Shown here: positions 1 to 64,000 of the stretch, piece by piece
How positions within the stretch are numbered: the stretch's first letter is position 1
Layout: the number at the start of each line of letters is the position of its first letter
Origin: Candidatus Bathyarchaeota archaeon
Lineage (GTDB): Archaea; Thermoproteota; Bathyarchaeia; Bathyarchaeales; Bathycorpusculaceae
Assembly: GCA_963707955.1 (NCBI GenBank)
Contig: OY970176.1
Location: forward strand, 512,001-576,000
Length of the DNA: 64,000 nucleotides
Reading direction: 5' to 3'
Notes under the pieces: generated by a model
What the model was told of the DNA's origin: nothing
Database searches by the model: none
What the model saw: only the letters and a program-made list of their open reading frames with translations
Position numbers and translations under genes: made by a program

Positions 1-137
1 CATCTTCCACCTGTTTCAGGGACATTTTCCTCAAGCAGATACGCATTGAACGAGTTGCCCTTCGACGCTTGGCTGAAGTCTTTCAATCGCAAGGATTATT
101 AGACAAGGTCAATGAATAATAAAAAGGGGGGTGTCAG

Positions 138-635
138 GTGAGTGAGAAAGAAAAAGAGAGGATGAAACTCCTGTTCGAATTGATAAAGGGTGCAAGAAGA
201 AGCGACAGAGAGCTTGCGAAGGCTCTGAAAATCTCCCAGCCAACAGTAACGCGGAAGAGAACACGTTTAGAAATGGAAGGACTCATAGAAGAGTACACGA
301 TTGTGCCAAACCTTGCAAGAATTGGTTTTGAAATCATTGCGTTCACCTTTCTTGCCTTCACGGAATCGACCCCAGAACTACTGGAAAGGGCACGTGAATG
401 GTGCAGGAAGCAGCCAAACGTCATTTTTGCATCAGATGGCGAAGGCTTGGGAATGAACAGCATTATTGTCTCTGTACACAAGAACTATGCTAGCTTTTCG
501 AAGTTGATCACCACTCTCAGGCAAGATTGGCAGCCTAATCTTAAAGACGCACAGAGCTTCATCCTAAGCATGAACAGGCCAGAGCTGACTGTCAAGCCGT
601 TCTCCTTCAGGTATCTCGAACGAGCGAATGTTTAG
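138..635 (+). CDS. Lrp/AsnC family transcriptional regulator
   Basis: N-terminal HTH (ARRSDRELAKALKISQPTVTR) then PNLARIGFEIIAFTF, typical of Lrp/AsnC. Confidence 0.88.
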   Translation: MSEKEKERMKLLFELIKGARRSDRELAKALKISQPTVTRKRTRLEMEGLIEEYTIVPNLARIGFEIIAFTFLAFTESTPELLERAREWCRKQPNVIFASDGEGLGMNSIIVSVHKNYASFSKLITTLRQDWQPNLKDAQSFILSMNRPELTVKPFSFRYLERANV

Positions 636-881
636 AGCCGCCGACTCCTCAGCGTGAACCTGACAATGCTTTGGACCGTTCACAGCCTTAGATCTGTTTG
701 AACCCACAAAAATTGGCAAATGCCGAGGCGATTTCGCTTCTTCTTTCCGCGAGGCTTCTTTTCAATGTGCATCCTTAAAGAAGTTCATTGAAGGATTCAG
801 AAAGCGTCCGCAACTTGGAAAGGCAACTCTTTTTAAGGCTTGACTACAAATCGCTATGAAAGAAAAAAATAGAACCCAACC

Positions 882-1946
882 GTGGTTTGTGTGCACTTGA
901 GACATCATCGGATGCAGCTTCCTAGAGAGGTGATTGTTGGAAACGGCGCAGTGGAACGGGTTGCTGAAGTCACTAGAAGATTGGGGTTCAACCTGTCGGC
1001 GCTCGTGATAGCAGGTTCAAAAACGAACGATATTGCGGGAAAGAGAGTGAGAGAGCTTCTGGAGCAAGCAGGGATGGTAGTCGAGACCATGCTTGTTGAA
1101 GCTGCTACGATCAAAGATGTCGACCGCGTTGAAGAGAGTATAAGGGCTTTTAAGCCTCAGGTTGTCCTCGGAGTAGGCGGCGGAACTAAAATAGACGTCG
1201 CCAAATGTAGCTCCGCGCGGTCAGAGGTTCCGTTCATCAGCGTTCCAACGACAGCATCGCATGACGGAATAGCCAGTCCCTTGTCTTCGATCAAGGGCTC
1301 GGAAAAACCGTATTCAGTGATGGCTCAGGCACCCTTGGCCATAATAGCGGACACGAAAATCATAATGCAGGCTCCTTGGCGACTCGCAGTAAGCGGCTAT
1401 GAAGATGTTGTTGCAAAGTTCACGGCGGTCAAGGATTGGAAGCTTGCCCACATGGAAAGGAACGAGTATTTCGGCGGGTACGCTGCAAGTCTGGCCCTGA
1501 TGAGCGCAAAGCACGTCATGTTCAACGTGCAACTGGTGAAGGAGAAGAGCGAGGAGGGTTTGCGAGTTCTGCTAGAGGCTTTGATAAGCTGCGGTGTTTC
1601 TATGAGCATCGCTGGAAGTAGCCGCCCTTGCAGCGGCTCAGAGCATCTTTTCAGCCACGCGCTTGAGATTATCAGCCCCAACTGCGCCTTGCACGGTGAA
1701 CGTTGCGGAGTCGGGACCGTGATGATGGCCTACCTGCACGGTACTAATTGGAAGCGCATTAGAGAGGTGCTAAGGAAGTTGGGGGCCCCGACGAGTGCTG
1801 AAGAGCTTGGTGTGGAGCGGAACGACGTTTTGAATGCCCTAGAGTTGGCTGCTTCATTGAGACCTGAAAGGTTTACGATTTTGAACAAGCTGAGTTTGAA
1901 CAGGGACGCCTATGAGCACCTTGCGAAAGTGACAGAAGTAATATAA
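882..1946 (+). CDS. egsA: NAD(P)-dependent glycerol-1-phosphate dehydrogenase
   Basis: GVGGGTKIDVAK, PTTASHDGIASP, SRPCSGSEHLFSHAL and HGE motifs; true start may be a few codons downstream. Confidence 0.93.
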   Translation: MVCVHLRHHRMQLPREVIVGNGAVERVAEVTRRLGFNLSALVIAGSKTNDIAGKRVRELLEQAGMVVETMLVEAATIKDVDRVEESIRAFKPQVVLGVGGGTKIDVAKCSSARSEVPFISVPTTASHDGIASPLSSIKGSEKPYSVMAQAPLAIIADTKIIMQAPWRLAVSGYEDVVAKFTAVKDWKLAHMERNEYFGGYAASLALMSAKHVMFNVQLVKEKSEEGLRVLLEALISCGVSMSIAGSSRPCSGSEHLFSHALEIISPNCALHGERCGVGTVMMAYLHGTNWKRIREVLRKLGAPTSAEELGVERNDVLNALELAASLRPERFTILNKLSLNRDAYEHLAKVTEVI

Positions 1947-2160
1947 TATCGCGCACGTCGAATTTTCGCTGTTTCTGCGTTCTCACACATTTATCATGAT
2001 GGCGGCTTAAAATTCCCCGTTTCGCGTTTTGCCTCGTCTAACACACCTACCCCCTCCCCCTCGGTTTTCCGTGCGAAGAGTCCTTTGAACAGGCTTTTCA
2101 TAGTTACTTAGACAGTCGGCCGAGTGGGCCCGGCCGGTTGTCAAGACTAGCGCTGTTGGT

Positions 2161-2913
2161 TTATGTCGTCGATTTCGCTTCAGTTTTGGGTCTTGTTTCT
2201 TTCTCAGGTTTTGCTTCAGCTTTCTTAGGTTCGACCTTGAAGGTTTCAGTGAACTTAACGGCGGTTATTTCTGGGAAGAATCTTTGTATGTCGTTGGCTG
2301 TGCCTCTTTTGGCCACTTGAACGCCTTCGAGGTAAAATGCTTCCTCAGGCATTTCAACGCTGACCGCATTCGTCTTCAGTATGAACCCAAACTTGTTCTC
2401 TTCCACAGCGAGTACTCTTCTGTGAATTAGCGCGGCGATTTTTTCTTTCTTTGTCTCGAGCTTCTTCTTCAGCGTTACCTCGTAGACCAAGGTTTTTCCT
2501 GCCAGTGGAGGGTTAAAATCAAGCAGAACTCGCCCAGCTCCAATGGCTCGAACGGTGGCACTCTTGCCGCCGTATTCAATTCGCATTCCAACGCTTGGAG
2601 TGATGTCTCTTGCTAGTAATTGTTTCAGCGCGACGCGTTTGACTTTCTCTGGGTCTCTTTGTCCGAACGCTTTTTCAGGCGGTATTTCAACAGTAGCGGG
2701 TTTGCCAACCTCCATTGTCGTTAGGCTGTCATCCAGTGTTTTTAGGACCCATCCTTCGCCTATAACCACAAGTTTGGACTCATATATGTCGCCTTCTTTG
2801 TACAGATGCTCCTTTTTAGCTGTCTCTTCAATCGTTGTGTCAAAGATCTCCCCTGTCTCCTTCACCTTTGCAACATATTCCATTAGTATGAAGTCACCCT
2901 TCTGCAAACTCAT
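2161..2913 (-). CDS. FKBP-type peptidyl-prolyl cis-trans isomerase (long archaeal type)
   Basis: GEIFDTT, IPPEKAFG, LDFNPPLAGKTL motifs plus C-terminal extension. Confidence 0.92.
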   Translation of the reverse strand: MSLQKGDFILMEYVAKVKETGEIFDTTIEETAKKEHLYKEGDIYESKLVVIGEGWVLKTLDDSLTTMEVGKPATVEIPPEKAFGQRDPEKVKRVALKQLLARDITPSVGMRIEYGGKSATVRAIGAGRVLLDFNPPLAGKTLVYEVTLKKKLETKKEKIAALIHRRVLAVEENKFGFILKTNAVSVEMPEEAFYLEGVQVAKRGTANDIQRFFPEITAVKFTETFKVEPKKAEAKPEKETRPKTEAKSTT

Positions 2914-3612
2914 TGTGCATCATCCTTTCCAAAGCATTGGCAAACTAGGTTTTAAACCGCAATAAAGCTTTCGCCCTTAGAACTCTCGTTCTTGATCAGC
3001 TGATGGGCAATTCAGACATTCTTTCTTTATTGCTCTGCCTGACGTGCGGTCTGATGTCTGCAACAACCAGACTGAGGCATCGGGGAGCTCGAGGCGGCGC
3101 GCCCAACATGCCAGAATTTGATAGAAGGAATGAGTAAGGCTGTTTTGGAGTTCTACACTTCATTAAAAAGGTTTATTAAGTCTTAATATACCTTAATACT
3201 TGTCTGCTTCGGCAGGTGAGTCCAAGACGAAGAAAACAAGCCTTGCCCGAAAAGAACCATCTTCTCTTTTGAGTCAGAAGAACAAGCAAAAGGAGGAACC
3301 CGACTTGGAAGTAACTGTTTTGCTAACAGATTCGCCTCTTGAAATGAGGAAGCGAGAGGCAAGTAAGCCGCTCTATCTCACTCGATACGAGTAGAAAACG
3401 TTTGTGAAACAGCCTGAAGACGTGAGCTTCAGGTAAATTCTCAGTTATTTTTTCCTACCGTCTGACCTGAAATTCGTTGCGTCTGATTCAATTTCTCCGA
3501 AGACGTTTACGATCGACCTTTTCCTTCTTCAGTTACATGATAACAAGAATTAAATAGTATCTTCTAGTAGTGCTTACTTCTTTAACTTGAAATGTAATCG
3601 AGGTGATAACAA

Positions 3613-3825
3613 ATGGTCAGTGAAGGAAAAGGTCGCCTTTTCAGAAGGAAAGACGGAAAGTACCTGCTATACATACCGGTGGACCTGGCTGAGGACAGTA
3701 TGTTTCCATTCAAAGAGTACAAGAAGACTAAAAGGGGAACTGACGCCATTCCTGTTAAAGTTGCTTTCAAGCAGGGAGAGAAGAGGCTCCTGATAGAAAG
3801 ATGGAATGAACCTGCTGAAGAGTAG
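3613..3825 (+). CDS. Small AbrB/SpoVT-like DNA-binding protein
   Basis: 70 aa, YLLYIPVDLA beta-strand pattern; GAGGTGA ribosome-binding site upstream. Confidence 0.55.
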   Translation: MVSEGKGRLFRRKDGKYLLYIPVDLAEDSMFPFKEYKKTKRGTDAIPVKVAFKQGEKRLLIERWNEPAEE

Positions 3826-3924
3826 AAGCAAGCATATCACCTTGCACAGATGCCACGACCAAACCTAAAAAGGCTTGCCAGTTTGGCAACAACCGTGGCT
3901 CCCCAAACTCTAACTTCTTTCCTT

Positions 3925-4289
3925 CTACTCAGTTAGTCCTTCAAGGATTTCATTCGCTGTTCTGATGCTGATTTTCCTGCTCTTTAGTTTCGTTGATTTT
4001 TCGATTTGACTCAGGGCCAAGACCTCTGTCTGTCGTAATGTATGACCAGAATGAACCCTGCCGACAGTATGGAAAAACCAAAAAAAGTCAGGATCAGTCC
4101 CAGTGTACCGGATTGACTTAGGGGTTGTTGAAGCATGAATGGAAAAAGATTCAGCTGCCCCACAGCCATAATCGTGACGATGAGGCCCCCTATCAGCAGG
4201 TTCATGCCAAGGGTCATCATCAAGAACGCTAGGATTTCGCTATGGGCGTTCTGCTAAGCCTTTCTGTACAGAAAGTCTTCATAAGACAA
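3925..4289 (-). pseudogene. Disrupted two-TM membrane protein
   Basis: TTG start LSYEDFLYRKA, in-frame TAG at 4254-4256, two hydrophobic helices, then a 1-nt shift near 4012 into LSQIEKSTKLKSRK...TE*. Confidence 0.5.
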
Positions 4290-4569
4290 TTGTTACCATT
4301 CAACGCTCTGGAACTCACGCAGAACGTGTTGGACAAAAATAGTAAGGTTTGTGATTTTCTGATTAGGATTCAAAATACAATTTTGCACCGTTGAGATCAT
4401 TGCCTACAAATTGGAACGCGTTTGGCAGACAAGTCCTGCGAGATGTCGAGTTACAATGGTTCAGCAACCAAGTTGAGATGCGTCAGAGGGGTCATCGGCG
4501 CTGATGTTGAGATTCCCATAAAATGCGCGTGTTAAAATAAGGTGAGGATCGAAATCTTACTGTCTAGGC

Positions 4570-4803
4570 TCAACTGTTGATGGTTCTGGAAGTATGAGAC
4601 GCGCCAGTCTTCGAATCCTCTGCCACCTTATCAGACGTCAAACACGATCTCTTTGGAAGGTCATGAGGATGTCGTTTTAATCGCACTCGATTGTGACAGT
4701 AAGGGCACATTTCACGACTTGAACTGTCAAATGCCAAAGCTGTTCTCGCAATCCAGCGCTCGCAATGGCCACAGTAGGCACTGTGTTCATATTTCCTGTT
4801 CAT
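4570..4803 (-). CDS. Small zinc-ribbon protein
   Basis: CGHC...CPYC; directly downstream of the HtrA gene. Confidence 0.5.
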   Translation of the reverse strand: MNRKYEHSAYCGHCERWIARTALAFDSSSREMCPYCHNRVRLKRHPHDLPKRSCLTSDKVAEDSKTGASHTSRTINS

Positions 4804-4823
4804 CGTGATCGCTCGCTTGGCAC

Positions 4824-6080
4824 TTATGTTGGTGGCGGTCGCGTTCCTAGCGTCAGCGACAAAGTTAGATTCTCGTCGTTTCTTACCACCACTATACTGA
4901 TCGTTTGGCCTGGTGAAGTTGACTCTTCCAAGTAAGTTGAGAGATCGTCCGTGGTCGTGATTCTTGTGTTGTTGATTGCTATTACGATGTCTCCTCCTAT
5001 TGTCACCGACGTTCCAGAAGCAGTGTCCTGGAATCGGGTTGCGCCGGTTCGGAGACCAGCTTTGTCCGCTGGTCCTCCGCTTGTGACCTGAGTGATTAGC
5101 ACACCGTAGGTTACGTTTGTGCTCATCGCTTGTGCAATCGCATAATCCATGCTATAGCCGGATGTTCCTAACCAAGGATGACTGTCATATGAACCCGTTG
5201 TGATCAAAGATTCCGCTTCTCGCAGTATCATGCTCGAAGGGATTGCCAGCCCCAACCCTTGAGCAGCCACTCCTTCGTAAGTTGCAGTGTAGGAGGTTAT
5301 GCCGACGACTTCACCTTGATAGTTCAAGAGTGGCCCTCCTGAGTTACCCGGGTTTATTGGCGCCGTCATCTGTATGCAATCTGCTATGTCATAGCTGGAC
5401 CAGGACACCGAGACTGTCCTACCCAAGGCGCTGACTATTCCCGAAGTCATTGATCCTGTGTATCCCAAGGGATTGCCGACGGCGAACACGGGGTCGCCAA
5501 CCTTTAAGGTTGATGAACTCGTGATTCCAAGGGGCTTGTACTCGTACTGTGGCGCCTTTGCTGAAAGCACCGCAAGATCCGCGTAAGGATCTGTACCGGT
5601 CACGTTAGCTGCGTAAGTGTCTCCGTCAGCGAACGTTACGGTAACGTTGATTGCGCTTTCGACAACGTGGTAGTTTGTGATGATGACAAATTGCCCGGTC
5701 AAGTTGGAGACAAAGCCTGAGCCCTCAACCCCTGAGTAGTAGGGATTACCGAAAAAGTCGTATTCTACTAATATTCCTTGAACCATGACGACAGAGTCTT
5801 TGACCTGCTTGTACAATTGAGACAGCGAAACATTGTCTTCTAGAAGATAAGTGTTGTTCTCGTAAGTGACGTTGTCGGAGGATGAGCCTTGTGTCGACTT
5901 GAGACCTGTAACCTGTTTGTTAAGAGTTGACACTTCGCTTTGGAGGCTGCTGATTTGGCTTGAAGTGGCCAAGCTGCTCATGCCATACCCGAATATTCCT
6001 CCAATCAACAAACTTATGATGACTGTCGCGATCAAAACCGCGGATAGATGCCGGGCTTTTGGTCTTTCAGGCAATTCCAA
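4824..6080 (-). CDS. htrA: Membrane-anchored HtrA/DegP serine protease with PDZ domain
   Basis: N-terminal TM, TNYHVV, DLAVL, PINPGNSGGPL triad motifs, C-terminal PDZ. Confidence 0.93.
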   Translation of the reverse strand: MELPERPKARHLSAVLIATVIISLLIGGIFGYGMSSLATSSQISSLQSEVSTLNKQVTGLKSTQGSSSDNVTYENNTYLLEDNVSLSQLYKQVKDSVVMVQGILVEYDFFGNPYYSGVEGSGFVSNLTGQFVIITNYHVVESAINVTVTFADGDTYAANVTGTDPYADLAVLSAKAPQYEYKPLGITSSSTLKVGDPVFAVGNPLGYTGSMTSGIVSALGRTVSVSWSSYDIADCIQMTAPINPGNSGGPLLNYQGEVVGITSYTATYEGVAAQGLGLAIPSSMILREAESLITTGSYDSHPWLGTSGYSMDYAIAQAMSTNVTYGVLITQVTSGGPADKAGLRTGATRFQDTASGTSVTIGGDIVIAINNTRITTTDDLSTYLEESTSPGQTISIVVVRNDENLTLSLTLGTRPPPT

Positions 6081-6099
6081 TTACAATCCTCCTTAATCA

Positions 6100-6882
6100 T
6101 TATAGTCTTTTTCTGCAATTGGGACATCTTTCGTCGCTGGGCTGAATCTTGCTCCCACAGTGTGGACACATGAGCTTCTTCCTTACTAGATGAAGCCCCT
6201 GCTTTTCCTTCGTGATTTTTCCATCCTGTAGAAGGAGCATTCTCTCAGTATGTGACGCTACTTGACTATCGTGTGTTACCATTATGATCGTGGTTCCTCG
6301 ATCAATGTTCAAGTTTGCGAGTAATCTAACAATTTCATACTTGTTTTTCGTGTCCAGATTTCCAGTAGGTTCATCAGCCAGAATTATGGCTGGATCATTT
6401 GCCAGAGCACGTGCTATCGCCACCCTTTGCTGCTCACCAGCGCTCAACCGCTGTGGCCTGTGTTCTTCTCTTCCTCCCAGCCCTACTAGTTCCAGTAATT
6501 TGCGAGCTTTTTCTTTTCTTTCGGTTTTAGATTTTCTAGTGGATTCCATGGGTAGTTCCACGTTTTCGGCAGCGTTTAGGTATGGCAGAAGGTTGAAAGT
6601 CTGGAAGATAAACCCAATTTTGTTCCTTCTAATTTTGCAGAGTTGTTTGTCGGGCAGTTTTGCGACATCGACTTGGTCCAGGACCATTTTTCCACTTGTT
6701 GGTTTGTCAAGACAGCCTAAAACATTTAGCAGTGTTGTCTTGCCTGAACCAGAAGGCCCCATGATCGCAACAAACTCGCCTTTGTTCACTTGAAGGTTCA
6801 CGCCGGAAAGGGCAGGGATCTTGCGCTTGTTCAAGGTGTAGATTTTCGACAGGCCTTCTGCTTTAAGAATGACTTCACTCAT
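6100..6882 (-). CDS. ABC transporter ATPase (LolD/MacB type) with C-terminal zinc ribbon
   Basis: GPSGSGKT, LSAGEQQR, ILADEPTGNLD; CPHC...CPNC tail. Confidence 0.93.
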   Translation of the reverse strand: MSEVILKAEGLSKIYTLNKRKIPALSGVNLQVNKGEFVAIMGPSGSGKTTLLNVLGCLDKPTSGKMVLDQVDVAKLPDKQLCKIRRNKIGFIFQTFNLLPYLNAAENVELPMESTRKSKTERKEKARKLLELVGLGGREEHRPQRLSAGEQQRVAIARALANDPAIILADEPTGNLDTKNKYEIVRLLANLNIDRGTTIIMVTHDSQVASHTERMLLLQDGKITKEKQGLHLVRKKLMCPHCGSKIQPSDERCPNCRKRL

Positions 6883-8273
6883 ACCTCATCGCCTCTGCAG
6901 GTCTTGTTCTTGACGCTCTCCAAGCCGGGTACAGACTGCCTACGGCTCCCAGCAACACAGACCGCCCCGATCGCGATCATCATTGTCTGAAGAGAAGGCG
7001 TCACCGTGACGGTCGATGCGCCCAATACTCCAAAGCTAGCAAAGTTGCCGCCGTTCGAAGTTCCTGGACGGAACTGAGAGTTGCCGCTTGAACCGGTTAT
7101 TTGGGGAAGCAGAATCCCCGACAGAAAAGGCGCTCCAACGTAGCCTATCGCTATGCCCACGACGCCGGCTGCGAGACTCAGCAGCATTCCTTCGAGCATA
7201 AACTGGCTCATCACGTTCCAGTTGCCGAAGCCTATCGCCTTGAGCGTACCGATCTCCTTGGTCCTCTCACGCACAGTATACAACATGACAAACAGGACTA
7301 TCAGGCAAGTTGCCACGACTGCAATCATGATTTCTTGAGTTGCGACCGTCTCCGTGTTGCTGAGGGTTGCCTGAGCATTCGTCAACGTCTGGTTGTACAT
7401 AGTCTGCATGTTGTCGAGCTGGCTCAGGCGGTCCTTGTACGTCGTGACCTGAAGACTTGTGTACGCCGCTCCTATCGCCGTGGCTATATCATCCACATCG
7501 GAAACATCGTCCGCGTACACGTCGAGCCTAGTCAAGTTCCCTGTAAGGCCCGTTGCCGTCTGTGCATCAGTGATGTTCATGTACGCACTTCTTGTTTCCG
7601 TGCTTCCCTGGCCCGACGCGTTATAGACCCCGACCACCGTAAAGGACTTGCCGTAGATTGTCACCTTGCCACCGACTCCTACTCCAAAATAGGCCGTGAG
7701 GTTCGAGCTCAAAAGAACGACCCCGCTGTCCCCCTCGCGCAGGTTCCTCCCCGCCGTTATGTTCGTTGGCAAAATGGAATAGTCTTCGATGAAAGAGGAA
7801 TTCAGGGTAATACCCGTAATCGTATAGACAGGCCTAGAAATCGTGAAGCTTCTTCCCTCAGGTCCGCTTATGGTTTCCGAAGTCGTCTCACTGGACGACG
7901 CCGTGAGGAATTCCACAACGTTCTTGACACCGCTAATAGTGCGAATTCCATTGGCAACGGATTCGTTCACATAGGTTTGAGTTTGATTTTGCTGCGACCC
8001 TCCGAACGGAAATCCGGATGATCCACCGGGGAACGTGCCTTGTCCAGAAGTCTGACATTCTATCAGCGTAGCAGTCTTGTTGATTTGTTGTTGCATAGTG
8101 GTCATCGTACTGTTGAAATTCGTGGTCATGGATTGCGCGGCTTCCTGATTTGCCATGATGCCCGCAGGAATCGAAACCATGATTGCCAAAGAAAAGCCCA
8201 AGGCAACGATCACCAATAACGCTCTCATTTTCCTTCTCGACAAGTTCCTAATTGCTCTAGTCAAGGCACCCAT
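6875..8273 (-). CDS. ABC transporter permease (MacB/FtsX type), apparent +1 frameshift near 6960
   Basis: ERTKEIGTLKAIG motif; the conserved end VLLGAVGSLYPAWRASRTRPAEAMRYE* lies in another frame after the insertion, stop at 6875-6877. Confidence 0.88.
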
Positions 8274-8434
8274 ATGGTTCACCGCCACAAAAACGCCGTG
8301 TCTGATCCAAAAAAGAGGGATGGCAAACAGTCAATTTTGGCATCGTTCCACCCAGACGGGGATTAAGGTTTTGAGACTGTTTCACTGCTGCCATCTCCTC
8401 GCTTTGGTTGCAATGTTTCTTCAAGTACAGTGGG

Positions 8435-8482
8435 TTATTAAACCGTTTTTCAGAATTATACCATAATCCGCCCCTAATTTGA
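8435..8482 (-). promoter_or_regulatory. BRE-TATA promoter with conserved upstream motif (copy 1), ahead of the ABC/HtrA operon
   Basis: Plus strand ttattaaaccgtttttcagaattataccataatccgcccctaatttga; similar to 9342 and 11552. Confidence 0.6.
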
Positions 8483-9341
8483 ATGTGCACTGTTGTCGGC
8501 CATCACAGGCAGAACCTGAAGGACGTAGTCGTTATCGAAGTTCTTTATACCGTTGGATTTGGTGGCTTTAGAACTCAGGTGTTGCTTCCATCTGGCCTCG
8601 TTTAAGCTAATAGCAACATTGTTGAAATCACACACTGGCTAGAATCCTAACTCACCCTATGATGCCTGTTTGACATGAGCAACTTGTGTTATGGCGCAAC
8701 GATGCCAAGCTGCATTGTTTGCACAGAGCCATAAACCATAATTCAAGCAATAATAACTCCTGCCAATCGATAGCATTCATCACATGAATCTGAGGCATCA
8801 TCCTTTCATCAAGAAAGTGACTCGCCTTTTGGCGCCGTCTTTCATTCAGTCCTCCGAGTTCTCGATTCCATACAGTTTAAGGGCGGATGGAAAATCCTTG
8901 GCGGAATGCAGAAAAATCATGACTCTGAGCACATGAACTGCGTCTTGCCCAACCCTTGCAACTTCCTTGCTAACTTTCCGAATAAAGCCTTTCTCAGCAT
9001 CAATTGTGCTTTTGAATTTCTTGGTCACGGATTCCATCCTAATCAACACCCTTTCCTCCGGCGCTTGTCCTCAAGAAAGTCGAATGAAATATTGCGACTT
9101 CCGTCATTGTCTCCACCAACAACGAGGCAAATATCCCATATTTGTCCAATCTAGCCCTCTCCCTTCTTGGTTCTTTCGTCTGTTCTTCTTCTTCGGTTCT
9201 CGCTAAGGTCCAGAGAGACTGAAAGGAGAAAGGAGAGAAGGGAAAAATGATATTCAGCTTTTCTGGGCCTTCACGAGTCCTTCTCGAAGAATGGTTTTTG
9301 CAGACTTGTTCTCAACCTCCAAACTGGTCATGGTCTTCGAA

Positions 9342-9389
9342 TTATTAAGGCGTTTTTCAGAATTTTACCCAATTCCAGCCCTAATCTGA
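9342..9389 (-). promoter_or_regulatory. Same promoter motif (copy 2), divergent from the wHTH regulator
   Basis: ttattaaggcgtttttcagaattttacccaattccagccctaatctga. Confidence 0.6.
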
Positions 9390-9494
9390 CCTTAAGCTCC
9401 CGCAGATCTGACGACAAGGACTTGGGGACATATTTATTACCTTAGTTCAAATAGGTTTAGCTAAAAACTCCTTGATGTGTACGGAGCGGTGTGG

Positions 9495-9797
9495 ATGTCT
9501 GCTAGTGCGCGCCCGTTCAAGTATTTACTCGGATGGCTAATCGCAGGCACCAGAGGCGGGGTGACCCGCGCTAGAATAATCCAGACCTTGAAGGAGACTC
9601 CGCAAAATGCAAATCAGTTGGCAAACAAGCTTGGAATGGATTATAGGACAATAAGGCATCATCTCGGAGTGCTTGAGAAGAACAGAATAATCACATCGGC
9701 TGGAGAGGGGTATGGCATCACATATTTCTTGTCTCCAGCGATGGAAGAGAATTACGCCTTGTTTGAGGAGATTTTGAAGAAAATCTGGAAAAAGTAG
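9495..9797 (+). CDS. Winged-helix (ArsR-like) transcriptional regulator
   Basis: GTRGGVTRARII...PQNANQLA...DYRTIRHHLGVLE. Confidence 0.85.
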   Translation: MSASARPFKYLLGWLIAGTRGGVTRARIIQTLKETPQNANQLANKLGMDYRTIRHHLGVLEKNRIITSAGEGYGITYFLSPAMEENYALFEEILKKIWKK

Positions 9798-9814
9798 AAA
9801 AGGGAGCAAAACAA

Positions 9815-10267
9815 ATGAAGAATCGGATGAACAAAAACGTTAGAAATGGGTTAATACTGACAACGTTGATAGTGGTAGTGGTAGCTGTATGGGCAGCACT
9901 ATGGGCTGCATCCGTCTCTTGGTTTCCGCGTTATCCTTTTGAACTTCGGCCGCCGCCTCCTGGCACCAATCGTTACGACATACAGCTTTTCTATACTGTA
10001 GAAACAGTAGTTTCCGCGGTCAATGTGACGCTTTCAACCATTCTATTGCTCATGTACGTTAGCATATACAGGAGGACGCGGTCGGAGTTTACAATAGGGC
10101 TAATGATATTTTCAGCAGTCCTTCTTCTACATGCTTTCGTCTCCTTTCCTTTGCTAGGCCGAGCTTTTGGTTTCTATCCTTATGGTCTCGGCCCGTTTGC
10201 CATGCTGCCCGACTTGTTCACATGCCTTGCACTAGTAGTTCTTCTATACCTCACCTTCGAATACTAA
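9815..10267 (+). CDS. Four-TM membrane protein, likely co-transcribed with the wHTH regulator
   Basis: Four hydrophobic segments; starts 17 bp after the regulator. Confidence 0.75.
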   Translation: MKNRMNKNVRNGLILTTLIVVVVAVWAALWAASVSWFPRYPFELRPPPPGTNRYDIQLFYTVETVVSAVNVTLSTILLLMYVSIYRRTRSEFTIGLMIFSAVLLLHAFVSFPLLGRAFGFYPYGLGPFAMLPDLFTCLALVVLLYLTFEY

Positions 10268-10579
10268 GAGTGCAATTCATAATATGATTCCATCGCTCTA
10301 GTGGAATCAAGGTAATCAAAGAATTGTTGCCTTTTCATCAAGAAATAGCAGATCCCCCGGAGAAATCGCTGTTGTCACAATGGTCTTGGAAGTTCTCACA
10401 AAATCAAAGCTCAATTTAATAACTCCCTCCTCCGGCTCTTAGTAAGCGCGGATCAAGATGTTTTTGATTTCACGCCACATTAGAGCAACGAATAGCGCGC
10501 GCTGCAAATATGATGAAGCCAGAATAATGGACTCTTATTCCAGCTGTAGAGAACTGATGCCACTTTCAAGGTTCACAAA

Positions 10580-11494
10580 TCACGAAGGGCCTTCGGGTTT
10601 GAGAACCTTTGCTCCTTTACGAACACGCTGCATGAAAAGGGGAATAAGCTTCTCAGCGATCAAAAAAGCGCACGTGCCATAGATGACGCCGCCGATCACG
10701 TCTATTACATAATGCTCGCCAAGATAGACTGCACTGAACCAAACCCCAATGGGAAACACGATTATGGGTAGGGCTTTCGCTTTCTTTATCTTAAATGCGA
10801 AAAGTGAAATCAGCCAAGGATACATTGCGTGAAGACTAGGAAATGCCGCATTTGGGTTAGCTGAAACGAAATCGATGAGGGTGCGATAGAAAGGGATACC
10901 GATGTTTTTATCCACTTGCAACAAAATTCGAGTTACTCCAGTCACCGCGGACCATGGAGGCGCAACCGGATATATCAGAAATGTTACCAGGGCGCTGTAG
11001 GTGCCGATCGCAAGGACTAGGACGTATTTCCCAAAGTTTTCGGGACGGTACTTCCACAGCAAAAAGCCGAAAACTGCTGGAGCTATAAAATGCAAAGAAT
11101 AAAAAAAGGCACAAAGATAGTCCAAAAAGGGAGTTCTACAAAACTGTTGAAGCACAAGAGTCGGGATCGAACCGAACAGTCGCAACTCAAGATTTATAGG
11201 CTCGCTAACGTGCACAGTCAGTGCAAGGCTGCCAACCAAGCCATTCATGGCTTCATAACTTAAGAACAACGACACAAACGGAAACCAGTCTTTTACGAAA
11301 CGGCGAGTCCACTTGTTATACGCAGCGTAAACGAAGAAACATAGCGCTATCAACTCAGGCCCTGGAAGAACGCCATATGCTAGACAGAAAGCACTTAATA
11401 CCAACAAATAAACAGCAGGCAACGCAACCCCTAGGATGCGCGAAGAACGATAGTCGGACTTCGCCTCAAGCTTTGATCCAACTTCGTCTACCAT
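10580..11494 (-). CDS. PAP2-superfamily membrane phosphatase/phosphotransferase (AUR1-like)
   Basis: PVAPPW, AAFPSLH, HYVIDVIGG motifs; multiple TM. Confidence 0.88.
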   Translation of the reverse strand: MVDEVGSKLEAKSDYRSSRILGVALPAVYLLVLSAFCLAYGVLPGPELIALCFFVYAAYNKWTRRFVKDWFPFVSLFLSYEAMNGLVGSLALTVHVSEPINLELRLFGSIPTLVLQQFCRTPFLDYLCAFFYSLHFIAPAVFGFLLWKYRPENFGKYVLVLAIGTYSALVTFLIYPVAPPWSAVTGVTRILLQVDKNIGIPFYRTLIDFVSANPNAAFPSLHAMYPWLISLFAFKIKKAKALPIIVFPIGVWFSAVYLGEHYVIDVIGGVIYGTCAFLIAEKLIPLFMQRVRKGAKVLKPEGPS

Positions 11495-11551
11495 AGGTAT
11501 TCCCTTACCCTGCTGTAGCGCACGGGTTATAATGCGTCCTCAAGAACTGTG

Positions 11552-11586
11552 TATTATTTAACGTTTTTCAGAATTAAAGCCAATTC
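11552..11586 (-). promoter_or_regulatory. Same promoter motif (copy 3), ahead of the PAP2 gene
   Basis: tattatttaacgtttttcagaattaaagccaattc. Confidence 0.5.
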
Positions 11587-12172
11587 TATTTCTAGTCTAT
11601 CCATCGCCGAGACGATTGATGCGTACGAAGTCCGCAAAAATCAACCCGTGAGTGCTTATTTGCATGGCGATGGTAACGCCAGAGACCCATGCGAGGACAT
11701 GAAGAAGTGGTCTTCAGAGATGAGGAGGCGACATTCTATTGTTATCGATCCAAATGGAGCAAGCTTTAAGGATGAAAGACTCGATATTTTTCTGATGGAA
11801 ACGGATATCCTGTGAGAGACTTGAGGGTTGATGACGCCGAGAGTCGCCATGCAAACGCATGATGTAACCAAGATATTCAAGTCGAAGGTCAGAAGTCTGG
11901 AGCATCGAAGTTCCATCTTTGAGCGCAGAACGCGCGTCTATTCAGATGGTTCTGCCTGAAATCTTAACATTAGCCCTCACGTGTGCCATATTGTAGCCGT
12001 TAGGTTATTTCATCTATTCATGGTGCCTAAGAACTGCCAGAAAGAATGGAACATTATCATGGTTCTAAGCCTTTTCTGCAGATCTGATCAATGCCGCCTT
12101 ATGGCATGGTGGCTTGCGCTTAGAGAAATCCGTGAAAATGACGCAAAAAAGTAGGAATTCGCATCTTGGAAA

Positions 12173-12272
12173 TGGTAGCCCGGGAGAGATTCGAACTCTC
12201 GTCGGCGGGTCCAAAGCCCGCTATGCTTGTCCACTACAATCGGCGGAAAGGTGTTCTTCCCTCCACCGGGCT
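12173..12272 (-). tRNA. tRNA-Gln(TTG) with a 24-nt BHB intron at position 10/11 (intron 12239-12262)
   Basis: Acceptor AGCCCGG/CCGGGCT, encoded CCA, anticodon arm GCGGG-CTTTGGA-CCCGC, T arm GAGAG-TTCGAAT-CTCTC; removing the intron restores D stem GTGT/GCAT. Confidence 0.92.
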
Positions 12273-12433
12273 TCTCCGGGCCACTCAGATAGACATTTTA
12301 CCCTCCTAATAAGTCTCCCATTAACTTTTTCGGAGGTTTTCTCAACTATAGCGGAGAAAATGGAAGACCCCAGCATGTCATGATCAAAAGATGAAACTGG
12401 CATCAACCCTTAGACCTGAACGGAAACTAATAT

Positions 12434-13305
12434 GCGCGCTAGCGGGTTCCTAAATTCGCTTTTTCAGGCGTGACGAGTTGGTTCATGTCCTACAGACGAT
12501 ACTTCGCGCTTTAATAGTCACACAGTCATCCACGGATCAACATAGCCCTATATAAAACGTGTTCGCGAATGAATTTGGGAACGAGGTCCTGTGAATGGCT
12601 TCCTACGCCGCGTTGCTGACGGCACTCATTTTTTAAAGGTTAAGCGTGCGAAAAATCCAAAATTGCATTAGAAGTGAATGATACCTAGACTGGTCATCGA
12701 GCGGGTTTGGGTCTGTATCTGTTTCTTTCGGAGAAGAAGTCGATCACTCTGGATTCTGTCAAGAACTTTGCATAGTGTTTTGCTTGGGCAGGAATGACGT
12801 ATTCATCGCCTTTCTCGCAGATTCTGGGCTTGCCTTCGATGATCAATTCCATTTTTCCTTCTATCATGATTCCCCATTGAGAATAGTCATGAGTGTGCTC
12901 TGGCACTTTTGCGGATGATTCCATTTCGAAGAAGACCAGCTGCTGCTTCTCCCCCTGCAGGATCCATGCTCTGACTCCTTTGAGTTGAATGTCTGCTTCT
13001 GGTAGACGCGTTATGACCTCAGGAAAACCTTGCCCACGTCTACCCTTAGCATCGTCCAAACGTTCCACCCGCAGGCTGAACAAACACAGGAAGAAGTATT
13101 AATGTTTGCGCTCCTGAGCGCCATCTAGATCGTGAGATTCTATCTTCTAAAATGCGTTGTCGCTACAGCGAGCGGTGCGCGCTTTTGCTTGCATTACCTG
13201 GTTCAAGGGTGATAGCGTGAACTATGACGGTGGCAACTTCATGTGGATCGCAAAACCTAACTCTAAGACGCTAGAAAAAGGGAATTTGGGAACCCGCTAG
13301 CGCGC
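12434..13305. mobile_element. Non-autonomous TIR element carrying a cupin gene
   Basis: 38-bp inverted repeats at 12434-12471 and 13268-13305 (34/38 identical), each ending in GCGCGC; no transposase. Confidence 0.7.
12694..13083 (-). CDS. Cupin domain protein
   Basis: VPEHTHDYSQWG and IPAQAKH cupin motifs. Confidence 0.85.
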   Translation of the reverse strand: MFSLRVERLDDAKGRRGQGFPEVITRLPEADIQLKGVRAWILQGEKQQLVFFEMESSAKVPEHTHDYSQWGIMIEGKMELIIEGKPRICEKGDEYVIPAQAKHYAKFLTESRVIDFFSERNRYRPKPAR

Positions 13306-13481
13306 TAGATGCAATAACACTAAAGGTATTGATAGAAGTTCCATTCATTTTTTTGAATCAATAGCTTCTGTAGAGATTCGAGATCTGTGGACAGAATATT
13401 CTTGAGAGGACCACAAAGCTTATATATTAAAACATGTCACGTGGATAGCTACGCGGAACCGAACGTTCTGTTTTCTGAACA

Positions 13482-14471
13482 ATGATGAAGAATCACGACG
13501 GTTCTACGGAAAAATGTTCGAGGCGAAATGGATTGAGTAAGAAAGAAGGCGCAATTCGCCAACGCCTAATCGACAAGTGCCCGGAATGTGGTAGCTCAAA
13601 CCTTGTCCATGATTATGACACTGGTGAAACAGTTTGTGGTGATTGTGGACTCGTTTTGTACGAGCAGATGATGGACAAGGGACCAGAATGGCGTGCCTTC
13701 ACTCAGGAAGAGAAGGCATCTAGAAGCCGCGTTGGAGTGCCAACGTCCTATTCTGTTCATGATAAGGGCTTGTCAACGGCCATAAGCCAGGTTGACCGAG
13801 ACGCCTTTGGGAGAAAACTTCCGCTTTCAACGCGCCTGCAGATGTGGCGTCTCAGAAAATGGCAGATAAGGTCAAGAGTACACTCCTCGATCGATAGAAA
13901 CTTGGCCCAAGCAATGGCAGAACTTGACCGACTGTCAGACAAGGTGTACATTCCGCCGCCGACAAAGGAGAAGGCAGCGGTAACCTACCGTAAGGCCCTC
14001 GATAAAGGCTTGGTCCGTGGCAGGTCAATCGCAGCCATCGCTGCAGCCGCGCTCTACGCGGCGTGCCGTGGAAGCGGAACACCAAGAACCCTCCGTGAAA
14101 TCGCGGAGGCGAGCCTAGTCGACAAGAAAGACGTTGCGCGATGTTACCGGTTGCTGCTGCGCGAGCTTGAAGTGCACATGCCAATCGCGGATCCCCTTAC
14201 GTACGTTTCAAAGATAGCTGAGAGAACCGGAATAAGCGGCAAGACCCAGGGAATCGCCATACAGATCCTGCGGGAAGCCAGGAAGAGAAGAGCTGCTGCG
14301 GGAAAAGACCCCATGGGGTTAGCAGCTGCGTCACTGTACATTGCATGCTTGAAAAACAACGAAAAGAAGACACAGAAAGACATAGCTGAGGCGGCAGGCG
14401 TCACCGAAGTCACGGTTAGAAACCGTTACAAAAGCCTGAAGAAACAGCTAAACTTAGAGGTACCAGACTAA
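13482..14471 (+). CDS. tfb: Transcription initiation factor IIB
   Basis: Zn ribbon CPECG...CGDCG, B-reader GPEWRAF, two cyclin repeats (RGRS, GKDP, GVTEVTVRNRY); start uncertain. Confidence 0.96.
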   Translation: MMKNHDGSTEKCSRRNGLSKKEGAIRQRLIDKCPECGSSNLVHDYDTGETVCGDCGLVLYEQMMDKGPEWRAFTQEEKASRSRVGVPTSYSVHDKGLSTAISQVDRDAFGRKLPLSTRLQMWRLRKWQIRSRVHSSIDRNLAQAMAELDRLSDKVYIPPPTKEKAAVTYRKALDKGLVRGRSIAAIAAAALYAACRGSGTPRTLREIAEASLVDKKDVARCYRLLLRELEVHMPIADPLTYVSKIAERTGISGKTQGIAIQILREARKRRAAAGKDPMGLAAASLYIACLKNNEKKTQKDIAEAAGVTEVTVRNRYKSLKKQLNLEVPD

Positions 14472-14491
14472 CCGAAAGCACACGGGCTCGG

Positions 14492-14695
14492 CTAGCTTTC
14501 CTCTTTTTCAAGTTCCATGATCAACAGGCCATAGTATCCGCATTTGTTACAAACATATTTTTTCGGCGTCAGCCAGTAATCTGTGCTGCTGGACAGGTGG
14601 ATCTCGGGACTTCCGCATCTCGGGCAGTATATCTTTGACGGCCGTCGACGCTTCATAGTCTTAAATAGTTCACCTATGTCTCGCAGCTTTCCCAT
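14492..14695 (-). CDS. Small zinc-ribbon protein
   Basis: CPRCG...YVCNKCGY. Confidence 0.7.
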   Translation of the reverse strand: MGKLRDIGELFKTMKRRRPSKIYCPRCGSPEIHLSSSTDYWLTPKKYVCNKCGYYGLLIMELEKEES

Positions 14696-14722
14696 GTTGC
14701 GCCTGCATCCCTGACTGTGCTA

Positions 14723-15031
14723 TTATTGAAGCTCTATGTTCTCCTGTGGGTATCCCTTGCGTATCAAGAACTGGCGGACCCTTTCTCGATGGTCTCCTTG
14801 AAGCATAATCTGACCATTTTTCGCCGTTCCGCCGCATGCACAGAAGCCTTTCAACTCTTTGGCAATTTCCGGCAGGTTATTGTTTTTCTCGTCTATGCCG
14901 TCAACTATCGTCGTTGGTTTCCCGAACTTGCGTGTTTCGAGGCGTATACGGATTCGCAGTTGTTCCTTTTCGATTTCACCACAAGCGCATAAGTCCTTCG
15001 GCAGCCCGCATGTGGAACAAATTTCAGCCAT
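14723..15031 (-). CDS. Translation initiation factor aIF1 (SUI1 homolog)
   Basis: MAEICSTCGLPKDLC, CACGGT, LQGDHR. Confidence 0.93.
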   Translation of the reverse strand: MAEICSTCGLPKDLCACGEIEKEQLRIRIRLETRKFGKPTTIVDGIDEKNNNLPEIAKELKGFCACGGTAKNGQIMLQGDHRERVRQFLIRKGYPQENIELQ

Positions 15032-15223
15032 TTCGCTCAGCTGTACAATTGTTTTAGGGGTATATAAGAGTTTCAAATCATTGCTCTGTAAGCTAGCTCT
15101 ATGCGGCATAACGGTTTCGCCGAATAGAAACTCACCTTCCTTTCAAGAATGAATCATTTTGCAATAGAGCTTTAACGTTTGTTACGAAAGTCTTTAATCA
15201 AAAACTCCAGTGAAAGTACGCTC

Positions 15224-16372
15224 ATGAAGGTACTAGTTCTGGGTTCTGGAAACATCGGCTCAACGGCAGCAGGGGATATTGCCAAGAACATGAGTTCCTC
15301 CGACATCGTTATCGCTGACCAGGACGCAAGAAGAGCAAAGGATGTTGCTGATCAAATCGGCGAAAGCAACGTTTCATGGGTTCATCTGGACGCAGCAAAT
15401 CGTGGCCAGCTGCTTAACACACTGAAGGACTGTGACTTGGCCATGGGTTTTCTGCCTGGAAATCTTGGGTATAGTTTGATGAAAGCGTGCATCGAAGCAC
15501 GAAAGGATCTGGTTGACGTTTCTTATATGGCCGAGAACCCGTTAAGGCTTCATCAAGCCGCAACAAGTGCTGGCATTACGATCGTGCCAGACTGCGGATT
15601 GGCCCCTGGCATCAGCAATCTCATCGTGGGACACGCCTTTCAAAAGCTAGACAAAACGAACGCTGTTCACGTAATGGTGGGCGGTCTGCCAGAAAAACCA
15701 ATTCCGCCTCTGGGCTATATTGTCACTTGGTCTCCTGAAAGCCTAATCGACGAGTACACGAGAAAAGCGATAATAGTAAAGCGAGGCCGCAGGCTTCAGG
15801 TTGAAGCCTTGAGTGGGATGGAAAACATCGAGTTTCCAGAAGTCGGAAAGCTCGAAGCCTTTTTCACCGACGGACTCAGAACGCTTCTTTACACGATGGA
15901 TGGCGTAGGAGACATGTGGGAGAAAACACTAAGGTATCCTGGGCATGCTGAGAAGATAAAACTGCTTCAAGCCATAGGTTTGTTCAAAGAGGAGAAGATT
16001 AAAGTTGAAGGCATAGAGGTTTCGCCTAGAAAGCTCACGGTAAAGCTTCTTGAGCAGACACTGCGGAAGCCTGAGGTTAAAGATTTCGTGGCGCTGAAGG
16101 TCGAAGTCTATGGAGTCAAGAATGGCGAGGAAACGGGCTACACCTATCACATGTTGGACAATTGTGATAGAAAGCACGGGATAACTGCCATGGCCAGAAC
16201 AACGGCCTACCCGATGTCGATTGTTGCCCAGTTGATACTGGGCGGAGCCATCAAAGAGAAAGGCGTAGTTCCTCCTGAAAGGTTAGGCATGGACGACAGT
16301 GTCTTCAGAATCTTCTGGGACGGTTTAAAAAAGCGAAGAATACAGATTAGCGAAAAGAGGCTGAGTTGCTAA
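15224..16372 (+). CDS. Saccharopine dehydrogenase / lysine 6-dehydrogenase family oxidoreductase
   Basis: Rossmann GSGNIG, DCGLAPGISN, EKTLRYPGH, AMARTT. Confidence 0.88.
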   Translation: MKVLVLGSGNIGSTAAGDIAKNMSSSDIVIADQDARRAKDVADQIGESNVSWVHLDAANRGQLLNTLKDCDLAMGFLPGNLGYSLMKACIEARKDLVDVSYMAENPLRLHQAATSAGITIVPDCGLAPGISNLIVGHAFQKLDKTNAVHVMVGGLPEKPIPPLGYIVTWSPESLIDEYTRKAIIVKRGRRLQVEALSGMENIEFPEVGKLEAFFTDGLRTLLYTMDGVGDMWEKTLRYPGHAEKIKLLQAIGLFKEEKIKVEGIEVSPRKLTVKLLEQTLRKPEVKDFVALKVEVYGVKNGEETGYTYHMLDNCDRKHGITAMARTTAYPMSIVAQLILGGAIKEKGVVPPERLGMDDSVFRIFWDGLKKRRIQISEKRLSC

Positions 16373-16496
16373 GCGTACATGTGTGACCTGATGACCGTCA
16401 AGGAACCAACTTGTCTGGGGCTTCTTGTAGACAAACGGTAAACTTAAAAGCCATCATGGAAAGGATATTTGCTAATTGACGACGAGGAGCATTGTA

Positions 16497-17699
16497 ATGC
16501 AAGACCGTCCAGCAATAGTTGCTGCTGGAAGAACACGATTCGGAGAACACTATGAGAAAGAGCCTGAAAAGCTGATTGAAGAAGCGTGGCTTAAGGCTTC
16601 GGCGGAAACAAACATAGAACGTAAAGACCTGGAAGCCTGCTATCTTTCAGACTACTTTCTCCCGATCACCAACAAGCTCGGTCTAGAGGAAGGCTTTCTG
16701 TCTGAACTAACCGAGCTCCATACTCCTATGGAAGTGACTCGATCCTTCAGCTCTGCCCTCTCAAATGCGTGCAACGCCATCCAAGCTGGAAAGCATGACA
16801 TGGTCTTGGTGGGCGGAATAGAAAAAATGACAGACCGCTGGGACAAGATACGCGACGACCTCATGCTCCTTGAAGACCCGTGGAGCTACTACGCGGGGTG
16901 TACGCCGGAAGCAAACCATGAACTGATGCTAAGAGCTTACATTAAAAAATACGGCTTCGCTGGAGACAACTTGGAGAAGCTCAACACCGCTTTGGCCCAG
17001 ATTTCAGTCAAGAACCACTTGCACGGCGCAAGAAACGAATACGCGCAATACCAAAGGGAGATATCCGTTGAACAAGTGTTGAACGCCAGAAAAGAGGCAC
17101 ACAAACCTTTAGGGCTTTATGACTATGCACCTATTTCTGACGGTGCAGCCATAATCGTCTTGGCCAGCGAAGAGGTTGCGAAGAAGTGTACCGACAAACC
17201 AGTCTACATCCTGGGATCTTCTTCAGCAACAGACTATCTAACCTACCCGGCAAGAGCGGATATGACCCACTTCTTAGTGACCCGAAATTCCATGAAGAAC
17301 GCTCTCAAAATGGCTGGAAGAGCCCTGTGGGACATCCAAGTTGCTGAACTCTACGATCAATCCACGGTCATGGAAATGGTTTCGCTTGAGGACCTAGGTT
17401 TCTGCGAGCCTGGAACGGCTTGGATGAACATATTCGAAAGCTGTTTGGACTACAAGGGCTACTACGAGATGGACGGTCACAAGCTTTTCGTGAACATGAA
17501 CGGCGGATTGAAAGCAGACGGAAACCCTTTAGGAGCAACGGGCGGCGCCCAAATCTTTGAGGTCGTAAAGCAGCTGAGAGGCGAGGCCTGTGAACGTCAA
17601 GTCAAAAGCGATGAAGAGCTGAAGTACGGCTGTGTGCTTGAGCTTGAGGGCTTCGGAACCAAAGGCTACGTCCACATTCTAGGGAGAGACTCGAAATGA
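16497..17699 (+). CDS. Thiolase-fold protein lacking the canonical catalytic residues
   Basis: GGIEKM, APISDGAA, NMNGGLKA..G.PLGATG present; no CASG cysteine, HDCF replaced by YDQS, GHP by GNP. Confidence 0.85.
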   Translation: MQDRPAIVAAGRTRFGEHYEKEPEKLIEEAWLKASAETNIERKDLEACYLSDYFLPITNKLGLEEGFLSELTELHTPMEVTRSFSSALSNACNAIQAGKHDMVLVGGIEKMTDRWDKIRDDLMLLEDPWSYYAGCTPEANHELMLRAYIKKYGFAGDNLEKLNTALAQISVKNHLHGARNEYAQYQREISVEQVLNARKEAHKPLGLYDYAPISDGAAIIVLASEEVAKKCTDKPVYILGSSSATDYLTYPARADMTHFLVTRNSMKNALKMAGRALWDIQVAELYDQSTVMEMVSLEDLGFCEPGTAWMNIFESCLDYKGYYEMDGHKLFVNMNGGLKADGNPLGATGGAQIFEVVKQLRGEACERQVKSDEELKYGCVLELEGFGTKGYVHILGRDSK

Positions 17700-19204
17700 G
17701 CAGCGAACCGATAGAGAGAAGAGTTTCTTACCTTGGAGACAGGCTGAGGGGTAACCGTTGTCTAATATGTGGAAAGGAATATTTCGAGATCAGAGACTAC
17801 TGCGGAAACTGTGGAAGAAAAAGCTACGGCAAGATGGAGGAAAACGACCTCTTCTACGAAAAGGGCAAACTCGAAGTCTGCACACTCATCAACGAGCCAA
17901 CAAACAAGTTCTCTAAGCTCGGAAACTACATCTACGGCATAGTTTCATTCCACGATGGAAAGATACGCGTCCCAGGGCGCCTCACGGACCGAACGCCGAA
18001 ATGCAACGAGAACGTCGATTTTTCAACCCTTGAGGGACGGACCGTCGTCCCGAGGTTCCGCAGACGCTACTCGGTTGACAGAAACGATGTTGTTCCGACG
18101 ATCTCTCTGGCGTTCACGTTTGCCGACGAGTATTATCCACATCAAGAATACAAGGCGGCAAAGCCGAAGAAGGAATATGATTCGCCTGGCATCGTAGGCT
18201 ACGGCGTTTACACTTCAAAGTTCAGGATAAAGGAAGGAAACATCGAGCGCTCAGTCCCATTCATAGACGAGGACTCCATAACCGCTGCGGTCGAGGCTGG
18301 AAAGCTCGCGCTCATCCACGCCAGAGTCGGCAGCAACCATATCGGCAAGATCTACGTAGGCTCGGAGTCGAACCCCTACGCCGTCAAGCCCATAGCGTCA
18401 AAGGTTGCGCAGGTGTTGAAGCTAGGAGAGGAAGATGAGGACGTGCAGGGAGTTGACGCCGTGGACACGGAGTTCGCTTGCAAAGCGGCCACCAGCATGT
18501 TCAAGGATGCAGCTTCACTGGTCAATTATCCAAAGTCAAACATCGAGTACACCATGGTCACCGGCACCGATAACGCGCAAGCAGCGCCAAGAGACTGCGC
18601 TGGCGGAGAACTGGACCTATTCGTAGGGTATGGTGCAGCATCATTCATATTCGGAAAGTGTGACGTTATCGCCGAGATCGAAGGATGGTACTCTTGCACC
18701 TCAGACACTCCTGACTTCTGGCGAAGGGACGGTGAACCGTATCCGATGCATGGTGGAAGGTTCACAGGGGACCCAACCTACTTCAAGCACGTAAGAAAGT
18801 CGGCTAAGAAACTGATGGAACGGCTCAATCTGCAGGTTGCTGACGTAAACTATTTTGTCGCCCACCAGCCTAACGTTCAATTTCCAGTGCGGATAGCAAA
18901 AGAACTGGGCTTCAAGGAAGAACAGTATTTGCCCATGCTTCAAGTAGCGAAATTCGGCAACACGTATTCGGGCGCTTCGCCAGTCGGTCTCGCAGCCGTG
19001 CTTGACATCGCCAAGCCAGATGAACGAATCGTTATTGCAAGCTACGGTTCAGGAGCGGGAAGCGACGCTTACTCGTTCCTAGCGACAAGTCAGATACTTG
19101 AAAAAAGGCAGAACCAGAAGCTCACAGTCAGGTATCAAGCAGAAAACCCCTTCGTAGAGTACGTGGACTACACGACATACAGACGATTGAAAGCCGGAAT
19201 GTAG
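17696..19204 (+). CDS. DUF35 (zinc ribbon/OB-fold) fused to HMG-CoA synthase
   Basis: N-terminal CLICG...CGNCG plus OB-like strands; C-terminal GSES, EFACKA, HQPN, GNTYSG, SYGSGAGSD. Confidence 0.88.
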   Translation: MSSEPIERRVSYLGDRLRGNRCLICGKEYFEIRDYCGNCGRKSYGKMEENDLFYEKGKLEVCTLINEPTNKFSKLGNYIYGIVSFHDGKIRVPGRLTDRTPKCNENVDFSTLEGRTVVPRFRRRYSVDRNDVVPTISLAFTFADEYYPHQEYKAAKPKKEYDSPGIVGYGVYTSKFRIKEGNIERSVPFIDEDSITAAVEAGKLALIHARVGSNHIGKIYVGSESNPYAVKPIASKVAQVLKLGEEDEDVQGVDAVDTEFACKAATSMFKDAASLVNYPKSNIEYTMVTGTDNAQAAPRDCAGGELDLFVGYGAASFIFGKCDVIAEIEGWYSCTSDTPDFWRRDGEPYPMHGGRFTGDPTYFKHVRKSAKKLMERLNLQVADVNYFVAHQPNVQFPVRIAKELGFKEEQYLPMLQVAKFGNTYSGASPVGLAAVLDIAKPDERIVIASYGSGAGSDAYSFLATSQILEKRQNQKLTVRYQAENPFVEYVDYTTYRRLKAGM

Positions 19205-19251
19205 AAAACCATTAATAAGCCTTCAGCAACTTAAGAGCGGAGCGCAAGGAA

Positions 19252-20427
19252 TTGCGGATTCCTAACTTACTCAAAGTCATTTACGCCCCGCACAAAGCAG
19301 TCAAAGAAATAGCTGCAAACCCGACGTACTGGGGTCCCCTCCTCATAGTGGTTCTTTTTGTCGCAGCAAACGTGGGGTTCGTTTACATAAGCTCATCAAA
19401 AACCTACTTTGAGCAGACATTGCCCAACGGTGTGAACCATGATGTATGGACTGAGAACGAGACGTTCTGGACATCGAATAATGCCACCGTCAGTGAGAGC
19501 AGTGATGTTATCCCTGTAAGCTACCCCGCCAACGTGCGCCAATACTATGGAACCAAGAGCATAGTTTTTTCGATAAACAGCAGTGAGATCTGGATGGAGT
19601 TGAGTAACATAGGGCCCATCAACTGCTCCAGTCCAGATGGCTACGACAAACTTGATTTCAGAGTGAAACAGCTCAGTCCACAGAACAGCACGGTCAACGC
19701 CACCATTGACCTCTTCTCAACAAGCCCTTCTGACTCTTTTTATTACGATCTGACTCAAAACTTCTCCAGCTCTACCTTTAATGAATGGAACAATCTGACG
19801 GACATCCAGCTCGGTTCAGGATGGAACAAAGTCAATGCCGGTGCAGACTGGAGCAACATCACTGGTTTGAAGCTGGACCTCACATGGCCAGCCGTTTCGA
19901 ACATATCCTTGGTGGTGTATGGTCTGTTTTTCCACGGTCCGTACGCATCTTCCCTAGAGAGCGCGGGCAGCTCTTACGTGTTTAGCGTTGCTTTTTCATA
20001 CGCTTTGCAGTTTGTCATCACATGGGTTATCCTCGGAGGAATACTCTACGTGCTTTCAAAGGCGCTAGGTGCAAAGCTCGTCTGGAAACCGTTGTTAATC
20101 GTGATCGGATGCGTCCTTATCACCATGGTCGTCCAAGCGGTTGTGAACGTTGCCGCTTGGGGAACTCTGTCTAACGTCTACGTTCCTTTTGCGCTGGAGG
20201 GTGGCGTCCCTAGCGAAGGTCAAGCTGCTTTAAACGCGATTTCAAATCAGACCTATTTTGTTTCTCTGACGGCAACGGTCATTCAGATAGCAACGTACGT
20301 CTGGACCATAGCACTAGCCGGACTCGCCGTTCACCAGCTCGGCAAGTTTGGTTGGACCAAGAGCTTTCTGGCAGCAACAGTGGCTTACTTCGTAACTCTG
20401 TTCATAGCAAGCTTCTTGTTCGCATAA
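19252..20427 (+). CDS. Yip1-like membrane protein with a large extracellular insert
   Basis: N-terminal TM, N-x-S/T-rich loop, several C-terminal TMs. Confidence 0.7.
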   Translation: MRIPNLLKVIYAPHKAVKEIAANPTYWGPLLIVVLFVAANVGFVYISSSKTYFEQTLPNGVNHDVWTENETFWTSNNATVSESSDVIPVSYPANVRQYYGTKSIVFSINSSEIWMELSNIGPINCSSPDGYDKLDFRVKQLSPQNSTVNATIDLFSTSPSDSFYYDLTQNFSSSTFNEWNNLTDIQLGSGWNKVNAGADWSNITGLKLDLTWPAVSNISLVVYGLFFHGPYASSLESAGSSYVFSVAFSYALQFVITWVILGGILYVLSKALGAKLVWKPLLIVIGCVLITMVVQAVVNVAAWGTLSNVYVPFALEGGVPSEGQAALNAISNQTYFVSLTATVIQIATYVWTIALAGLAVHQLGKFGWTKSFLAATVAYFVTLFIASFLFA

Positions 20428-20595
20428 GAACCGTGAAGCAGGCAACTTGAAAAAAAGAAGCCCCGCTTTTTGTTTCTTGTGGACTAGCCTACCATTAGTC
20501 AAGCTTCATTCAGCCGCAACGACAGGGCACTATTATCGGTAATCCCCAGACGCGTCCCATCACAATAACTCCAGTGTTTTCGATTGAAAAGACAA

Positions 20596-20698
20596 TGGTT
20601 CCGATTGTTTTCGCAATGCCTGTCTGCTTAGTCTTCGGCCCTTGCCTCCAAGGAAGACTTCCAAGCTGAACGCTGCTGAAGCGGTGCGTTATGAATAG
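20596..20698 (+). pseudogene. Relic of an ABC permease C-terminus
   Basis: RKTSKLNAAEAVRYE* matches the usual MacB-type permease end; upstream sequence decayed. Confidence 0.5.
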
Positions 20699-20906
20699 CG
20701 CGCATGCTTGTTCCTAAATTCCCAGATTCAGCTCAGGAGGAAGGCATGACGTTTTCAGATGTCTATGGTTGCCGTCACGGTTCAGCTGAGTGCTTTCGTG
20801 CTCACACCCTTCCCCCCGGGTATCCTATATGATCCAAATATGATTCAAGAGCAAAATGAGTAGCACAAGCCACTTCCCAAAAGAACGCAGGAACATGCTA
20901 GCGCGC
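20698..20906. mobile_element. MITE-like element with GCGCGC-anchored imperfect TIRs
   Basis: Left GCGCGCATGCTTGTTCCTAAATT; right end reverse-complemented GCGCGCTAGCATGTTCCT. Confidence 0.5.
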
Positions 20907-21041
20907 GAAGTTAGCAAAATTTATATGGCTGAAGGACTTTTCTGCATCTAACCGGCCTTAACCGAGGCTCAAGTGTCAGAGTTTGGCACGATGGGTTTTT
21001 GCGGACGGAGGCTGGTTCCGCGAATAGGACGAAAAACGAAG

Positions 21042-21326
21042 ATGCCAAGACGGCTACCAGAAAAAACCAAGAACGCCCCAAGGAAGCCTCGAAGGTTCGG
21101 AAGTCAAAGCAGGTATCGTCCGAGCAGACCGTTCTTGCAGTCGAGGCCAGTGAAGGAGAATCAGGAGATAGAAGTCGTCATCGACGACATTGGAAGCAGA
21201 GGTGATGGAGTAGCCAGAATAGAAGGCTACTTGATCTTTGTTCCCTGCAGCAAGATCGGAGAACGGGTCAGGGTCAAGATCAGGGCAGTGGGAGAGAAGT
21301 TTGCTCTCGCGGAAAAACTAGCATGA
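21042..21326 (+). CDS. TRAM domain RNA-binding protein with basic N-terminal tail
   Basis: PVKENQEIEVVIDDIGSRGDGVARIEGYLIFVP. Confidence 0.88.
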   Translation: MPRRLPEKTKNAPRKPRRFGSQSRYRPSRPFLQSRPVKENQEIEVVIDDIGSRGDGVARIEGYLIFVPCSKIGERVRVKIRAVGEKFALAEKLA

Positions 21327-21341
21327 ATAGAGTGGACAAGC

Positions 21342-21632
21342 TTGAAGATCAATGAACTTCACGACGGAATGAAACGCGTTAACGTTCAAGCTAGAGTCAC
21401 AGAAAAATCAGACCCCCGGGAAGTCGTTTCTCGCTTCAAGGACCAAACATACCGAGTCGCCACGGCCATGGTCGCAGACGAGACAGGCACAGTGAAGCTG
21501 ACACTTTGGAACGACCAGATCGAACTAGTGAACGTCAACGACACTATAAGAGTGGAAAACGGCTACGTCACAAGCTTCAGAGGCGAGATCCAACTCAACG
21601 TTGGAAAATACGGGACGCTAACTGTCGAGTAG
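21342..21632 (+). CDS. ssb: Single OB-fold single-stranded DNA-binding protein
   Basis: VADETGTVKLTLWN, ENGYVTSFRGEIQLNVGKYG. Confidence 0.88.
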   Translation: MKINELHDGMKRVNVQARVTEKSDPREVVSRFKDQTYRVATAMVADETGTVKLTLWNDQIELVNVNDTIRVENGYVTSFRGEIQLNVGKYGTLTVE

Positions 21633-21683
21633 TCTCATGATGGACGAGTCGGTTTCAACCAGCAATCGCGAGAGGTGAGGTGA

Positions 21684-21974
21684 ATGGAGGAAAGAAGAAG
21701 ATTCGAACCCAGAAGAGGAGGATTCGGAAGACGTGAAAGGGGCGGGTTTATCCCCAAACCAGTTGAGGTTGGCAAAGAATACGAGGTGAACATTGAAGAG
21801 CTTAGCAGCCGAGGAGAAGGAATAGCCAGAGTACAGGGCTTGGTGATATTCGTGCCAAACACTAAACAAGGCGAGCACGTCAAAATCAAAGTGACAAGGA
21901 TAAGCAGAAGGTTTGCAGAAGCCGAGGTTGTTGGAAAACCTCAGGTCGAAAGCGAGGAAAAAGAAGACGAATAG
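21684..21974 (+). CDS. TRAM domain RNA-binding protein with RGG-rich N-terminus
   Basis: PKPVEVGKEYEVNIEELSSRGEGIARVQGLVIFVP. Confidence 0.9.
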   Translation: MEERRRFEPRRGGFGRRERGGFIPKPVEVGKEYEVNIEELSSRGEGIARVQGLVIFVPNTKQGEHVKIKVTRISRRFAEAEVVGKPQVESEEKEDE

Positions 21975-22316
21975 GCCAGCTGAGAAAAGAACAAAATGAT
22001 TCCTTCCACACTCATAGAATCATCCGCCAAGATCAACCATTCCGAAGCCATGCCACATAAAACAGATAGGTTCTTGCCCATCAAAAACCGCTGCTTAGAG
22101 TACAGCCTTGAAACAACGTCAGCGCATGTCCTGTAACGTATAAGATTCAAGCATGTCAGTGGCGTTTTCAGCATCATCACTGTCGAGAATGCAACTGTCT
22201 TGTCGATAGAAGTGTGAGGAAGAACTTTGGTTATTAGACAATGTTTCTATGCGCCCGGCATGATGAAGGGGGGGTATGGGTCCTACGACTGGCTTTTAGC
22301 GCGCGCCTGGACGCAA

Positions 22317-22757
22317 TCATTTTTTCTTAAAGAAGAGCCAATTCTGCTTGCCTTTCAGTCGTACGAGGACGTAGGACCCTCGTAGTTTTTCGCCGTTGAT
22401 TTCTACGATGAGTTTGTCCTCTTTTCTGTCTATCAACTTGTACGTTCCCTTGTCCCAGATCTCCACCGTTCCTGCGCCGTATTCGCCCTCAGGAATGGTT
22501 CCTTGAAAGGTCGCGTATGATATGGGGTGGTCATCAACTTGGACCGCGAGTCTTTTGACACCGAGCTCGATGGGCGGCTCTTTTGGGATTGCCCAGCTTT
22601 TCAGCGTGCCGTCCATCTCCAAACGCAGGTCGTAGTGCAGATGTGTCGCAGCGTGCTTCTGAACAACGTAGATGTTGCTCTGTCCTTCTCGTAGCTGACC
22701 CTTAGGCTCCGATGTTTTGTCGAAGTTTCTCTTGTTCTTATACTCCCTCAAGCTCAA
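22317..22757 (-). CDS. Stand-alone LigD-type 3'-phosphoesterase domain
   Basis: [37 protein letters not shown]. Confidence 0.92.
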
Positions 22758-22977
22758 ACCGTAATTCTCCTCTCACACGAGCCTCTATCGACTAGGATGT
22801 TTTTAGCTCTTCGAGGAATTCTGTGAGGTCAGCGTTGTACGTACCCGCTTCGTCGCTGATCTTTCGTTTTGCAGCGGTTTGCGCCAGCGAAGCCCGCCTG
22901 CCATCCAGTTAGCTTCTTTCGTTGAAATCCCCTCTGCATAATTTACGAACAAGTCTCTTAGAGCAAAAGATCCGTTT

Positions 22978-23097
22978 TCAGCCGCCCGTCACTGCGTCTG
23001 TGCCTAGGCAGCACTCGCAACCGGAAGACTCGCCGCAGTACGGACACACGCACTTGCAGTCGTCAATCGGATACCCGCACCTTTCACATATAGGCAT
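22978..23097 (-). CDS. 39-aa Cys-rich microprotein (not in ORF track)
   Basis: MPICERCGYPIDDCKCVCPYCGESSGCECCLGTDAVTGG; 9 Cys; alternative ATG at 23115. Confidence 0.7.
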   Translation of the reverse strand: MPICERCGYPIDDCKCVCPYCGESSGCECCLGTDAVTGG

Positions 23098-23477
23098 GTC
23101 ATCCTTGAGTTTCATTCTTCTCGCCTACGTCACTCTATTCAACATCTTGGGAATTAAACTTTCCCAAATTAGTGCATAAACAGGGGAACCGGCGCGCGCT
23201 GGTTCTGGGTATTGCCGAGCCCTATGTAAGCACCAAATATGAGGTTGTGTTTTTGTGTCGCCGGTATTACTGTACACGGTGAATTCCGTCGGATCTATTC
23301 CATTCCACTTAGGGACTATTACAGAAATCCATTCAAGAAGTTTAGCGCGCACGGGGTAAACTTTACCCCCAAACCCAAACAGTGACTACGACGGTGACGA
23401 CGACTAATATTTAGCGCGCGCTAAAAAATCTTATATCTAAGTAATTGTTCCTTTCTGAGTAGAAGTTGTGATTATTC

Positions 23478-24458
23478 ATGGCTGTTAAAACAACAACGGG
23501 ATATATAGACTTGCTAAACAAAGCGGTTGAACGTGAAATTGCTGTTTCACTCCAGTATATACTTCAACATGCAAAAATGGAAAAGCTCGTGCGCAGAACA
23601 ATCCCTGAAAACATCCTTCTGGACAAAACCACCTATGACGCCGTTGGAAAATTCCTAAGAGAACTTGCCATCCAAGAAATGAAACATGCCGCAAGCATAA
23701 TAGCGCGTATTTACTATCTTGGAGGGAAAGCAACCACTAAATCCGGCAAACCTAACATTGGCGACAGCATAAGCGAATTCGCCAAACTAGGCGTAAAAGC
23801 TGAAGAAGAAGCGTTAACGCTTTACCGCCAAATCATCGAGACTTCTGGGAAAATGGGCGATTGGGAAACACGTGAACTCTTCGAGAAAATCTACGGTGAA
23901 GAAGAAGGACACTTATTCAAGTTCCAAGAATACACCAAATTCCAAGACGAGAAAGAAGAGCCAAGCAAAGTGCCTTTGCCTAAATGGCGCAAAATATACA
24001 CAGACGATTACTTTGCCCTCTTAAACAAGGCTGTTGCAGCGGAAATCACCGGAATAATCCAATACACAAATCAACATGAAAAAGCGGTTTTTCTTGAACT
24101 TCGAATGAAGAACGCACCGCTAGAAACCATAACTGAAACCAACAAAGCCAACGTCGTAAGCAAGATACTGAAAGAAATCTTCATGCAAGAAATGGATCAC
24201 TTAGAAAAAATCAGCGAAAGAATCTATTTGCTTGAAGGCGAAGCAACAACCAATCCAGATCCACTTCCAGTTGTCGGCAACACAGCTATGGATTTCCTAA
24301 CATTGGATCATGCATTGGAAAGTAGCGCAATATCACTGTACCGCCAAATCATCGCTGAAGCACTCAAATGCGGCGACACAACAACAAGGCGCATGTTCGA
24401 AGACATAATAATTCAAGAAGAAAATCACTTCTGGACATTCGATGACTTCGTTAGATAA
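23478..24458 (+). CDS. Tandem ferritin/bacterioferritin-like diiron protein
   Basis: Two repeated domains with E...QY, EMxH, E..A...Y and EExH motifs. Confidence 0.88.
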   Translation: MAVKTTTGYIDLLNKAVEREIAVSLQYILQHAKMEKLVRRTIPENILLDKTTYDAVGKFLRELAIQEMKHAASIIARIYYLGGKATTKSGKPNIGDSISEFAKLGVKAEEEALTLYRQIIETSGKMGDWETRELFEKIYGEEEGHLFKFQEYTKFQDEKEEPSKVPLPKWRKIYTDDYFALLNKAVAAEITGIIQYTNQHEKAVFLELRMKNAPLETITETNKANVVSKILKEIFMQEMDHLEKISERIYLLEGEATTNPDPLPVVGNTAMDFLTLDHALESSAISLYRQIIAEALKCGDTTTRRMFEDIIIQEENHFWTFDDFVR

Positions 24459-24767
24459 AACTAATAATTCTTTTTTTATATCGAAAATTTTAGGCGCGCG
24501 CGTGCTACAGTTTCGACACTAGATTTTTAAGTCTCAGTAATTACGGTTATTCATGTTAGAAGGCATTAAATTGCCGAAAGAAAAGCGGAAATCATATTAA
24601 ACTTTCTTGTGGACCGCCTGTTATCGCAAGTTCAACTCCTTTTGCAGTGAACAAGTATGTTAAACAGACGGTAACTTCGTCTCAGCACGCGCTGACGATG
24701 ACAGTGAATCAAACAGCAGAGCTTATATGAAGTCATCCGAATAGTGAACATCAAGGTGAAAGGCCAA

Positions 24768-25271
24768 ATGGACAAGACCTTAGATAATTTGAAAGCAGCG
24801 TTTGCAGGCGAGTCTCAGGCAAACAGGCGCTACCTAGCATTTGCTCAGAAGGCCGAGGAAGAAGGCCGACCGCAGGTCGCGAAACTATTCAGGGCAGCTG
24901 CTGAGGCAGAAACCGTCCACGCGTTGAACCACATGAGAGTCATAGGAGAAGTTAGAACAACGGCTGAAAACCTGAACGCTGCTGTTGGGGGAGAAACCTT
25001 CGAGTTCAAACAAATGTACCCCGAATACCTCAAGATGGCGAAGGAAGAGAAGAATAGTCAAGCGACCTGGAGCTTCAACGTGGCAAACCAGGTTGAACAG
25101 GTCCACGCAAAACTCTTCACAAAAGCAGTCAACGCCTTGAAAACCGGGAAGGAACCGCCAAAAGCCGAATACTACGTTTGCAGCGTCTGCGGCAACACTG
25201 TCGAAAATGAACCGCCTGAAAAATGTCCTATCTGCGGAAACCCCAAGTCAAAGTTCTTTAAAGCAGCGTAG
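24768..25271 (+). CDS. rbr: Rubrerythrin
   Basis: AFAGESQANRRY, AETVHA, C-terminal CSVCG...CPICG. Confidence 0.93.
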   Translation: MDKTLDNLKAAFAGESQANRRYLAFAQKAEEEGRPQVAKLFRAAAEAETVHALNHMRVIGEVRTTAENLNAAVGGETFEFKQMYPEYLKMAKEEKNSQATWSFNVANQVEQVHAKLFTKAVNALKTGKEPPKAEYYVCSVCGNTVENEPPEKCPICGNPKSKFFKAA

Positions 25272-25300
25272 AATCGCTCTTTCACACAGCTTTCTCTTGG

Positions 25301-25642
25301 ATGCCAGAACCCATGACCATCAAAACACCGAGGGAGTTCTTTGAGAAAGCCTTGCCGAGCAGGTTCGACCCAAGCAAGGCAGGAGGGCTTGAGGCGGTGA
25401 TCCAGATGAACATCACAGGGTCCAACGGAGGAGACTGGACGATAATTATCAAAGACGGAAAGATGGAAGTAAAGCAGGGAATCCACGCGTCTCCCGAAAT
25501 AGCGATCAAAATCGTTGACACGGACTTTGTTGACTTGATCAACCGCAAACAGAGCGCTCTGACAGCGTTCATGTCTGGAAAAATCCAATTCAAGGGAAGC
25601 CTGGCCCTCGGGCTGAGACTCATTGACGCTGGATTCATCTAA
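25301..25642 (+). CDS. SCP2 sterol/lipid-binding domain protein
   Basis: AFMSGKIQFKGSLAL signature. Confidence 0.85.
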   Translation: MPEPMTIKTPREFFEKALPSRFDPSKAGGLEAVIQMNITGSNGGDWTIIIKDGKMEVKQGIHASPEIAIKIVDTDFVDLINRKQSALTAFMSGKIQFKGSLALGLRLIDAGFI

Positions 25643-25692
25643 TACGCTCTAAGGCTTGTTCTTCCCTCGAGGTCTGATGCGAAAAGAATTGA

Positions 25693-26427
25693 TTGACGAT
25701 GAATCCTACATACAAGGGCTCCGTTGAGTCGCTCAGGGATTTCTGGGAGAGCAGAAGCGAATCTTTCGAAAGGGACTATGGCATACGCACGGAAGGAATC
25801 GTCAGGATAGTCAACGGAATTGCAGAGTTGATTAAGGGCAGGCTGGTCCTCGACATCGGGTGCGGTCCTGGAATCGCTGGAAAGCTTTTTCCAAGGAACA
25901 GCGACACCGTGGGTCTGGACTTCTCCATCTCAATGCTGAGAAGTGCAAAGAATCGCATCCGACAACTGGTTCTTGGAGACTCTCTTAACCTTCCATTCGG
26001 CAGTGAGACTTTTCAAATTGCAACCTGTTTCTTCGTGGCCTCAGACTACTCACAAAAGGAGCGTATCTTTTCAGAGGCCTTTCGAGTCCTCCAAGACAAG
26101 GGACTGCTACTGTTTGCCGACTACTCACCCAGGGACGAACATTGGAAGCTTAGGAGAAGAATTCGTCCAGTTATGGGCGAAAGCTTCTCAATTTACATAG
26201 AGGACGGGAAAACGCTTTCGAACAAGCTGGAGCAGACCGGGTTCAAGGTTCGAGAAGCCAAGCTCATCCGATTCGACGCCGCTTTTGAACTCAAACGGTA
26301 CGTAAGAACAGAAACGGAATTACAACTGTTGAAAGAAACCGATCCTGACCTTTTCACGCATGTTCAAGGCCTAACAGAACGCAAGAGAATCAGGCGAGAA
26401 TTCATCCTCCTAGTCGCCAGAAAATAG
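25693..26427 (+). CDS. Class I SAM-dependent methyltransferase
   Basis: VLDIGCGPG, GLDFSISML, GDSLNLPF. Confidence 0.88.
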   Translation: MTMNPTYKGSVESLRDFWESRSESFERDYGIRTEGIVRIVNGIAELIKGRLVLDIGCGPGIAGKLFPRNSDTVGLDFSISMLRSAKNRIRQLVLGDSLNLPFGSETFQIATCFFVASDYSQKERIFSEAFRVLQDKGLLLFADYSPRDEHWKLRRRIRPVMGESFSIYIEDGKTLSNKLEQTGFKVREAKLIRFDAAFELKRYVRTETELQLLKETDPDLFTHVQGLTERKRIRREFILLVARK

Positions 26428-26521
26428 CAAGCGCTCTCTTACTCACATCTTTGTGACGGAAGAAGCAATTCATGCAGTGTAAAAGGCTATTAAAGGAATA
26501 TAACAAATATCCAACGGATAT

Positions 26522-26974
26522 ATGATGGATTTCACAATTCCCCACACGATGGAGATAGAGCACGAGGAGCTGCACAAAGAGCTGAGAAAGGGGACAAGAG
26601 AGGGCGGCGAAACAGGAGAAGCGGCAAAGAAAGTGGCGAAGATTCTTCATCCACATTTTGTGAAAGAGGAAGATTTTGCCTTGCCGCCACTTGGGCTGTT
26701 GCCTCTGCTTTCAAAAGGCAGGGTAACGTCAGACATGAAGGACATCTTGCTTATGACCGACAAGCTGAAGACAGAGCTTAACCAGATGCTGAAGGAACAC
26801 AAACAAATAGTCACTGCCCTCAAAAAACTGGTCTCTGCCGCAAAGAAAGAAAGGAAACTGGAATACCTCCGATTTGCCGACAGACTTACCCTACACGCGC
26901 AGGCTGAAGAAGAATTGTACTATCCGGCTGCGATACTAGCAGGCGAATACGTGAAGGTTAAACTTAGAGAATAG
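26522..26974 (+). CDS. Hemerythrin/HHE-like cation-binding protein
   Basis: EHEELH, HFVKEE, EH, HAQAEE...YP. Confidence 0.8.
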   Translation: MMDFTIPHTMEIEHEELHKELRKGTREGGETGEAAKKVAKILHPHFVKEEDFALPPLGLLPLLSKGRVTSDMKDILLMTDKLKTELNQMLKEHKQIVTALKKLVSAAKKERKLEYLRFADRLTLHAQAEEELYYPAAILAGEYVKVKLRE

Positions 26975-27531
26975 CTTGTCCGCCCAGAGCAGAGACTTAG
27001 AAGACTCGTTTGGCAACGATCCCCATTCTGACTTCGATGACGAGAGAGGCGCGCACTAGGTTTGCAGCACACGCGTAGTCAAGAGTGTAAATCTCTTCAA
27101 TTGAAAGAATATACAGGTACCTTATGTTTTCAAGGTCCTAGTTTTCTTCTTTTTGCAGCACAAACCCGTCTTTTTCAACGTTGTCAATTGAAAAAAGCAA
27201 AAAATACTTCAAACGGGCAAGTATCAATCGATGAGTGTGGTGGATGGTCTTTCTCCCTTCTCCTTTCATTCTACCATCCTCCTCATGAAACATGTTCTAT
27301 GCATACTAAGTCCCAAAGCATCTCCGAAAATGGAAAAGGGCAAGAAATGGATTCCAAGCAGTTCTACGGGTTCTAGCGCGTGCTTGCTTGTTAATGCTCG
27401 CGTTGGGCTCATTATGGATTTTCGAATCAAGACGAAGACTGAGAGTTGATGTTTTTGTCGCTTGTGGGTTGATGCTTCAGCTCTTGCCGTGGTTGAGCGC
27501 GTTCTGATCTGGTTCATGAGTTCAGCGGTGC

Positions 27532-29829
27532 TCAGGCTGGCAGTTTGGTTTGTCGCTGTCCTCTAACCTCATCATAAGTGGTCTTTACGGAATAGCCGAA
27601 AGGACTGAGCATGTTGGCGGCTGACGCGTATAGAAGGAGCAGGTACTTCTTAACATCTGAGCTCGTGTTCTTCTCTATCAATTCTTCAGCCGTAACCCTC
27701 CGGTCGTAGCGTTTGTTCTCGGCGCTGGTGAAGAGGAACTTCACGTTTTTTCCAGCGGCAACCTCGACGCCTTCTTTCATCAGTTGTTTGGCTGCGATGA
27801 CTTGACTGACCATCTGCTTGTACCTCTTCGGGTCTTTGGACAAGTGCTTCGTGATTATTAGGTCCCAGACAGAAACGTCTCCTGCAAGGAGCTTCTCTCT
27901 GAAGTCCCTTAAAACCTTCAGCGCGTTAGGGATCTTCTTAAGAAATTCCTTTGAGTTCTTGGCCTCTGCAAGCACTTCCAGCATTCTGGTCTGAGCATCA
28001 TGCACAAACGGAGGCGTGTCTCTTCTTCTAACCTCCAGACCTCTGACCTTGATTTTGCCACTCTCCATCACTCCGTAGTAGCGATTCAAAACGCCGACGT
28101 TTGGATGCATCCTAGACGGTAGAAATACGATCCAGTTGTAGCGGCCTTCAAAGCTCAGTGGGATCTTGGTCTCTTCAGCGATCTGTCTGCAGAGTTCGTG
28201 ATATTCCTCGTCTGTGGCCCCCTTCTTCTTCAGCCACAGAGAATCAACAATACCATGAATGACCCTGAACCCCTTTTGTTCGGCAATTCTTGACGCTTTC
28301 AAGAAAGCATCTCTGCCGAAAGCACAGACGCCGATGTGTCCGTCTACAGTCCCGAACCTTGCGTTTCTGTAGCCGAGATAGCCAAAACACGTGACGAGAA
28401 TCCATTTCAAAGCCGTCTGACGATTATCATAAACCATCCTGAGTCTCTCGTCGTCGGTTTCCGATTTCAGCTTCTTGTAGAGAAGCCTCTTCGCGATCAT
28501 CGGCTTCAGAGCCTTGGGAACGATTCCAACCTTTTTCTCGCAGATGTTATATTCAAGCTCGGGAATGCGGAGTTTCGAGTCGGGACAGCATTTGCAGAGA
28601 ACCGTTTCGGCAGAAATGTTGTTATTAACCATCATAGTCGGGTACATGGAGGCAAAGTCAACTTCGCCAACGTCATCGTGAACTCCAACCTCTGGCTCAT
28701 AAACGAAGCCTCCTCGGTCTCCGACTAGCAGCTCGAGAGTGGATTTGAAGGCTTCTGGGATGCTCTTGTTCCTAGGAACTAAAACGTCGTCTTTTATGGC
28801 TTGGTAGAACTGAATGGACGACATGCTTGAGCCGATTGACGAGCGCGCAGCAGTGTGCAACGATACCCTGCAAGTTCTGGCTATCTCATACAGTCCATCC
28901 AGTCCACACTCAGCCAAGATGAACGTGTTCTTCTCGTCGACATGGACTCTGCCGTACAATCGTCTCATCGGAGCGCGATAATACGTTCGTCCATAGGAAA
29001 AGAAGGTTCTGCCCCGAACGTTTCTTGCAACAAGAGGAACCCCGTCTCTGCTTAGAACAAGCTTATCCAAAACCCCATTGATGACTGACCTGCGCACGAG
29101 ATATGGGAAAAGATAGGAATCTCCACCTTTGGTAACGATGATGTCTGGGTCAAGTTCTGCGACGGTTCGTGCTAGCCGAAGCAGCATGTCTTTCTCATCA
29201 CCCGAATCAAAGATCACCTTGTCATCGCCCTGGCTCACAACCACCTTGCCAATCGGGTCAGTGATCTTGGCGATCTTGCCCTGTTTGGCAACCTCAACGT
29301 CGACTTTCGAGATGCGCAACGGCGGAACCGTGTAGTCCACGCTTTCAGCGGAATCCAGAAGACGGTACTTCAACTGGGAACCTTCAAACTCAACCTCGAC
29401 AAACGCCAGAGGAAAAACGTCGCGATTGTAGAAGTACAGCTGCTCGTGTTTCAAGTCGCAATTGAAAACGTGATACTGCAAGTATCTTCCGGCCTTGAGG
29501 ACTCTTTGAGTAAATGACGGTGAAGCTCGGCAGTCTTTCAGAGTCACTTCCAAGACTTTGGACTGTTTGGAGTCAGTTGTGTCTGCGTATCTTCGAACAA
29601 AATCCCAGGAGACAACGGCCCTATCGTAAATGAATTGACTAGCAAGTCTTTCCAGCCTGTCTTCATTCCCTGAAACGTAGATTTTGGGCTTGAAACTGTC
29701 CGTGAAGCGTAGGCGTTCTCCGTTTTCAGCTATTACCCAAACCGTGAACTCTCCAAACGCAGAAGGATATACGTCGAGTACCCAGCCTTTCACCCGGTCA
29801 GGGTTGGGCAAGCTTCTGCTTGATTGCAA
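27532..29829 (-). CDS. polB2: Family B DNA polymerase, PolB2 type
   Basis: DFASMYP, ALKWILVTCFGYLGY, altered motif C HGIVDSLW; degenerate exonuclease region. Confidence 0.9.
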   Translation of the reverse strand: MQSSRSLPNPDRVKGWVLDVYPSAFGEFTVWVIAENGERLRFTDSFKPKIYVSGNEDRLERLASQFIYDRAVVSWDFVRRYADTTDSKQSKVLEVTLKDCRASPSFTQRVLKAGRYLQYHVFNCDLKHEQLYFYNRDVFPLAFVEVEFEGSQLKYRLLDSAESVDYTVPPLRISKVDVEVAKQGKIAKITDPIGKVVVSQGDDKVIFDSGDEKDMLLRLARTVAELDPDIIVTKGGDSYLFPYLVRRSVINGVLDKLVLSRDGVPLVARNVRGRTFFSYGRTYYRAPMRRLYGRVHVDEKNTFILAECGLDGLYEIARTCRVSLHTAARSSIGSSMSSIQFYQAIKDDVLVPRNKSIPEAFKSTLELLVGDRGGFVYEPEVGVHDDVGEVDFASMYPTMMVNNNISAETVLCKCCPDSKLRIPELEYNICEKKVGIVPKALKPMIAKRLLYKKLKSETDDERLRMVYDNRQTALKWILVTCFGYLGYRNARFGTVDGHIGVCAFGRDAFLKASRIAEQKGFRVIHGIVDSLWLKKKGATDEEYHELCRQIAEETKIPLSFEGRYNWIVFLPSRMHPNVGVLNRYYGVMESGKIKVRGLEVRRRDTPPFVHDAQTRMLEVLAEAKNSKEFLKKIPNALKVLRDFREKLLAGDVSVWDLIITKHLSKDPKRYKQMVSQVIAAKQLMKEGVEVAAGKNVKFLFTSAENKRYDRRVTAEELIEKNTSSDVKKYLLLLYASAANMLSPFGYSVKTTYDEVRGQRQTKLPA

Positions 29830-30070
29830 CGAGTCCCTTCTCCAGACGATTCAGTTTCTTTTGTTGTTCCAGCAGGATTGACATGACCATCGGCTCAAAA
29901 ATCTCAGGTCGTGTTGCATTGCTTCCTGCGGAGGCGTGGTTTCTGCACACGTCGGTCATCTGTTCAAACGCGCTTCTGTCATCAGCGCGCAGAGCCTTGA
30001 CAAACCCGCTCCAGCTCTGAATCTCCGTGTCTAAAGCAAGTCGATAAGACTCAACAGTCTTTCCCATCAT
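29798..30070 (-). CDS. Small PolB2-associated helical protein
   Basis: MGKTVESYR...W..F..ALR..D; sits between the RadA-like gene and PolB2 with overlapping ends. Confidence 0.8.
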   Translation of the reverse strand: MMGKTVESYRLALDTEIQSWSGFVKALRADDRSAFEQMTDVCRNHASAGSNATRPEIFEPMVMSILLEQQKKLNRLEKGLVAIKQKLAQP

Positions 30071-30801
30071 TGAGCACCTCTCTCGAAATCTTTCAACGTC
30101 AAGTTTTCAGACTGGAAATCAACAGTCGCCAGCTTGAACACCGAGTGCTTTTGAAGAGTGAACTGCTTGTCGAAGGGGTACGTCGGTTTCTTGCCTATGG
30201 ATATCGTGACGTTGGACCTTGCGCACAAAACGGCATCGAAGAAAGCACTGCGCCTAGAATAGTAATGTGGTAGACACGTCGCTAATACGATGACGCTCTT
30301 GTCTTCAGCAAACTTCGAGAGGTATGCCGTTACTTGAGTGAAGACCTCTCTGCTTTCTTCTGGCGGGACGTCTTTGTCGAGGTATAGCCCCTGAAAATCC
30401 GAAATGATCACGAGTCCAGCATCGTATCTTGTGACAGCTTCTTCAAGTCTGTCAAGGATTATTGAGGTCATCTGGTGCGCTGTAAAAGCTCTTGAAATGA
30501 AGATTCGCTGCAAAACGTTCCTTGGTTTCAGATGATGGAGTCGGGCCAGTCGAGACACTTTGTAGAGCCTAAAAGTGTTCCCTCCGTCGACAAACACGAC
30601 ACTGGACTCCAGTCCTCCCAACTGGTATGGGAGTTGAGTTCTGACGGCAAGCAGCAACGAGAGCGTCAATATAGACGGCAGGCCATGAACGACGGCGAAG
30701 TCGCCTAACATGAACCCTGGGAATAGGGTGTCTATGTTTTCCATGTTGAATGATAGTAGCGCCTTAGATGAAATCGGCTTAACCACCGCATTCTGTGCCA
30801 A
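30067..30801 (-). CDS. Inactivated RadA/RecA-like ATPase of the PolB2 operon
   Basis: LGGLESSVVFVDGGNTF, ISRAFTAHQ; no Walker A lysine. Confidence 0.82.
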   Translation of the reverse strand: MAQNAVVKPISSKALLSFNMENIDTLFPGFMLGDFAVVHGLPSILTLSLLLAVRTQLPYQLGGLESSVVFVDGGNTFRLYKVSRLARLHHLKPRNVLQRIFISRAFTAHQMTSIILDRLEEAVTRYDAGLVIISDFQGLYLDKDVPPEESREVFTQVTAYLSKFAEDKSVIVLATCLPHYYSRRSAFFDAVLCARSNVTISIGKKPTYPFDKQFTLQKHSVFKLATVDFQSENLTLKDFERGAQ

Positions 30802-30990
30802 AATTGCTCACTTCCTCGAGTCAACAGGGATTAAAACATGCGATTCTTCGAGCTTTTAACAGTTAAGTTGAACAGTAAATCGCTGGGTGTGGAGAGTAAA
30901 GTTAAAGTGAAAACCATAATACCACGCAGCACGAACGTGCTTCACGAGTGCTAACAAAGTATAAGTTGCCAATTTGAAGCATAAGTTGTT

Positions 30991-33105
30991 GTGAAAAAAT
31001 TGCCTCAGACTTACGCTTGTCGCAAATGCGGTAAGATCTACTCTTCAGAAGAGTATGAGAACAGTCGATTCTGCACCGAATGCGGAACATACCTGATGTC
31101 CGAAAGCATGGCTTCTGAGCATTTCAGAGCGAGCCGTCAACGTGTGAAAAACAATATTCCGAAGAGAAGCATGCTTCCTGAAAACTATCAGATACGAAAG
31201 GAACAGATGGAGTTTGTCCAAGAGGCAGTGAAAGCGCTCAAAAGCAAAGAGGTTTTTGTGGGGAGTGCTCCATGTGGAGTAGGCAAATCTCTTGCGTCAT
31301 TGCTTGCTGTTTTGCCAGAGCTCGAAGAAAACAGACTGATGATCTGCTTCAGAACGAGAAGCCAGTTGCACATTTACCTTAAAGAGCTAAGAGCACTCTC
31401 AAGTGGCCTTTCCGCTGTCTCCTTCTTTAGCAAACAAGACATGTGTCCTTTGAAGACAAAGGGCGACCTCTCATACGTTGACTTTTTTGAAGAGTGCAAA
31501 AGACTGAAAGATAGCTGCGAATCTTCTACTAAGCCCTACTGCAAATTCTATATGAACATTTTAAGAGGGAAAAAGGAAGCCGAAGAATTGGCTCTAGATT
31601 GCGCCCAAAGAATTCTTGCGCCAGAAGAAACGGTTGAGATCATGGCTAGACGAGGATTCTGTGCTCACGAAGCCTTGAAGAGAATTCTCCCTAAGGCGAA
31701 CGTTTTTCTTGGAACATACCACTACACCTTCGACCCCAGAATCAGGGAATCAATACTGAAGAACTTCGGAGTCGGTCTCTCAAAGGTCTTCTTAATCGTG
31801 GACGAGGCTCACAATCTTCCAACCTTCGCCAGAGAATTGCTTTCTGATCAATTGACAGAGGGTACAGTAGAAAGAGCGCAAAAGGAGACTGAAAATTTCG
31901 AGCATGAGTCACTTGGATCGGTCAGAGAACATCTAAACGTTCTTTTGGAAGAGGTTTTTCAGCACGCTCAGCAGACTTTGAAAGACGAAGATCTCAGACG
32001 GCTTAACCCTCAAGAACTCAGTGACCTGTTTCTGGCTCACAATAGCATATCTGGTCTTGAGGCTGCAGCAACACTTCTAGAATATGGCGAATTCGTGAAA
32101 GAGAAGCGACTTGAGTCTGGTTCTGAGAGAATTTCAAGTTACAATTATCGAATTGGCACCTTCATGGAGAGCTTCTTCAAAAATGTTGGGCCGAAATATA
32201 CGCACCTGATCGAAAGAGACCACAAGAACAGGATTGCTTTGGAGGTCAGATGCTTCGACGGAAGAGAAGTCGTTGATCCCGTTCTCAGAGGAGCACAAGG
32301 AGCCATCCTCATGAGCGGCTTTCTGTCTCCTCCAACCGTTTACAGGGACTTGATGCTCTACGAGCCAGATAATGCTCGTCTGAAAGAGTTTGACCCTCCT
32401 TTTCCAGCTGAGAACAGACTTATCCTAGCTGCTGAGGACGTGTCGTCAGAATTCAAGAGGAGAACCGACTTGATGCTTGAGAAGTGGAAAAGTTACGTTG
32501 AAGCTATATCCGACGCCAGTCGAGGCAACATAGCCATCTTCTTCACGAGCTACAGACTAATGCATAAAGTCGTGTCACTGATAAAGACGAGCAGAAGGAC
32601 AACTGTGGAAGAGCCGAATATGAAGAGAAACGAAGTGATTGAGAAGCTAGCAAGTTCGTCCAATAACATTCTGTACGGAGTCATGGGAGCCAAACTGAGC
32701 GAGGGAATAGACTACCCTCACAACATCCTAAAGTGTGTCGTAGCCATTGGATTGCCGTATGCAACGTGGGACGCTTACCAAGAATCACTGATAGGTTATC
32801 TTGAACAACAGTTCCCAGGAAACGGGAGAACTTATGCTTACTTGACACCGGCCATACTGCGGCTGGTTCAGGCCTGTGGACGCGTCCACAGATCAGCGGA
32901 AGACAGAGGGTGCATAGTGATATTGGATGAACGGATTACTCAGCCTCACATCAAACGGCAACTTCCAAGCTATTACCAGAAAGAGATGATTGCAGTGAAA
33001 AGCCCGTCTGATTGTGCTGAGCGAATAAAGAGTTTTTGGAACATGCCTCACGCAAGGAAGCAGATTGGGCTATGTAACCAAGCGCGCGTAGATGACGCAG
33101 ACTAA
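30991..33105 (+). CDS. XPD/Rad3-family Fe-S DNA helicase with N-terminal zinc ribbon
   Basis: APCGVGKS, four spaced Cys in the Fe-S region, VDEAHNL, SEGIDY, QACGRVHR. Confidence 0.9.
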   Translation: MKKLPQTYACRKCGKIYSSEEYENSRFCTECGTYLMSESMASEHFRASRQRVKNNIPKRSMLPENYQIRKEQMEFVQEAVKALKSKEVFVGSAPCGVGKSLASLLAVLPELEENRLMICFRTRSQLHIYLKELRALSSGLSAVSFFSKQDMCPLKTKGDLSYVDFFEECKRLKDSCESSTKPYCKFYMNILRGKKEAEELALDCAQRILAPEETVEIMARRGFCAHEALKRILPKANVFLGTYHYTFDPRIRESILKNFGVGLSKVFLIVDEAHNLPTFARELLSDQLTEGTVERAQKETENFEHESLGSVREHLNVLLEEVFQHAQQTLKDEDLRRLNPQELSDLFLAHNSISGLEAAATLLEYGEFVKEKRLESGSERISSYNYRIGTFMESFFKNVGPKYTHLIERDHKNRIALEVRCFDGREVVDPVLRGAQGAILMSGFLSPPTVYRDLMLYEPDNARLKEFDPPFPAENRLILAAEDVSSEFKRRTDLMLEKWKSYVEAISDASRGNIAIFFTSYRLMHKVVSLIKTSRRTTVEEPNMKRNEVIEKLASSSNNILYGVMGAKLSEGIDYPHNILKCVVAIGLPYATWDAYQESLIGYLEQQFPGNGRTYAYLTPAILRLVQACGRVHRSAEDRGCIVILDERITQPHIKRQLPSYYQKEMIAVKSPSDCAERIKSFWNMPHARKQIGLCNQARVDDAD

Positions 33106-33192
33106 CGATTACTGAAGATTCAGAAACGTTCCACCATTTATTAAGAGAAACTCCAAATATTCTTCGCATCAATATTGGGCGAATCGAGTTCA

Positions 33193-34215
33193 ATGGAAAT
33201 CGAGCAACTAATAAGAAAACTTCCGAAAGCAGAGCAGCACATTCACATCGTAGGCTCAACTAGACCCGAAACCCTACTGTGGCTTGCGGAAGATGGCGGC
33301 CTGGACAAACCCTTCAAAACTTCAAAGGATGTCCAAAACTTTTTCAGGTTCACGAGCTTTCCTCAGTTCATAAACGTATACTGCACCGTCGTTGATTGCA
33401 TCACAAAAGAGAATCAATTCGAACGCATCACCTACGAAATGCTGAAGTCAGAGACTCACTGCAACGTTCAATACGTGGAGGCCAGCTTCTCACCGCTTGA
33501 TCATGTGCTTCGGGGCCTTGATTACGGAAAAATGCTCAACGCCACAAACAGAGGCATAGACCGTGCAAGAATGGACTTCCAAATAGAATGCAATCTTAGA
33601 ATCGACCTCGTCCGAAACTATGGGCCAGAAAAGGGAATGGCGGTCCTAGACTGGGTAGAAAGCAAGGACGATAACATCATATCAGTTGACTTAGGAGGAA
33701 GTGAGGAAAGATTCCCTGCAAAGCCATACAAGTCGGTGTATCAAAGAGCAAGAAAGATGGGCCTCCATCTGGTTGCTCACGCAGGAGAGGCCGCTGGACC
33801 AGACAGCATCTGGCAAGCCGTTACCGAACTCGAAGTTGAACGCATAGGTCATGGAGTGACCGCAATTCACGAAGCAAAACTGATGGAACATCTCAAGAAG
33901 CGGAACATCACGATCGAAGCATGCCCCACAAGTAACGTAAGAACTCGAGTGGTCCATACAATCAAAAATCATCCCATTAAAGTCTTTAACGACCTCGGCT
34001 TAGCACTCACAGTGAACACGGATGATCCATCAATTTTCGCAACTGACATGAACAATGAATATCTGCAGCTTCACCGTCAACTCGGCTTCTCGCTCCAAGA
34101 ACTCTTCAAGTTCAGTCTCAACGCCGTAAACTCATCCTTTCTTCCAGAAAAATCCAAATCCAAGATGCGCAAATCTTTCACGAAGACTTACAATCGCATA
34201 TTGAACGAAGAATAG
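33193..34215 (+). CDS. add: Adenosine/adenine deaminase
   Basis: PKAEQHIH, AHAGE, RIGHG, CPTSN, NTDDP. Confidence 0.9.
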   Translation: MEIEQLIRKLPKAEQHIHIVGSTRPETLLWLAEDGGLDKPFKTSKDVQNFFRFTSFPQFINVYCTVVDCITKENQFERITYEMLKSETHCNVQYVEASFSPLDHVLRGLDYGKMLNATNRGIDRARMDFQIECNLRIDLVRNYGPEKGMAVLDWVESKDDNIISVDLGGSEERFPAKPYKSVYQRARKMGLHLVAHAGEAAGPDSIWQAVTELEVERIGHGVTAIHEAKLMEHLKKRNITIEACPTSNVRTRVVHTIKNHPIKVFNDLGLALTVNTDDPSIFATDMNNEYLQLHRQLGFSLQELFKFSLNAVNSSFLPEKSKSKMRKSFTKTYNRILNEE

Positions 34216-34288
34216 CGCGCGCTTGAAAAATATCGAGATAGATGCTAAGAAGGTGTTTTCACGCACTATGTGGAAAGAAAAAAAGCAG

Positions 34289-34693
34289 TCATTCCGTGGT
34301 TTTGCCGTCGAATTCTTCTGGTTTCGCCAACGCGTCCGCTTTTGTCTTACGCACCGTACCATCTTGGTGTTCAGGGGGCGAGTATATAGTGTACAGCTTT
34401 AGTTCTGTAGTCTTCGACGTATTCATCACGTTGTGTCTCGCACCAGCAGGCACAATAACCGCATCCCCATCAGCGACCTTCTGCTTGACCCCGTCTATGG
34501 AGACTGTTCCCTCACCTTTCTCGAACCTGAAGAACTGGTCGATTTTCTTATGCACCTCTTCGCCTATTTCCTCTCCAGGCTTAAGGTTCATCAACACAAG
34601 CTGACTGTTTTTACCAGTGTAAAGTACCCGCCGGAAATCACTATTGCCCAAAGTATCCTTCTCGATATTCGATTTGAAACCTTTCATAGGCAA
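34289..34693 (-). CDS. Cupin domain protein
   Basis: GEEVH..DQFF, VPAGARHNV, LYTIYSPPEH. Confidence 0.88.
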   Translation of the reverse strand: MPMKGFKSNIEKDTLGNSDFRRVLYTGKNSQLVLMNLKPGEEIGEEVHKKIDQFFRFEKGEGTVSIDGVKQKVADGDAVIVPAGARHNVMNTSKTTELKLYTIYSPPEHQDGTVRKTKADALAKPEEFDGKTTE

Positions 34694-34889
34694 GACCTCA
34701 CTTACGATTCCGTAACCCTTTATTTAAGACTTCACCGCTTAGCGCGTGCACACGTTGAGAATGTAATGACGATTTCTCATATTAAAAAGGGGGTGGAGCT
34801 GTCTATTCCATGCGGCCTCCTTTGGGATAGCTTGCCTACATGACTATCATAAGTGTTAAATGATCATGTTTTTTCATGTATGTTCTTGC

Positions 34890-35309
34890 ATGCCAGTCAG
34901 TCAGGAAGTCAAGGGTAACGCGCTGAAGATTTACCTGTACTTGCTCAGGCACGGACCGTCTGAGCTCAGGGATGTTCAGCGTGGAGTCGGCTTGTCTTCA
35001 GCTTCTCTTGCTTCTTACCATCTGGGAAGGCTTTCAGAGGCGGGCTTCGTGAAGCAGGATGACCAGGGAAGGTATTCCGCGGTGAAGGAGGCGTCGGACA
35101 GGGTTCTTGAGGGCTACTCAAGGATGGGGCCCGCGATCGTACCGCAACTGTTCTTCTTCGCCTTGCTCTTCACCATTCTTGTGGCATTCTTTTCGTTCGA
35201 GGTTTTGAACGGGTCAGGTTTCACGGTGTACTTGGTGGCTGTTTGTTCGGCTATGGTTCTTGTTTTCTGGTATGAGACGGTGAGGCTCTGGCGCAGACTG
35301 GCAGTCTGA
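34890..35309 (+). CDS. Membrane-tethered winged-helix regulator
   Basis: wHTH (RDVQRGVGLSSASLASYHLGRL) plus two C-terminal TMs. Confidence 0.8.
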   Translation: MPVSQEVKGNALKIYLYLLRHGPSELRDVQRGVGLSSASLASYHLGRLSEAGFVKQDDQGRYSAVKEASDRVLEGYSRMGPAIVPQLFFFALLFTILVAFFSFEVLNGSGFTVYLVAVCSAMVLVFWYETVRLWRRLAV

Positions 35310-35446
35310 CCTGGGCCGTCGACAAGGGCACGGTTAAAGACTCTTGAACGTTTCTTTCAACAGTCTTTAAAGAACTTTCAAAAATGTAGGTTTTTATTCT
35401 CTCATTCCTACACGGAAGGAAAGGAAAATAAGGAGAGGAAACTAAA

Positions 35447-36586
35447 ATGTCAAGAAAATGGACTTTGAAGTACGGTTTGGCCGCGGTGCTCGTGGCGATT
35501 GTCGTCATTGCTGTCGTTTTGTACGCTAATCCGTTGTCATCTGTGACGCCTAGTCAGACTTCGGCTGCTGCGTCTTTTGTGGTTATGTTGACTGATCCTC
35601 CGACTGTGCCTGCTGGGACTACAGTGCTCAATTTGACGTACTCTAACGTTACGCTTCACGTGACTTATCCGAATGGGACTGCAGTGTGGCTTCCTGTCAA
35701 CGCTTCCGGGACCGTTAATCTTTTCTCGTTAGTCAACAACATGACGACGATTGCTTCCACTACGATTGCGAATGGTTCAGCGGTGGACAAGATTCAGTTT
35801 TCAATCGCTGGTGTTGAGGCTGAAGTTAACGGAACCGTGTATCCTGTGACTGCTTTGTCGAACACTTTTGTGGTGTCTGTAGCGAACCCTCAGGTAAATC
35901 AGACGCTTTCCGGCGTGTTGGTAGACTTCAATCCGACGCTGGTGCAGATACAGGCAACTGACGCCAATGGAACCATAGTGTATTATTACGTGCTTGTCCC
36001 AAGTGCGACTGCCACGATTGTTGGTGACTTGAGCAAGGAGCAGATAAAAGTAGGAACCATTGTTGAGCTAGGGCAAAACAACAGGGCAAAACTGGTGCAC
36101 GTTGTGGAGGAATTTTCGAACAACCTGACAATTGTTAACGCTTCGCTTTCGGTGAACGGCAATGTTACAACTCTTTCGGTGACTATAATAAATGAGGGCA
36201 ACTTCACCTTTAGAGTTTTCGGGCTGACACTGCACGGTGAATTCAACGCGACACGGACTTGGAAGAAAGGAAATGAAGAGACCAATGAGATTATCATTGA
36301 GAAGATTCATCCAGACACAATTCCCTTCAAGGTGAACGGTTCATCGCTGATTCCGCTTTTCGGTGACCAAGAGGACCTTAAGGATGATGACATGGAGCCT
36401 TCTTCGCTGGCTCTGCAACCTGGGCAGAACGTTACATTGAGTTTTAGTGGTGTCATTGCACTTCAGCCGGAAAAGGACAATATGATGAATCCGGCAATGG
36501 TTGTAACTCCGATAGTTGGCGGCAACTACACCGTGAGACTGACTGGCGAAGGCTTCATGATATTCAACGTCACGGCCACATCTTAG
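35447..36586 (+). CDS. Secreted or membrane-anchored beta-rich protein (DUF4382-like)
   Basis: N-terminal signal anchor, VMLTDPP motif, many N-x-S/T sites. Confidence 0.65.
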   Translation: MSRKWTLKYGLAAVLVAIVVIAVVLYANPLSSVTPSQTSAAASFVVMLTDPPTVPAGTTVLNLTYSNVTLHVTYPNGTAVWLPVNASGTVNLFSLVNNMTTIASTTIANGSAVDKIQFSIAGVEAEVNGTVYPVTALSNTFVVSVANPQVNQTLSGVLVDFNPTLVQIQATDANGTIVYYYVLVPSATATIVGDLSKEQIKVGTIVELGQNNRAKLVHVVEEFSNNLTIVNASLSVNGNVTTLSVTIINEGNFTFRVFGLTLHGEFNATRTWKKGNEETNEIIIEKIHPDTIPFKVNGSSLIPLFGDQEDLKDDDMEPSSLALQPGQNVTLSFSGVIALQPEKDNMMNPAMVVTPIVGGNYTVRLTGEGFMIFNVTATS

Positions 36587-37199
36587 TCTTGGACGTTCGC
36601 CCCCCGCTTCTCTTTTTCTTCTTTTTTACTCTGCTTGCAGTTGTCAAATCACAAGAATCCTAAAGCGGAAAGTTCCATTCTAGAACATTGGAAAGAGTCA
36701 AGGTTACTTGAAGGGTGGTCCTCGTTCAGTGGATTCAGAGCCCGCCATTACGTCTAGGCTGTGAAACCGGGTTCAAACCACATTTTGAGCGTTGGACCCG
36801 GACTAGGGTAAAAGTCCATACTTTTAACGATCATGGCCCTTGTTTTCTGCTGACTTAACTAGTAACGTGCGCGAGGAATGCCTATGCGATTTTGCCGATG
36901 TCCAAGTGTTCAGAAAGCGCAAATAATCAGAGACAAGAATGTGACCTCCGGTGTTTGTGGTGTGGTCATATAGGTTAGAGCCCATGTTTGAACCCTCGTG
37001 CAAGCGCTAGATCTGATCGATGCATCGAAATCTGAACCCGTGTTCTTAAAGGAACACTGAAAACGACATGCCTCACTCCAACACTACTGTAATTTACTGT
37101 CTTTTGAAAATGGCAAGCGTCACCGTTGTGCATGAGCAAGAGGTCAACCGCGAACTTAAATTTTCCCAACACTAATATCATATCCAATGGAGTGGATGA

Positions 37200-37739
37200 A
37201 TGGTTGGGAAAGTTGCGATGAGTAGGAAACGCTTGGACGAGGATTTGAAGCCGTTTGCCGAACTTGCCGTCCGAATGGGAGCGGTTGAAGCGAAAGCAAT
37301 TGACCCAAAAAACATCATTGTCAAAGACTGGGTTAGACTCAAATGCCAATATGGTTGCGGGAATTATGGCAAATCTCTGACCTGCCCGCCCTACAGCCCA
37401 ACGCCAGAACAGACGAGAAAGGTTCTGAAGGGTTATTCACGTGCCATCCTTATGAGGGTTCCAGATGAATCGGCAGCAGCACATGACATCATTGCCAAAT
37501 TGGAAAGACGCGTTTTCCTATCTGGATACCATTCTGCCTTTGGACTGGTCGCTGGACCCTGCGAGCGATGCGAGAAATGCAACCTGCAACAATGTGTTTA
37601 TCCGAGGTTGGCTAGACCTTCCTTGGAATCCTCTGGCATAGACGTTTATGCTACTGCAAGGAAGAACGGATTTCACATTGAGGTTTTGAAAACCCGAAGA
37701 CAAAAGCCCACGTATTTTGGATTGCTGCTTGTCCAGTAA
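37200..37739 (+). CDS. DUF2284-like metal-binding protein
   Basis: KCQYGC..YG..LTCPP, GPCERCEKC...C..P..ARPSLESSGIDV. Confidence 0.85.
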   Translation: MVGKVAMSRKRLDEDLKPFAELAVRMGAVEAKAIDPKNIIVKDWVRLKCQYGCGNYGKSLTCPPYSPTPEQTRKVLKGYSRAILMRVPDESAAAHDIIAKLERRVFLSGYHSAFGLVAGPCERCEKCNLQQCVYPRLARPSLESSGIDVYATARKNGFHIEVLKTRRQKPTYFGLLLVQ

Positions 37740-37790
37740 ATGTTGTCAAAAGCGCGCGCTTGTTTACGAGGCACGTTTGCCTTGAATCAG

Positions 37791-38291
37791 CTAGCGTGCG
37801 GTTTGCCCTTTGTATGTCGTATAGCTGATGTATGGCGGCTGGAAGTCGTGTTGCCAGTAGATGCACAGTATTTCTCCGCGGTGGTGGATCTCCTCTTCAA
37901 TCACGTGCATCAGGATGTCTTCGGTTTCATTTCGGTTAGTGTTTCCGTCTCTTCCTCTGTATTCGAACACGCTTTGGAGGTTTTGGTCTGTGAGTTTCTC
38001 CAAGTATTCGTTTGTCTCAGCCTCTACTTTGTCAGCGTATTCTTGGACGGAGTTGATGTCTGTGTATTTTGTGAACGGGGCGCCGTAGATCCCTTCTGTG
38101 TTTTTTCCGCTCAAGCGTCTGATCCAGAAGTACTCGGCCTGTAGACTGTGAACAAATATGTCTCGGATGGAGTCAAAGCTGGCTCCACTGCTTCCTATGA
38201 CTGTTTCCCAAGGGATTTCTGCCATGCTTTTCAACAGTCTGCGACGTGAATACCAGTTATATCCAAAAAGATCTTTAATGTTCAAAGGCAT
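37791..38291 (-). CDS. DinB-like family protein
   Basis: SIRDIFVH...E..W, ILMHVIEEEIHHRGE. Confidence 0.85.
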   Translation of the reverse strand: MPLNIKDLFGYNWYSRRRLLKSMAEIPWETVIGSSGASFDSIRDIFVHSLQAEYFWIRRLSGKNTEGIYGAPFTKYTDINSVQEYADKVEAETNEYLEKLTDQNLQSVFEYRGRDGNTNRNETEDILMHVIEEEIHHRGEILCIYWQHDFQPPYISYTTYKGQTAR

Positions 38292-38537
38292 CTCCCCAAA
38301 AACGTAATGTGCTGGTTTCTAATAACGTTTGTCAGAACCGCTTTTCTGTTTGCCCAATGCTGAGGCGCGTTACTCCTTCCTTCTGAGGCATTGAACCTAA
38401 GGTTTTTCCTATTTCTCTGAAAATCTGTCCGAGTAAGAGCAGAGAGGACCATACCTTGCAAGAATAGAAACTGGCCGTTCCAGCACTGATTGCACAAAAA
38501 TCCGACTAGACTAGCTTTATTTCGCACAATACGCCAT

Positions 38538-38661
38538 TGGTGGGGTCGCTGGGATTTGAACCCAGGATCGCCAACGCCCCAGGTCTGGTATACTAAACCA
38601 CTCAAGGTAACGGTGGACCAGTATACTATACAGTCACCGTCACTAGCTATACGACGACCCC
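38538..38661 (-). tRNA. tRNA-Pro(GGG) with a 44-nt D-loop intron (38601-38644); left attachment site
   Basis: Acceptor GGGGTCG/CGACCCC, encoded CCA, loop CTGGGGC, T arm CTGGG-TTCAAAT-CCCAG; one extra base in the anticodon stem and an imperfect BHB central helix. Confidence 0.8.
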
Positions 38662-39551
38662 AACCAGAGACACGATACCAAGAGCAGATAGATAAAACCA
38701 TCGAAAAAGCCACAATCGAAGGAAAAGCCAAGAACACAATCAACGCCTTCAGACACAGACTAATAGAACTAAGTAGAGTAGCCGACCTAATGAACCCCGA
38801 CGACGCTAAGAAAGCAATCGGATACTCAAAACTATCAAACTCTAGCAAATGCTCATTCGCCCTAGCATATGAATGGTTCACCAAAGCCAATGGCCTCAAA
38901 TGGGAAAGACCAAAATTCAAATGGAACCTAACCACGCCGATTATCCCAACCACTGACCAAGTGAACAAAATAATCTCAGCCACAACACTAAGATTTGCTA
39001 CCATATTCAAGTTAATGGCAGAAACAGCCGCAGAAGGCGAAGAATTACACCGAACACACCGAAATCAATTCGAGCAAACGCAAGGCATCATAAGCATAAA
39101 GGGACTCAAAGGACACGATTCAGCCAACTACAAACTGAAACCGCCGATAGCCGAAATGCTCAGAGAATACTTAGCCAAGAACCCCCAAAACTACCCATTC
39201 CCACGACCATACGTAATGTCAGTCATGTGGCGACGAGCAAGAGAAACAGCTTCGAAGAACAACAACGACCCAAGCCTCAAAGCTATACCCATGAAAAGCT
39301 TACGCAACTACTCAGGCGCACAATTCTGGTACAACTTCCCTGACCCGATCGGCGTAATGAGACACCTAAGACACAAGCGCATGGAAACAACAATGCACTA
39401 CCTAAGAGCAATAACCCTAGACGGAGACATCGAATACGACTGTAAAATAGTTGACAGTACAGACACAGAAGGAATCAAGAAGCTCATCGAACTAGGCTAC
39501 ACCAAACAAGACGAAGCAAACGGAAAACACTTCTACCGAAAACGCAAATAG
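38586..39551 (+). CDS. Tyrosine integrase, C-terminal fragment (Int-C)
   Basis: KSLR and LRH...TTMHY motifs; reading frame runs antisense through the tRNA 5' half and intron; first catalytic Arg not evident (ETAAEGEE). Confidence 0.82.
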   Translation, partial: WYTKPLKVTVDQYTIQSPSLAIRRPQPETRYQEQIDKTIEKATIEGKAKNTINAFRHRLIELSRVADLMNPDDAKKAIGYSKLSNSSKCSFALAYEWFTKANGLKWERPKFKWNLTTPIIPTTDQVNKIISATTLRFATIFKLMAETAAEGEELHRTHRNQFEQTQGIISIKGLKGHDSANYKLKPPIAEMLREYLAKNPQNYPFPRPYVMSVMWRRARETASKNNNDPSLKAIPMKSLRNYSGAQFWYNFPDPIGVMRHLRHKRMETTMHYLRAITLDGDIEYDCKIVDSTDTEGIKKLIELGYTKQDEANGKHFYRKRK

Positions 39552-39727
39552 CCAATCTCCCCTTTTTTCTTCTAATCAGGCAGAAGCCTTCGTGTTCCTC
39601 GGCTTACGCCTCGTCACACTACAAAACACAAAAACCCAAACTAAAACAAAGCTACCGCTACCCATAGCGCACGCGCTCATTTGGTTGGAGTAAAATTTCG
39701 TTCCAAACCCAAACAGAACCTTAAATA

Positions 39728-40210
39728 GTGCTGGACATTAACAAATCTGTCATGGCAACCAACCAGAAAGCCCTCTTTAAGTTGCTAATCAAATACACTG
39801 TGAGCCCTGAAGAACCTGTAGCGGGTGAACGCGCGAATTTCACCATAAGAATAACAAACATAAGTGACTCAGCATTTCTTGGAGGTAAATTCGATTTCTT
39901 CAGGATCGAGGACGCTGGCGGTCTCGCCACGTCATCGGCACTAGAATCATCATTACCGACAATTCCAGAGATTAAGCCTAATGAATCTTATGAATGGTCC
40001 CATGGCATCAGAATTCCTGTTGATGGACTCGTATGGGTTGAAGCGAAGATTCGAACTAGTGATGGTCAAGAAGTACGGCATTTTCAAATTAGAGAATACG
40101 ATATGGGTACTGAATGGAAATCTCCGTTGCACGTTATTAGTAAGGAAAACAGCAGGATTATTTCACTTTTGAGCGAAATTGCCAAATCCTTGAAATCGAG
40201 TAAAGCTTAA
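39728..40210 (+). CDS. Hypothetical beta-sandwich (CARDB-like) cargo protein
   Basis: SPEEPVAGERANFTIRITN...IPEIKPNES pattern. Confidence 0.55.
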   Translation: MLDINKSVMATNQKALFKLLIKYTVSPEEPVAGERANFTIRITNISDSAFLGGKFDFFRIEDAGGLATSSALESSLPTIPEIKPNESYEWSHGIRIPVDGLVWVEAKIRTSDGQEVRHFQIREYDMGTEWKSPLHVISKENSRIISLLSEIAKSLKSSKA

Positions 40211-40231
40211 TATCTCTAAAAAATCTTTCAA

Positions 40232-40480
40232 TTGCTGATAGAAATGTTTGACCGAAGGGAGCGAGAGTTAGAAAGAGAAAGCGTAACCTACGGTGCTGAC
40301 CTAACACTCAAAACAATCTATGACCTGAAAAAAGAATTTCAGGAGTTCAAGGCTGTCGTACTAGAAAGAGAGAAAATGAGAGAGAAAATGTGGGGAGACC
40401 GTTTAGTCTTTCTTGGACTCCTAATAGCGTCTTGGGCCATTACAACAGGCATACTTTTACATTCGACTGGAACATTTTAG
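40232..40480 (+). CDS. Small coiled-coil protein with C-terminal TM
   Basis: Charged helix followed by LVFLGLLIASWAITTGILL. Confidence 0.5.
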   Translation: MLIEMFDRRERELERESVTYGADLTLKTIYDLKKEFQEFKAVVLEREKMREKMWGDRLVFLGLLIASWAITTGILLHSTGTF

Positions 40481-40725
40481 CTACATTGAATCAGATTGCG
40501 CTCTTTGTTTCACGATTGCGATACTTGGAGTTCACGTCTCCTTTGCGAGCGCTACAACAAAAACAAAAGAAACACGCACATCTAATTATCAGGCTTAAGC
40601 CCTGTTGCTCTTCGTCTCACGCGTGCGCCAAAAGGCATAAAGACGTAGACATGAAGAAGAGCGCATGCTTTAAATAGAAACCAATTTAACTCGGAGTTTC
40701 CGACTATCATACAAAGCAGAATCGT

Positions 40726-41439
40726 ATGTCAGATATATTGCCAGACCAAATGTGGTGGCTCATAACTACAATTCTTGCAACGTTGACCATTATTGTACCG
40801 ATTGGTTTATACTGGAAAACTCGAAAGATTCGATTATTTTGTTATAATATTGTTCAACAGACGCCTTTGCTAAGGGTGAACAAAACGATAAAAGAGAAGC
40901 TACAGATAACCTTTGAAGGAAAACCAGTGCAGCAGTTTTACCTTGTCATAATCAGGCTCCTAAACGCAGGAAATACTCCGATAACGACACCTGATTTTGC
41001 GAGTCCAGTCCAAGTGAGTTTTGGCAACGATGCCGAAATACTTACAGCCGAAATCCAAAAAAAGCAACCTCAAGATTTGTTAACATCCTTCGCTATCGAA
41101 GGAAACAAAATCGTCCTCAGTCGCGACCTCCTAAATAAAGGCGAAGGCATTACACTTAAAGCACTTATCACAAAATTTGAGAAGGTGTCGGTAAGCGGAA
41201 GGATTACTGGATGTGAAATCCGTGAGTTTAAGGACCAAAGCCAATCCTATCTTACTAGAATAGCTATTGGTCTCATGGGAATCTCTCTCATCGGGACCAT
41301 TCTCGAGACTCTGACACCGACCTCCAATTTGTATCACTTCATTGCTACTTCTTCAGCAGCTGCACTTGTTGTCGTTATGGGCATGTACACTTACAAGCTT
41401 TGGAAAAAACAGCGCTTGCAAGCTTCGGAAAAAACGTAG
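40726..41439 (+). CDS. Three-TM cargo membrane protein with soluble beta domain
   Basis: N-terminal TM, NAGNTPI...DF..P domain, two C-terminal TMs; TTTAAATA box upstream. Confidence 0.72.
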   Translation: MSDILPDQMWWLITTILATLTIIVPIGLYWKTRKIRLFCYNIVQQTPLLRVNKTIKEKLQITFEGKPVQQFYLVIIRLLNAGNTPITTPDFASPVQVSFGNDAEILTAEIQKKQPQDLLTSFAIEGNKIVLSRDLLNKGEGITLKALITKFEKVSVSGRITGCEIREFKDQSQSYLTRIAIGLMGISLIGTILETLTPTSNLYHFIATSSAAALVVVMGMYTYKLWKKQRLQASEKT

Positions 41440-41565
41440 TCACGCCTGAATTTTCACCTTTCCCTCTTTCATCAATCACTTTAACAAAAAAAGCAGAAAC
41501 AATGAGTGTCAACCACAAAGCAAGACACACGACAAACAAGGAAAACAACTGAAAACCCAATAGTC

Positions 41566-41757
41566 TTAACGACGATGCTCCCGCCGCCTTCGTGTTCTCC
41601 GCCATGGAATCAACATCCGACCAAACTCAAAAACAATCCTATCAGCACCCTCACGACAAAAACCATCAACACTCAGATGAGCCAAAAACTCAGCTTCAGA
41701 ATCAAAAACAGCCTTACAAGACCGACAACAACAGACACCGCCAACGACAGACCTCAC
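41566..41757 (-). CDS. Small zinc-finger protein coupled to Rep
   Basis: CRSC...F.....F..H pattern; start overlaps the Rep stop codon. Confidence 0.55.
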   Translation of the reverse strand: MRSVVGGVCCCRSCKAVFDSEAEFLAHLSVDGFCREGADRIVFEFGRMLIPWRRTRRRREHRR

Positions 41758-42803
41758 TAGAAATAACCTCTAACATCCATAGCCTCCGCTACCTCCTCCC
41801 AAACAGCAACACCATTCTCCACTAAATCCTCATGAGACTCAACCCTAAAATCAGGCGACTTCCTATCAACACACAAACACCTAGAACCAAGATAGCGAAC
41901 TTTTACCAACCGACGACCACAATACGGACAAACAGACTTCTTAGCAACATACTTAACCTTCAACTTACGATACGAACAAACACCAAACCAAGTCACAACA
42001 CCAGAACGCTTACGGTCAGTCCTCACCGAAGCATGTGAAAGCTGATACTTAGCTGTGTCAAAAATAGACCTACGCTCCCCCGCAACCCCGCGCCCCTCGT
42101 TGTCCACGGCAACCTTAACTATCCAACCGTCACGCTTGAAACACTCCCTTGTGCGACCCTCAAAACCGTGACACTCAGAACAAAACTGTTTCGTACAAGA
42201 ACGGCAGCGATAACCGCCCGCAACAAAACCTAAGATATGGAAATGAGGGCTGAAGAACCAATACCCCGTCGCCCTATTCAAACGAAAGGCATGGCGAATC
42301 ACGCAACCCCCGATGACGCCACGCCTGCCCAAGGCCTCAAAGAGCAACCTATACAACTCGTCAAGACTCAAACTATAACGCTCGGGCGGAACGGATGCAA
42401 CGATGTGTTCACACTTGCCAAACTGCTTTTCAGCCTCCAACGAACGAAACTCGATACTACGAGCCTCGCGATACAACGAACTCCTAAAGCATATGGGGCA
42501 CGTCAGCTTATGGCAACGATAGAAAACTGGATGCTGATAGACCTGCTCCCGCCATTTCTCACCCTGCAACTGCAGCGGTAGTTCATGCCCTTCGACATTG
42601 AGACAACCCCAACGACCCCGATACTTACCGCAGTTCTCGTTAGTCACAGGCCCATGACCGACGAGTTGGTTAACCCCACAATTACCGTAACTATCATTTA
42701 CAAACTTTTGATACTCTTCATCGTCAAACTCTTCATTATCAGGAAAATCCACATTGGCCAAGGACTGACGGTCAGTCACTAAGAACCCCTCCGTTTGAAG
42801 CAT
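41757..42803 (-). CDS. rep: Rolling-circle replication initiator (HUH endonuclease) with zinc-finger inserts
   Basis: Motif I HIVAS, motif II SPHFHILG, motif III AKYQLSH; several Cys clusters; start may be GTG at 42779. Confidence 0.8.
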   Translation of the reverse strand: MLQTEGFLVTDRQSLANVDFPDNEEFDDEEYQKFVNDSYGNCGVNQLVGHGPVTNENCGKYRGRWGCLNVEGHELPLQLQGEKWREQVYQHPVFYRCHKLTCPICFRSSLYREARSIEFRSLEAEKQFGKCEHIVASVPPERYSLSLDELYRLLFEALGRRGVIGGCVIRHAFRLNRATGYWFFSPHFHILGFVAGGYRCRSCTKQFCSECHGFEGRTRECFKRDGWIVKVAVDNEGRGVAGERRSIFDTAKYQLSHASVRTDRKRSGVVTWFGVCSYRKLKVKYVAKKSVCPYCGRRLVKVRYLGSRCLCVDRKSPDFRVESHEDLVENGVAVWEEVAEAMDVRGYF

Positions 42804-42910
42804 GCACCAAACGGACAGCGATACACACCAATCTCAACAGTCAAAATCGCATGAGCACAGTAAGCACCAACAAAACAGGACGACCCCTGATTCCCCACCC
42901 GCTCAGCCAT
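42779..42910 (-). CDS. 43-aa Cys-containing ORF upstream of Rep (not in ORF track)
   Basis: MAERVGNQGSSCFVGAYCAHAILTVEIGVYRCPFGACFKRRGS; GGAGG upstream; stop overlaps a GTG in the Rep frame. Confidence 0.5.
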   Translation of the reverse strand: MAERVGNQGSSCFVGAYCAHAILTVEIGVYRCPFGACFKRRGS

Positions 42911-43150
42911 TCAAAAAGACCTCCAACGCAATCGGGAAAGGCTAAGAAAACAGCCAATCCCAACGCCCGCGAGCATTACGCGGAATATGCCATGGGCTAA
43001 CGCATCAAGCCTTTCAAACATCAATTGGTATGTTTTAGAGCTTAACACATCAACCACACCATCAAGCTCGCCGTTACCCTAATATAAATCTTGGGACACC
43101 TTAGTCATAGTGCCTTGCTACCCGATTTGCGCCGATAGAGGAATGGAAAC

Positions 43151-43984
43151 ATGAAGAACAGAGACATCACAAAAGACGAAATCAATAGAATAACAGAGGA
43201 ATGTCAACCCCGAGAAAAAGCATTCTTCACTGTCATGAGGCAGTCGGGACTAACACCACACGCTATAAAGCAACTCAAAATAGGAAACTTGGAAAGAATT
43301 ATGTATCCAAATACGCCGATACCATGCAAAGTAAGCATACCGTATGAAAAATCCCCAACTTTCATAGGAGAAGAGGCCACCAAATACCTCAAACAATACT
43401 TAGCAACCAGAACCCGCGCGAGAGAGAACCTGACATCACAAAGTCTACTATTCACGATACAAAATAACCCCAAAAAAGAAATCAACACAAAAGACGAAAG
43501 CAGAGCATTCAGACGAGCCGCACAAAAACTAAAAAAGAAAAGAAAAATCAACTACGAAATCAGAAGAGGAAAACCAAGCGAATTACGGCTTTACAGCCTC
43601 ATAGAATTCTACAAAAAAAACACCAACGACTACCGAAAGGAACTAGACAACGACACCATACGCAAGAACGATGAATTCTGCAGAAACCTATATGAAAAAT
43701 TAGCCATGCCTTCCTTAGAAATCGAACCGCCATCACCAATAGAAATACACCAACTAAGAAAGGAAAATCAAGAGCTGAAAGAACAATTTATAAAATTAGA
43801 AAAATCCATGGGACCAGTAACGGCACTGTATTATGAACTCGCAGGAATGATTCCTGCCACTATGTTTCCAGAATTAGAGCCCGTCCCAACAGAAAATGAG
43901 GACGAGACGCACATAGACCAACAACGACACACCGTAACACACAAAAGCGCGCGCGCTAAACCTAGTAAACCAATCCAACATTAA
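43151..43984 (+). CDS. Catalytically degenerate tyrosine-recombinase-like protein with coiled-coil tail
   Basis: QSGLT in place of SGxR, TFIGEEA..YLKQYL..R, LYSLI in place of HxxR. Confidence 0.65.
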   Translation: MKNRDITKDEINRITEECQPREKAFFTVMRQSGLTPHAIKQLKIGNLERIMYPNTPIPCKVSIPYEKSPTFIGEEATKYLKQYLATRTRARENLTSQSLLFTIQNNPKKEINTKDESRAFRRAAQKLKKKRKINYEIRRGKPSELRLYSLIEFYKKNTNDYRKELDNDTIRKNDEFCRNLYEKLAMPSLEIEPPSPIEIHQLRKENQELKEQFIKLEKSMGPVTALYYELAGMIPATMFPELEPVPTENEDETHIDQQRHTVTHKSARAKPSKPIQH

Positions 43985-44282
43985 AAAGAAACCAAGGTTT
44001 CTTTGCCCGCCAATCATCCTTTGTATGATGAAAAAATTTATTGTCTCGAAGAATCCCAAAGCATCTTGCCCGCCATTCGGCTCTCTCAACATAAATTTTT
44101 CGCTTTTCTCTCCCCTTGAAAAGCGTCTTACATGAAAAAACGACCCCAACGAAATCATGAAGCATCATGAACATAAAGGAACGCAAGAAAATGAAAACAC
44201 TAAAAAGAACCCAACAAGAAATAAGGAATGCCCAACTCTGGGCAGAAATTCAGCTCCCAAAACTTTTAGGAGAAAAGAAAGC

Positions 44283-44696
44283 ATGAACACCAACAAAGAC
44301 ACGACAGAAAACAATGAACAATCAACAACAACAACTAACAATAAAACAACCTCCGTAGAATTACTAAGGTTGAGCGAAGGTTGGTATACTAAACCACTAC
44401 AGCCACCGTTTTCCCGATATAACCACCAAATCGAGACACAAGTGGAAGCTATACGACGACCCCAACCACCTGTCAACTACCTAGACCTCATAATAAACAC
44501 TTGCATCAAAGCAACCAACGAAGGAAAAGCAGAAAACACCATTTCAGCCTTTTTCCACAGACTAAGGCAACTAAGCAGAGAAGCAGACCTAATGAAGTCC
44601 GAAGAAGTGAAGACCGCAATAGCAAAGGCAAAGAACAACAAAACAAAGAAACAAACGAAAAACAACTCAACGCCCGTTGGCTTGTCCCTAAATTAA
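44283..44696 (+). pseudogene. Integrase N-part fused in frame to a truncated Int-C of a related earlier element
   Basis: WYTKPL...AIRRPQP...KATNEGKAENTISAF.HRL..LSR.ADLM is homologous to the 38586 protein but breaks off near 44670. Confidence 0.75.
44378..44463 (-). repeat. tRNA-Pro 5' half (positions 1-33) with a different 50-nt BHB intron (44397-44446); right attachment site
   Basis: GGGGTCGTCGTATAGCT-[intron]-TGGTTTAGTATACCAACCT; central helix ATAG/CTGT with 3-nt bulges CTT and AGT. Confidence 0.82.
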
Positions 44697-44830
44697 CCGC
44701 ACGTGCAATGTTTGACTGCAACATCACACTAACGCATTTTTATAAACCGCAGTTATCTGTTAGTGAAGAGAGGTAGGTTTATGAGATTTTATGCTTGCGC
44801 TAATTTAAAAAGCCAATCGCGGAAAATATC

Positions 44831-45505
44831 ATGAGTTCTCAAATAGACTTGTACCGAGACATCCACAAGGGCCAACGCCGTAGGTTCTTCAACATTGCAA
44901 CTCAAGCGGGAATCCTCGACTACACCGACCCGAAAGCCCTTGATTCACTGTACGATGAACTCTATTCCTTCAGGGAACACATGCGCCTTCACGCTCATTT
45001 GGAAGAGAAATTCATTCACACTGTTCTGTCTCAAAGAGTTCCAGGCGGCGCCACGCAACTTGAAGAGGATCACCGCGTTATTCGTCAAGAATTCGATGAC
45101 CTAATCGCGCATTTCGATGGCATGAGAACCAAACCTGTTGATTTCGAAAAACGTGGAGAGCTCGCCCTCGAATTCTACCGAGCGTGGAGCCGCTTCATTG
45201 CATTCTACTTTATGCACATCAACAGAGAAGAAGAACAGATCATGCCCGTCCTGTGGAAGCTCTGCACAGTCGAAGAGCTTGCTGAAACACATAAATTGAT
45301 GATCACTGACCAAAAACAGGAAGAACTCGTCGAAGACTTCGAGATGATACTTCCAAACGCGAATTTGCAGGAACGAGTTGAGATTCTCGGAACACTTCAA
45401 GTTTTAACGTCACCTGAGGCATACCAAGAGTTCCTCAAGCTTGCGGAACGCATTCTCGAACCAAACGATTGGGCAAATCTGAAGACAGAACTCGGACTTA
45501 CATAG
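44831..45505 (+). CDS. Hemerythrin/HHE domain protein
   Basis: IHKG.R, HAHLEE, EDH, HINREEE..MP. Confidence 0.82.
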   Translation: MSSQIDLYRDIHKGQRRRFFNIATQAGILDYTDPKALDSLYDELYSFREHMRLHAHLEEKFIHTVLSQRVPGGATQLEEDHRVIRQEFDDLIAHFDGMRTKPVDFEKRGELALEFYRAWSRFIAFYFMHINREEEQIMPVLWKLCTVEELAETHKLMITDQKQEELVEDFEMILPNANLQERVEILGTLQVLTSPEAYQEFLKLAERILEPNDWANLKTELGLT

Positions 45506-45582
45506 ATCTGCTTGTATAGCGTGCAGCTTTTCTCATCCGAGCACTATTTAGCGCGCGCCTAACGCTTGCCGTGATGAGAGCA

Positions 45583-46068
45583 TTAAGGTTTGAGCCTATT
45601 CATCATCTCGTTTGCGAAGGCTCTTGCCCGCTCCAATCTTGCTGCATCGGGCTGACCTTGACTGGCTCGCACGGATGCACGGGCTTGTGGATGAATTCGC
45701 ACGAAAGTTTTGACCAGTCGAGAGGCTTGTACTTGGCAGTCAAAAATGCCAATAATATTAGCCCCCACAGCAGCGTCCTTGAATTTCTGAATCCATCCTT
45801 GCAAAGGCGGTGCATCCTCGGGCGCCATGTGAGTGAGAAAGAGCGCTATTGCTTTATCCTCGACATGTGTTTCTAAGAAGGCCTTAGCTTGTCTATTTGG
45901 ACCAGATGCATATATTGGAAACCCTAGAAATGAGAGGTCGTAGCCTTCAAGTGATGTGACGTTTTCGATTCGCCTAATCTCTTTTGGTTTAGGAATCGCA
46001 TCATAAATGGCTTCGGCAACTTTCTTTGTATTTCCAGTCCGAGGCATGTAAGCAACTAAGACTTTCAC
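45583..46068 (-). CDS. Flavodoxin-like protein
   Basis: TGNTKKVAEAI, YDLSFLGFPI, ALFLTH, GQPD...LERARAFA. Confidence 0.85.
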   Translation of the reverse strand: MKVLVAYMPRTGNTKKVAEAIYDAIPKPKEIRRIENVTSLEGYDLSFLGFPIYASGPNRQAKAFLETHVEDKAIALFLTHMAPEDAPPLQGWIQKFKDAAVGANIIGIFDCQVQASRLVKTFVRIHPQARASVRASQGQPDAARLERARAFANEMMNRLKP

Positions 46069-46304
46069 GTATAATTCCCGATGCACTACTGATTGGGCAG
46101 TATTTATAAAGCTAGTAGCGCGCGCCACTACAAAATAACAGCTTACGGATTCGCTAAAGCGCGCGCGCTACCATGATGTGGCACTCGCTTACGCTCGTGC
46201 TCCGCTAAAACGCCTTCCAAAACCAACCAACCACGAAAGCGCGCGCGCTACACACCAAAAAAGGGGAAAGTAGAGGCAACTAAAAAGCCTAACTCGCGCG
46301 CTTA

Positions 46305-46796
46305 TCAGCTTCTCTTCACTAACTCTTTTGCTAAATTTGAGAATGAAAGAAAACCAGAATCTTCATTAAGATTCACTAAGAAACTTGCCGAATACGTCAC
46401 TTCCCAAAACTCATTCTTTTCAAGTTTTCTTTTAAATTCTGCATAAGAAGAGTAGTCTTCATGAAGCGAAACAACCAAGTGCGAAGACTTCAAGCCTAAC
46501 CCTCTTTCAAACATTAGAATATTTGAGAAAGTGCCTAGCGCCCTTCCAAACTCTTTCGAATCAGGTTCCTTAACCATGGCAAGAAAGGTTATAGCCAAGA
46601 TTTCAAACCCTAACTTGCGGAAGTCTGGAATTGCGGTATATTCTCTTATGACCTTTTCTTTTTCGAGTCTAGCCCTTAATCTTGTGACTGTCGGTTGGGA
46701 AACGCCTACAGACCTAGCTAGTTCTCTGTCACTTCTTCGACTGTCCTTCATAAGCTCACTGATTAGTTTTGATTCAACAGTTTTCAACGTAAGCAC
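46305..46796 (-). CDS. Lrp/AsnC family transcriptional regulator
   Basis: SRRSDRELARSVGVSQPTVTR; paralog of 138..635. Confidence 0.88.
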   Translation of the reverse strand: MLTLKTVESKLISELMKDSRRSDRELARSVGVSQPTVTRLRARLEKEKVIREYTAIPDFRKLGFEILAITFLAMVKEPDSKEFGRALGTFSNILMFERGLGLKSSHLVVSLHEDYSSYAEFKRKLEKNEFWEVTYSASFLVNLNEDSGFLSFSNLAKELVKRS

Positions 46797-47060
46797 GTTC
46801 CTAAGATAAACTCTTGAATAGAATATAACATTGTTTTTAAGAATTGTTGCAGAACTACGACGAACTTCAAAATTTATAAAAAAGAAGGGAAAATGGCTAG
46901 AGAGCGAAAACCAAAGGCCAGAAAATAAGGGTTAATACCCAGTTTTACACCGCCAATTGGAATTTCGCCTAGTCAATCAACGTGCCAACATGTTTTCCCT
47001 TGACGACCATCAAAACGTTTTCGATGTTGAACCCTGAATTCTCTCTTCTCATACTTCAAA

Positions 47061-47396
47061 TCAAAGTTCGTCAGCGTCTGTGACTGGCCTAGGGTTTTCT
47101 TCCGCAAAATGTGTGGGTGCCTTTTTACTGATCAAGCGTTTCTGTATAAACTCATAGCCGCACTCACACTTGAACCCGACGGTCTCGTTCTTTATCGTCA
47201 GCAGACTGTTGATGCGTGATGCTTTGCATCCTGTCTCTAGTTTGTGCATCCTCCACGTCAAAGCAAGATCGTCCAGATTCATAGGGTGAAGCGTTTCCGC
47301 TTTAAACATGAACCAAACGGCATATGACACCAAGCCGACCCAGAAAATCAAAGCTAGCCATTCCAGCACTTTTTCACAACCATGCTTGCCACGCAT
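47061..47396 (-). CDS. Single-TM protein with His/Cys motif
   Basis: N-terminal TM, W..H....C...GFKCECGY. Confidence 0.6.
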   Translation of the reverse strand: MRGKHGCEKVLEWLALIFWVGLVSYAVWFMFKAETLHPMNLDDLALTWRMHKLETGCKASRINSLLTIKNETVGFKCECGYEFIQKRLISKKAPTHFAEENPRPVTDADEL

Positions 47397-47619
47397 AATC
47401 TAGATATTTCACCATTACGCACCTGATGTTTAAGACAAGCCTTAGATTAAACAATTGTGAACTAAGCATCATTAGTTCAAATCAAAGATTGCGACGTTAC
47501 ATATTTGGCTCCAAATATGCATGATACATTGAAACCGAGGAGGGGTACCAGACGGCTCTCCACGTTTAGACGCATGCAAAGAAGACTCTGCAGCATCGCG
47601 GACAAAATACAACGTCGAC

Positions 47620-47877
47620 ATGCGAAAAGTCAGGTTTGAACTCGTCCTCGAACTCAAAGCCCTCACCGAACAAGCCCAACAAAAAGCCATCGACACGCAC
47701 GCCTCCAAAGTTGAAACCAAACAAGGCTGGTCCCGCCTAGCAGCCTACATCAGCCAAGTCATCAACGGCATCGGCAAAACCTACGACGAAGCAAAAATAG
47801 ACGCTGACCTCCAAGAACTCAAACCTCATCCAAGAAATCAGCAAAAAAAACAGCAAACCCCAACACAACAACAATAA
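47620..47877 (+). CDS. Small helical hypothetical protein, possibly a mobile-element relic
   Basis: WSRLAAYISQVIN; A/C-rich plus strand like the 38.6-44.4 kb element. Confidence 0.4.
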   Translation: MRKVRFELVLELKALTEQAQQKAIDTHASKVETKQGWSRLAAYISQVINGIGKTYDEAKIDADLQELKPHPRNQQKKQQTPTQQQ

Positions 47878-48040
47878 CAGGCCAGCGTGTTGGCCGTAAC
47901 ACCAGTGGAAGTGGAGATATCTCCCGCAAAACTCTTTATTTCATCTTTTTGGTCAGCGCGTGCTGTATGCCTCGGCGCATTCAAGCCAGGTTATAGAATC
48001 TGTTATAAGTGGTGCCGTTTTGAAGTTTGTCGTGAGGAAA

Positions 48041-49297
48041 ATGGTTGAGCTAAAGAGAACTCTGAATCTTTTGGATGCCACGGCAATTGGCGTCGGGGCG
48101 ATAATCGGTGCGGGAATCTTCGTTGTGCTGGGCATCGCCGTAGGCTATGCTGGGCCGGCGGTTATCGTATCAATGGTCATTGCAGGAACTGTTGCCTTGT
48201 TCACCGCACTCAGCTTCGCTGAACTGGGTTCTGCAATTCCAAAGCAGGGAGGCACATACGAGTTTGCTTACGAACTGATCTCTCCTTTCGTCGCATTTAT
48301 CTCTGGATGCTTGTGGCTTTTCGGCCAGACCGTGGCCGGAGCAGCTGTGAGCTTGGCGTTGGCAAGTTACGTTGTAGCGGTGTTCCCGTTTTTTCCTTTG
48401 AAAGTCATTGCGGTTTCAGCCGCACTGGTTTTCACGGGTTTAAACCTCGTCGGAACGAAGCATTCGGCCATGATCAACAACATTTTGGTTCTAGTGAAAA
48501 TCGTGATCCTCTGTCTGTTTGTTAGTTTCGGAGTTTTTCAAGTGAATTCGCAAAACTATTCACCGTTTGCGCCGTTTGGCATTGTTGGAATCCTTCAGGG
48601 AGCAGGGTTCATTTTCTTTGCATACATAGGTTTCGGAAGGATAGCAGCGCTCGGCGAAGAGGTAAAGAACCCGAGGAGAACGTTGCCGCTGGCCATCTTG
48701 CTTGCCCTGACCACCTCGGTGATTTTGTATGTTGCGACGGGTTTTGTCGCAACAGGTCTGCAAAACTATCGAATTTTGGCAGGGTCGGGGTCGCCACTTG
48801 TTAATGCTGCGAGAGCGACGGGAAACTTCACACTAATAGCGGCTATTTCTTTTGGGGCCATTGTGGCCACTGCGAGTGTTCTTTTGACCAACCTGATCGG
48901 CTTGTCCAGGGTCTCATTTGCGATGGCGAGAAACGGACAGCTTCCAAAGTCTCTGGCAACAATCCACTCTAGACTCGGAACCCCTTATGTTTCAATTCTT
49001 TTGACTGGCGCGCTGATGACTAGCTTGGCCTTTGTTACTGATCTAAGGGAAACTGCGGCAATAACGAGTTTGTCACTTCTGTCCACTCATATCATTCTGC
49101 ACGTTTCAGCGATAAGACTCAGAAAGAAAATGCCGAACTTGAAAAACTTTAGGGCTCCATTTTACCCGTTGATTCCTTCCTTTGGTTTGGTCAGTTGCGT
49201 CATTCTGATGTTTTCACTGCCTATAGAAGCATGGATCGTTTGGGCTGGGTTCGTGATAGCCATCTCAGTCTACTATCTGCTAAGAAACAGACCTTGA
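48041..49297 (+). CDS. APC-family amino acid permease
   Basis: GAIIGAGIF, FFAYIGF, EEVKNP, SRVSFAMARNG. Confidence 0.93.
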   Translation: MVELKRTLNLLDATAIGVGAIIGAGIFVVLGIAVGYAGPAVIVSMVIAGTVALFTALSFAELGSAIPKQGGTYEFAYELISPFVAFISGCLWLFGQTVAGAAVSLALASYVVAVFPFFPLKVIAVSAALVFTGLNLVGTKHSAMINNILVLVKIVILCLFVSFGVFQVNSQNYSPFAPFGIVGILQGAGFIFFAYIGFGRIAALGEEVKNPRRTLPLAILLALTTSVILYVATGFVATGLQNYRILAGSGSPLVNAARATGNFTLIAAISFGAIVATASVLLTNLIGLSRVSFAMARNGQLPKSLATIHSRLGTPYVSILLTGALMTSLAFVTDLRETAAITSLSLLSTHIILHVSAIRLRKKMPNLKNFRAPFYPLIPSFGLVSCVILMFSLPIEAWIVWAGFVIAISVYYLLRNRP

Positions 49298-49597
49298 CGT
49301 GCTTGTGCAGGACGTGCTTGTCTATTTGGTACACCAAGACGAACAGACTCTGATCTGAAGGGAAAAGCTGCAGATCTGGATCAGATACTTCCAAATGAGA
49401 TTCTTCTCCCTTGGGGGTTCAGCGAGAGAGCCCGCGCGCTCTTGACTCATACTTGAACTTGGTCAAACCGTAATCAGCGAAGACGCTGCCGGTTCGTGAA
49501 TGAGGCATTGATGAGAATTTCATTCCACGGTACAGGGAGGCTAGGGTTAAATAAACGTGGGTCCTCACCGATACTCGCTAGGTTCGCGGTGTTCATC

Positions 49598-51034
49598 GTG
49601 AAAGAATATGACTTTATAGTATTAGGCACAGGCTCGGCCATGGAAATAGTCAACGTGCTGATTGAAGATAATCCAAGCGTGAGAGCCGCAATAATAGACA
49701 AGGATGAGCCAGGCGGCATCTGTCTCACCCGTGGTTGCATTCCCTCCAAAATTCTCCTGTACTCTGCAGAATTAGTAAGGACAATAGAAAGAGCCAAGGA
49801 GTTCGGCATATCTACTGATATCAAGAACGTTGATTTTCAGAAAGTCATGCAGAGAATGAGAACACTGATCGACGAGGAAATCAACAATTTGAGGCAAGGG
49901 CTTTTTCATTCCAAGAACCTAGACTACTACAACAGCGTGGCCCAATTTGTCGCGCCCTACACGTTGAAGGTTGGCAACGAAACCATTACCTCAAAAATGA
50001 TTTTTCTATGCTGCGGGTCGAAACCAATTATACCTGCAATAGCCGGTCTCGAAAGCGTACCCTACCTCACAAGCGACACGATCCTCAAGCTTGATCGCCT
50101 CCCTAAGAGCATCGCAATCATCGGTGGCGGGTACATAGCTGCTGAGTACGGCCATTTCCTTTCAGCCATGGGGTCCAAGGTCACGATAATTGGCAGAAAT
50201 CCACAGTTCATTCCGGAGGAAGAGCCAGAAGTGTCCGCCTTGGCCAAGAGAGAACTGCAGAAGCACATGACCGTTATCACGAACCATGAAGTGCGCAGAG
50301 TCGAGAACGCTTCGGCGGGCAGGAGAAGGGTGATTGCAGTTGACAGAGAAACAGGAAAGGAAGCTGAGATATTGACAGACGAGATACTCGTCGCGTCGGG
50401 AAGAGGACCGAACTCGGACATACTACGTCCAGAAAGGGCCGGAATCAAAACCGACGAAAAAGGCTGGATCATCGTTAATGAGTATTTGGAGACATCTCAG
50501 CCTAACGTTTGGGCCTTCGGCGACGCGGACGGCAAATACTTGTTTAAGCACGTGGCAAACTACGAGGCTCTACTCGTATATTTCAACGCTGTACAAAAGA
50601 AGGGCGTCAAAGTCGACTATCACGCCGTCCCACATGCTATCTTCACTTATCCAGAAATCGCATTGGTGGGACTAAAGGAGAAGGAGGCAATAGAAAAGTA
50701 CGGCCAAGAAAACGTTCTGATCGGCTTTCACAGGTATGAAGACACGGCCAAAGGAGAAGCTATGGGCGTGAGAGACTATTTTGTAAAGGTAATACTTGAA
50801 AAAGACACGTTGAAAATCATAGGCGCACACATCATCGGGCCCTCCGCTTCAGTTCTCATCCAGGAGATAGTGAACGTGATGTACACCGATGAACAAACTG
50901 CAGAGCCGCTCATCAAGGCAATGCACATCCACCCGGCGTTAAGCGAGGTTGTGGCGAGAGCCTTCAGTCCGCTCATGACCCCCCAGCTGTACCACCACAC
51001 TATCGAAGAGCACTATGGCCTGTCCATCAAGTAA
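49598..51034 (+). CDS. Pyridine nucleotide-disulfide oxidoreductase (dihydrolipoamide dehydrogenase-like)
   Basis: GGICLTRGCIPSK, GGGYIAAE, HIHPALSE. Confidence 0.9.
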   Translation: MKEYDFIVLGTGSAMEIVNVLIEDNPSVRAAIIDKDEPGGICLTRGCIPSKILLYSAELVRTIERAKEFGISTDIKNVDFQKVMQRMRTLIDEEINNLRQGLFHSKNLDYYNSVAQFVAPYTLKVGNETITSKMIFLCCGSKPIIPAIAGLESVPYLTSDTILKLDRLPKSIAIIGGGYIAAEYGHFLSAMGSKVTIIGRNPQFIPEEEPEVSALAKRELQKHMTVITNHEVRRVENASAGRRRVIAVDRETGKEAEILTDEILVASGRGPNSDILRPERAGIKTDEKGWIIVNEYLETSQPNVWAFGDADGKYLFKHVANYEALLVYFNAVQKKGVKVDYHAVPHAIFTYPEIALVGLKEKEAIEKYGQENVLIGFHRYEDTAKGEAMGVRDYFVKVILEKDTLKIIGAHIIGPSASVLIQEIVNVMYTDEQTAEPLIKAMHIHPALSEVVARAFSPLMTPQLYHHTIEEHYGLSIK

Positions 51035-51198
51035 TGCATCGACGAGCATGCTAACGCTGCCTCACAGTGCCAGCGACCCTCCGTAAGAAGCTCCCCACGG
51101 CACGTGGAAATCCTTCCGAATTCTACAACAACCTTATATGTCCACATTTAATCAATGGCAAACAAGCGGTCGTCTCAAGCTGAAAAGAAGGAGTCGAT

Positions 51199-52404
51199 GT
51201 GATCAAAGACCTTTCAGCCTTTTACTCCAAGAATGCTCTCAACATGAAACGTTCCGAGATCCGCGAACTTTTGAAAGTGACCCGGCGACCCGACATGATC
51301 TCCTTCGCTGGCGGACTTCCCTCTCCAGACACTTTTCCCGTCAAAGACCTCGAAGACATAGCTTGCCATATACTGAGAGAAAAAGGAGCCACGGCCCTTC
51401 AGTATGGACCCACCGAGGGAGAATTGGCTCTGCGTGAAGAAATTGCCAAATGGATTTCACGCGAAAAACCCGGCATCAAACCCGAAAACATCCTTGTCAC
51501 ATCAGGGTCGCAACAGGGTTTAGACATCATCTCCAAAGTCTTCCTGGACCCGAAGGACACGGTAATAGTCGAGTTGCCAACGTACATCGGCGGTCTACAA
51601 GCCTTCACAGCATACAGGGCCAAGATGGTCGGTGTCCTCCAAGACGATCAAGGAATGCGGATGGACCTCCTGGAAAAAACTTTGACCAGACTGGCAAAGA
51701 GGAACAAGAAACAGAAATTCATCTACGTCGTCCCAGACTTTCAGAATCCTTCCGGAGTCACGATGAGCTTGGAAAGACGCAGGAGACTCTTGGAATTGGC
51801 TTACGAGTACGAGCTTCCTGTCATTGAAGACAGCCCATACAGAGACCTCAGATTCACAGGCGAAAGCGTTCCAGCCATTTTCAGCCTGGACAAAGAGAGT
51901 CAAGTCATAGTCGTAGGAACCTTCTCCAAGCTGCTCTGTCCAGGACTAAGGTTGGCTTGGATAATGGCCCCCGCCGAGTGGATGGACAGGATGGTCGTCG
52001 CCAAACAGAGCATGGACCTCTGCTCGCCCACGTTTACTCAGCTCATAGCGGCCGAGTACATGAAACGCGGGTTGCTGCCGAAGCAGGTTGAGAGTATCCG
52101 CAGACTGTATGCAAGAAAGCGTCAAGTGATGCTGGAAGCCCTGCAGAAATACATGCCAAAGGGTGTGGCATGGACCAAGCCGGAAGGCGGACTGTTTCTA
52201 TGGGTCAAACTTCCGAAGAGAATGAGCACTGACGACCTCTTTCCAAAGGCAATCGAAAATGGAGTGGTCTACGTAAAAGGCTCAGCCTTTCATTGCAACG
52301 GCAAAGGCCAAAACACCATGAGAATAAACTTCTCATACCCATCAGAACAGCAGATAGAAGAAGGCATCAAACGCCTGGCCAAAATGATCAAAGAGAACAA
52401 TTGA
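51199..52404 (+). CDS. PLP-dependent class I aminotransferase (2-aminoadipate/aromatic type)
   Basis: ISFAGGLP, PDFQNPSG, IEDSPY, GTFSKLLCPGLRLAW. Confidence 0.92.
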   Translation: MIKDLSAFYSKNALNMKRSEIRELLKVTRRPDMISFAGGLPSPDTFPVKDLEDIACHILREKGATALQYGPTEGELALREEIAKWISREKPGIKPENILVTSGSQQGLDIISKVFLDPKDTVIVELPTYIGGLQAFTAYRAKMVGVLQDDQGMRMDLLEKTLTRLAKRNKKQKFIYVVPDFQNPSGVTMSLERRRRLLELAYEYELPVIEDSPYRDLRFTGESVPAIFSLDKESQVIVVGTFSKLLCPGLRLAWIMAPAEWMDRMVVAKQSMDLCSPTFTQLIAAEYMKRGLLPKQVESIRRLYARKRQVMLEALQKYMPKGVAWTKPEGGLFLWVKLPKRMSTDDLFPKAIENGVVYVKGSAFHCNGKGQNTMRINFSYPSEQQIEEGIKRLAKMIKENN

Positions 52405-52476
52405 GAAAAAAGAGGCAGAAATAGAGAACGCCCGCTTTCAAAATCTTGTCCAAACTCTAACCCAAATCTTCTTCAA

Positions 52477-52658
52477 CCGCGCCGCCTTGTCCCTTTATCA
52501 TGCGTGCGCACTTGAACAGCCCGCACAGCTCCGCATCCAACCTCAAAATCTTCAATGTTTTCAACGATGCTTGTCGACTGTATATGCAAAATGTATATGC
52601 TTTTTGTATATGCTTTTACACACGCGCTATCAGCGAATTTAGGGACAAGCCAGCGCGC
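52477..52658. mobile_element. MITE-like element with GCGCGC-anchored imperfect TIRs
   Basis: Left CGCGCCGCCTTGTCCCTTTAT; right end reverse-complemented GCGCGCTGGCTTGTCCCTAAATTC; three internal GTATATGC repeats. Confidence 0.5.
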
Positions 52659-52717
52659 TCTCCGCAAGCTGCATACTCACCGCCTCCGCCGCAGTACCCG
52701 CCACCCGGCTAAAACAG

Positions 52718-52957
52718 TCACGCAGAAGGCAAGACCTTCCCCTTTCTTTCCGCAGCTAACGACATCTGAGGCGCCAAGACCTCCACCTTCGAAGGAGGGA
52801 TAAGCAGTTTGCGGCCGCAATTCGGACACTTCCCTCCAATCTTGAGGACGACGCTCTGAAGGTACGTCTGACGCCTGTACGTTCCATCCTGCAAAACAGG
52901 CTTTAAGTCCTCGTACAACAATGACCCGCATCGGCCGCAGTAGAAGATGAATGGCAC
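52718..52957 (-). CDS. Small zinc-ribbon protein
   Basis: CGRCG..LY...GKCPNCGRKL. Confidence 0.7.
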   Translation of the reverse strand: MPFIFYCGRCGSLLYEDLKPVLQDGTYRRQTYLQSVVLKIGGKCPNCGRKLLIPPSKVEVLAPQMSLAAERKGKVLPSA

Positions 52958-53090
52958 CCGACGTCCTCCGTCAAGCTAAACGACTGACACTGAGCATATG
53001 GTATACCCGGTATACTTAATAAACTGTATCCACATATAATACCAAAAACAAAATATACACCAACAAACCAGAAGCAACGCGGGAAACAAG

Positions 53091-53525
53091 ATGAAGACCC
53101 TCAAGATCTCAGAGGACATCCACCAGAAGCTGACCGCACTGATGGGCGAATTGATGACTCAGACAAGCAAGATGCAGACGTACCAAGACGCAATAAACGC
53201 GCTGATAAACCAGTCAGTCATCCTTCCCGAAGAGCTGCTCACGCAGACACAGAGCTTCATAGAAGAGAACAGGCACCTAGGTTACACGACGAAGGAAGAG
53301 TTCATACGCGACGCCATAAGATTCCGATTAACATGGCTAAAACAAGAATACGAATACATAGAAATGCCCAAAGAACAGTACGACATGCTTGAAGAAGCAC
53401 TGCGGCAGATGAACATGCCGTACCGAAGCGTTGAAGACTTCATAACCAATCAGACAAAGGAAGTCCTGCAGAAACATGATGAATGGAAAAAGGCAAGCGC
53501 TCATAGGCGACTGAGAAAAGAGTAG
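53091..53525 (+). CDS. Multi ribbon-helix-helix DNA-binding protein
   Basis: MKTLKISEDIH, GYTTKEEFIRDAIR, YRSVEDFI repeats. Confidence 0.75.
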   Translation: MKTLKISEDIHQKLTALMGELMTQTSKMQTYQDAINALINQSVILPEELLTQTQSFIEENRHLGYTTKEEFIRDAIRFRLTWLKQEYEYIEMPKEQYDMLEEALRQMNMPYRSVEDFITNQTKEVLQKHDEWKKASAHRRLRKE

Positions 53526-53559
53526 AAAGAAGTAGAAAGCCTTCACTTCAGCTTGCTGC

Positions 53560-53870
53560 ACAGTTTTGGTCTCAAGTTCTCTGACACTCGTCTCGATAAC
53601 GCCCTAATTCTTTTCCGATTGAACCTACATTCTCCTCTTGCTTCCACAGCTAGTGTTTAATAATCGAAGAGAACCTTGGCTATGTCAAACGGCTTCAACA
53701 AATACGCGTGTGCATTCTTGTTAACAGTCTTGATCGCGTTCTGAACTGTTGAGTAACCAGTGATGATTATCTTCCGCGTTCTTGGCACGCTATCCTTGAT
53801 CTTTGTGAGAAGTCTCCGTCCCCTCCGTATCCGCGCAGGCGGGATAGAATAGACAGAGCTAAGTTATAGA
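53560..53870 (-). pseudogene. Decayed response-regulator receiver gene
   Basis: Fragments YNLAL, LLTKIKDSVPRTRKIIITGYSTVQNAIKTVNKNAHAYLLKPFD and IETSVRELE, separated by frameshifts and stops. Confidence 0.65.
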
Positions 53871-54208
53871 GGATTCTTTCAAAAATGTTATCTGCAAGAA
53901 CAGTGAAAGAACATTCTGGAGAAGGAGAAAGCCGAGACAAGCGGTTGTAAAGGACGAAACTGGAAGATGGAGAGATTGAAGGACTCATGATGTTGATTAT
54001 CTCTATGCCTATAGTTTTGGGCATTGTGGCAGTAGCGGGTGCAATGATCGGTGGAGCATTCATTCTCATTTTGGATGCCGAACTGATTCGACGAAGAAGA
54101 AAAAAGAAAGAAGAATCGCAAGCAATGCTCTCTCGACCGTCAAGTGCTCGAGAAAAGCGATAGCGACTCCGCTGAAGACGCTGGAAGCCTTGCCGTCACT
54201 GCCGAAAG

Positions 54209-54983
54209 CTAGACCAGTTCTTTCGGAACACGGTTCGGCATGTGAGATCGATAGTAGCTAAGGCCATTTCTACGCACTTTTGTTTGAACGCTCGGGTACA
54301 GGATGAGCTCCTCAGTTTCGAGCTCCTCGGCTAGTTTCGGATCGATCGCACGTATCCTTTCAACGAGTCTTTGCAGACTGTTTTCCTGAGAAAACGAAAC
54401 CATCACGGCTGGATGACACCGCACGTTCTCCTCAACTAAGTTTTGCAGAGCCTTCAGTTGCATGAGAAAGCCTTCCTGCTTTGCCCCAGTCAGACTGGAA
54501 AATTCTTCCTCACTGCACCCCTTGAGAGAGACGCGGACGTGAACAAACGGGAATTCTGAAAGTTCATGAGCGTAACTCTTGTCTTCTCCTATCAGTATGC
54601 CGTTGGTTTCAAGGATGAAGAGTAGGTTCTGCTTCTTCAAGCCTTCCAAGACGTGAAGAAGGTGGTCTCTGCCGATCGTGGGTTCCCCTCCGCTCAAACG
54701 AATTTGTCGGGTCGCCTTTTTTCCAGCCATTCTAACGAGGGTGTTCGCAACGGTTTCAGGGCCATAGAACTTCCCAGACCTCAGCTGGTTTCATCATGAT
54801 CTGGTCTGAAACCCAGCAAAACTTGCAGAGGAGGCCACACCCCACTGCGTCGGCCGTGACTATTCCGCCGTACCAGCGATCAATGCGGAACCGCCAATAC
54901 TTTCTTTCTTGCGCCTTACCAGTGCCCCGGGTGACAAGTTTCTCTACGGCTCTATGCCTGACGGTCGGGTCATAAAGGCTCAT
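54209..54983 (-). CDS. Radical SAM protein, apparent +1 frameshift at 54775-54780
   Basis: GCGLLCKFCW in the first ORF; RLSGGEPT and LETNG in the second; removing one base gives PAEVGKFYGPETVA. Confidence 0.85.
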
Positions 54984-54991
54984 TGCCTGAC

Positions 54992-55402
54992 TCACTCGGA
55001 GACCACGGGCAACGGGTACAGTTCGCTCAATCTGACTTTCTTGAGTTTTCGGTCGACCTGAACAATCACGTTTGGGTCGCCGAATTCGCTTATGAACTGT
55101 CTGCACTTTCCACACGGCGGCAGGACACGCCCACCGTTCTTGTATGCAAACGCGACAATGGTCTCGATTTCTTCTTCTCCCTCAGAAACCATCGTTCCGA
55201 TCGCTGCGTACTCTGCGCAGATTGAACATGGAGCAGAACACTCTATCTCGACGTTGACACCGGAGAATATCCTGTTGTTCTTGGTCCGCAAGGCAGCTGC
55301 AACGGATGATCTTTTCGACTTTCGCTTTCCAATCAAGTCCTTTGCTTTCTCGACAAGTTCAAGATCCGGCTTCGTAAGATCTGCGAATTGCATGGGCATC
55401 AA
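54992..55402 (-). CDS. cdd: Cytidine deaminase
   Basis: GVNVE, SICAE, PPCGKCRQFISEF. Confidence 0.88.
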   Translation of the reverse strand: MMPMQFADLTKPDLELVEKAKDLIGKRKSKRSSVAAALRTKNNRIFSGVNVEIECSAPCSICAEYAAIGTMVSEGEEEIETIVAFAYKNGGRVLPPCGKCRQFISEFGDPNVIVQVDRKLKKVRLSELYPLPVVSE

Positions 55403-55779
55403 AAACAGAATACTTCTTAATGAACTTTCGTTTAAAATAGAATACCGGGCGATTAGGCCTCGCCGATTTCTGGATTCGCGCTTTTCATGGATGGGGAGCG
55501 CTACATCCCTGTATTCGCGTTTTTCCCCTTCTATTCCACCCGCCTCCCCCCTAGGGTACTAGTACTGCACGTAGCCATTGCGAAAGGCCCTACTGGATTT
55601 GTGTGGGCTTTAAGCTGAGCTTGTGTAGAAGGCTTGAAAGAGGGCTGGGCGAAGGTAGTAACTTTTCTATGCATTCAACCGTCACCGTTTTCTGGCTTCA
55701 TCTGCCCTGCTCCGAGCTTGCTAAAACGCCCGTCCTCCATGCTAGGGTGTCAGCCATACTTAGCCCGTCAAGCGTGTCT

Positions 55780-55953
55780 TCAGTCGAGTCTGTCGCCGCG
55801 GATTTGTTCAGTCATCAAGCCTAGGCTTTTTGCGTATTCCAAGAATGCGGTGCGCAGAGCCTCGCTTTCAGCCATTCCTAGGCTTATGCACATTCGGTCA
55901 AGAACCTTCTTCTGTGAAGGTGGCAGGTAGACCTTGACAACTTTTCTTGCCAA
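55780..55953 (-). CDS. 57-aa RHH/CopG-like regulator (not in ORF track)
   Basis: MARKVVKVYLPPSQKKVLDRMCISLGMAESEALRTAFLEYAKSLGL...; GAGGTGA site upstream. Confidence 0.65.
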   Translation of the reverse strand: MARKVVKVYLPPSQKKVLDRMCISLGMAESEALRTAFLEYAKSLGLMTEQIRGDRLD

Positions 55954-56066
55954 AAAACATCACCTCTTTAGACATCTCACCGTCTTCGGTTCTGAACATA
56001 CGGAGGGTCCTAATTCATAAAAGAAATAGAGTAGATAATATACCATTTAGACTAATTCTTAAATAG

Positions 56067-57314
56067 ATGAATAGACTAGTACCTAGTAGGGAAAGAGCTA
56101 TGGTAGAAAGTAAGATGATCTTGGAATGGGCCAAAGCATCTTATAGGACCGAACAGAACCAGAAGGCAGCTATTAGAAAACTTAGAGACTTTCTAGCTTT
56201 CACTAAGATGGCCCCCGAAGAGCTTGTTAAGGAACAAAGAGCTAAGATAGATGAGAGAGCTGCACAGAGAAGGATCTTAGCTTTCTATAAGAAGATCATA
56301 GATGCTGGAAAGACTCCCACCGTGGCCTTTGACTATACTAAGTTTCTAAGAAGCTTCTATAACTACTATGGCCTTGTGTTGTCCTTTAGGCCTAATGAGT
56401 TAGAGATGCCTCTGCCTAAGATCAAAGACTTTCCCTTTGAGCTACAGCACATTCAAGGTATGATCTATGCTGCCAATGTTAAAGGTAAAGCGCTCATACT
56501 AACTCTTGAAAGCAGTGGTCTTAGGATAGGCGATATAGTCAAGCTACTCAGAAAAGACATTGAGCCTTTGCTAGAGAAAGAGCCCCCTGTAGAGCTTGAA
56601 GTGATTACAGAAAAGGAAAGAGTAAGGGCTAATTCTTTTCTCCATTCAGTAGCAATCAAGGCCTTAAAGGATTATCTAGCTTCTAGGACAGATGACTTTC
56701 CTTGGCTATTTACTACCGATTTAGGTAGTAATCTCTCTACGCCTGAAGCAGACCGAATGGTTAAGACAGCCTTTAAGAATGCTGGGTTTGACAGTGGAAA
56801 TCTTAGAGTCCGAACACACTGCATTAGAAAGTTTACTATAGGGCAGTTTCAGGACAGTGGCATAGAGGAAAACCTTTGGAAAGCTATTGTCGGTAAGAAA
56901 ACACCACAGGCTGCCTATAACTCTAACAAACTGAGAGAAGCATACATTTCAGCTCTGCCTAAGCTAAATCCAGAGGCACTTGTCAATAACCATGTGAAGA
57001 TGGATGATCTAGCTAACAAGGTCCAGACTCTTGAAAAGGAGAACCTAGAGCTTAGGCAGAAACTTACTGAGCTAGAGCAGAAGAAGGGTTTTGAGGTGTT
57101 AATGGAGATGTACCAAGACAGACAGAAAGAGATCAATAAAGATGCCTTCAATAAGGCTGCTCCAGCCAAGGCCAGTCTGAATGGTAAGAAACCTGCTCCT
57201 ACAGAACCTATAACAATCAATGGATCAGAGATTCTAAGTCTAAAGGCTCTAGCTCAAAGTCTACAGCTCTTCTATGATAAGAAGAAGAAAGAAGGACAGT
57301 CTAAGAATGAATGA
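56067..57314 (+). CDS. Tyrosine integrase with C-terminal coiled coil
   Basis: SSGLRIGD, THCIRKF, VGKK...AAY. Confidence 0.88.
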   Translation: MNRLVPSRERAMVESKMILEWAKASYRTEQNQKAAIRKLRDFLAFTKMAPEELVKEQRAKIDERAAQRRILAFYKKIIDAGKTPTVAFDYTKFLRSFYNYYGLVLSFRPNELEMPLPKIKDFPFELQHIQGMIYAANVKGKALILTLESSGLRIGDIVKLLRKDIEPLLEKEPPVELEVITEKERVRANSFLHSVAIKALKDYLASRTDDFPWLFTTDLGSNLSTPEADRMVKTAFKNAGFDSGNLRVRTHCIRKFTIGQFQDSGIEENLWKAIVGKKTPQAAYNSNKLREAYISALPKLNPEALVNNHVKMDDLANKVQTLEKENLELRQKLTELEQKKGFEVLMEMYQDRQKEINKDAFNKAAPAKASLNGKKPAPTEPITINGSEILSLKALAQSLQLFYDKKKKEGQSKNE

Positions 57315-57423
57315 TCAAGTATTCTATGCAACCTTGGCTATTCTTACCTTCATATTCTTTCTAGGGCTAGTTATTGTAATCAAAGAGACATTCAAGCTGC
57401 CTAGAAGTAAAAAGCCCCATTAG
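57307..57423 (+). CDS. 38-aa single-TM peptide coupled to the integrase stop
   Basis: MNDQVFYATLAILTFIFFLGLVIVIKETFKLPRSKKPH, followed by a T-rich terminator. Confidence 0.55.
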   Translation: MNDQVFYATLAILTFIFFLGLVIVIKETFKLPRSKKPH

Positions 57424-57486
57424 TCTCTCTTTTTTATTCTCCAAGTTTACCACATTAAGATTCTAGATAAAAATATAGTGACCATC

Positions 57487-57629
57487 TCAGTCAAAGGTTC
57501 AGAGACGGCCACTAGCTGTTATGATGGTAAGAGGACGTTCCGAAAAGGAAGCGCCCGGTCTCCCATCAGTGTGGCCGTAGGCAGTAAAGCCCAAGTGAAT
57601 GACAATCAGTTCACTTGAACCGCGACTGA
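57487..57629 (-). ncRNA. Candidate multi-branch structured RNA of unknown class
   Basis: Six nested helices found by eye; G-U pairs work on the minus strand. Confidence 0.6.
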
Positions 57630-57649
57630 CCGCCCTTAGCCTATCACTT

Positions 57650-57751
57650 CTAAGATAGTGCTTTTACTATCTTCTGCAATATCTCAACTATACCCGTTCC
57701 TGCTGATGGGTTGCTGAGAAGAATAACTACATCATCTAATGTGGCTGCCAT
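57650..57751 (-). CDS. 33-aa hypothetical peptide
   Basis: MAATLDDVVILLSNPSAGTGIVEILQKIVKALS; GGTGA site upstream. Confidence 0.5.
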   Translation of the reverse strand: MAATLDDVVILLSNPSAGTGIVEILQKIVKALS

Positions 57752-57758
57752 TTGTTAA

Positions 57759-57878
57759 TCACCTGCCTTTATCCTTAATTGGTGCTCTAGTGTAGAGCTC
57801 AAATTTACCGTCTTGAAGGGTTATTCTCAGTACAAAGCATTTGCCGAAGAGGTTTAACCATATCCCGCCCTTAGCCAT
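57759..57878 (-). CDS. 39-aa hypothetical peptide
   Basis: MAKGGIWLNLFGKCFVLRITLQDGKFELYTRAPIKDKGR; fills the gap in the operon. Confidence 0.35.
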   Translation of the reverse strand: MAKGGIWLNLFGKCFVLRITLQDGKFELYTRAPIKDKGR

Positions 57879-57937
57879 ATGCCGGGCCCGAATATAGTCT
57901 TCCTTAGTGTGTTTTATGTATTGTATACTGGTACCCT

Positions 57938-58072
57938 CTATGCTTCATTAAGCTTCTTCAAGATAGCAGCTAACTCGTCACTCGTGAGAATCTTGGAGAG
58001 GATCGTCTTTAGATCCTTATTGTCCTTCTCTGATAAGAGTTGAACGTCTCCAATGACTCTGTACTTTCCCAT
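57938..58072 (-). CDS. 44-aa hypothetical peptide
   Basis: MGKYRVIGDVQLLSEKDNKDLKTILSKILTSDELAAILKKLNEA; GGGGTGA site upstream. Confidence 0.55.
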   Translation of the reverse strand: MGKYRVIGDVQLLSEKDNKDLKTILSKILTSDELAAILKKLNEA

Positions 58073-58083
58073 ATGCTCACCCC

Positions 58084-58854
58084 TTAGTCGGTTTTCTCTT
58101 CTCTTACAACTCTCTGTACTTCTTTGCCCGTTAACGGATCTCTAGCCCATTCTATGTGTTCTTCATACTCGACCGGCTTAGGCTTAGGCTCTGCAATCTT
58201 TGGCTTCTTCGGTTGCTTTGGTTCTTCTTTGTCTAAGATCACAATGTCAAGCTCAACATGGAGAGTGCTTGGTGGATCTAGAACACCACTATTGTCAAGA
58301 ACATCTTTAGTCAACTTAATGGGGCACTTTGTGGTCTTGTCATATACGACTTTCCAATCACCTAAGCCTCTAGAAGCATATGGACCCTCGCAAGCTACAT
58401 AGCTACTACCGTCTTGTTGGGGCAATAGATTGATCATAGCAGGCCCATCAACAAAGATCAATACCGGTTTAGCTATGACTCTAAGTTTACCCAAGTTTAT
58501 CGGTGTATTGTTGTATGCTTGAAGAGTAGCGTCGTATTCAACCTGTAGATCTTTAACCCTCTTGCTAAAAGTCATACTAGTGTTAGAGCTTTCAATGGAT
58601 GCTATCTGCTTGGAGAGTAGTATCAATTTATCTCTAAGTTTACGGTGTGTCTCGTCCTCAAGGCCTGAAGCTACTTGCTGTCTACGGACCATAGCATTAT
58701 GCTGTTCAATCAATAGCTGACTGCGTTTCTTCTCTTCTTGTTCTTCTCTAGTTTGTCTTTGTCTCTCTTCATTAGCTGCTTGGATATTCTTCTTGCGTTC
58801 TTCTATATCACGTTTAATTTGATCATCTAATTGGTCTGATCTATCTAAACTCAT
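58084..58854 (-). CDS. Hypothetical viral protein with N-terminal coiled coil
   Basis: Long charged helix, globular middle, P/K-rich tail; ATGA overlap with upstream gene. Confidence 0.75.
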   Translation of the reverse strand: MSLDRSDQLDDQIKRDIEERKKNIQAANEERQRQTREEQEEKKRSQLLIEQHNAMVRRQQVASGLEDETHRKLRDKLILLSKQIASIESSNTSMTFSKRVKDLQVEYDATLQAYNNTPINLGKLRVIAKPVLIFVDGPAMINLLPQQDGSSYVACEGPYASRGLGDWKVVYDKTTKCPIKLTKDVLDNSGVLDPPSTLHVELDIVILDKEEPKQPKKPKIAEPKPKPVEYEEHIEWARDPLTGKEVQRVVREEKTD

Positions 58855-59036
58855 TTTTCATTCACCCCCATTTTAGACTTAATATCATCCTTTTCATTGG
58901 TGTATACGCCCGTTCTTCTGATACGGACTTCGATGATGGCACATCTTGGATTTTGACAAACCCACCCGCCATCCTTTTTATGGACTAAGATTCCCCCACA
59001 GAGAGGGCATTTCAATGTCCATTCACTGTTTACCAT
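58851..59036 (-). CDS. Small zinc-finger protein
   Basis: CPLCGG...WVCQNPRC. Confidence 0.7.
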   Translation of the reverse strand: MVNSEWTLKCPLCGGILVHKKDGGWVCQNPRCAIIEVRIRRTGVYTNEKDDIKSKMGVNEK

Positions 59037-59039
59037 ATT

Positions 59040-60449
59040 CTATTTTCCCTTCTTTCCAAATAGAAGATCAAAACACCGCTCACAGTAGACTTTTCTACCC
59101 TTCAAGTCTTCCTTAACTGTGACTATTCTTCCGCAGCGTTCGCAGCATAAACGGTTATTGCGTGTAGTAGTATTCCCAGTGAGACTATTGAAAACTTTAC
59201 CACTATTCATGTTCGCTATGACTACGGCTCTAGGAGTTTCTTTTACTTCTGGAATGATGTCCCAACATAGTGCTAAGCCTAAGGCATCTACTAGGTTATC
59301 ATTTCTGGTTTTACCCTTATGATAGTGGGACAGTTCAAAATACAATTCCTTAAAGTTCTGTGGGGCTTTAAAATGACCAAGATTGATGGTATTCTTAACC
59401 TCACCCAGAATCTTATCCTTATAGATCTGGGCCTCTATGTAATTTGGTTTCAGTCCATGTTGTTCTAAGAGACCGTGAAATTCAACGGGTTGGTTATCCA
59501 TTCGGATGCTTGTGACTCTATACTGCTTCATAAGAGTTGCAATGGCTTGGGGATCAAACTCTCTCATGTTTAGGGCATAGAGAACTTTGAATCTCTCCTT
59601 TTGCCTTTCAACAATGATTATACCGGTCGCATTGGTCTTGCCATAGCCCGGATCTATTCCCGCTTGTATCTTACTAGTAGAAATACCAGAAGCTATAGGT
59701 TCAATATCTTTACTGAAAGATCTACTTAGTGCTTCATTATCTAGAAACTCTTTCTCTTCGCTTGTTGGTATTCTAGCTAAGATCTCCCGGGCATATGCCG
59801 CTTCACTCAGTCTCATCTTTGATCCTTTGTTAGATTCTTGCTGCCATGGACAGACCTCTGAGCTAAACTGCTTAAGAGTAAAACCGTATTTCTCTGGATC
59901 TGTTATTAGATCCACAAAGAAACCAGAGGGCTCAGACGGTGTGCTTAGTACGACTAGCTTACAGATAGAACCGCTTAGAACCGGGGTTAAAGCTTTCCAC
60001 ACTGTGTCTTTGATCAAGCATGCCTCATCAACGAAGAGAATATCAGCTCTGAATCCCCTTATAGACTTAGATGTGGCCATGCATGTGTCAACAATGGAAC
60101 CGTTCTCAAGTTGAAACCCGTTCTCGGGGATCTCTTTAAACATTCCACCCTGAACGATCTTAGCTTTAATATCCGGGTTATCTCGGACAAAGTTGTTTAA
60201 GTGGAAGTACATTCTCTTCTGCCCTGAGACTAGGAGAATCTCAAGCGGTCTTTTGAGCTCATTAGAATATACATCAGCGTACCAGAGACTAGCTAGAGCA
60301 CAAAGCATAGTCTTTGAAAACCCTCTACCTGCACAAAGTGCTAAGTTTTTTATATCGAAGTTGGCTAAAGCTTCTAGGACTTCAATTTGTTCTGGTATTG
60401 GCTCTAGCTTTGTGATTCTACGGAAATAGCTAACTATGTCTTCATGCAT
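59040..60449 (-). CDS. terL: Terminase large subunit with C-terminal zinc ribbon
   Basis: AGRGFSKT, IRG..ADILFVDEA, LSTP, nuclease GIDPG and DNLVDAL; tail CERC...CERC. Confidence 0.88.
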   Translation of the reverse strand: MHEDIVSYFRRITKLEPIPEQIEVLEALANFDIKNLALCAGRGFSKTMLCALASLWYADVYSNELKRPLEILLVSGQKRMYFHLNNFVRDNPDIKAKIVQGGMFKEIPENGFQLENGSIVDTCMATSKSIRGFRADILFVDEACLIKDTVWKALTPVLSGSICKLVVLSTPSEPSGFFVDLITDPEKYGFTLKQFSSEVCPWQQESNKGSKMRLSEAAYAREILARIPTSEEKEFLDNEALSRSFSKDIEPIASGISTSKIQAGIDPGYGKTNATGIIIVERQKERFKVLYALNMREFDPQAIATLMKQYRVTSIRMDNQPVEFHGLLEQHGLKPNYIEAQIYKDKILGEVKNTINLGHFKAPQNFKELYFELSHYHKGKTRNDNLVDALGLALCWDIIPEVKETPRAVVIANMNSGKVFNSLTGNTTTRNNRLCCERCGRIVTVKEDLKGRKVYCERCFDLLFGKKGK

Positions 60450-62541
60450 CTACAAACCCTCCTAAGTTCTCATCTTGTTCTGAGGTTCGAATCCTTATTC
60501 CCTGATAGAATCGAGTTCGTATGCCCTTAACCATAGGACGACTCTGTTTGAACAGAATGTATTTTCTTAGCTTCATTAGCAGTATTTGATCCGAGAGTGG
60601 AACCTGAGACCGCTTCTTACAGAACTCATTAAAGACTATAGAAAGTTGCTTTAGACTTATCTCAGACTGGAGATCTGGAACAAGCATACTCTCTGTGAAA
60701 TCTTTGACTATATCAACCGTCCATATGGCCTGAGTCTCATGGCTATCTGTTTCAATGGTGAATCCTTTGTTATCTAAGAGTCTCTTTAAGCCAACTAGAG
60801 CTTTGTTCAATAGGCCTGAAAGTTCTGTGTCCGTCGTTAGCTTGTCTAGAAGGTTGTTATCCCTTTTACCATTCTCTTTGCTAAAGACTCTGTCAAAATT
60901 GAAGATCTGTGGTCTTCGATAGAAAGCATAGCTAGTGTCTGTTGTTTCCGGAAGTTGGTTAGCAACGAAGAGTAGCTTGGCGTAGTTTACGAAATATATT
61001 GGATCTTGATGGAACTTTACGTCTCCCTTGATTCTGGATCTGCCGGTCATTTCCTTAAACTTAGAACTGTCTCTAAGCGCTTGGGTGCTAAGTTCGTCTG
61101 CTACGTTTGCCAGCTTACCATATGAGAGAGCTGTCTTGAAATTGTCCCCTAGCTCTTGCATTGGGACATGGCTAACGTTATCTTCTCCTAGGAATTTGAT
61201 TAATAGATTAAGGAAAGTGGTCTTACCGTTCTCGCCTTCTCCGACCAAGAAGAAAGCCTTTTCAAATAGATAGTTGCGATAAAGACAGAACCCGAAAAAC
61301 TCCAAGATTGTTTCTATGTGTTTATTGCTCTCAAGCCATTCAGAGAGAGCTTTGTCTATCAATGGGCAGGTTGCTTTAGGATCGTATCTTATTGGAAGCT
61401 TATTGAGAAAAGGTACGCTTGGTGTATGTGGCTGCAATTCAAGAGTGTTTATGTCTAGAATACCGTTTTGGAGACAGATTAAGTTTAGAGGTACGTTATC
61501 AAAGTAGCTTTCTGCTACCGGTACGCTAAGCTTGATTCTAGAGAGCACCTGTTCAAAGTCTATCCTTTGATAATCATCCCCGAACTCGTTTACTATGGCT
61601 AAGCCTATTGTCTGTTCAGGTAACCCCCGGGCTTTGTATATCCCATCCTCGTAGATGAAAAGCTGTTGATTTGGTAGACAGATAAAAACATGCTCTTGCA
61701 TAAGCTGTCTGAAAACTCTAGCTCTCTTTTCGATAGTAACGTCAGACTTCTTATAATATGGTATTCTAGTCTTGAAAGCGCTTGTTACTTTCTCTAGAAT
61801 AGTCTGATCTGGTAAAGGCGGTGTGTTCTTCAAATTCCAACTGAGGAGAATATCTCTAACCTCTTCAAAGGTCCTCTTCTGGGCTCTAAGTTTGCTTGCC
61901 AATAGAATGGCGGTATTATCCCGTTCACCCTCAGCTACTCCATGACTGAGAAGAGTCTCTATATCGAGAAACTTGGTATTTCTATTTGCTTTGGGTTTAA
62001 GATTATAATGCTGTATAATCTCTTTGAAAGTGATGGATGCATCTTGAATAGAAAGAATTGGCTTATCTACGACTAGATCTGAGTACATATTGGCTAGATG
62101 CTTGCTTGAGAGAAAGTCTACGTTCTCAAAGTTCTCATCTATCTGTACTTCTAGATCTGATAAAAGGAATACGTGATAACCATGGTTGGGTGTTTTCTCT
62201 ACGTAAGTCCCCATATCCTTAAAGTCTTCGTCTCTCCATAACCCTAACCCCTTCTTGTCATCAAAGTCTATACAAACTAGAAACTTACCAGATCTTGTCT
62301 TTCCGAGTATGACAGAGAACCCGTCAGCTTGGTCCCATCGCTGGCTCTCAAACTCACCCGGGGCCATAAGAGCTGTCTGGTATTGATCCCACTTCTCAAG
62401 TGGCTTATGGAAAGCTTTACTCTTTCTAATTTCTGTCTTGGTTGGGATTACGCTGAATCCTTGATCATACCAATACTTAGCTTTAGTCTTGATAGACTCA
62501 GACGTCAAGAGGATCTCTCCTTGGATAGAATGTTCGCCCAC
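60442..62541 (-). CDS. Prim-Pol primase / PriCT / SF3 (D5-like) helicase fusion
   Basis: GFSVIP, CIDFD, TPNHGYHV, EGERDN, GEGENGKTT, NVADE, VANQLP, AFYRR. Confidence 0.9.
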   Translation of the reverse strand: MGEHSIQGEILLTSESIKTKAKYWYDQGFSVIPTKTEIRKSKAFHKPLEKWDQYQTALMAPGEFESQRWDQADGFSVILGKTRSGKFLVCIDFDDKKGLGLWRDEDFKDMGTYVEKTPNHGYHVFLLSDLEVQIDENFENVDFLSSKHLANMYSDLVVDKPILSIQDASITFKEIIQHYNLKPKANRNTKFLDIETLLSHGVAEGERDNTAILLASKLRAQKRTFEEVRDILLSWNLKNTPPLPDQTILEKVTSAFKTRIPYYKKSDVTIEKRARVFRQLMQEHVFICLPNQQLFIYEDGIYKARGLPEQTIGLAIVNEFGDDYQRIDFEQVLSRIKLSVPVAESYFDNVPLNLICLQNGILDINTLELQPHTPSVPFLNKLPIRYDPKATCPLIDKALSEWLESNKHIETILEFFGFCLYRNYLFEKAFFLVGEGENGKTTFLNLLIKFLGEDNVSHVPMQELGDNFKTALSYGKLANVADELSTQALRDSSKFKEMTGRSRIKGDVKFHQDPIYFVNYAKLLFVANQLPETTDTSYAFYRRPQIFNFDRVFSKENGKRDNNLLDKLTTDTELSGLLNKALVGLKRLLDNKGFTIETDSHETQAIWTVDIVKDFTESMLVPDLQSEISLKQLSIVFNEFCKKRSQVPLSDQILLMKLRKYILFKQSRPMVKGIRTRFYQGIRIRTSEQDENLGGFVDA

Positions 62542-62689
62542 AATTCTGGCATATGTACCGTTGAGTACGTCCGAACTTTCTTGTTACGAATGAACCGCCT
62601 AGGACAATATGATGGCTATGACAATCCGGGCACTCAAGACTAGAGCTGTCTGGCTTTCTTGGTCTGCCAACTTTATGCTTTTCCCGCAT
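62498..62689 (-). CDS. AT-hook plus zinc-ribbon DNA-binding protein
   Basis: GRPRK, CPDC...QRYICQNCGRTF; first gene of the minus-strand operon. Confidence 0.7.
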   Translation of the reverse strand: MREKHKVGRPRKPDSSSLECPDCHSHHIVLGGSFVTRKFGRTQRYICQNCGRTFYPRRDPLDV

Positions 62690-62967
62690 AGTTATACTCT
62701 CTATTACTTCACTAGGTATACTAGGGCACCAGAGAATTTAAACGTAGCTGTCACTCTTAGTGAATAAATATAAATTATTAGTCATTTCCTGAGTTTAATT
62801 CTGTAGATATACGAGCATGTTATACGGCTAGTTGTATTAATTGAAATTGTCTACCTAGATTGTCCTAGGGAGAGAATTTTAAGAGAGTAAAACTACAAAG
62901 ATAGAGGACCCGGGCTAGGGCTACAGATATATTATCATAATGATGAACTAGTTGGGTGCTTATAGAA

Positions 62968-63400
62968 AGTTACACTTTGCGGATGCCTATAAACGACGCT
63001 GATATTTGGTTTTCGGGTGCTGGCGGGGGTCGCATCAGTCAGTGACATTCTGGGCGACCGTAGTCGGTGCCGCTTTCTAATGCCTCTGGTGGCGTCAGCA
63101 TACTTTATCACTTCCAGCAGGCCTAAGCGGTGTAATTCCATATTTAGTGACACCGATAGCGACCGTAGACTGTTACTGTATGCTTGTAGAACACGTCCTT
63201 AGAATTTAACTTCTAGTGACGGGCTTATATATAATATGCTAGGAATTACACTATACAGTAAACTTAGTCAAATTGCGGTGTCACTACAAGCGGTCGCTCC
63301 CGGGGGTCGCCCGTAGCAAAACGATATCGTAGGTGTAACTGGCTAGGCGCGCTGATAAGGTCGTTAGGTAGGGGCACCGTAAGGTAGGCCCGAGATGCTG
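62968..63400. other. Non-coding region with at least twelve complementary segment pairs in non-nested order
   Basis: Pairs of 6-11 bp between 62968-63189 and 63242-63400; listed in findings. Confidence 0.65.
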
Positions 63401-63512
63401 CTATAGTTTACTATATACTACTATTAGGAAACTTAGGGGGAACTCAAAGAGAGGAATGGGATTTGACTGACAGTATAGCAGATTGGATCTAGATCATCAT
63501 TGTTACCATATG

Positions 63513-63676
63513 AAGCTAGAGGTCGGGCAAAACAATGGTCTTTTGTCTACCCTGTCCTACCTCACTATTTATTCTCCCTATAATTACACTATATTAAATA
63601 TCTACACTCTTACAGATAAATAAGAGGGGAGGTAGGGTAAGCTAGACAGGTCGGGCAAATTACCATCAAAGACCAT
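63513..63676. repeat. Direct and inverted repeats, possible origin or second structured domain
   Basis: AAGCTAGA(CA)GGTCGGGCAAA at 63513 and 63639; ATGGTCTTT/AAAGACCAT and CCTACCTC/GAGGTAGG inverted pairs. Confidence 0.55.
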
Positions 63677-64000
63677 AAGGCGATTGCCCAGAGTAGCCAA
63701 GGGCTCTCTATTAGCTCTCTACCCCCAATTGAAACTACCCGTGCATCCCTTTTAGTGAATAGAACTTAGATCTTACTCGGTACTTTAGCTATTCGCCAAC
63801 TATGCAACCAACAATGCATTATCTAACGTATTTCAAGTGAGGTATAAATAACAGTTGTCCCATGATCTAAACTGTGAGAATCTTGACAGTAAAGACATGG
63901 GGAGGACAGCCATACTTAGACACTAACCGCCATTCTAGTCCCAGAGAGATTTGCATAGCCCAAGATGATCTTTACTCTGAGCAGATGAAGATAGAGAACT

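Follow-up and report, generated by a model that had tools for sequence, protein, structure and literature searches.

The window, the 64,000-nt stretch of DNA analyzed here, belongs to a Bathyarchaeia genome of 2.35 Mb (G000) and is dotted with short alternating-GC palindromes. GCGCGC occurs 44 times in it (overlaps counted), compared to 10.88 ± 3.58 in 100 shuffles preserving dinucleotides, none of which reached 44 (maximum, 23). Counted as maximal (GC)n/(CG)n tracts with n ≥ 3, there are 33, of which, by an ORF-based gene model, 22 are intergenic, 1 lies across a stop codon, and 10 fall within ORFs, 3 of these 10 (33082, 43947, and 46118) being no more than 30 nt from the ORF end. All 23 positions at which the first-pass annotation had placed the palindrome are real alternating-GC tracts, with offsets of 0 to 4 nt (10494 is 10495, 34214 is 34215, and 37751 is 37752, for example, and 23410 is the start of a 16-bp palindrome with its core at 23414 to 23421). 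Ten further tracts, absent from that list, were found at 1214, 3097, 9507, 11931, 28843, 29985, 39830, 43415, 49008, and 63347. The main features are listed below; no strand is assigned to any of them, and G and L numbers are our handles for the sequences compared.

3097..3102: GCGCGC, intergenic.
10495..10502: GCGCGCGC, intergenic, 78 nt after the stop of a PAP2 gene; right breakpoint of a G007 synteny junction (distance 0).
11931..11936: CGCGCG, within a segment of ~480 bp absent from G007.
12434..13305: cupin unit with ends made of GCGCGC plus 20-nt inverted repeats (GCGCGCTAGCGGGTTCCTAAATTC ... GAATTTGGGAACCCGCTAGCGCGC); cupin gene at 12694-13083, extra GCGCGC inside at 13177.
20698..20906: MITE-like element, 212 bp, tipped with GCGCGC at either end, from a family of at least 24 copies; the orthologous site of G007 lacks both the element and the motif.
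22299..22306: GCGCGCGC, 11 nt after the stop of the LigD-phosphoesterase gene; these 10 nt are absent from G007, and an insert of 2.6 kb is found at this point in G001.
23192..23350: variable spacer bounded by GCGCGCGC (23192) and GCGCGC (23345); unrelated sequence in G001 and G007, the G001 version with two GCGCGCGC of its own.
23410..23425: TTTAGCGCGCGCTAAA, the 16-bp palindrome, lying 56 nt ahead of the ferritin-like gene; degraded to GCGCGTAC in G001 and CGCGCGCC in G007.
24494..24501: GCGCGCGC, 36 nt after the stop of the ferritin-like gene; beside it, 158 extra bp in L001 and a second tract plus other sequence in L005.
27049..27054: GCGCGC, at a joint, with filler TAGTGCGCGC on the minus strand.
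33082..33087: GCGCGC (GCGCGCGTAG), in the read-through tail of the XPD ORF.
34215..34222: GCGCGCGC, overlapping the TAG stop of the adenosine deaminase gene; L005 homology stops here, and window positions 34216-38515 are absent from L005.
37752..37759: GCGCGCGC, between convergent DUF2284 and DinB genes.
43947..43956: (GC)5, within ORF 43151-43984 at 28 nt from its end, inside a likely integrated element.
45551..45558: GCGCGCGC, between convergent hemerythrin and flavodoxin genes.
46118..46300: four-tract cluster (46118 GCGCGCGC; 46159 (GC)5; 46239 (GC)5; 46295 CGCGCG) between flavodoxin and AsnC-type regulator genes; the last tract abuts a duplicated block, 46313-46832, matching G000 1122136-1121616 (91%).
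49433..49438: CGCGCG, intergenic, between permease and pyridine-nucleotide oxidoreductase genes.
52653..52658: GCGCGC, tip of a solo MITE-type terminus (GAATTTAGGGACAAGCCAGCGCGC).
63347..63352: GCGCGC, intergenic.

Three single genes do lie between two tracts, as had been proposed: the ferritin-like gene (23478-24458, tracts 23414 and 24494), the adenosine deaminase (33175-34215, tracts 33082 and 34215), and the flavodoxin (45583-46128, tracts 45551 and 46118). Breakpoints of the window relative to L001 and L005 are found at 24494, 27049, 33082, and 34215. At 33082, a 1.1-kb SPFH/Band-7 gene is present in L001, L005, L091, and L094, and scenarios of deletion and insertion are equally parsimonious.

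The same pattern holds across the genome, where GCGCGC occurs 1453 times and ranks first among the 64 palindromic hexamers (Markov observed/expected), GCGCGCGC ranks first among 8-mers with 464 copies (a feature shared with HIP1, see below), and AGCGCGCGCT is the commonest 10-mer. The total of 989 tracts is made up of 570 of 6 nt, 374 of 8 nt, and 45 of 10 nt. Based on our own crude, uncurated ORF calls (2187 ORFs, 80.3% coding), which make the intergenic/coding split approximate, the intergenic observed/expected ratio was 17.7 for (GC)3, 122 for (GC)4, and 224 for (GC)5, compared to 0.90 for (GC)3 in coding DNA and 0.6 to 3 for other intergenic dinucleotide repeats (n = 3 or 4). This very strong intergenic enrichment leaves standing the initial idea of a short recombination or insertion site. 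The share located outside ORFs or across their ends is 78% for GCGCGC and 87% for GCGCGCGC, compared to 19.7% of the genome. Tract density peaks in convergent spacers (1.91 per kb versus 1.41 to 1.47), and 87 of 539 distances to stop codons do not exceed 20 nt; the genome-wide distances to start codons showed no fixed spacing.

As the flanks of 943 of the 989 tracts are unique, and only 46 have a flank belonging to a family of three or more members, the tracts are not an ordinary repeat family. Their common form is (T)A-GCGCGCGC-T(A). The TA preference (176 tracts on the left, 179 on the right, and 33 on both sides versus 31.9 expected if independent) is thus independent on the two flanks, which fits two half-joints; beyond the core, this weak preference was the only common feature, with no conserved imperfect hairpin of 20 to 40 nt. 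Individual tracts turn over rapidly. Inside blocks aligned between G000 and G007, only 14 of 49 G000 tracts and 16 of 36 G007 tracts are conserved, and intergenic tract density is 0.86 per kb where G000 aligns to G007 versus 2.70 per kb where it does not. Many of the losses, judged by eye and uncounted, are transitions at CpG steps. The enrichment itself is present in all 11 genomes of the genus and is patchy among other genera.

Tracts are also associated with rearrangements. Taking the ends of BLAST blocks as approximate breakpoints, we found a tract within 10 nt at 21 of 48 synteny junctions between G000 and its sister species G007 (P ≈ 8e-6), at 16 of 96 G000 breakpoints (null, 0.044; P = 4.5e-6), and, among the 478 ends of intragenomic repeat blocks that lie between genes, at 104 (null, 0.044). 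With relatives aligned, indel and duplication breakpoints therefore fall at the motif far above chance, and the suggestion that it takes part in recombination withstood this comparison. In a hand tally of about 32 distinct simple indels of at least 50 bp in three genomes, the joint of the shorter allele carries a perfect tract in 9 cases and a tract with one mismatch in 3 more. For most indels associated with the motif, the filled allele has no tract at its ends. About two thirds of the simple indels had no tract, and at the PolB site L162 has a deletion without one, so the process that involves the tracts is not the only route. Contigs of four runs over window positions 20001-40000 contained no joints at tracts, rare forms being invisible in contigs.

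Some single genes do act as cassettes with tracts at their ends. A 585-bp unit with a YhbY/CRM-domain gene runs from tract to tract in five contexts in four genomes, and the arrangement X-GCGCGCGC-Y of G010 corresponds in G000 to X-CGCGCG-246 nt-GCGCGCGC-Y. Many paralogous gene-sized blocks end at the motif and contain ordinary genes, without a transposase. Between 845 and 876 kb (31 kb), the genome reads as single genes set apart from one another by about 55 tracts, and two tyrosine recombinase genes adjoin this region. A different kind of unit is the MITE family of ~205 bp (at least 24 copies), the only sequences with terminal inverted repeats, many copies, and a similar interior. It has GCGCGC at both tips, no target-site duplication was seen outside them, and it covers 46 of the 989 tracts at most. 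Two copies found in G000 and G007 are absent from G001, where the 8-nt one-mismatch tracts GCGTGCGCA and GCGCACGC stand in their place, as would fit a 4-bp duplication of a (GC)4 target; the other empty site, in G007, is tract-less.

At three loci, independent deletions with differing endpoints, some of them cutting genes, each carry a tract that is missing from the intact allele at those positions. In E2, a ChrB-like gene and an MFS gene are intact in G001 and G007, while G000 has lost 1645 bp by cuts inside both genes, with ACGCGCGCTG at the joint, and in G010 the region is gone between different endpoints, the joint there carrying GCGCGC. In E1, the joints of G000 and G010 differ, with a tract on each. 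Downstream of PolB (27049), a segment of 3.6 to 4 kb is kept in L005, L094, L091, and L001, and the window and L002 have different, independent joints, both with GCGCGC. At another locus (E3), 765 bp present in G000, G001, G010, and G003 are absent from G007, whose joint carries (CG)5; within this segment, G001 has the 9-nt CGCGCGCGC in place of TTTTGC(T). Tracts appear as insertions of 4 to 10 nt at joints and occur within gene remnants. The polarity of these events was taken from such remnants and from the number of genomes holding the segment rather than from a rooted tree.

In our opinion, there is about an even chance that the tracts are joints left by illegitimate breaking and rejoining of DNA, a process specific to this lineage of Bathyarchaeia, and are later re-used. 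Loss, gain, or replacement of DNA would leave a short alternating-GC palindrome at the joint, either written there or carried to it on the end of an incoming piece. Such scars would pile up where they are tolerated, between genes and in the flexible genome, and decay fast by point mutation. About 1000 identical, self-complementary, GC-rich tracts might then become favored places for more breakage and for microhomology- or site-directed joining. As preferred places to break and join, they would make any gene between two of them deletable, duplicable, or movable as a cassette, in either orientation. The proposal of the first-pass annotation that single genes move as cassettes at the motif is thus partly supported, by the YhbY unit and the paralogous blocks that end at tracts; what did not hold is its view of the motif simply as a pre-existing, att-like target, since tracts at independent deletion joints are missing from the intact alleles. 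We infer that the tract is made during joining, by whatever route, and that it then serves later events as microhomology or a fragile site. More tentatively, all this might amount to a lineage-specific system of break repair or gene shuffling that writes a constant (GC)n at each joint and re-uses about 1000 portable sites for deleting, duplicating, and moving single genes, possibly through an undescribed activity that synthesizes poly(dG-dC) at DNA ends without a template or by slippage. Such a system would be equivalent to integron cassettes, but genome-wide and without an integrase.

Several of these observations might be read differently. It is unlikely, in our view, that the tracts are pre-existing sites for a dedicated site-specific recombinase or nuclease-ligase, with circles or fragments spanning two sites excised and re-inserted at any other site, as with a minimal attC. 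The identical ends of the YhbY cassette in its five contexts, the duplicated gene blocks, and the tract-rich 31-kb region next to two tyrosine recombinases agree with it, as do the 246-nt insert of G000 where G010 has a single tract and the near-tracts at two MITE empty sites, both fitting a pre-existing target. However, new tracts arise at deletion joints, even inside genes, where the intact allele has none; the motif-associated filled alleles mostly have no tract at their ends, and neither does the G007 empty site of the window MITE. Close orthologues of the adjacent integrase are lacking in G001 and G007, both rich in the motif, a Y1 transposase is lacking in G000, and a coding ratio of 0.90 indicates no avoidance of a cut site. 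To our knowledge, known recombinase cores are far longer than a 6- to 10-bp site. If the tract is a recognition site, it would be by far the shortest known for cassette recombination. Distinctly less probable is a selected functional element at gene boundaries with only a secondary link to breakpoints, be it the site of a dimeric chromatin or regulatory protein, a Z-DNA supercoil sink, a 3'-end or insulator signal, or a DNA-uptake tag. No sequence forms Z-DNA better than alternating GC, motifs of this class persist throughout the genus and in scattered other genera, and both the proximity to stop codons and the density in convergent spacers would suit such a role. Against it, few individual sites are conserved, the tract density of non-conserved intergenic DNA is three times that of conserved intergenic DNA (the opposite of the core-genome conservation at orthologous places typical of uptake sequences), tracts keep no fixed distance from start codons, and they occur in gene remnants and as short insertions at joints.

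That solo tracts are excision footprints of transposons or MITEs with GCGCGC inverted-repeat tips appears very unlikely. The ~205-bp family and the near-tracts that replace two of its copies in G001 agree with this reading, but no more than 46 of the 989 tracts touch any repeat family, the family's terminal inverted repeat has 0 to 1 matches in the motif-rich G009, G004, G008, G046, and G055, no full-length element or transposase with such ends was seen in G000, and tracts are also found at deletions of ordinary genes. Least of all do we favor a HIP1-like origin, in which a methyltransferase with biased mismatch repair, or restriction-modification, raises the palindrome by point substitution, an option that seems extremely improbable. 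It would account for an octameric, GC-rich, lineage-limited palindrome that is the commonest 8-mer and for losses at CpG steps (by eye, uncounted), but G000 has no C5 methyltransferase, its N4/N6 methylase-Mrr fusions are absent as shared genes from G001 and G007, coding DNA is not enriched, unlike with HIP1, and tracts arise as insertions at joints.

No integrase, transposase, or methylase co-distributed with the motif was found. PF00145 (C5 methyltransferase) had no match in G000 and matched 9 of 14 control genomes, and PF01797 (Y1, RAYT/IS200-like transposase) had none in G000 and matched 6 of 14. The genome encodes Ku and a LigD-type phosphoesterase, but the presence of Ku, the obvious end-joining factor, does not follow the motif. 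The N4/N6 methylase-Mrr fusions and the integrase beside the 31-kb region fail for the reasons given above, and PolX, a reverse transcriptase, and the MITE family were rejected as well. In the window, an Rfam scan at gathering thresholds detected a tRNA fragment alone. As the search yielded no enzyme or pathway, the writing step is an inference.

We found no published account of such tracts in the literature, and the likeness to HIP1 and attC sites drawn in the first-pass annotation holds as an analogy, not as membership. HIP1 (GCGATCGC, cyanobacteria) is likewise an octameric, GC-rich palindrome, top 8-mer, lineage-limited, and with unique flanks; it is abundant inside genes and reportedly lies at deletion endpoints, a finding attributed to Gupta et al. 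1993 and Robinson et al. 1995. Its word occurs only 18 times in G000, which has no cognate CGATCG C5 methyltransferase, whereas HIP1 is tied to CGATCG methylation (PMC6604393, PMC6105098). Unlike HIP1, 87% of tract 8-mers are intergenic (17.7 versus 0.90 in coding sequence for the hexamer), and copies arise at rearrangement joints. REPs are imperfect hairpins of 20 to 40 nt with a conserved head, mobilized by a Y1 transposase gene. Like the tracts, REP/BIME and REPIN (with RAYT) are extragenic palindromes in hundreds of copies, often after stops or between convergent genes, and REP-type palindromes are associated with rearrangements and insertion targets (PMC3116915). The tracts differ from them in their core of 6 to 10 nt, their unique flanks, and the lack of a Y1 transposase in G000.

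Integron attC sites are structured, far longer, and recombined by IntI, with cassettes co-oriented next to attI. They resemble the tracts in bounding single-gene units with palindromes, in the same cassette appearing in different contexts with its bounding sites (YhbY, five contexts), and in a dense, array-like region. The tracts are unlike them in being sites of 6 to 10 bp scattered genome-wide, with genes in both orientations, no integrase that follows them (the two tyrosine recombinases have no close orthologues in G001 and G007), and copies at deletion joints inside genes. Integrons have been reported in 75 archaeal MAGs of nine phyla (PMC9668308). The tracts also share features with two mitochondrial families and with the filler of end joining. 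The GC clusters of yeast mitochondria and the PstI palindromes of Neurospora mitochondria are short GC-rich palindromes that flank genes in AT-richer intergenic DNA, adjoin TAG/TA, and act as recombination or excision points. Like the tracts, they invade intergenic DNA, are TA-flanked, and serve as recombination points, but they are organellar, several-fold longer, and of several sequence classes rather than simple (GC)n. The filler or N-nucleotides of non-homologous end joining are short and variable; they too are extra nucleotides at joints absent from either parent, whereas here a constant alternating-GC palindrome of 4 to 10 nt is found.

Bathyarchaeia are among the most abundant uncultured archaea of sediments, peat, and soil, and change in their gene content is poorly understood. 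The tracts provide a simple sequence mark at sites of gene loss, gain, copying, and replacement, including about one third of the simple indels between sister species. If they are made during joining, they would be a readable scar that makes rearrangements countable and datable in metagenomes and would point to an unknown end-joining or polymerase activity. Whether scar or recognition site, they join HIP1 and REP as a third domain-level case in which iterated palindromes shape the plasticity of genomes. Alternating GC, which forms Z-DNA, has reportedly been linked to breaks and deletions by Wang and Vasquez. At such (CG)n fragile sites the tract causes breakage and is selected against, while here intergenic enrichment is up to 224-fold and tracts appear de novo at joints. 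All 989 tracts satisfy the sequence definition of Z-DNA type (alternating G-C of at least 6 nt), and their abundance contradicts the general rule that Z-DNA-prone words are normally suppressed in prokaryotes (PMC4060949).

The first-pass annotation had read the intergenic GCGCGC copies in the window as an insertion or recombination site that moves single genes as cassettes. All 23 positions that it listed for the motif are real (offsets of 0 to 4 nt), and the window holds 33 maximal alternating tracts of G and C of at least 6 nt. By our own ORF-based gene model, which is approximate, as are the ends of BLAST blocks, 22 of these are intergenic, one lies over a stop codon and 10 are in ORFs, 3 of them within 30 nt of the ORF end. 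GCGCGC itself occurs 44 times in the window, versus 10.9 ± 3.6 in dinucleotide-preserving shuffles, none of which reached 44. As had been proposed, two tracts enclose each of the genes for the ferritin-like protein, adenosine deaminase and flavodoxin. A different assembler, applied to a run possibly taken from the source sample, gave a contig that covers 20816 to 36574 with four differences, so the tracts in that interval are not artifacts of this assembly; the motif is also present in MAGs from many different studies. Archaeal genes in the window include those for TFB, SUI1, a family-B DNA polymerase (PolB), XPD and a RadA-like protein, and the relatives of this PolB in the species collection are all Bathyarchaeia MAGs from peat, bog, soil or sediment.

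The host genome, G000, is a single contig (2,346,764 bp, 47.9% G+C; the window is bases 512001 to 576000), in which GCGCGC (n = 1453) has the highest Markov observed/expected ratio of all 64 palindromic hexamers. The commonest 8-mer is GCGCGCGC (464 copies) and the commonest 10-mer AGCGCGCGCT (114 copies). There are 989 tracts, of 6 nt (570), 8 nt (374) or 10 nt (45), with none longer than 11 nt. Intergenic observed/expected ratios rise from 17.7 (n = 3) to 122 (n = 4) and 224 (n = 5), against 0.90 for the 6-mer in coding DNA. General slippage is excluded, since the ratios of other dinucleotide repeats (n = 3 or 4) are only 0.6 to 3. At least one tract is found in 461 of the 1,845 spacers. Those of at least 8 nt occur in clumps on the chromosome (variance-to-mean ratio about 3), with density peaks at 380 to 400 kb, 800 to 880 kb and 1660 to 1700 kb; between 845 and 876 kb the sequence reads as a series of single genes with about 55 tracts between them. 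The preferred flank is (T)A to the left of a tract and T(A) to its right, each side being independent of the other (TA on both sides in 33 tracts versus 31.9 expected).

Among the related Bathyarchaeia genomes, AGCGCGCGCT is found in all ten other members of the genus (7 to 92 copies, compared with 0 to 4 per genome for the reversed control word). Its presence in other genera is patchy (G039, 63; G046, 53; G055, 23; G043, 16; G041, 11), and most other relatives have 0 or 1.

The tracts behave as rearrangement joints. It had been expected that differences between relatives would break at the motif, and relative to the close relatives L001 and L005 the window does break at tracts 24494, 27049, 33082 and 34215. 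In 280 kb of synteny with the sister species (G007), a tract lay within 10 nt of a breakpoint in 21 of 48 block junctions (binomial P = 8e-6), and 16 of 96 G000 breakpoints had a tract within 10 nt, versus a random-intergenic null of 0.044 (P = 4.5e-6). Within G000, 104 of the 478 intergenic ends of repeat blocks were equally close to a tract. Intergenic tract density is 2.70 per kb where G000 has no alignment to G007 and 0.86 where it is aligned. Inside aligned blocks, 14 of 49 tracts (G000) and 16 of 36 (G007) are conserved, and, judged by eye and uncounted, transitions at CpG steps make up many of the changes. Compared with contig C2 of G007, 8.2 kb are inverted in G000 (505871 to 514050, window 1 to 2050), and the window-side breakpoint of this inversion has no GC tract. 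A block of about 330 bp (G000 361029 to 361358) is inverted in G008 and G009. Contigs from four runs (X1 to X4) compared with window 20001 to 40000, in which rare forms such as rare excision products would be invisible, showed neither circular forms nor joints at tracts, with loose ends only at the MITE-like element (see below) and near 27088 and 27291 in X3.

Beyond the original cassette idea, new tracts were seen at the joints of four loci. Downstream of PolB (window 27049), four relatives (L005, L094, L091 and L001) carry a segment of 3.6 to 4 kb. In the window this whole segment is gone, leaving flank-TAGTGCGCGC-flank, and L002 keeps its first 55 nt, followed by AGCGCGCT, with the right flank resumed about 21 nt further in. 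The two joints differ, and therefore at least one of these alleles must derive from the full state by deletion, with a new tract, as the full allele lacks the joint tract. A further deletion variant, in L162, has no tract. At E2 (G000 422960), genes for a ChrB-like protein and an MFS transporter are retained in G001 and G007; G000 has lost 1,645 bp, with cuts inside both genes and ACGCGCGCTG at the joint, and G010 has lost the region with other endpoints and GCGCGC at the joint. Polarity is fixed here by the gene remnants. At E1 (G000 404061), about 490 bp are retained in G001 and G007; in G000, GCGC has been added onto a pre-existing TAGCGC, and G010 has 45 nt of the segment, then CGCGCGCG, then unrelated DNA. 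At E3, four genomes (G000, G001, G010 and G003) share a 765-bp segment, which G007 lacks, with (CG)5 at the joint; within the segment of G001, CGCGCGCGC replaces TTTTGC(T). At window 33082, only 7 nt separate the XPD stop from the start of the deaminase gene in the more distant L096. Extra flanks of 17 nt and about 100 nt are common to the window and the L001 group, and enclose either GCGCGCGTAG or a 1.1-kb SPFH gene; a deletion would be as parsimonious as an insertion.

By hand count, about 32 distinct simple indels of at least 50 bp separate G000, G001 and G007. At the joint of the shorter allele, 9 of them bear a perfect tract and 3 a tract with one mismatch, and in these tract-bearing cases the longer allele mostly lacks a tract at its ends. 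One indel (G000 398755) was flagged as positive by the script and tallied as negative, as its printed joint has no tract. The polarity of the events described here is unrooted, apart from cases settled by gene remnants or by several genomes.

Paralogous blocks ending at tracts hold ordinary genes (Alba, TBP, an SSB-like protein, flavodoxin, YhbY/CRM, GT4 and GT2 glycosyltransferases and GNAT acetyltransferases), and no block contains a transposase. The clearest cassette is a 585-bp YhbY unit, with two copies in G000 at 100% identity:

G000 715099 to 715683, YhbY unit, copy A
G000 1421017 to 1421601, YhbY unit, copy B

The same tract-to-tract ends delimit the unit in contig C28 of G001 (right flank as in copy B, left flank the 3' end of a tRNA), C4 of G007 (both flanks different) and C50 of G010 (orthologous to copy A). 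Copy A reads X-CGCGCG-246 nt-GCGCGCGC-Y, and its counterpart in G010 reads X-GCGCGCGC-Y.

The independent half-flanks, the fillers of 4 to 10 nt and the presence of tracts at gene-cutting deletions suggest that the joining process itself makes or brings in the tract. Existing tracts are reused as well, as is shown by cassettes whose ends are identical in several contexts and by one insert lying between two tracts. The best fit is a two-part model, which we would give about an even chance of being right: a tract would first be left as a scar at a rearrangement joint, and could later be reused as microhomology, a fragile site or a recognition site. A dedicated site-specific system acting on the tracts appears unlikely. 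Archaeal integrons with canonical attC sites have been reported (PMC9668308). The Xer-like integrase beside the dense region at 845 to 876 kb has close orthologues in G043, G041, G009, G039 and G059 and none in G001 or G007. A boundary element maintained by selection fits less well and is distinctly improbable. In its favor, tracts, which are found in every type of spacer, are densest in convergent ones (1.91 per kb, versus 1.47 in tandem and 1.41 in divergent ones), and 87 of 539 distances to a stop codon are at most 20 nt; against it, the spacing to start codons is not fixed. Our literature searches gave no published description of the motif, though the supplementary tables of PMC4060949 may list genomes over-represented in alternating GC; the papers found on highly iterated palindromes dealt with cyanobacteria or general topics, and that found on intergenic palindromic repeats of Bathyarchaeia dealt with defense systems.

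Footprints of transposons also fit less well and deserve little credence. One clear repeat family exists, a MITE-like element of about 205 bp in at least 24 copies, with tips reading GCGCGC(A/T)(T/A)GC(T/G)TGTTCCT(A/G)AATTC:

Window 20698 to 20906, MITE-like element

Of the 989 tracts, only 46 are flanked by sequence belonging to a repeat family. The terminal inverted repeat GCKTGTTCCTRAATTC occurs 54, 72, 22 and 21 times in G000, G001, G007 and G039 and 0 or 1 times in G009, G004, G008, G046 and G055, so the family fails the phyletic test as source of the motif. Every enzyme candidate tested was likewise compared with the per-genome motif counts, and all fail on phyletic pattern or presence. 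G000 has no Y1 transposase (PF01797), the PolX palm (PF14792) is absent from the genus, and reverse transcriptase (PF00078) is found in 1 of 61 genomes, the motif-poor G044. The distribution of Ku (PF02735; 12 of the 61 relatives searched) does not match the motif counts: it is present in G000, in 7 of the 10 other genomes of the genus and in motif-poor G016, G038, G044 and G052; the search did not find it in motif-rich G039, G046, G043, G041 and G055. The Ku homologue of G000 (958105 to 958644) and a stand-alone LigD-type 3'-phosphoesterase (window 22317 to 22757, minus strand) are parts of an archaeal end-joining system. An origin driven by a methylase fits less well too and has hardly any likelihood; G000 has no C5 methyltransferase (PF00145), and proteins in which an N4/N6 DNA methyltransferase is fused with an Mrr-like nuclease were found within the genus only in G000 and G009. 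The two paralogues of G000, one of which adjoins an IS240/IS6-type DDE transposase gene, are as follows:

G000 1265660 to 1267033, methyltransferase-Mrr-like nuclease fusion
G000 993006 to 994184, methyltransferase-Mrr-like nuclease fusion

A cellular gene also lies inside MITE-like ends: the window unit 12434 to 13305, with a cupin gene (12694 to 13083), is bounded by MITE-type inverted repeats (26 bp) ending in GCGCGC, and is found in G007 and G001 with decayed tips. Directly to its left is a partial tRNA match (12184 to 12240, minus strand; Rfam RF00005, 32.2 bits, model positions 9 to 63 of 71), probably a tRNA remnant, e.g., of an old integration site; it was the only hit of an Rfam gathering scan of the window, in which ARAGORN found no tRNA gene. 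Two integrated elements are likely in the window. The one at 38490 to 47000 has a strong negative GC skew and begins with a tyrosine recombinase (38490 to 39551) followed by many ORFs without a Pfam family, and the one at 56067 to 62541 (41% G+C) carries an integrase (56067 to 57314) and a D5_N/DUF5906 primase-helicase (60442 to 62541). Elsewhere in G000, a 6-kb tandem duplication (2096997 to 2108976, 99.95% identity) carries genes for methylmalonyl-CoA mutase and carboxylase subunits; it may be genuine or have arisen in assembly. A promoter-like word, GGG(G/A)TAAA(C/A)TTTACCCC followed by CCAAACCC repeats, recurs (e.g., window 23351 to 23380 and G000 2033861), often at the start of variable segments; GATAAAACTTTA occurs 14 times in the genome.

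Follow-up and report, generated by a model that had tools for sequence, protein, structure and literature searches.

Organization of the tRNA-Pro(GGG) locus

The window, which is the whole analysed stretch of 64,000 nucleotides from the genome of a sediment archaeon of the Bathyarchaeia, contains an element of about 5.8 kb (about 38600-44400) with a split integrase, located inside a tRNA-Pro(GGG) gene. This gene, with its encoded CCA, lies on the minus strand at 38539-38661. ARAGORN does not call it as it stands, and calls a tRNA-Pro(ggg) once 44 nt are deleted in silico. Exon 2 (38539-38600, minus strand, read directly) extends from the 3' part of the D-loop to the 3' strand of the acceptor stem and the CCA. 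It is 98% identical to the tRNA-Pro(GGG) of relatives, and is host-derived up to the crossover block described below. Exon 1 (nucleotides 1-17 of the tRNA; 38645-38661, minus strand) is element-derived, and places the +1 of the tRNA at 38661, not at 38665.

The two ends of the element share two exact direct repeats, of 17 nt (38586-38602 and 44382-44398) and 22 nt (38645-38666 and 44447-44468). The sequences between them, 42 nt on the left versus 48 nt on the right, cannot be aligned with each other. When the two shared bases are counted as intron, the inserts measure 44 nt (38601-38644) and 50 nt (44397-44446): the repeat analysis thus bears out the original prediction of two unrelated D-loop introns at the same site, coordinates included. 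Both ends carry exon 1, a D-loop insert at one common site and the start of exon 2; the displaced copy of exon 1 (44447-44463, minus strand) and its five leader bases make up the 22-nt repeat at 44447-44468. The anticodon arm, the T arm and the 3' strand of the acceptor stem are present in the left copy alone, in agreement with the claim that no other has the tRNA 3' half, while the right copy gives way to an older integrase, of which about 57 codons follow.

The crossover block, which is the att identity located 3' of the intron in the tRNA sense, lies at 38582-38602 on the left and 44378-44398 on the right. In the window record the exact repeat covers 17 nt of it. The contigs of two sequencing runs (X1 and X3, one of which is the probable source) lack the base at 38584 and have a C at 44381, so that the shared block is truly 21 nt long; the extra anticodon-stem base of the record is probably a local error. 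A single contig of the probable source run covers 37900-45300 without interruption.

A TATA-like box, TTTTATCTAT, is found on the minus strand at 38688-38697, 27-36 nt upstream of the tRNA +1. It is embedded in the coding sequence of int(C), where its codons read I-D-K-T and fall on the conserved I-[ID]-[NK]-T in the integrase alignment. Of 77 unique att regions, 45 have an A/T pentamer 31-37 nt upstream of the tRNA.

Removing the insert in silico yields an ARAGORN tRNA-Pro(ggg) in all six full loci, and the resulting junction is the same as the D-loop of intronless relatives. ARAGORN found none of these intron-bearing tRNA genes when run on the window. Standard tRNA finders miss such genes, and the genomes therefore seem to be devoid of tRNA-Pro(GGG). 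As for a second tRNA-Pro(GGG) gene, a point raised by the original prediction, ARAGORN calls none in the genome, where genes for tRNA-Pro(UGG) and tRNA-Pro(CGG) are present. The genome also encodes two paralogs of the splicing endonuclease (PF01974). The host endonuclease would excise the intron at the predicted cleavage positions, and the tRNA would be expressed from the promoter inside int.

The split integrase, the older remnant and the cargo

Int(C), the 294-aa C-terminal part of a split tyrosine integrase, is encoded on the plus strand at 38667-39551, at the left border of the resident element. It matches PF00589 with an E value of 6.5e-6 and 26.5 bits, just below the cut-off of 27.1. The integrase profile A1 matches the archaeal XerA (4a8e at 7.3e-18, 5hxy at 8.4e-13), and R213, H236 and Y245 are invariant in the alignment. 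XerA is the best of the PDB matches of the profile at E <= 0.01, among which the SSV1 Int chain is absent. No tblastn match of the integrase was found in the phage or plasmid collections; homologs of Int(C) are present in 247 of 301 family genomes.

Int(N), at the right border, consists of the 33 N-terminal codons (44283-44381, plus strand; ATG at 44283, open frame from 44157, within the ORF 44157-44696). Its frame continues into the WYTKPL of the att block. The plus-strand frames of both copies read WYTKPL...AIRRPQP, as expected from the claim that the integrase frame is open in both. The integrase is split in the same way in G001, G185, G190, G027, G007 and G008. The features typical of the SSV type are thus found together: a tyrosine recombinase catalytic domain, an attP inside the int ORF and an int gene split at both borders. 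In one metagenomic locus (L100), an intact int ORF of 336 aa reads without a break through exon-2 block, intron (48 nt) and exon 1. Together with the open int frame of most att regions (66 of 70, see below), it upholds the proposal that int contains the 5' part of the tRNA with its intron. The L100 ORF could be a tandem junction instead of a free attP.

The remnant of the older element's int(C), on the plus strand at 44469-44696, comprises about 57 first codons followed by divergent sequence and a stop. It aligns with columns 2-58 of profile A1 (hhalign probability 98.4, E 6.4e-15), with 51% identity to the profile consensus, and is clearly unlike the resident int(C). Homologous integrase sequence therefore follows each copy, as had been noted, with 294 aa on the left and 57 residues on the right. 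The remnant has its own antisense TATA-like box, at 44490-44498. No third att copy was found within 36001-47000. Tandem arrays in which two int(C) genes are intact occur in two genomes (G008 and G034).

Three cargo ORFs with unassigned function are on the plus strand (39728-40210, 40232-40480 and 40726-41439, from the ORF list); only the last has a match, to phrog_29378 (function unassigned, E 1e-10). The minus-strand ORF of 348 aa (41757-42803), whose translation contains an HFHIL motif, has no match in Pfam or PHROG. Its Atlas features match at 0.96 clusters with PF01446 (Rep_1), and its nearest Atlas clusters are hypothetical proteins of Bathyarchaeota; it is possibly a rolling-circle replication initiator, which we mention as a lead only. 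A plus-strand ORF of 277 aa (43151-43984, from the ORF list) has no Pfam or PHROG match.

Structure and coding capacity of the introns

Intron A (44 nt, 38601-38644, minus strand) follows tRNA nucleotide 17 in the D-loop. It has a 9-bp inner helix and two of four central pairs, which agrees with the two mismatches described earlier for the left central helix. Intron B (50 nt, 44397-44446, minus strand), at the same D-loop site, forms four of four central pairs and a 5-bp inner helix and is open in the int frame. Intron A also adjoins the closest int(C) relatives (G001, G190, a SPRUCE MAG, L084, L097 and L098), and was presumably delivered by the resident element. Intron B has its first 9-10 bases in common with L107 and L133, and would be the intron borne by the tRNA before the last integration.

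Among the 77 unique att regions, 59 form at least three of the four pairs of the central helix, and the inner helix averages 6.2 bp, compared to 0.4-1.1 bp in shifted registers. In the 22 distinct introns of 48 nt, 89.9% of the cells are paired, versus at most 45.8% when the register is slid. Both sides have changed in nine of the 14 pairs, and the covariation score is 0.448 versus 0.221 for shuffled alignments, with 0 of 500 shuffles reaching 0.448. An outer helix between the exons is not evident for any of the intron types, so the bulge-helix-bulge (BHB) motif is a relaxed one. The conserved centre of the intron is complementary to bases 21-28 of exon 2.

Of 70 evaluable att regions, 66 leave the int frame open, compared to 7 of 140 for the other two frames. 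Intron lengths modulo 3 are 0 in 55 cases, 2 in 19 and 1 in three. These data agree only in part with the expectation that the variable segment folds as an antisense BHB intron of frame-preserving length: the open frames and 59 regions fit it, and 18 of the 77 att regions lie outside the BHB register. Ten of these 18 form a class with an 11-12-nt repeat on either side, and may be spliced at another position.

Gain, swap and loss of introns in related loci

The same arrangement recurs in relatives (21 of 301 family genomes) and in metagenomes, with 28 intron clusters. The metagenome survey comprised 79 loci (L160, whose match starts at residue 118, was left out). In 70 of them int(C) abuts a full tRNA-Pro(GGG) that bears a D-loop insert; the others are one intronless locus, one intact ORF, six loci too short to tell and one locus without the exon-1 motif.

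Ten loci (G001, G185, G190, G027, G007, G065, L104, L131, L133 and L159) are consistent with intron gain: the full tRNA at int(C) bears an intron, and the 5' fragment at int(N) is intronless with a native-type upstream sequence. Different introns occupy the two ends in three loci (the window, G008/L075 and L112), which supports the idea that successive elements swap introns. In one locus (L144), an intronless element removed the intron. Gain, swap and loss affect tRNA-Arg as well as tRNA-Pro. Eleven of 14 host-flank groups consist of one host locus with two to three intron clusters, and the identity of the intron follows that of int(C) (rho 0.30), not that of the host flank (rho -0.03). These loci and shared-flank groups indicate a crossover 3' of the intron in the tRNA sense, and an intron that travels with the integrase. 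The position of the crossover, deduced from the recombination products, is supported above all by the ten gain loci and accords with the original prediction. The turnover of tRNA introns through integration, which was also part of it, finds support in the ten gains, the three swaps, the loss and the varied introns of the flank groups. The att repeat comprises the leader and exon 1 together with ~21 nt from the start of exon 2, and the displaced copies are 5' fragments.

Some introns stand behind a native-type, non-integrase upstream sequence (the attR of G030, L112 and L144, and also G080, G085 and G108). They require an extra step, for example an exchange within exon 1 that removes the element, and the simple model leaves these few loci unexplained. 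Neither a free circular form of the element nor a contig with an empty site turned up among the contigs searched.

Proposed mechanism and alternatives

The locus has a defined anatomy, its recombination products recur in many genomes, and the introns display both structural covariation and coding constraint. We consider it likely that the integrase gene carries, in antisense, an intron-bearing tRNA front end which is swapped into the host gene at integration. The attP would be situated near the 5' end of int, with a ready-made front end of tRNA-Pro(GGG) on the opposite strand, consisting in this order of the TATA-like box, five leader bases, exon 1 (17 nt), the D-loop intron and about 21 nt of exon 2. 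Strand exchange would take place within the ~21-nt exon-2 block and thereby split int. The host would retain the 3' part of the tRNA and obtain from the element a promoter, exon 1 and the intron, and the former 5' part would move to the far end, beside int(N). Since the element overwrites the front part of the host's tRNA, such elements can add, exchange and remove tRNA introns. At the present locus, an earlier element would have brought intron B and left about 57 int(C) codons behind; the present element would then have entered the same gene and put intron A in place of intron B. The tRNA would be functional if the intron is excised at the relaxed BHB, formed by bases 12-15 of exon 1 and the four bases that precede the last two of the intron, beside the intron hairpin.

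The right int(C) fragment and intron B might also come from a local duplication, gene conversion or rearrangement after a single integration. The second int(C) amounts to just ~57 codons and there is no third att copy in 36001-47000, as this explanation would have it. However, at 51% identity to the consensus the remnant is distinct from the resident int(C), intron B groups with other intron types (L107 and L133), and intact tandem arrays with two int(C) genes exist in G008 and G034, which makes a single integration quite unlikely. It is very unlikely that the insert is simply an unspliced, variable linker of the integrase in dead tRNA genes, with CCC and CCU read by tRNA-Pro(UGG). The relaxed BHB, its missing outer helix, the two of four central pairs of intron A and the existence of genes for tRNA-Pro(UGG) and tRNA-Pro(CGG) would fit such a linker. 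Yet the helix beside both splice sites is kept through two-sided changes across unrelated introns, far above the controls, and protein coding alone is insufficient to explain these changes. Besides, the exons are intact and callable by ARAGORN in six of six cases, and the gene is the only tRNA-Pro(GGG) called in the genome, in an arrangement found in 21 of 301 family genomes.

The intron might instead be native to the host tRNA, with a crossover in exon 1 or upstream of it; the element would then have duplicated the intron, and the inserts would have diverged later. Indeed, the exon-1 block, another exact repeat (22 nt), could in principle host the exchange, and some introns stand behind native-type upstream sequence (G030 attR, L112 attR, G080, G085 and G108). 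Such a history is nevertheless highly improbable: the intronless displaced fragments of the ten gain loci are impossible if the crossover is 5' of the intron, intron identity goes with int(C) and not with the host flank, and an intron is found inside an intact int ORF.

If the swap of an intron-bearing front end by the integrase is generalized, self-splitting integrases would be the main creators, exchangers and deleters of D-loop introns in the tRNA-Pro(GGG) and tRNA-Arg(GCG) of Bathyarchaeia, the intron would be a three-way overlapping code, and it would stay under a native promoter after loss of the element. We give this extension slightly less than an even chance. If it is true, one strand of the intron encodes an integrase peptide, the other yields a BHB RNA that can be spliced, and the intron belongs to a recombination site as well; integrase att sites are a source of non-canonical tRNA introns in archaea at large; and the conserved intron centre is a recombinase-binding half-site or a determinant of pre-tRNA folding.

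Comparison with known systems

The integrase ORF of the fuselloviruses SSV1 and SSV2 contains the attP, and in the provirus the N and C parts of int stand apart at the two borders, with a short Int(N). The present elements are similar in all three respects. The SSV att sites, however, match the 3' part of the tRNA, with neither intron nor promoter, unlike the tRNA front end found here.

Non-canonical archaeal tRNA introns with a relaxed BHB are short, lie outside the anticodon loop and have 3-nt bulges around a 4-bp helix. The present introns resemble them in length and location, in a host with two endonuclease paralogs, and differ in that their opposite strand codes for protein and that they belong to a recombination site. 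The origin and fast turnover of such introns have been debated for two decades. Mobility of tRNA introns by transposition has been proposed, to our knowledge without the involvement of integrases, and as far as we know the mobile-element route for archaeal tRNA introns formerly rested on one locus. With its cases of gain, swap, loss, and retention once the element is gone, the integrase family described here amounts to many independent natural experiments on a single gene, and it offers a clear, testable mechanism with defined substrates, which are the integrase, the two subunits of the endonuclease and short pre-tRNAs. The overlap of information is striking too, since a stretch of ~90 nt would have to code for protein and act as promoter, tRNA exon, spliceable intron and site of recombination.

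The closest precedent is the model of an intron-bearing attP proposed by Sugahara 2012 for the tRNA-Thr(GGU) of Caldiarchaeum subterraneum (PMC3293823) and restated in a review (PMC8371274). In that model, as in the present loci, the att site of the element contains the 5' part of the tRNA and an intron (PMC3293823). Its recombination with an intronless attB likewise leaves a tRNA with the intron and a displaced 5' fragment that lacks it, the configuration seen here in ten loci (PMC3293823). The case set out in the paper's account of the model is one locus, with an unsplit putative pNOB8-type recombinase beside the tRNA and an intron at 24/25 (PMC3293823). Here, in contrast, the att site is inside the integrase ORF and dual-coding, the intron is at 17/17a, and dozens of variants exist.

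The pTN3-like suicidal integrases of Thermococcales use the 5' half of a tRNA as attB, which makes a promoter on the element necessary (PMC8371274). The present integrases are like them in their SSV-type behaviour and in the attB in the 5' part of the tRNA (PMC8371274). A tblastn search of Int(C) against the plasmid collection returned no match. The pTN3-like integrases belong to another host lineage, and the review's account of them reports no intron (PMC8371274). The intron-bearing attP and the targeting of the 5' half are thus already in print, and the well-populated variant described here is new.

Organization of the tRNA-Pro(GGG) locus

The tRNA-Pro(GGG) gene, read directly on the minus strand at 38539-38661, encodes its own CCA end. 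Its D-loop is broken after nucleotide 17 by 44 nt (38601-38644, intron A). ARAGORN calls no tRNA in the whole window and the Rfam tRNA model does not detect the gene as it stands (its single match lies elsewhere), so neither method is directly usable at this locus. When the 44 nt are deleted in silico, ARAGORN calls a tRNA-Pro(ggg). The right copy of the att region consists, in order, of the exon-2 block, a 50-nt insert (44397-44446, intron B), exon 1 (tRNA nucleotides 1-17) and five leader bases. The two copies share exact repeats of 17 and 22 nt, and the segments that separate these repeats (42 and 48 nt) do not align to each other. The original prediction, that both ends carry the 5' part of tRNA-Pro with unrelated inserts, is thus borne out, as is the 6-nt difference between the inserts, introns A and B being both 2 mod 3 in length.

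Read support comes from four runs of one freshwater-sediment study (X1-X4), none of them RNA, analyzed throughout as contigs. A single contig of the probable source run, X1, spans 37900-45300 unbroken, which means that this arrangement was not created when the window record was assembled. In this contig and in one X3 contig, base 38584 is absent and position 44381 is a C; with these two changes the anticodon stem becomes the normal CCAGC/GTTGG seen in all relatives and the common exon-2 block is 21 nt long. We take the extra base 38584 as a local error, and the record seems to deviate slightly, by error or as a variant, at one base in each att copy, the two positions being equivalent. A dying tRNA or an imprecise junction, which the extra anticodon-stem base could have indicated, were dropped as explanations because the base is absent in X1 and X3. 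Neither an excised-circle joint (reads joining about 44381 to about 38586, to which the original prediction had pointed) nor an empty site is seen in the contigs of the four runs, of which X2-X4 cover only parts of the stretch.

The host genome is one contig of 2.35 Mb (47.9% G+C). ARAGORN calls a tRNA-Pro(CGG) and a tRNA-Pro(UGG) in it, and another tRNA-Pro(GGG) gene is found neither by ARAGORN nor by BLAST of the locus against its own genome. A "tRNA-Pro(agg)" call at genome position 1126018 was not counted as a second tRNA-Pro because its variable arm is long and its intron forced. The Rfam match elsewhere in the window, at 12184-12240 on the minus strand, covers model positions 9-63 only (32.2 bits) and ARAGORN is silent there; it may be another interrupted tRNA gene.

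The split integrase and its reading frame

The plus strand through the att region is an open frame (WYTKPL...AIRRPQP). Int(C), the 294-aa tyrosine-recombinase part of the split integrase, is encoded on the plus strand at 38667-39551 (PF00589, E 6.5e-6), and a profile of 22 homologs matches archaeal XerA structures (4a8e at 7.3e-18). About 5.8 kb to the right, a plus-strand ORF with its ATG at 44283, Int(N), leads into the second att copy. The right copy is followed by 57 codons whose translation resembles the beginning of Int(C) family members (hhalign, probability 98.4 and E 6.4e-15), and then by a stop. In the alignment of the 22 homologs, the columns around ETGxEGEEL read E/G-E-E-L in all 22 sequences; this region is presumably the place of the first catalytic Arg in many tyrosine recombinases.

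Between its borders, the resident element contains Int(C), five ORFs and Int(N). The 348-aa ORF on the minus strand (41757-42803) has an HFHIL motif, several Cys pairs and Atlas feature hits at 0.96 to Rep_1-carrying clusters, and no match in Pfam or PHROGs. The likeness to Rep_1 clusters is a lead suggesting that the element may replicate by rolling circle. One cargo ORF matches phrog_29378, a PHROG of unknown function, and the remaining cargo ORFs have no match in Pfam or PHROGs. Two viral-contig scans and tblastn against phage and plasmid collections returned no relative and no free circular element.

The integrase frame is open across the exon-2 block, the intron and exon 1 in 66 of 70 evaluable att regions, and the two alternative frames in 7 of 140 cases; in seven further regions the int(C) frame is not open at all. 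The intron lengths are 0 mod 3 in 55 cases, 2 in 19 and 1 in 3, which fits two usable frames through the exon-2 block (GILNQ... and WYTKP...).

The tRNA promoter may also overlap the integrase gene. A TATA-like TTTTATCTAT lies inside int(C), 27-36 nt upstream of the tRNA +1, and TTTATTAT follows the displaced copy at an equal spacing. In 45 of 77 regions, an A/T pentamer begins 31-37 nt upstream; in 18 regions, no such pentamer was found. The A/T box overlaps a motif close to the beginning of Int(C), I-[ID]-[NK]-T, that is conserved in all 22 aligned proteins. The box inside int(C) is a putative promoter.

Gain, swap and loss of introns upon integration

Twenty-nine tRNA-Pro(GGG) loci, drawn from 61 related genomes, were read. 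The gene is uninterrupted and has ordinary upstream sequence in 19 of them. In nine loci, one of them that of the window, an insert occupies the intron-A position of the D-loop and antisense integrase sequence lies upstream, and one locus (G015) has a 30-nt insert behind an ordinary upstream sequence. Homologs of Int(C) occur in 247 of the 301 family genomes.

The element side was fetched for 12 loci, which were scanned along with locus L064. In six genomes (G001, G185, G190, G027, G007 and G065), the intron is present in the full tRNA adjoining int(C); the displaced 5' fragment, which adjoins int(N) 0.85-6.7 kb away, is intronless and bears a native-type leader as in the uninterrupted relatives. 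G008 resembles the window: the intron of its displaced copy differs from that of the full tRNA, and a second int(C) follows the displaced copy. The intron is identical or nearly so in both copies in G034 and G030, and no second att copy was found within the fetched stretch in G098, G009, G157 and G004.

A profile scan of metagenomes gave 80 loci, 79 of which were examined (L160 was left out because its match begins at residue 118). In 70 of the 79, int(C) lies directly against a full tRNA-Pro(GGG) with a D-loop insert; one is intronless (L144), one runs on into int(N) (L100), six are too short to judge and one lacks the exon-1 motif. In L100, an intact int ORF of 336 aa with an ATG start extends across the exon-2 block, exon 1 and the 48-nt intron between them; this locus could be either a free element or a tandem junction. 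Additional copies inside these short loci reveal four further gains (L104, L131, L133, L159) and one further swap (L112). L144 is the reverse case, with no intron in the full tRNA by int(C) and one of 51 nt in the displaced native copy.

These products of gain, swap and loss need an exchange 3' of the intron in the tRNA sense, i.e., in the exon-2 block. A crossover 5' of the intron, which would speak against a replacement of the intron, does not account for them. Intron A therefore probably arrived with the resident element, and intron B is probably the previous intron of the gene. The finding is real, and comparison across many independent loci supports the proposal that integration replaces the tRNA intron, splicing, promoter use and cleavage sites being predicted. 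It is relevant to both archaeal tRNA genes and mobile elements.

The turnover was also followed at single host loci, using the 73 unique records in which int(C) is covered over 450 nt and the host 3' flank over 45 nt. They fall into 28 intron clusters, and 11 of the 14 host-flank groups (at least 85% identity) hold two or three of them. Different introns occur at the same host flank in these records. Intron identity correlates with int(C) identity (rho 0.30) and not with flank identity (rho -0.03); the records are related to one another, and the p-values of these correlations therefore make the effect look stronger than it is. The pattern is nevertheless obvious from the records themselves.

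Other hosts and introns without integrase

The same integrase family also adjoins tRNA-Arg(GCG), with a D-loop insert, judged by eye, in L052, L054, L067 and probably L163. Insert-free tRNAs adjoining the family are tRNA-Arg(GCG) (L053, L063), tRNA-Gly(UCC) (L050) and tRNA-Pro (L060, L061). A pattern for the intron-bearing tRNA-Pro(GGG) gene was found in 21 of the 301 family genomes and 13 of 70 genera, and the reversed control gave 0; the extra base in the record makes the pattern miss the genome of the window itself. In G080, G085 and G108, the intron-bearing gene stands behind native-type, non-integrase upstream sequence, and the G108 genome has no Int(C) match. Together with the displaced 5' fragments of G030, L112 and L144, these three cases indicate that introns can persist in the host gene without an adjacent integrase. 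An exchange in the 22-nt exon-1 repeat while the element is lost would suffice to produce them.

When the acceptor 3' strand of the host is CGGCCCC, the element's exon 1 (GGGGTCG) results in a T5-G68 wobble (L044, L089, L090, L128, L139, and L080 at position 5615). Other hosts have A68, and the displaced native fragment of G007 is GGGGCCG. The elements seem to force the exon 1 that they carry on various hosts. Throughout the family, native tRNA-Pro(GGG) leaders (L020, L062, L018, L023 and others) contain, about 22 nt before the gene, a degenerate exon-1 copy, which may be the fossil of an old replacement of the 5' half. In L184 (G123:C2:170533-171397), an integrase homolog (26% identity) and an intron-bearing tRNA-Pro(GGG) share one strand, the homolog ending right before the tRNA gene; this arrangement is non-split.

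Structure of the introns

The 3-nt bulges of bulge-helix-bulge (BHB) motifs are each cut behind their second base, and the register of 77 unique att regions was assumed from this rule. In 59 of the 77, exon-1 bases 12-15 form at least three of four pairs with the sixth- to third-last bases of the intron. The helix beginning at intron base 2 has a mean of 6.2 bp, compared to 0.4-1.1 bp in five shifted registers. RNAalifold predicts it unprompted from 22 distinct 48-nt introns, in which 89.9% of the cells are paired (45.8% or less with a slid partner), 9 of 14 pairs have both-sided changes, and the covariation score is reached by none of 500 shuffles. Intron B has 4/4 central pairs and intron A 2/4, in agreement with the two mismatches noted before in the left central helix. 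The outer exon-exon helix is not evident, so the motif is relaxed. At non-canonical positions, archaeal two-subunit splicing endonucleases tolerate relaxed motifs; PF01974, the domain of tRNA-intron endonucleases, occurs in two genes of the host genome, whose enzyme is probably of this kind.

The register does not fit in 18 of the 77 regions, 10 of which form a class bounded by an 11-12-nt repeat. Inserts of 50-60 nt starting with TGGTCTAGGAAA occur in L059, L066, L149, L154, L158, L159, L162 and L178; since TGGTCTAGGAAA is a near copy of the exon-2 start, the insert sits between 11-12-nt direct repeats. No BHB register was found for the TGGTCTAGGAAA class (10 unique sequences), whose splice site may be elsewhere, nor for L034/L077, L035, L045/L122, L129/L131 and the intron of the displaced G008 copy.

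At least 7 of 8 bases near the middle are complementary to exon-2 bases 21-28 in 46 of the 77 unique introns, compared to 2.4% of shuffled introns; examples are window 38618-38627 and introns of loci L042-L163. The intron centre and exon 2 covary between genera, AGTATACC occurring with GGTATACT or GGTATATT, and AGGATACC with GGTATCCT. The centre is kept in both reading frames, so that the constraint acts at the nucleic-acid level: it could reflect base pairing in the RNA or a half-site for the recombinase. By eye, a short likeness hints that the intron may derive from a duplicated tRNA fragment. The tRNA-Pro(GGG) genes of L108 and L110 have, besides the D-loop intron, a second insert at the canonical place in the anticodon loop.

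Comparison with known systems

In Sugahara et al. 2012 (PMC3293823), an intron-bearing attP is proposed as the source of the 24/25 intron of the Caldiarchaeum tRNA-Thr(GGU), the vehicle being a putative pNOB8-type element. This model is repeated in a 2021 review of archaeal tyrosine recombinases (PMC8371274). According to Krupovic et al. 2019 (PMC6563490), 5'-distal integration is rare. The accessible part of a paper on Bathyarchaeia viruses names integrases and does not mention tRNA introns. In the literature searched, intron-bearing att sites are treated only by Sugahara et al. and the 2021 review, and neither the present integrase family nor an intron within an integrase ORF was found described. 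The principle of an intron-bearing att site is therefore already published, and it is the dual-coded cassette, the scale, the swap and loss of introns and the introns left behind that are new relative to the literature searched.

Follow-up and report, generated by a model that had tools for sequence, protein, structure and literature searches.

A cluster of iteron-like candidate protein-binding sites beside an origin-like palindrome in an integrated archaeal element

An integrated element of 10.46 kb in the chromosome of an archaeon contains, at positions 62968–63400 of the window (the whole stretch of 64,000 nucleotides that was analysed), short inverted sequence matches in clear excess over its local composition. 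We suggest that this region is an element-specific cluster of iteron-like putative protein-binding sites, that is, double-stranded regulatory DNA in the origin or control region of the element and not an RNA gene. Judged from the sequence, we hold this reading with belief and doubt in about equal measure. The original prediction for this DNA is thereby partly supported: its readings as RNA found no support, and the direction in which it pointed with an origin did.

The integrated element and its genes

The host genome is archaeal and 2.35 Mb in size. Searches with PF12942 and PF02249 returned no archaeal amoA or mcrA, an outcome of no weight because the amoA control matched nowhere. The element encodes a prim-pol/SF3 primase–helicase together with an integrase and a TerL-like protein, and in two genomes of the same genus (G001:C18 and G007:C8) its site is empty, as the flanks of the element abut there with a 12-nt overlap. 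Its boundaries and main genes are as follows.

56014–56025, no strand: left copy of the 12-bp direct repeat TTCATAAAAGAA, left boundary of the integrated element
56067–57314, plus strand: tyrosine integrase (Pfam Phage_integrase, E 1.3e-6; phrog_216 integrase, E 4.7e-13)
59040–60449, minus strand: terminase large-subunit-like protein, 469 aa (phrog_2 terminase large subunit, E 7.6e-23)
60442–62541, minus strand: prim-pol/D5_N/SF3 helicase replication protein, a P4-type primase–helicase (Pfam DUF5906, 8.2e-19; D5_N, 1.1e-7)
62498–62689, minus strand: small zinc-ribbon protein of 63 aa that opens the primase operon (weak match to Pfam Zn_ribbon_8, under the cut-off)
66478–66489 in window-equivalent numbering (12478–12489 of L002), beyond the window: right copy of the 12-bp direct repeat, right boundary

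The TerL-like protein also gave a weak match to Pfam Terminase_6N (E 2.4e-4, under the cut-off) and a match to T4 gp17 (3ezk, E 0.0031). As a single sequence, the primase–helicase matches SaPI5 PriRep5 (7ola) with an E-value of 4.4e-17 and the prim-pol domain of pRN1 ORF904 (1rni) with 0.001. The profile of its family matches 7ola with 1e-36 in an alignment that reaches up to chain residue 747, and shows weak matches to RFX winged helices at profile positions 612–681 (E 0.037 and 0.16). Homologues of this protein carry the JGI label ‘P4 family phage/plasmid primase-like’. The zinc-ribbon protein has a counterpart in the related locus L036, an ORF in the same position with 40% identity (E 2.9e-7). 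Family searches of the Pfam and PHROG type found no recognisable capsid gene in the 10.46 kb, and the small ORFs at 62935–63153 (minus strand), 63017–63202 (plus strand) and 63483–63623 (plus strand) matched no family at a meaningful E-value. With its exact ends, its integrase, primase–helicase and TerL-like genes and no recognisable capsid gene, the element is a candidate for an archaeal virus satellite. Proposals of such satellites are recent and come from two preprints, to go by the accessible parts of these sources.

Anatomy of the spacer

The region lies within a 1.2-kb intergenic spacer between two divergent sets of genes, the zinc-ribbon/primase/TerL operon and the rightward genes, and begins about 280 nt and ends about 710 nt upstream of the operon. 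Its G+C content is 0.48–0.51 as compared with 0.36–0.41 around it. The spacer contains the following features; letters in the list denote the word pairs defined below it.

62929–62951 and 63489–63511: outer imperfect inverted repeat with arms of 23 nt that brackets the repeat-dense region (78% complementary, repeat finder)
62968–63400: repeat-dense stretch with eight significant inverted word pairs and direct repeats, G+C above its surroundings
63127–63190: inner left block, with GTGTAATTCC, TAGTGACACCG, AGCGACCG, TTACTGTAT and GCTTGTAG within 64 nt
63194–63221: central imperfect palindrome of 28 nt (78% self-complementary, self-blastn)
63225–63237: TATA-like tract TTATATATAATAT, which includes TTATATATAA, a perfect palindrome of 10 nt, and forms the A+T-rich middle between the inner blocks
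63242–63298: inner right block, the five words of the left block in inverted form, following one another as H, K, I, L, J
63366–63388, plus strand: AGGTAGG twice in direct orientation, 16 nt apart; the same word forms the core of the origin-like palindrome nearby
63544–63648: origin-like palindrome with two 9-nt words per arm (TGTCTACCC and TGTCCTACC; GGTAGGGTA and AGCTAGACA) and an A+T-rich spacer between the arms

The twelve inverted pairs from which the original prediction had started all proved to be exact reverse complements in their places (12 of 12). Following the order of that list, we letter them A (62968/63333), B (62992/63360), C (63052/63305), D (63065/63373), E (63096/63395), F (63105/63353), G (63120/63385), H (63130/63242), I (63145/63276), J (63158/63291), K (63173/63253) and L (63182/63284). 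The partners had been described as standing in non-nested order, and indeed the eight significant helices mostly cross. Much of the right half had also been said to be tiled by partners, and counted from the verified coordinates 89 of the 159 nt of 63242–63400 are covered. The TATA-like tract that was thought to separate the halves is present, one base off the claimed 63224–63236.

In the inner part of the region opposed short words flank an A+T-rich segment, as the five words of 63127–63190 recur inverted in 63242–63298 around 63194–63237. The partners of a pair are 80 to 365 nt apart and the order of the words is scrambled. The pairs are perfect over 7–11 nt and similarity is gone at once beyond the edges of the words. 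At two junctions in the right half, GCTTGTAG/TAGTGACACCG and AGCGACCG/GCTTGTAG, adjoining words share 1–3 nt. Even with up to 5 mismatches allowed, the genome contains the 23-nt arms of the outer inverted repeat nowhere else.

Excess of inverted matches over local composition

We compared the left half (62968–63190, 223 nt) with the right half (63242–63400, 159 nt) and shuffled both halves separately 1000 times with their dinucleotides preserved. Inverted matches of at least 8 nt number 7, where 0.47 ± 0.69 are expected, and none of the 1000 shuffles reaches this count. Shuffled controls had been named as a check in the original prediction, and they did not give similar numbers of matches. Its claim of seven pairs of at least 8 bp with less than one by chance is likewise correct, the count being right because CGGTGCC is 7 nt long. 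At the other thresholds we find 10 matches of at least 7 nt (1.83 ± 1.36 expected; 0 of 1000 shuffles) and 3 of at least 9 nt (0.12 expected; 1 of 1000 shuffles). The summed length of the matches of at least 7 nt is 83 nt, with 13.4 ± 10.1 expected and a shuffle maximum of 54. A repeat of the half-versus-half comparison with 500 shuffles had the same outcome. Altogether eight pairs of at least 7 nt are above chance. Exact 6-nt inverted matches stay at chance level in this test (6 observed, about 5.2 expected), and AACGAC, CAGCAT, TTATCA and GGCCTA are therefore without signal.

Direct repeats and word families

The excess is not restricted to inverted matches. Within 62968–63400 direct matches of at least 7 nt number 10 (4.7 ± 2.1 expected; 6 of 300 shuffles reach this count), next to 12 inverted ones (4.4 ± 2.1 expected; 1 of 300 shuffles). 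When 9-mers with up to one mismatch are counted over 62900–63650, direct matches amount to 62 (41.2 ± 9.9 expected) and inverted matches to 75 (35.4 ± 8.7 expected).

Many of the words share one of two cores, CGGT(G/C) or GTGT(A/C)A(C/T), the latter present in 7 words. CGGT occurs 8 times, 4 times per strand and with G or C as the next base in every copy, where 2.4 copies are expected; P values for this core are optimistic because it was picked after looking at the sequence. The pairs C, D, I and J, as well as the direct repeats GCGACCGTAG, AAGCGGT and GCGGTGT, are explained by these CGGT copies. The words GTGTAAT, GTGTAAC and GTGTCAC have 3, 2 and 2 copies in the element, all of them within the spacer. 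The same holds for AGGTAGG, whose 4 copies (0.54 expected in the element) are all found in the intergenic spacer at 63366, 63382, 63556 (minus strand) and 63630, two of them inside the repeat-dense region and two in the arms of the palindrome.

The origin-like palindrome and related elements

Copies of the direct repeat AGGTCGGGCAAA, at 63520 and 63648, stand on either side of the palindrome at 63544–63648. The repeat finder describes the palindrome as 30-nt arms, 73% complementary, with 45 nt between them. It aligns with the iteron palindromes of the relatives L036 and L037 (blast E 0.002), and a consensus fold of the three sequences (-5.5 kcal/mol, 15 pairs, 5 with double changes) is uninformative. 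Inverted iteron arrays with a 9-nt period around an A+T-rich spacer of 47–96 nt are present in 18 of the 83 loci of relatives that were scanned and absent from a 480-kb sample of the host genome. In the palindrome of the element 17 of 24 arm positions pair, the spacer is 57 nt long with a GC of 0.23, and the period-9 identity is 0.53; it is weaker than the palindromes of the relatives and fails the criteria that the 18 loci pass. Because of this weakness (17 of 24) the assignment as origin is uncertain. Read by eye, the tandem iterons of L035, the closest relative, contain GCGGTG and GCGGTC, as do three of the words described here.

The repeat-dense region itself is peculiar to this element. 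The three closest relatives, with primases 48–50% identical, have no counterpart of 62968–63400, and inverted 8-mers are not in excess in their spacers (3 observed and 5.2 expected, 12 and 10.4, 5 and 3.4). Among the flanks of the iteron palindromes of the 18 related loci, an inverted excess at p ≤ 0.01 was seen in only 1 of 34. As only 1 of 34 flanks shows an excess, the region is not conserved and may not be needed. One further locus, L009 at 3000–3560, has 7 inverted matches of at least 8 nt (1.31 expected; 0 of 500 shuffles), but we do not count it as a recurrence because it was the best picked from about 30 loci and the systematic test gave 1 of 34. In its own genome the region is single copy, a DNA search of 60 relatives returned only a 32-nt match that lies outside 62968–63400, and an exact-pattern scan of viral_contigs gave 0 matches. 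Patterns of the primase protein had no match in genome_contigs and viral_contigs. An exact 22-nt pattern had one match in genome_contigs, in an alphaproteobacterial MAG (63% G+C) in which the similarity does not extend beyond the match; about 0.07 matches are expected by chance, and it was rejected as a chance match.

A possible function in replication control

We infer that the words are bound by a protein and that the region has a role in replication. The words would be binding sites for a DNA-binding protein encoded by the element, for which the C-terminal domain of the primase–helicase and the small zinc-ribbon protein encoded in its operon are candidates. Sites that face each other across an A+T-rich stretch might orient the loading of the helicase or set the control of replication or of a promoter, as in SaPI-type origins, and the region is perhaps an accessory iteron cluster. 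The scrambled complementarity would then be a by-product of a few word families that occur in both orientations, and the perfect match within each pair may be renewed when the arms exchange sequence by template switching or gene conversion.

The length of the words, 7–11 nt, is about the size of the 9-nt iterons of the replicon family. The signal is strand-symmetric, with direct as well as inverted matches, near-matches, and stems on both strands. The place beside the gene of the presumed initiator, the primase–helicase, the link to the palindrome through AGGTAGG and the iteron arrays in the family also argue for such sites. On the other side, the region contains no tandem array of one regularly spaced word as true iterons would form; its words are degenerate, irregularly spaced and non-tandem, unlike the regular 9-nt arrays of the relatives. 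Each variant has one exact partner in opposite orientation, which is not what the concerted evolution of iterons usually leaves. Likewise, the lack of a counterpart in relatives, the G–T pairs at 6 of 16 helix ends and the similar 8-mer counts in a duplicated coding gene count against binding sites.

The original prediction had also offered a folded origin or packaging signal. Here the direction is supported, as the region lies in the origin or control spacer of a primase–helicase replicon and adjoins an iteron palindrome; the fold is not, as double-stranded protein-binding words fit better.

Comparison with known replicons

One of the closest known systems is the origin bound by PriRep5 of SaPI5, the protein of PDB entry 7ola. 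According to the accessible part of the source, this origin comprises ∼300 bp; its iterons face in opposite directions on the two sides of an A+T-rich region, with some inverted among those of one side, and they are bound by the winged helix at the C-terminus of PriRep5 (10.64898/2026.10.17.759575). The replication protein of the element is homologous, and here too opposed short words stand around an A+T-rich centre near the replication gene. In the SaPI origins the iteron is one word of 5–7 nt that is repeated many times, whereas here we find a degenerate family in which each variant occurs about twice at irregular spacing. The SaPI origin lies downstream of rep, whereas the region described here is upstream of the operon and belongs to an archaeal element. 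Unlike in SaPI5, the winged helix is only weakly indicated in the protein of the element (E 0.037).

[quoted passage not shown] Its origin is an inverted-repeat stem–loop of ∼100 nt whose integrity is required, as stated in the accessible part of the report (PMC4234260), and to this extent resembles the 105-nt palindrome at 63544–63648. As with orf56 and orf904, the operon opens with a small protein ahead of the replication protein, DNA-binding in pRN1 and putatively so here. In contrast, ORF56 has been described as a transcriptional repressor and the small protein of the element is a zinc-ribbon protein. The pRN1 origin, moreover, is a single hairpin downstream of orf904, whereas 62968–63400 forms no hairpin and its pairs cross.

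The element also resembles the satellite phage P4 as a small integrated element with an integrase and a primase–helicase (alpha in P4). In P4 the same octamer iteron is found in ori and in a second cluster, the cis replication region crr, and similarly AGGTAGG is found here both in the palindrome and in 62968–63400. Unlike P4, which is without a terminase, the element has a TerL-like gene, and its host is an archaeon. The inverted arrays with a 9-nt period in archaeal and metagenomic relatives belong to the same protein family, and those of L036 and L037 align with the palindrome; 62968–63400 differs from these arrays as an additional stretch next to the palindrome that is specific to this element.

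If the words are binding sites, the region would be a natural origin or control region that keeps the orientation of its sites and leaves their order and sequence free. It would also help to identify the target of the C-terminal domain in archaeal prim-pol/SF3 replication proteins. The replication control of small integrated archaeal elements has been little studied, and the genomic setting, a candidate satellite, may matter more than the repeat region itself. The 9-nt-period inverted arrays of the 18 related loci provide a simple sequence signature for origins in the primase–helicase family.

Mutational origin of the inverted words

The inverted words might also be a mutational by-product with little or no function, an explanation that we regard as rather unlikely. 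Template switching at quasi-palindromes creates inverted patches of this kind, and patches of 8–11 nt could have been copied inverted nearby either by short-patch switching between strands or by gene conversion within a large degenerate palindrome near the origin, which would leave sharp-edged perfect words in no order. The abrupt edges of the perfect pairs, their scrambled order and variable spacing and the two junctions with shared nucleotides all agree with such a process, as do the 23-nt arms that bracket 62929–63511 with a palindrome at the centre, and the absence of the region from relatives. Random patches should, however, not share a core, yet there are 8 words with CGGT(G/C) and 7 with GTGT(A/C)A(C/T). 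Direct repeats are enriched too, and two copies of the palindrome word AGGTAGG lie inside the region. This explanation and the reading as binding sites are compatible and not exclusive.

Structured RNA or single-stranded DNA

A large ornate ncRNA, two RNAs pairing in trans and a conformational switch had been put forward originally, and none of them found support in the Rfam, folding, direct-repeat and strand evidence. More generally, a structured RNA or a single-stranded DNA fold for priming or packaging, be it pseudoknotted or switching between the nested sets A–C–J–L and D–I–K, appears improbable to us. It would explain the real excess of exact inverted matches and the raised G+C content, and pRN1, which has the same prim-pol domain, needs its stem–loop origin of 100 nt intact, as the accessible text reports (PMC4234260). 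In addition, the next position beyond the helix ends on the plus strand is a G–T pair in 6 of 16 cases and an A–C pair in 0 of 16, a weak hint of pairing on this strand.

Against a fold, cmscan with Rfam at E ≤ 1 over 62000–64000 had no match within 62968–63400; two weak matches to plant miRNAs lie outside (24 and 15.5 bits, with gathering thresholds of 139 and 160). ARAGORN found 0 tRNA or tmRNA genes in 62000–64000, in the whole window and in L002. The z-scores of the minimum free energy for 62960–63410 are -0.99 (plus strand) and -1.51 (minus strand), and those of the two halves on both strands are -1.26, 0.08, 0.25 and 0.33, from nested folding in which pseudoknots are unscored. At most four of the eight significant helices nest (A, C, J and L), which we estimate, without computation, to be about what a random order of eight would give. 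Simultaneous formation of the five crossing helices, each of about one turn, is hard to reconcile with a stretch of 170 nt. Ungapped stems with G–U pairs are enriched about twofold on both strands, 32 as compared with 14.9 expected on the plus strand and 17 as compared with 8.3 on the minus strand, and direct repeats are enriched as well. A scan with bacterial-type consensus sequences, which do not apply to archaeal promoters, gave 1 promoter-like site (3.3 expected) and 0 intrinsic-terminator-like sites. Finally, no homologue was found in the own genome, the 60 relatives, the three closest elements and the exact-pattern scans.

Genome-wide rank of the region

We scanned the 2.35-Mb genome with 93,854 sliding windows of 433 nt. 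At least 7 inverted matches of at least 8 nt occur in 122 windows, which represent 30 loci, and 9 such matches occur at five loci, one of them being 62968–63400. Of the other four, one belongs to the same element, 400 nt further right, and two are the copies of a duplicated ORF of 563 aa. Under a Poisson distribution with the genome mean of 1.21, about 0.5 windows with 9 matches are expected. When the two halves around a centre were compared, the locus came out on top among 93,851 centres (n = 6, Poisson p 1e-4); a second locus is nearly equal (p 1.3e-4), and no centre is below 1e-4. With another redundancy filter the locus came 4th by summed length. Further repeat-dense parts of the element, non-coding or doubtfully coding, are 56101–56533, 57400–57832 and 64076–64508; two coding controls in this comparison were not repeat-dense. 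The excess is thus real with respect to local composition, and the count alone would not single the locus out genome-wide.

Pure chance, that is, the extreme tail of a 2.35-Mb genome, spotted because 64 kb had been scanned for such patterns, is in our opinion highly improbable. The 30 loci, the narrow first rank in the split-half scan, the same count in the duplicated coding gene and the four 6-mers at chance level are what it would lead one to expect. It does not fit with the composition-matched shuffles, none of 1000 of which reaches the count or the summed length, nor with the finding that two of the only five 9-match loci lie in one 10-kb element. Nor would it explain the independent agreement of direct repeats, near-matches, common cores and AGGTAGG copies, or the location in the only long spacer of the element adjoining the origin-like palindrome.

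We give very little credence to a selected switch at the origin, in which the exclusive sets A–C–J–L and D–I–K, both crossed by H, would be alternative single-stranded DNA or RNA folds, for example, for priming and replication as opposed to packaging by the TerL-like protein; if true, this would amount to the stem–loop origin of pRN1 on a larger scale and with several states, in a possible archaeal virus satellite.

Other classes of repeats and strain variation

A MITE or an IS-derived insertion was rejected because the sequence, arms and interior, is single copy in the genome; despite the 23-nt arms no flanking duplication was seen. A CRISPR or mini-CRISPR array does not match the region either, as the longest exact direct repeats are 10 nt with spacings of 105 and 277 nt. 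Four DNA runs of one study contain the same strain, and the 3–4 differences that they show all lie outside 62968–63400, none inside.

The integrated element

The host is an archaeon, as its small-subunit rRNA gene scores 1474 bits with the archaeal model, the winner of the clan competition. The listed runs containing the repeat-dense stretch 62968–63400 are DNA runs labelled freshwater sediment metagenome, with no RNA run among them; four of them, from one study, represent the same strain with zero variants inside the stretch. In two same-genus genomes (contigs G001:C18 and G007:C8) the sequences to the left of window position 56014 and to the right of position 66489 are directly joined, overlapping by 12 nt, which is the empty site, and in the own genome the 12-bp direct repeat TTCATAAAAGAA is present at both ends. 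The stretch is thus located inside an integrated element of 10.46 kb with exact ends, from window position 56014 to position 66489 in continued window numbering (2014–12489 of L002, the own genome around the window). The G+C content of the element is lower (about 0.33–0.45).

Features of the element (window coordinates)
56067–57314, + strand, tyrosine integrase
In the element, 256-aa ORF and 61-aa ORF
59040–60449, − strand, terminase-large-subunit-like (TerL-like) protein (phrog_2, E 7.6e-23)
60442–62541, − strand, replication protein, 699 aa
62498–62689, − strand, 63-aa zinc-ribbon ORF heading the replication-protein operon
From 63874, + strand, rightward ORFs

[quoted passage not shown] The element thus has an integrase, a prim-pol/SF3 primase–helicase and a TerL-like gene, but Pfam and PHROGs recognised no capsid gene in it. 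This gene content makes it a candidate for an archaeal virus satellite or a cryptic element. Its only long spacer is 62690–63873, and the repeat-dense stretch lies in the middle of it.

Reverse-complementary words in the spacer

All 12 word pairs of the original prediction, lettered A–L in the order of their left words, are exact reverse complements, and their non-nested order was confirmed; the TATA-like tract is at 63225–63237. As a control each half of the stretch (62968–63190 and 63242–63400) was shuffled separately 1000 times with preserved dinucleotides. The predicted excess of inverted matches over chance held, also in a repeat with 500 shuffles.

Inverted matches between the left and the right half (observed; shuffled; shuffles reaching the observed value)
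At least 8 nt: 7; 0.47 ± 0.69; 0/1000
At least 7 nt: 10; 1.83 ± 1.36; 0/1000
Summed length of matches of at least 7 nt: 83; 13.4 ± 10.1; 0/1000

Matches of exactly 6 nt are at chance level (6 vs. ∼5.2 expected), and therefore four of the 12 pairs have no weight. The signal is carried by the remaining eight.

Word pairs carrying the signal
Pair A, AGTTACAC
Pair C, GGGCGACC
Pair D, CGGTGCC
Pair H, GTGTAATTCC
Pair I, TAGTGACACCG
Pair J, AGCGACCG
Pair K, TTACTGTAT
Pair L, GCTTGTAG

Within 62968–63400 direct matches of at least 7 nt are also in excess (10 vs. 4.7 ± 2.1; 6/300 shuffles), among the direct repeats being the 10-mers CGGGGGTCGC and GCGACCGTAG, as are inverted matches of this length (12 vs. 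4.4 ± 2.1; 1/300 shuffles). Near-matches with 1–2 mismatches are enriched in both orientations. The tetramer CGGT has eight copies, four per strand (2.4 expected), and in each of them the next base is G or C; the copies lie in CGGTGTCAC (two), CGGTCGC (three), CGGTGCC (two), and CGGTGTAAT (one). These words explain four of the pairs (C, D, I, and J) and also several of the direct repeats. Within the element GTGTAAT (three copies), GTGTAAC (two), and GTGTCAC (two) are confined to the spacer region. As the CGGT and GTGT cores were chosen after the sequence had been seen, their P values are optimistic.

Two 23-nt inverted arms (78%; 62929–62951 and 63489–63511) bracket the stretch, and its centre is a 28-nt palindrome (63194–63221) followed by TTATATATAA. 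The coarse layout is that of a large degenerate palindrome in which inner words pair with inner and outer with outer words, the fine order being free.

Comparison with related elements

Of the 401 genomes of the class that were sampled, 49 have a homologue of the primase, the own genome included, and homologues also occur in metagenomes; the closest are 47–51% identical. We compared the three closest-relative contigs L035 (11.3 kb), L036 (10.3 kb), and L037 (2.1 kb). L035 and L036 have the order primase, small ORF, TerL-like gene in common, and L036 also has the zinc-ribbon ORF. The long spacers of the three contigs have no excess of inverted 8-mers (3 vs. 5.2, 12 vs. 10.4, and 5 vs. 3.4 expected). 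The relatives have a clear origin-like structure, in which 9-nt iterons in tandem and the same iterons inverted are separated by ∼55–60 nt of A+T-rich spacer.

Iterons of the closest relatives
L036, 3491–3610, palindrome of TGACTCATA-type iterons
L037, 154–283, palindrome of TTGCCTTGG-type iterons
L035, direct array of GGTGGGTGC-type words

The search for homologues upstream of the relatives' primases, proposed in the original prediction, yielded one alignable patch in these three spacers, the rest giving no alignment. The patch, 63544–63648 (blast E 0.002; alignment with L036 and L037), is the own counterpart of the iteron structure, a palindrome with two 9-nt words per arm and the direct repeat AGGTCGGGCAAA on both flanks. 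It is weaker than those of the relatives (17/24 complementary, period-9 identity 0.53, spacer G+C 0.23). Thus, the repeat-dense stretch is not the conserved origin-like structure of the family; by sequence comparison it is an extra stretch of ∼580 nt beside the conserved palindrome, specific to this element. One link ties both together: AGGTAGG, the core word of the palindrome, has four copies in the element (0.54 expected), all in the spacer; the arms of the palindrome contain two of them and the stretch the other two (63366 and 63382).

All 83 loci of relatives were scanned for opposed arrays with 9-nt period, defined by 24-nt arms complementary at 19 or more positions, a spacer of 30–100 nt and, in each arm, a lag-9 identity of 0.6 or higher. 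Such arrays were found in 18 loci; 480 kb sampled from the host genome contained four palindromes, none with this period. The opposed arrays have two to three iterons around an A+T-rich spacer of 47–96 nt, for example, in the loci L014 (2628–2768), L019 (2560–2681), and L009 (2748–2854) among L007–L051. In most of the eight loci with listed ORFs they coincide with the 3′ end of the primase–helicase gene or lie shortly beyond it, and the iteron sequence varies between loci. An inverted excess at p ≤ 0.01 was seen in one of 34 flanks of the relatives' palindromes; as this is the chance rate, the excess at L009 was rejected as a recurrence of the stretch. We regard the 10.46-kb element and the signature of 9-nt iterons as by-products more useful than the stretch.

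Possible function of the stretch

The original prediction had considered a folded origin or packaging signal, of which the origin-related part is plausible from the spacer setting. By analogy with SaPI5 PriRep5 and pRN1, 62929–63666 would be the origin/control region of the element, and there is about an even chance that the stretch is a cluster of protein-binding words within it. PriRep5, the best-characterised homologue, is reported to self-load at an origin of ∼300 bp. On the two sides of an A+T-rich region this origin has short iterons in opposite orientation, with some of them inverted within one side, and the C-terminal winged helix of the protein contacts each iteron (10.64898/2026.10.17.759575). 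The pRN1 origin is described as a 100-nt stem–loop which must be intact (PMC4234260). What pRN1 and the element have in common is the prim-pol domain of the replication protein. A winged helix is only weakly indicated in the element's protein. The words would be putative sites bound by the C-terminal domain of the replication protein or by the zinc-ribbon protein, and may form an accessory cluster. It would be important how they are oriented towards the A+T-rich centre, but not in which order they stand. We infer that the region may be bound and melted and may be required in cis.

The kind is already known, namely the iteron-bearing origin regions of SF3 primase–helicase replicons. One defining feature of true iterons, a single word recurring at regular spacing, is absent from the stretch, and we therefore do not class it among the canonical origins. 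We call it a variant in which words of both orientations are clustered without order next to a degenerate iteron palindrome of an archaeal element, and a non-exhaustive literature search found no description of such a region in archaeal elements.

The variant words are pairwise identical, their edges are sharp and bases are shared at two junctions. This suggests that template switching or conversion between the arms also shapes the region. Taken as the sole explanation, such a mutational by-product is the main rival to the binding-site cluster and in our view rather unlikely.

That the words fold as RNA or single-stranded DNA is quite improbable, and the RNA interpretation of the original prediction found no support. 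ARAGORN detected no tRNA or tmRNA, Rfam gave no match inside the region at E ≤ 1, and the minimum free energies are no better than those of shuffles for 62960–63410 (z −0.99 on the + and −1.51 on the − strand) and for its halves on either strand (−1.26, 0.08, 0.25, and 0.33). Most of the eight helices cross one another; no more than four can nest (A, C, J, and L), an alternative set being D, I, and K. An antiparallel fold requires a mirrored order, but the inner block H, I, J, K, L on the left is followed by H, K, I, L, J on the right, which follows the left order. In addition, stems allowing G–U pairs are about twofold enriched on both strands (at the lowest threshold 32 vs. 14.9 on the + and 17 vs. 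8.3 on the − strand), whereas a preference for one strand is expected of an RNA. The single hint of a fold is that the bases next to the helix ends form a G–T pair (+ strand) at 6 of 16 ends and an A–C pair at none of 16 (p about 0.05–0.09, a rough binomial estimate).

Chance is a highly improbable explanation of the pairs, the inverted-word excess being real against local composition. Counting inverted exact matches in 433-nt windows over the whole genome (2,346,764 bases, one contig), we found at least seven matches of at least 8 nt in 122 of 93,854 windows, representing 30 loci, and nine matches at five loci, two of which cluster within one 10-kb element.

Loci with nine inverted matches
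62926–63558, the repeat-dense stretch
63776–64533, same element, 400 nt to the right
Genome position 2,010,176
Two loci, the copies of a duplicated 563-aa ORF

Such counts therefore occur in coding DNA too, and the inverted 8-mer count by itself is no proof of function. When 500-nt windows were halved at their centre, the stretch ranked first of 93,851 centres with a Poisson p of only 1e-4 and a second locus nearly equal; under a stricter redundancy filter it was fourth by summed length.

Other repeats in the element and the genome

The 563-aa ORF (genome 2099291–2100982 and 2105275–2106966; L090 5291–6982 and 11275–12966) is part of a segment of ∼6 kb present twice, 5984 nt apart, and its coding sequence has nine scrambled inverted 8-mers in 433 nt, equal to the stretch in the spacer. 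The locus 63776–64533, which runs past the window end (L002 9776–10533), is repeat-dense with the recurring words AGATCTTA, CTAAGATC, AGAGTCTA, and TAGAAAGA; in 64076–64508 there are 23 direct (vs. 11.0) and 19 inverted (vs. 9.9) matches of at least 7 nt. It overlaps ORF121 and ORF83, which have no family match and may not be genes.

Counting both strands, the 8-mer CTAAGATC has eight copies in the element (56273, 56416, 58233, 59777, 60156, 64372, 64376, and 64484), whereas its frequency in the genome, 40 copies per 2.35 Mb, predicts 0.18; the TerL-like gene and the 256-aa ORF contain three of the eight. In the 5′ part of the integrase ORF beside the left att repeat (56101–56533) direct (18 vs. 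8.4) and inverted (18 vs. 6.8) matches may represent arm-type sites, with a later true integrase start. The spacer after the integrase (57400–57832) has 11 inverted matches vs. 4.8.

Just left of the insertion site (55480–55780) lies a dispersed repeat of ∼100–250 nt, perhaps a MITE-like family, with 23 copies of 74–89% identity in the own genome and many in the same-genus genomes G001 and G007. Clusters of the palindromic word AGCGCGCGCT and variants of it, the single words being tens of nucleotides apart, are present at several genomic loci (window 46115–46305; 744963–745300 and 294792–295180 in continued window numbering).
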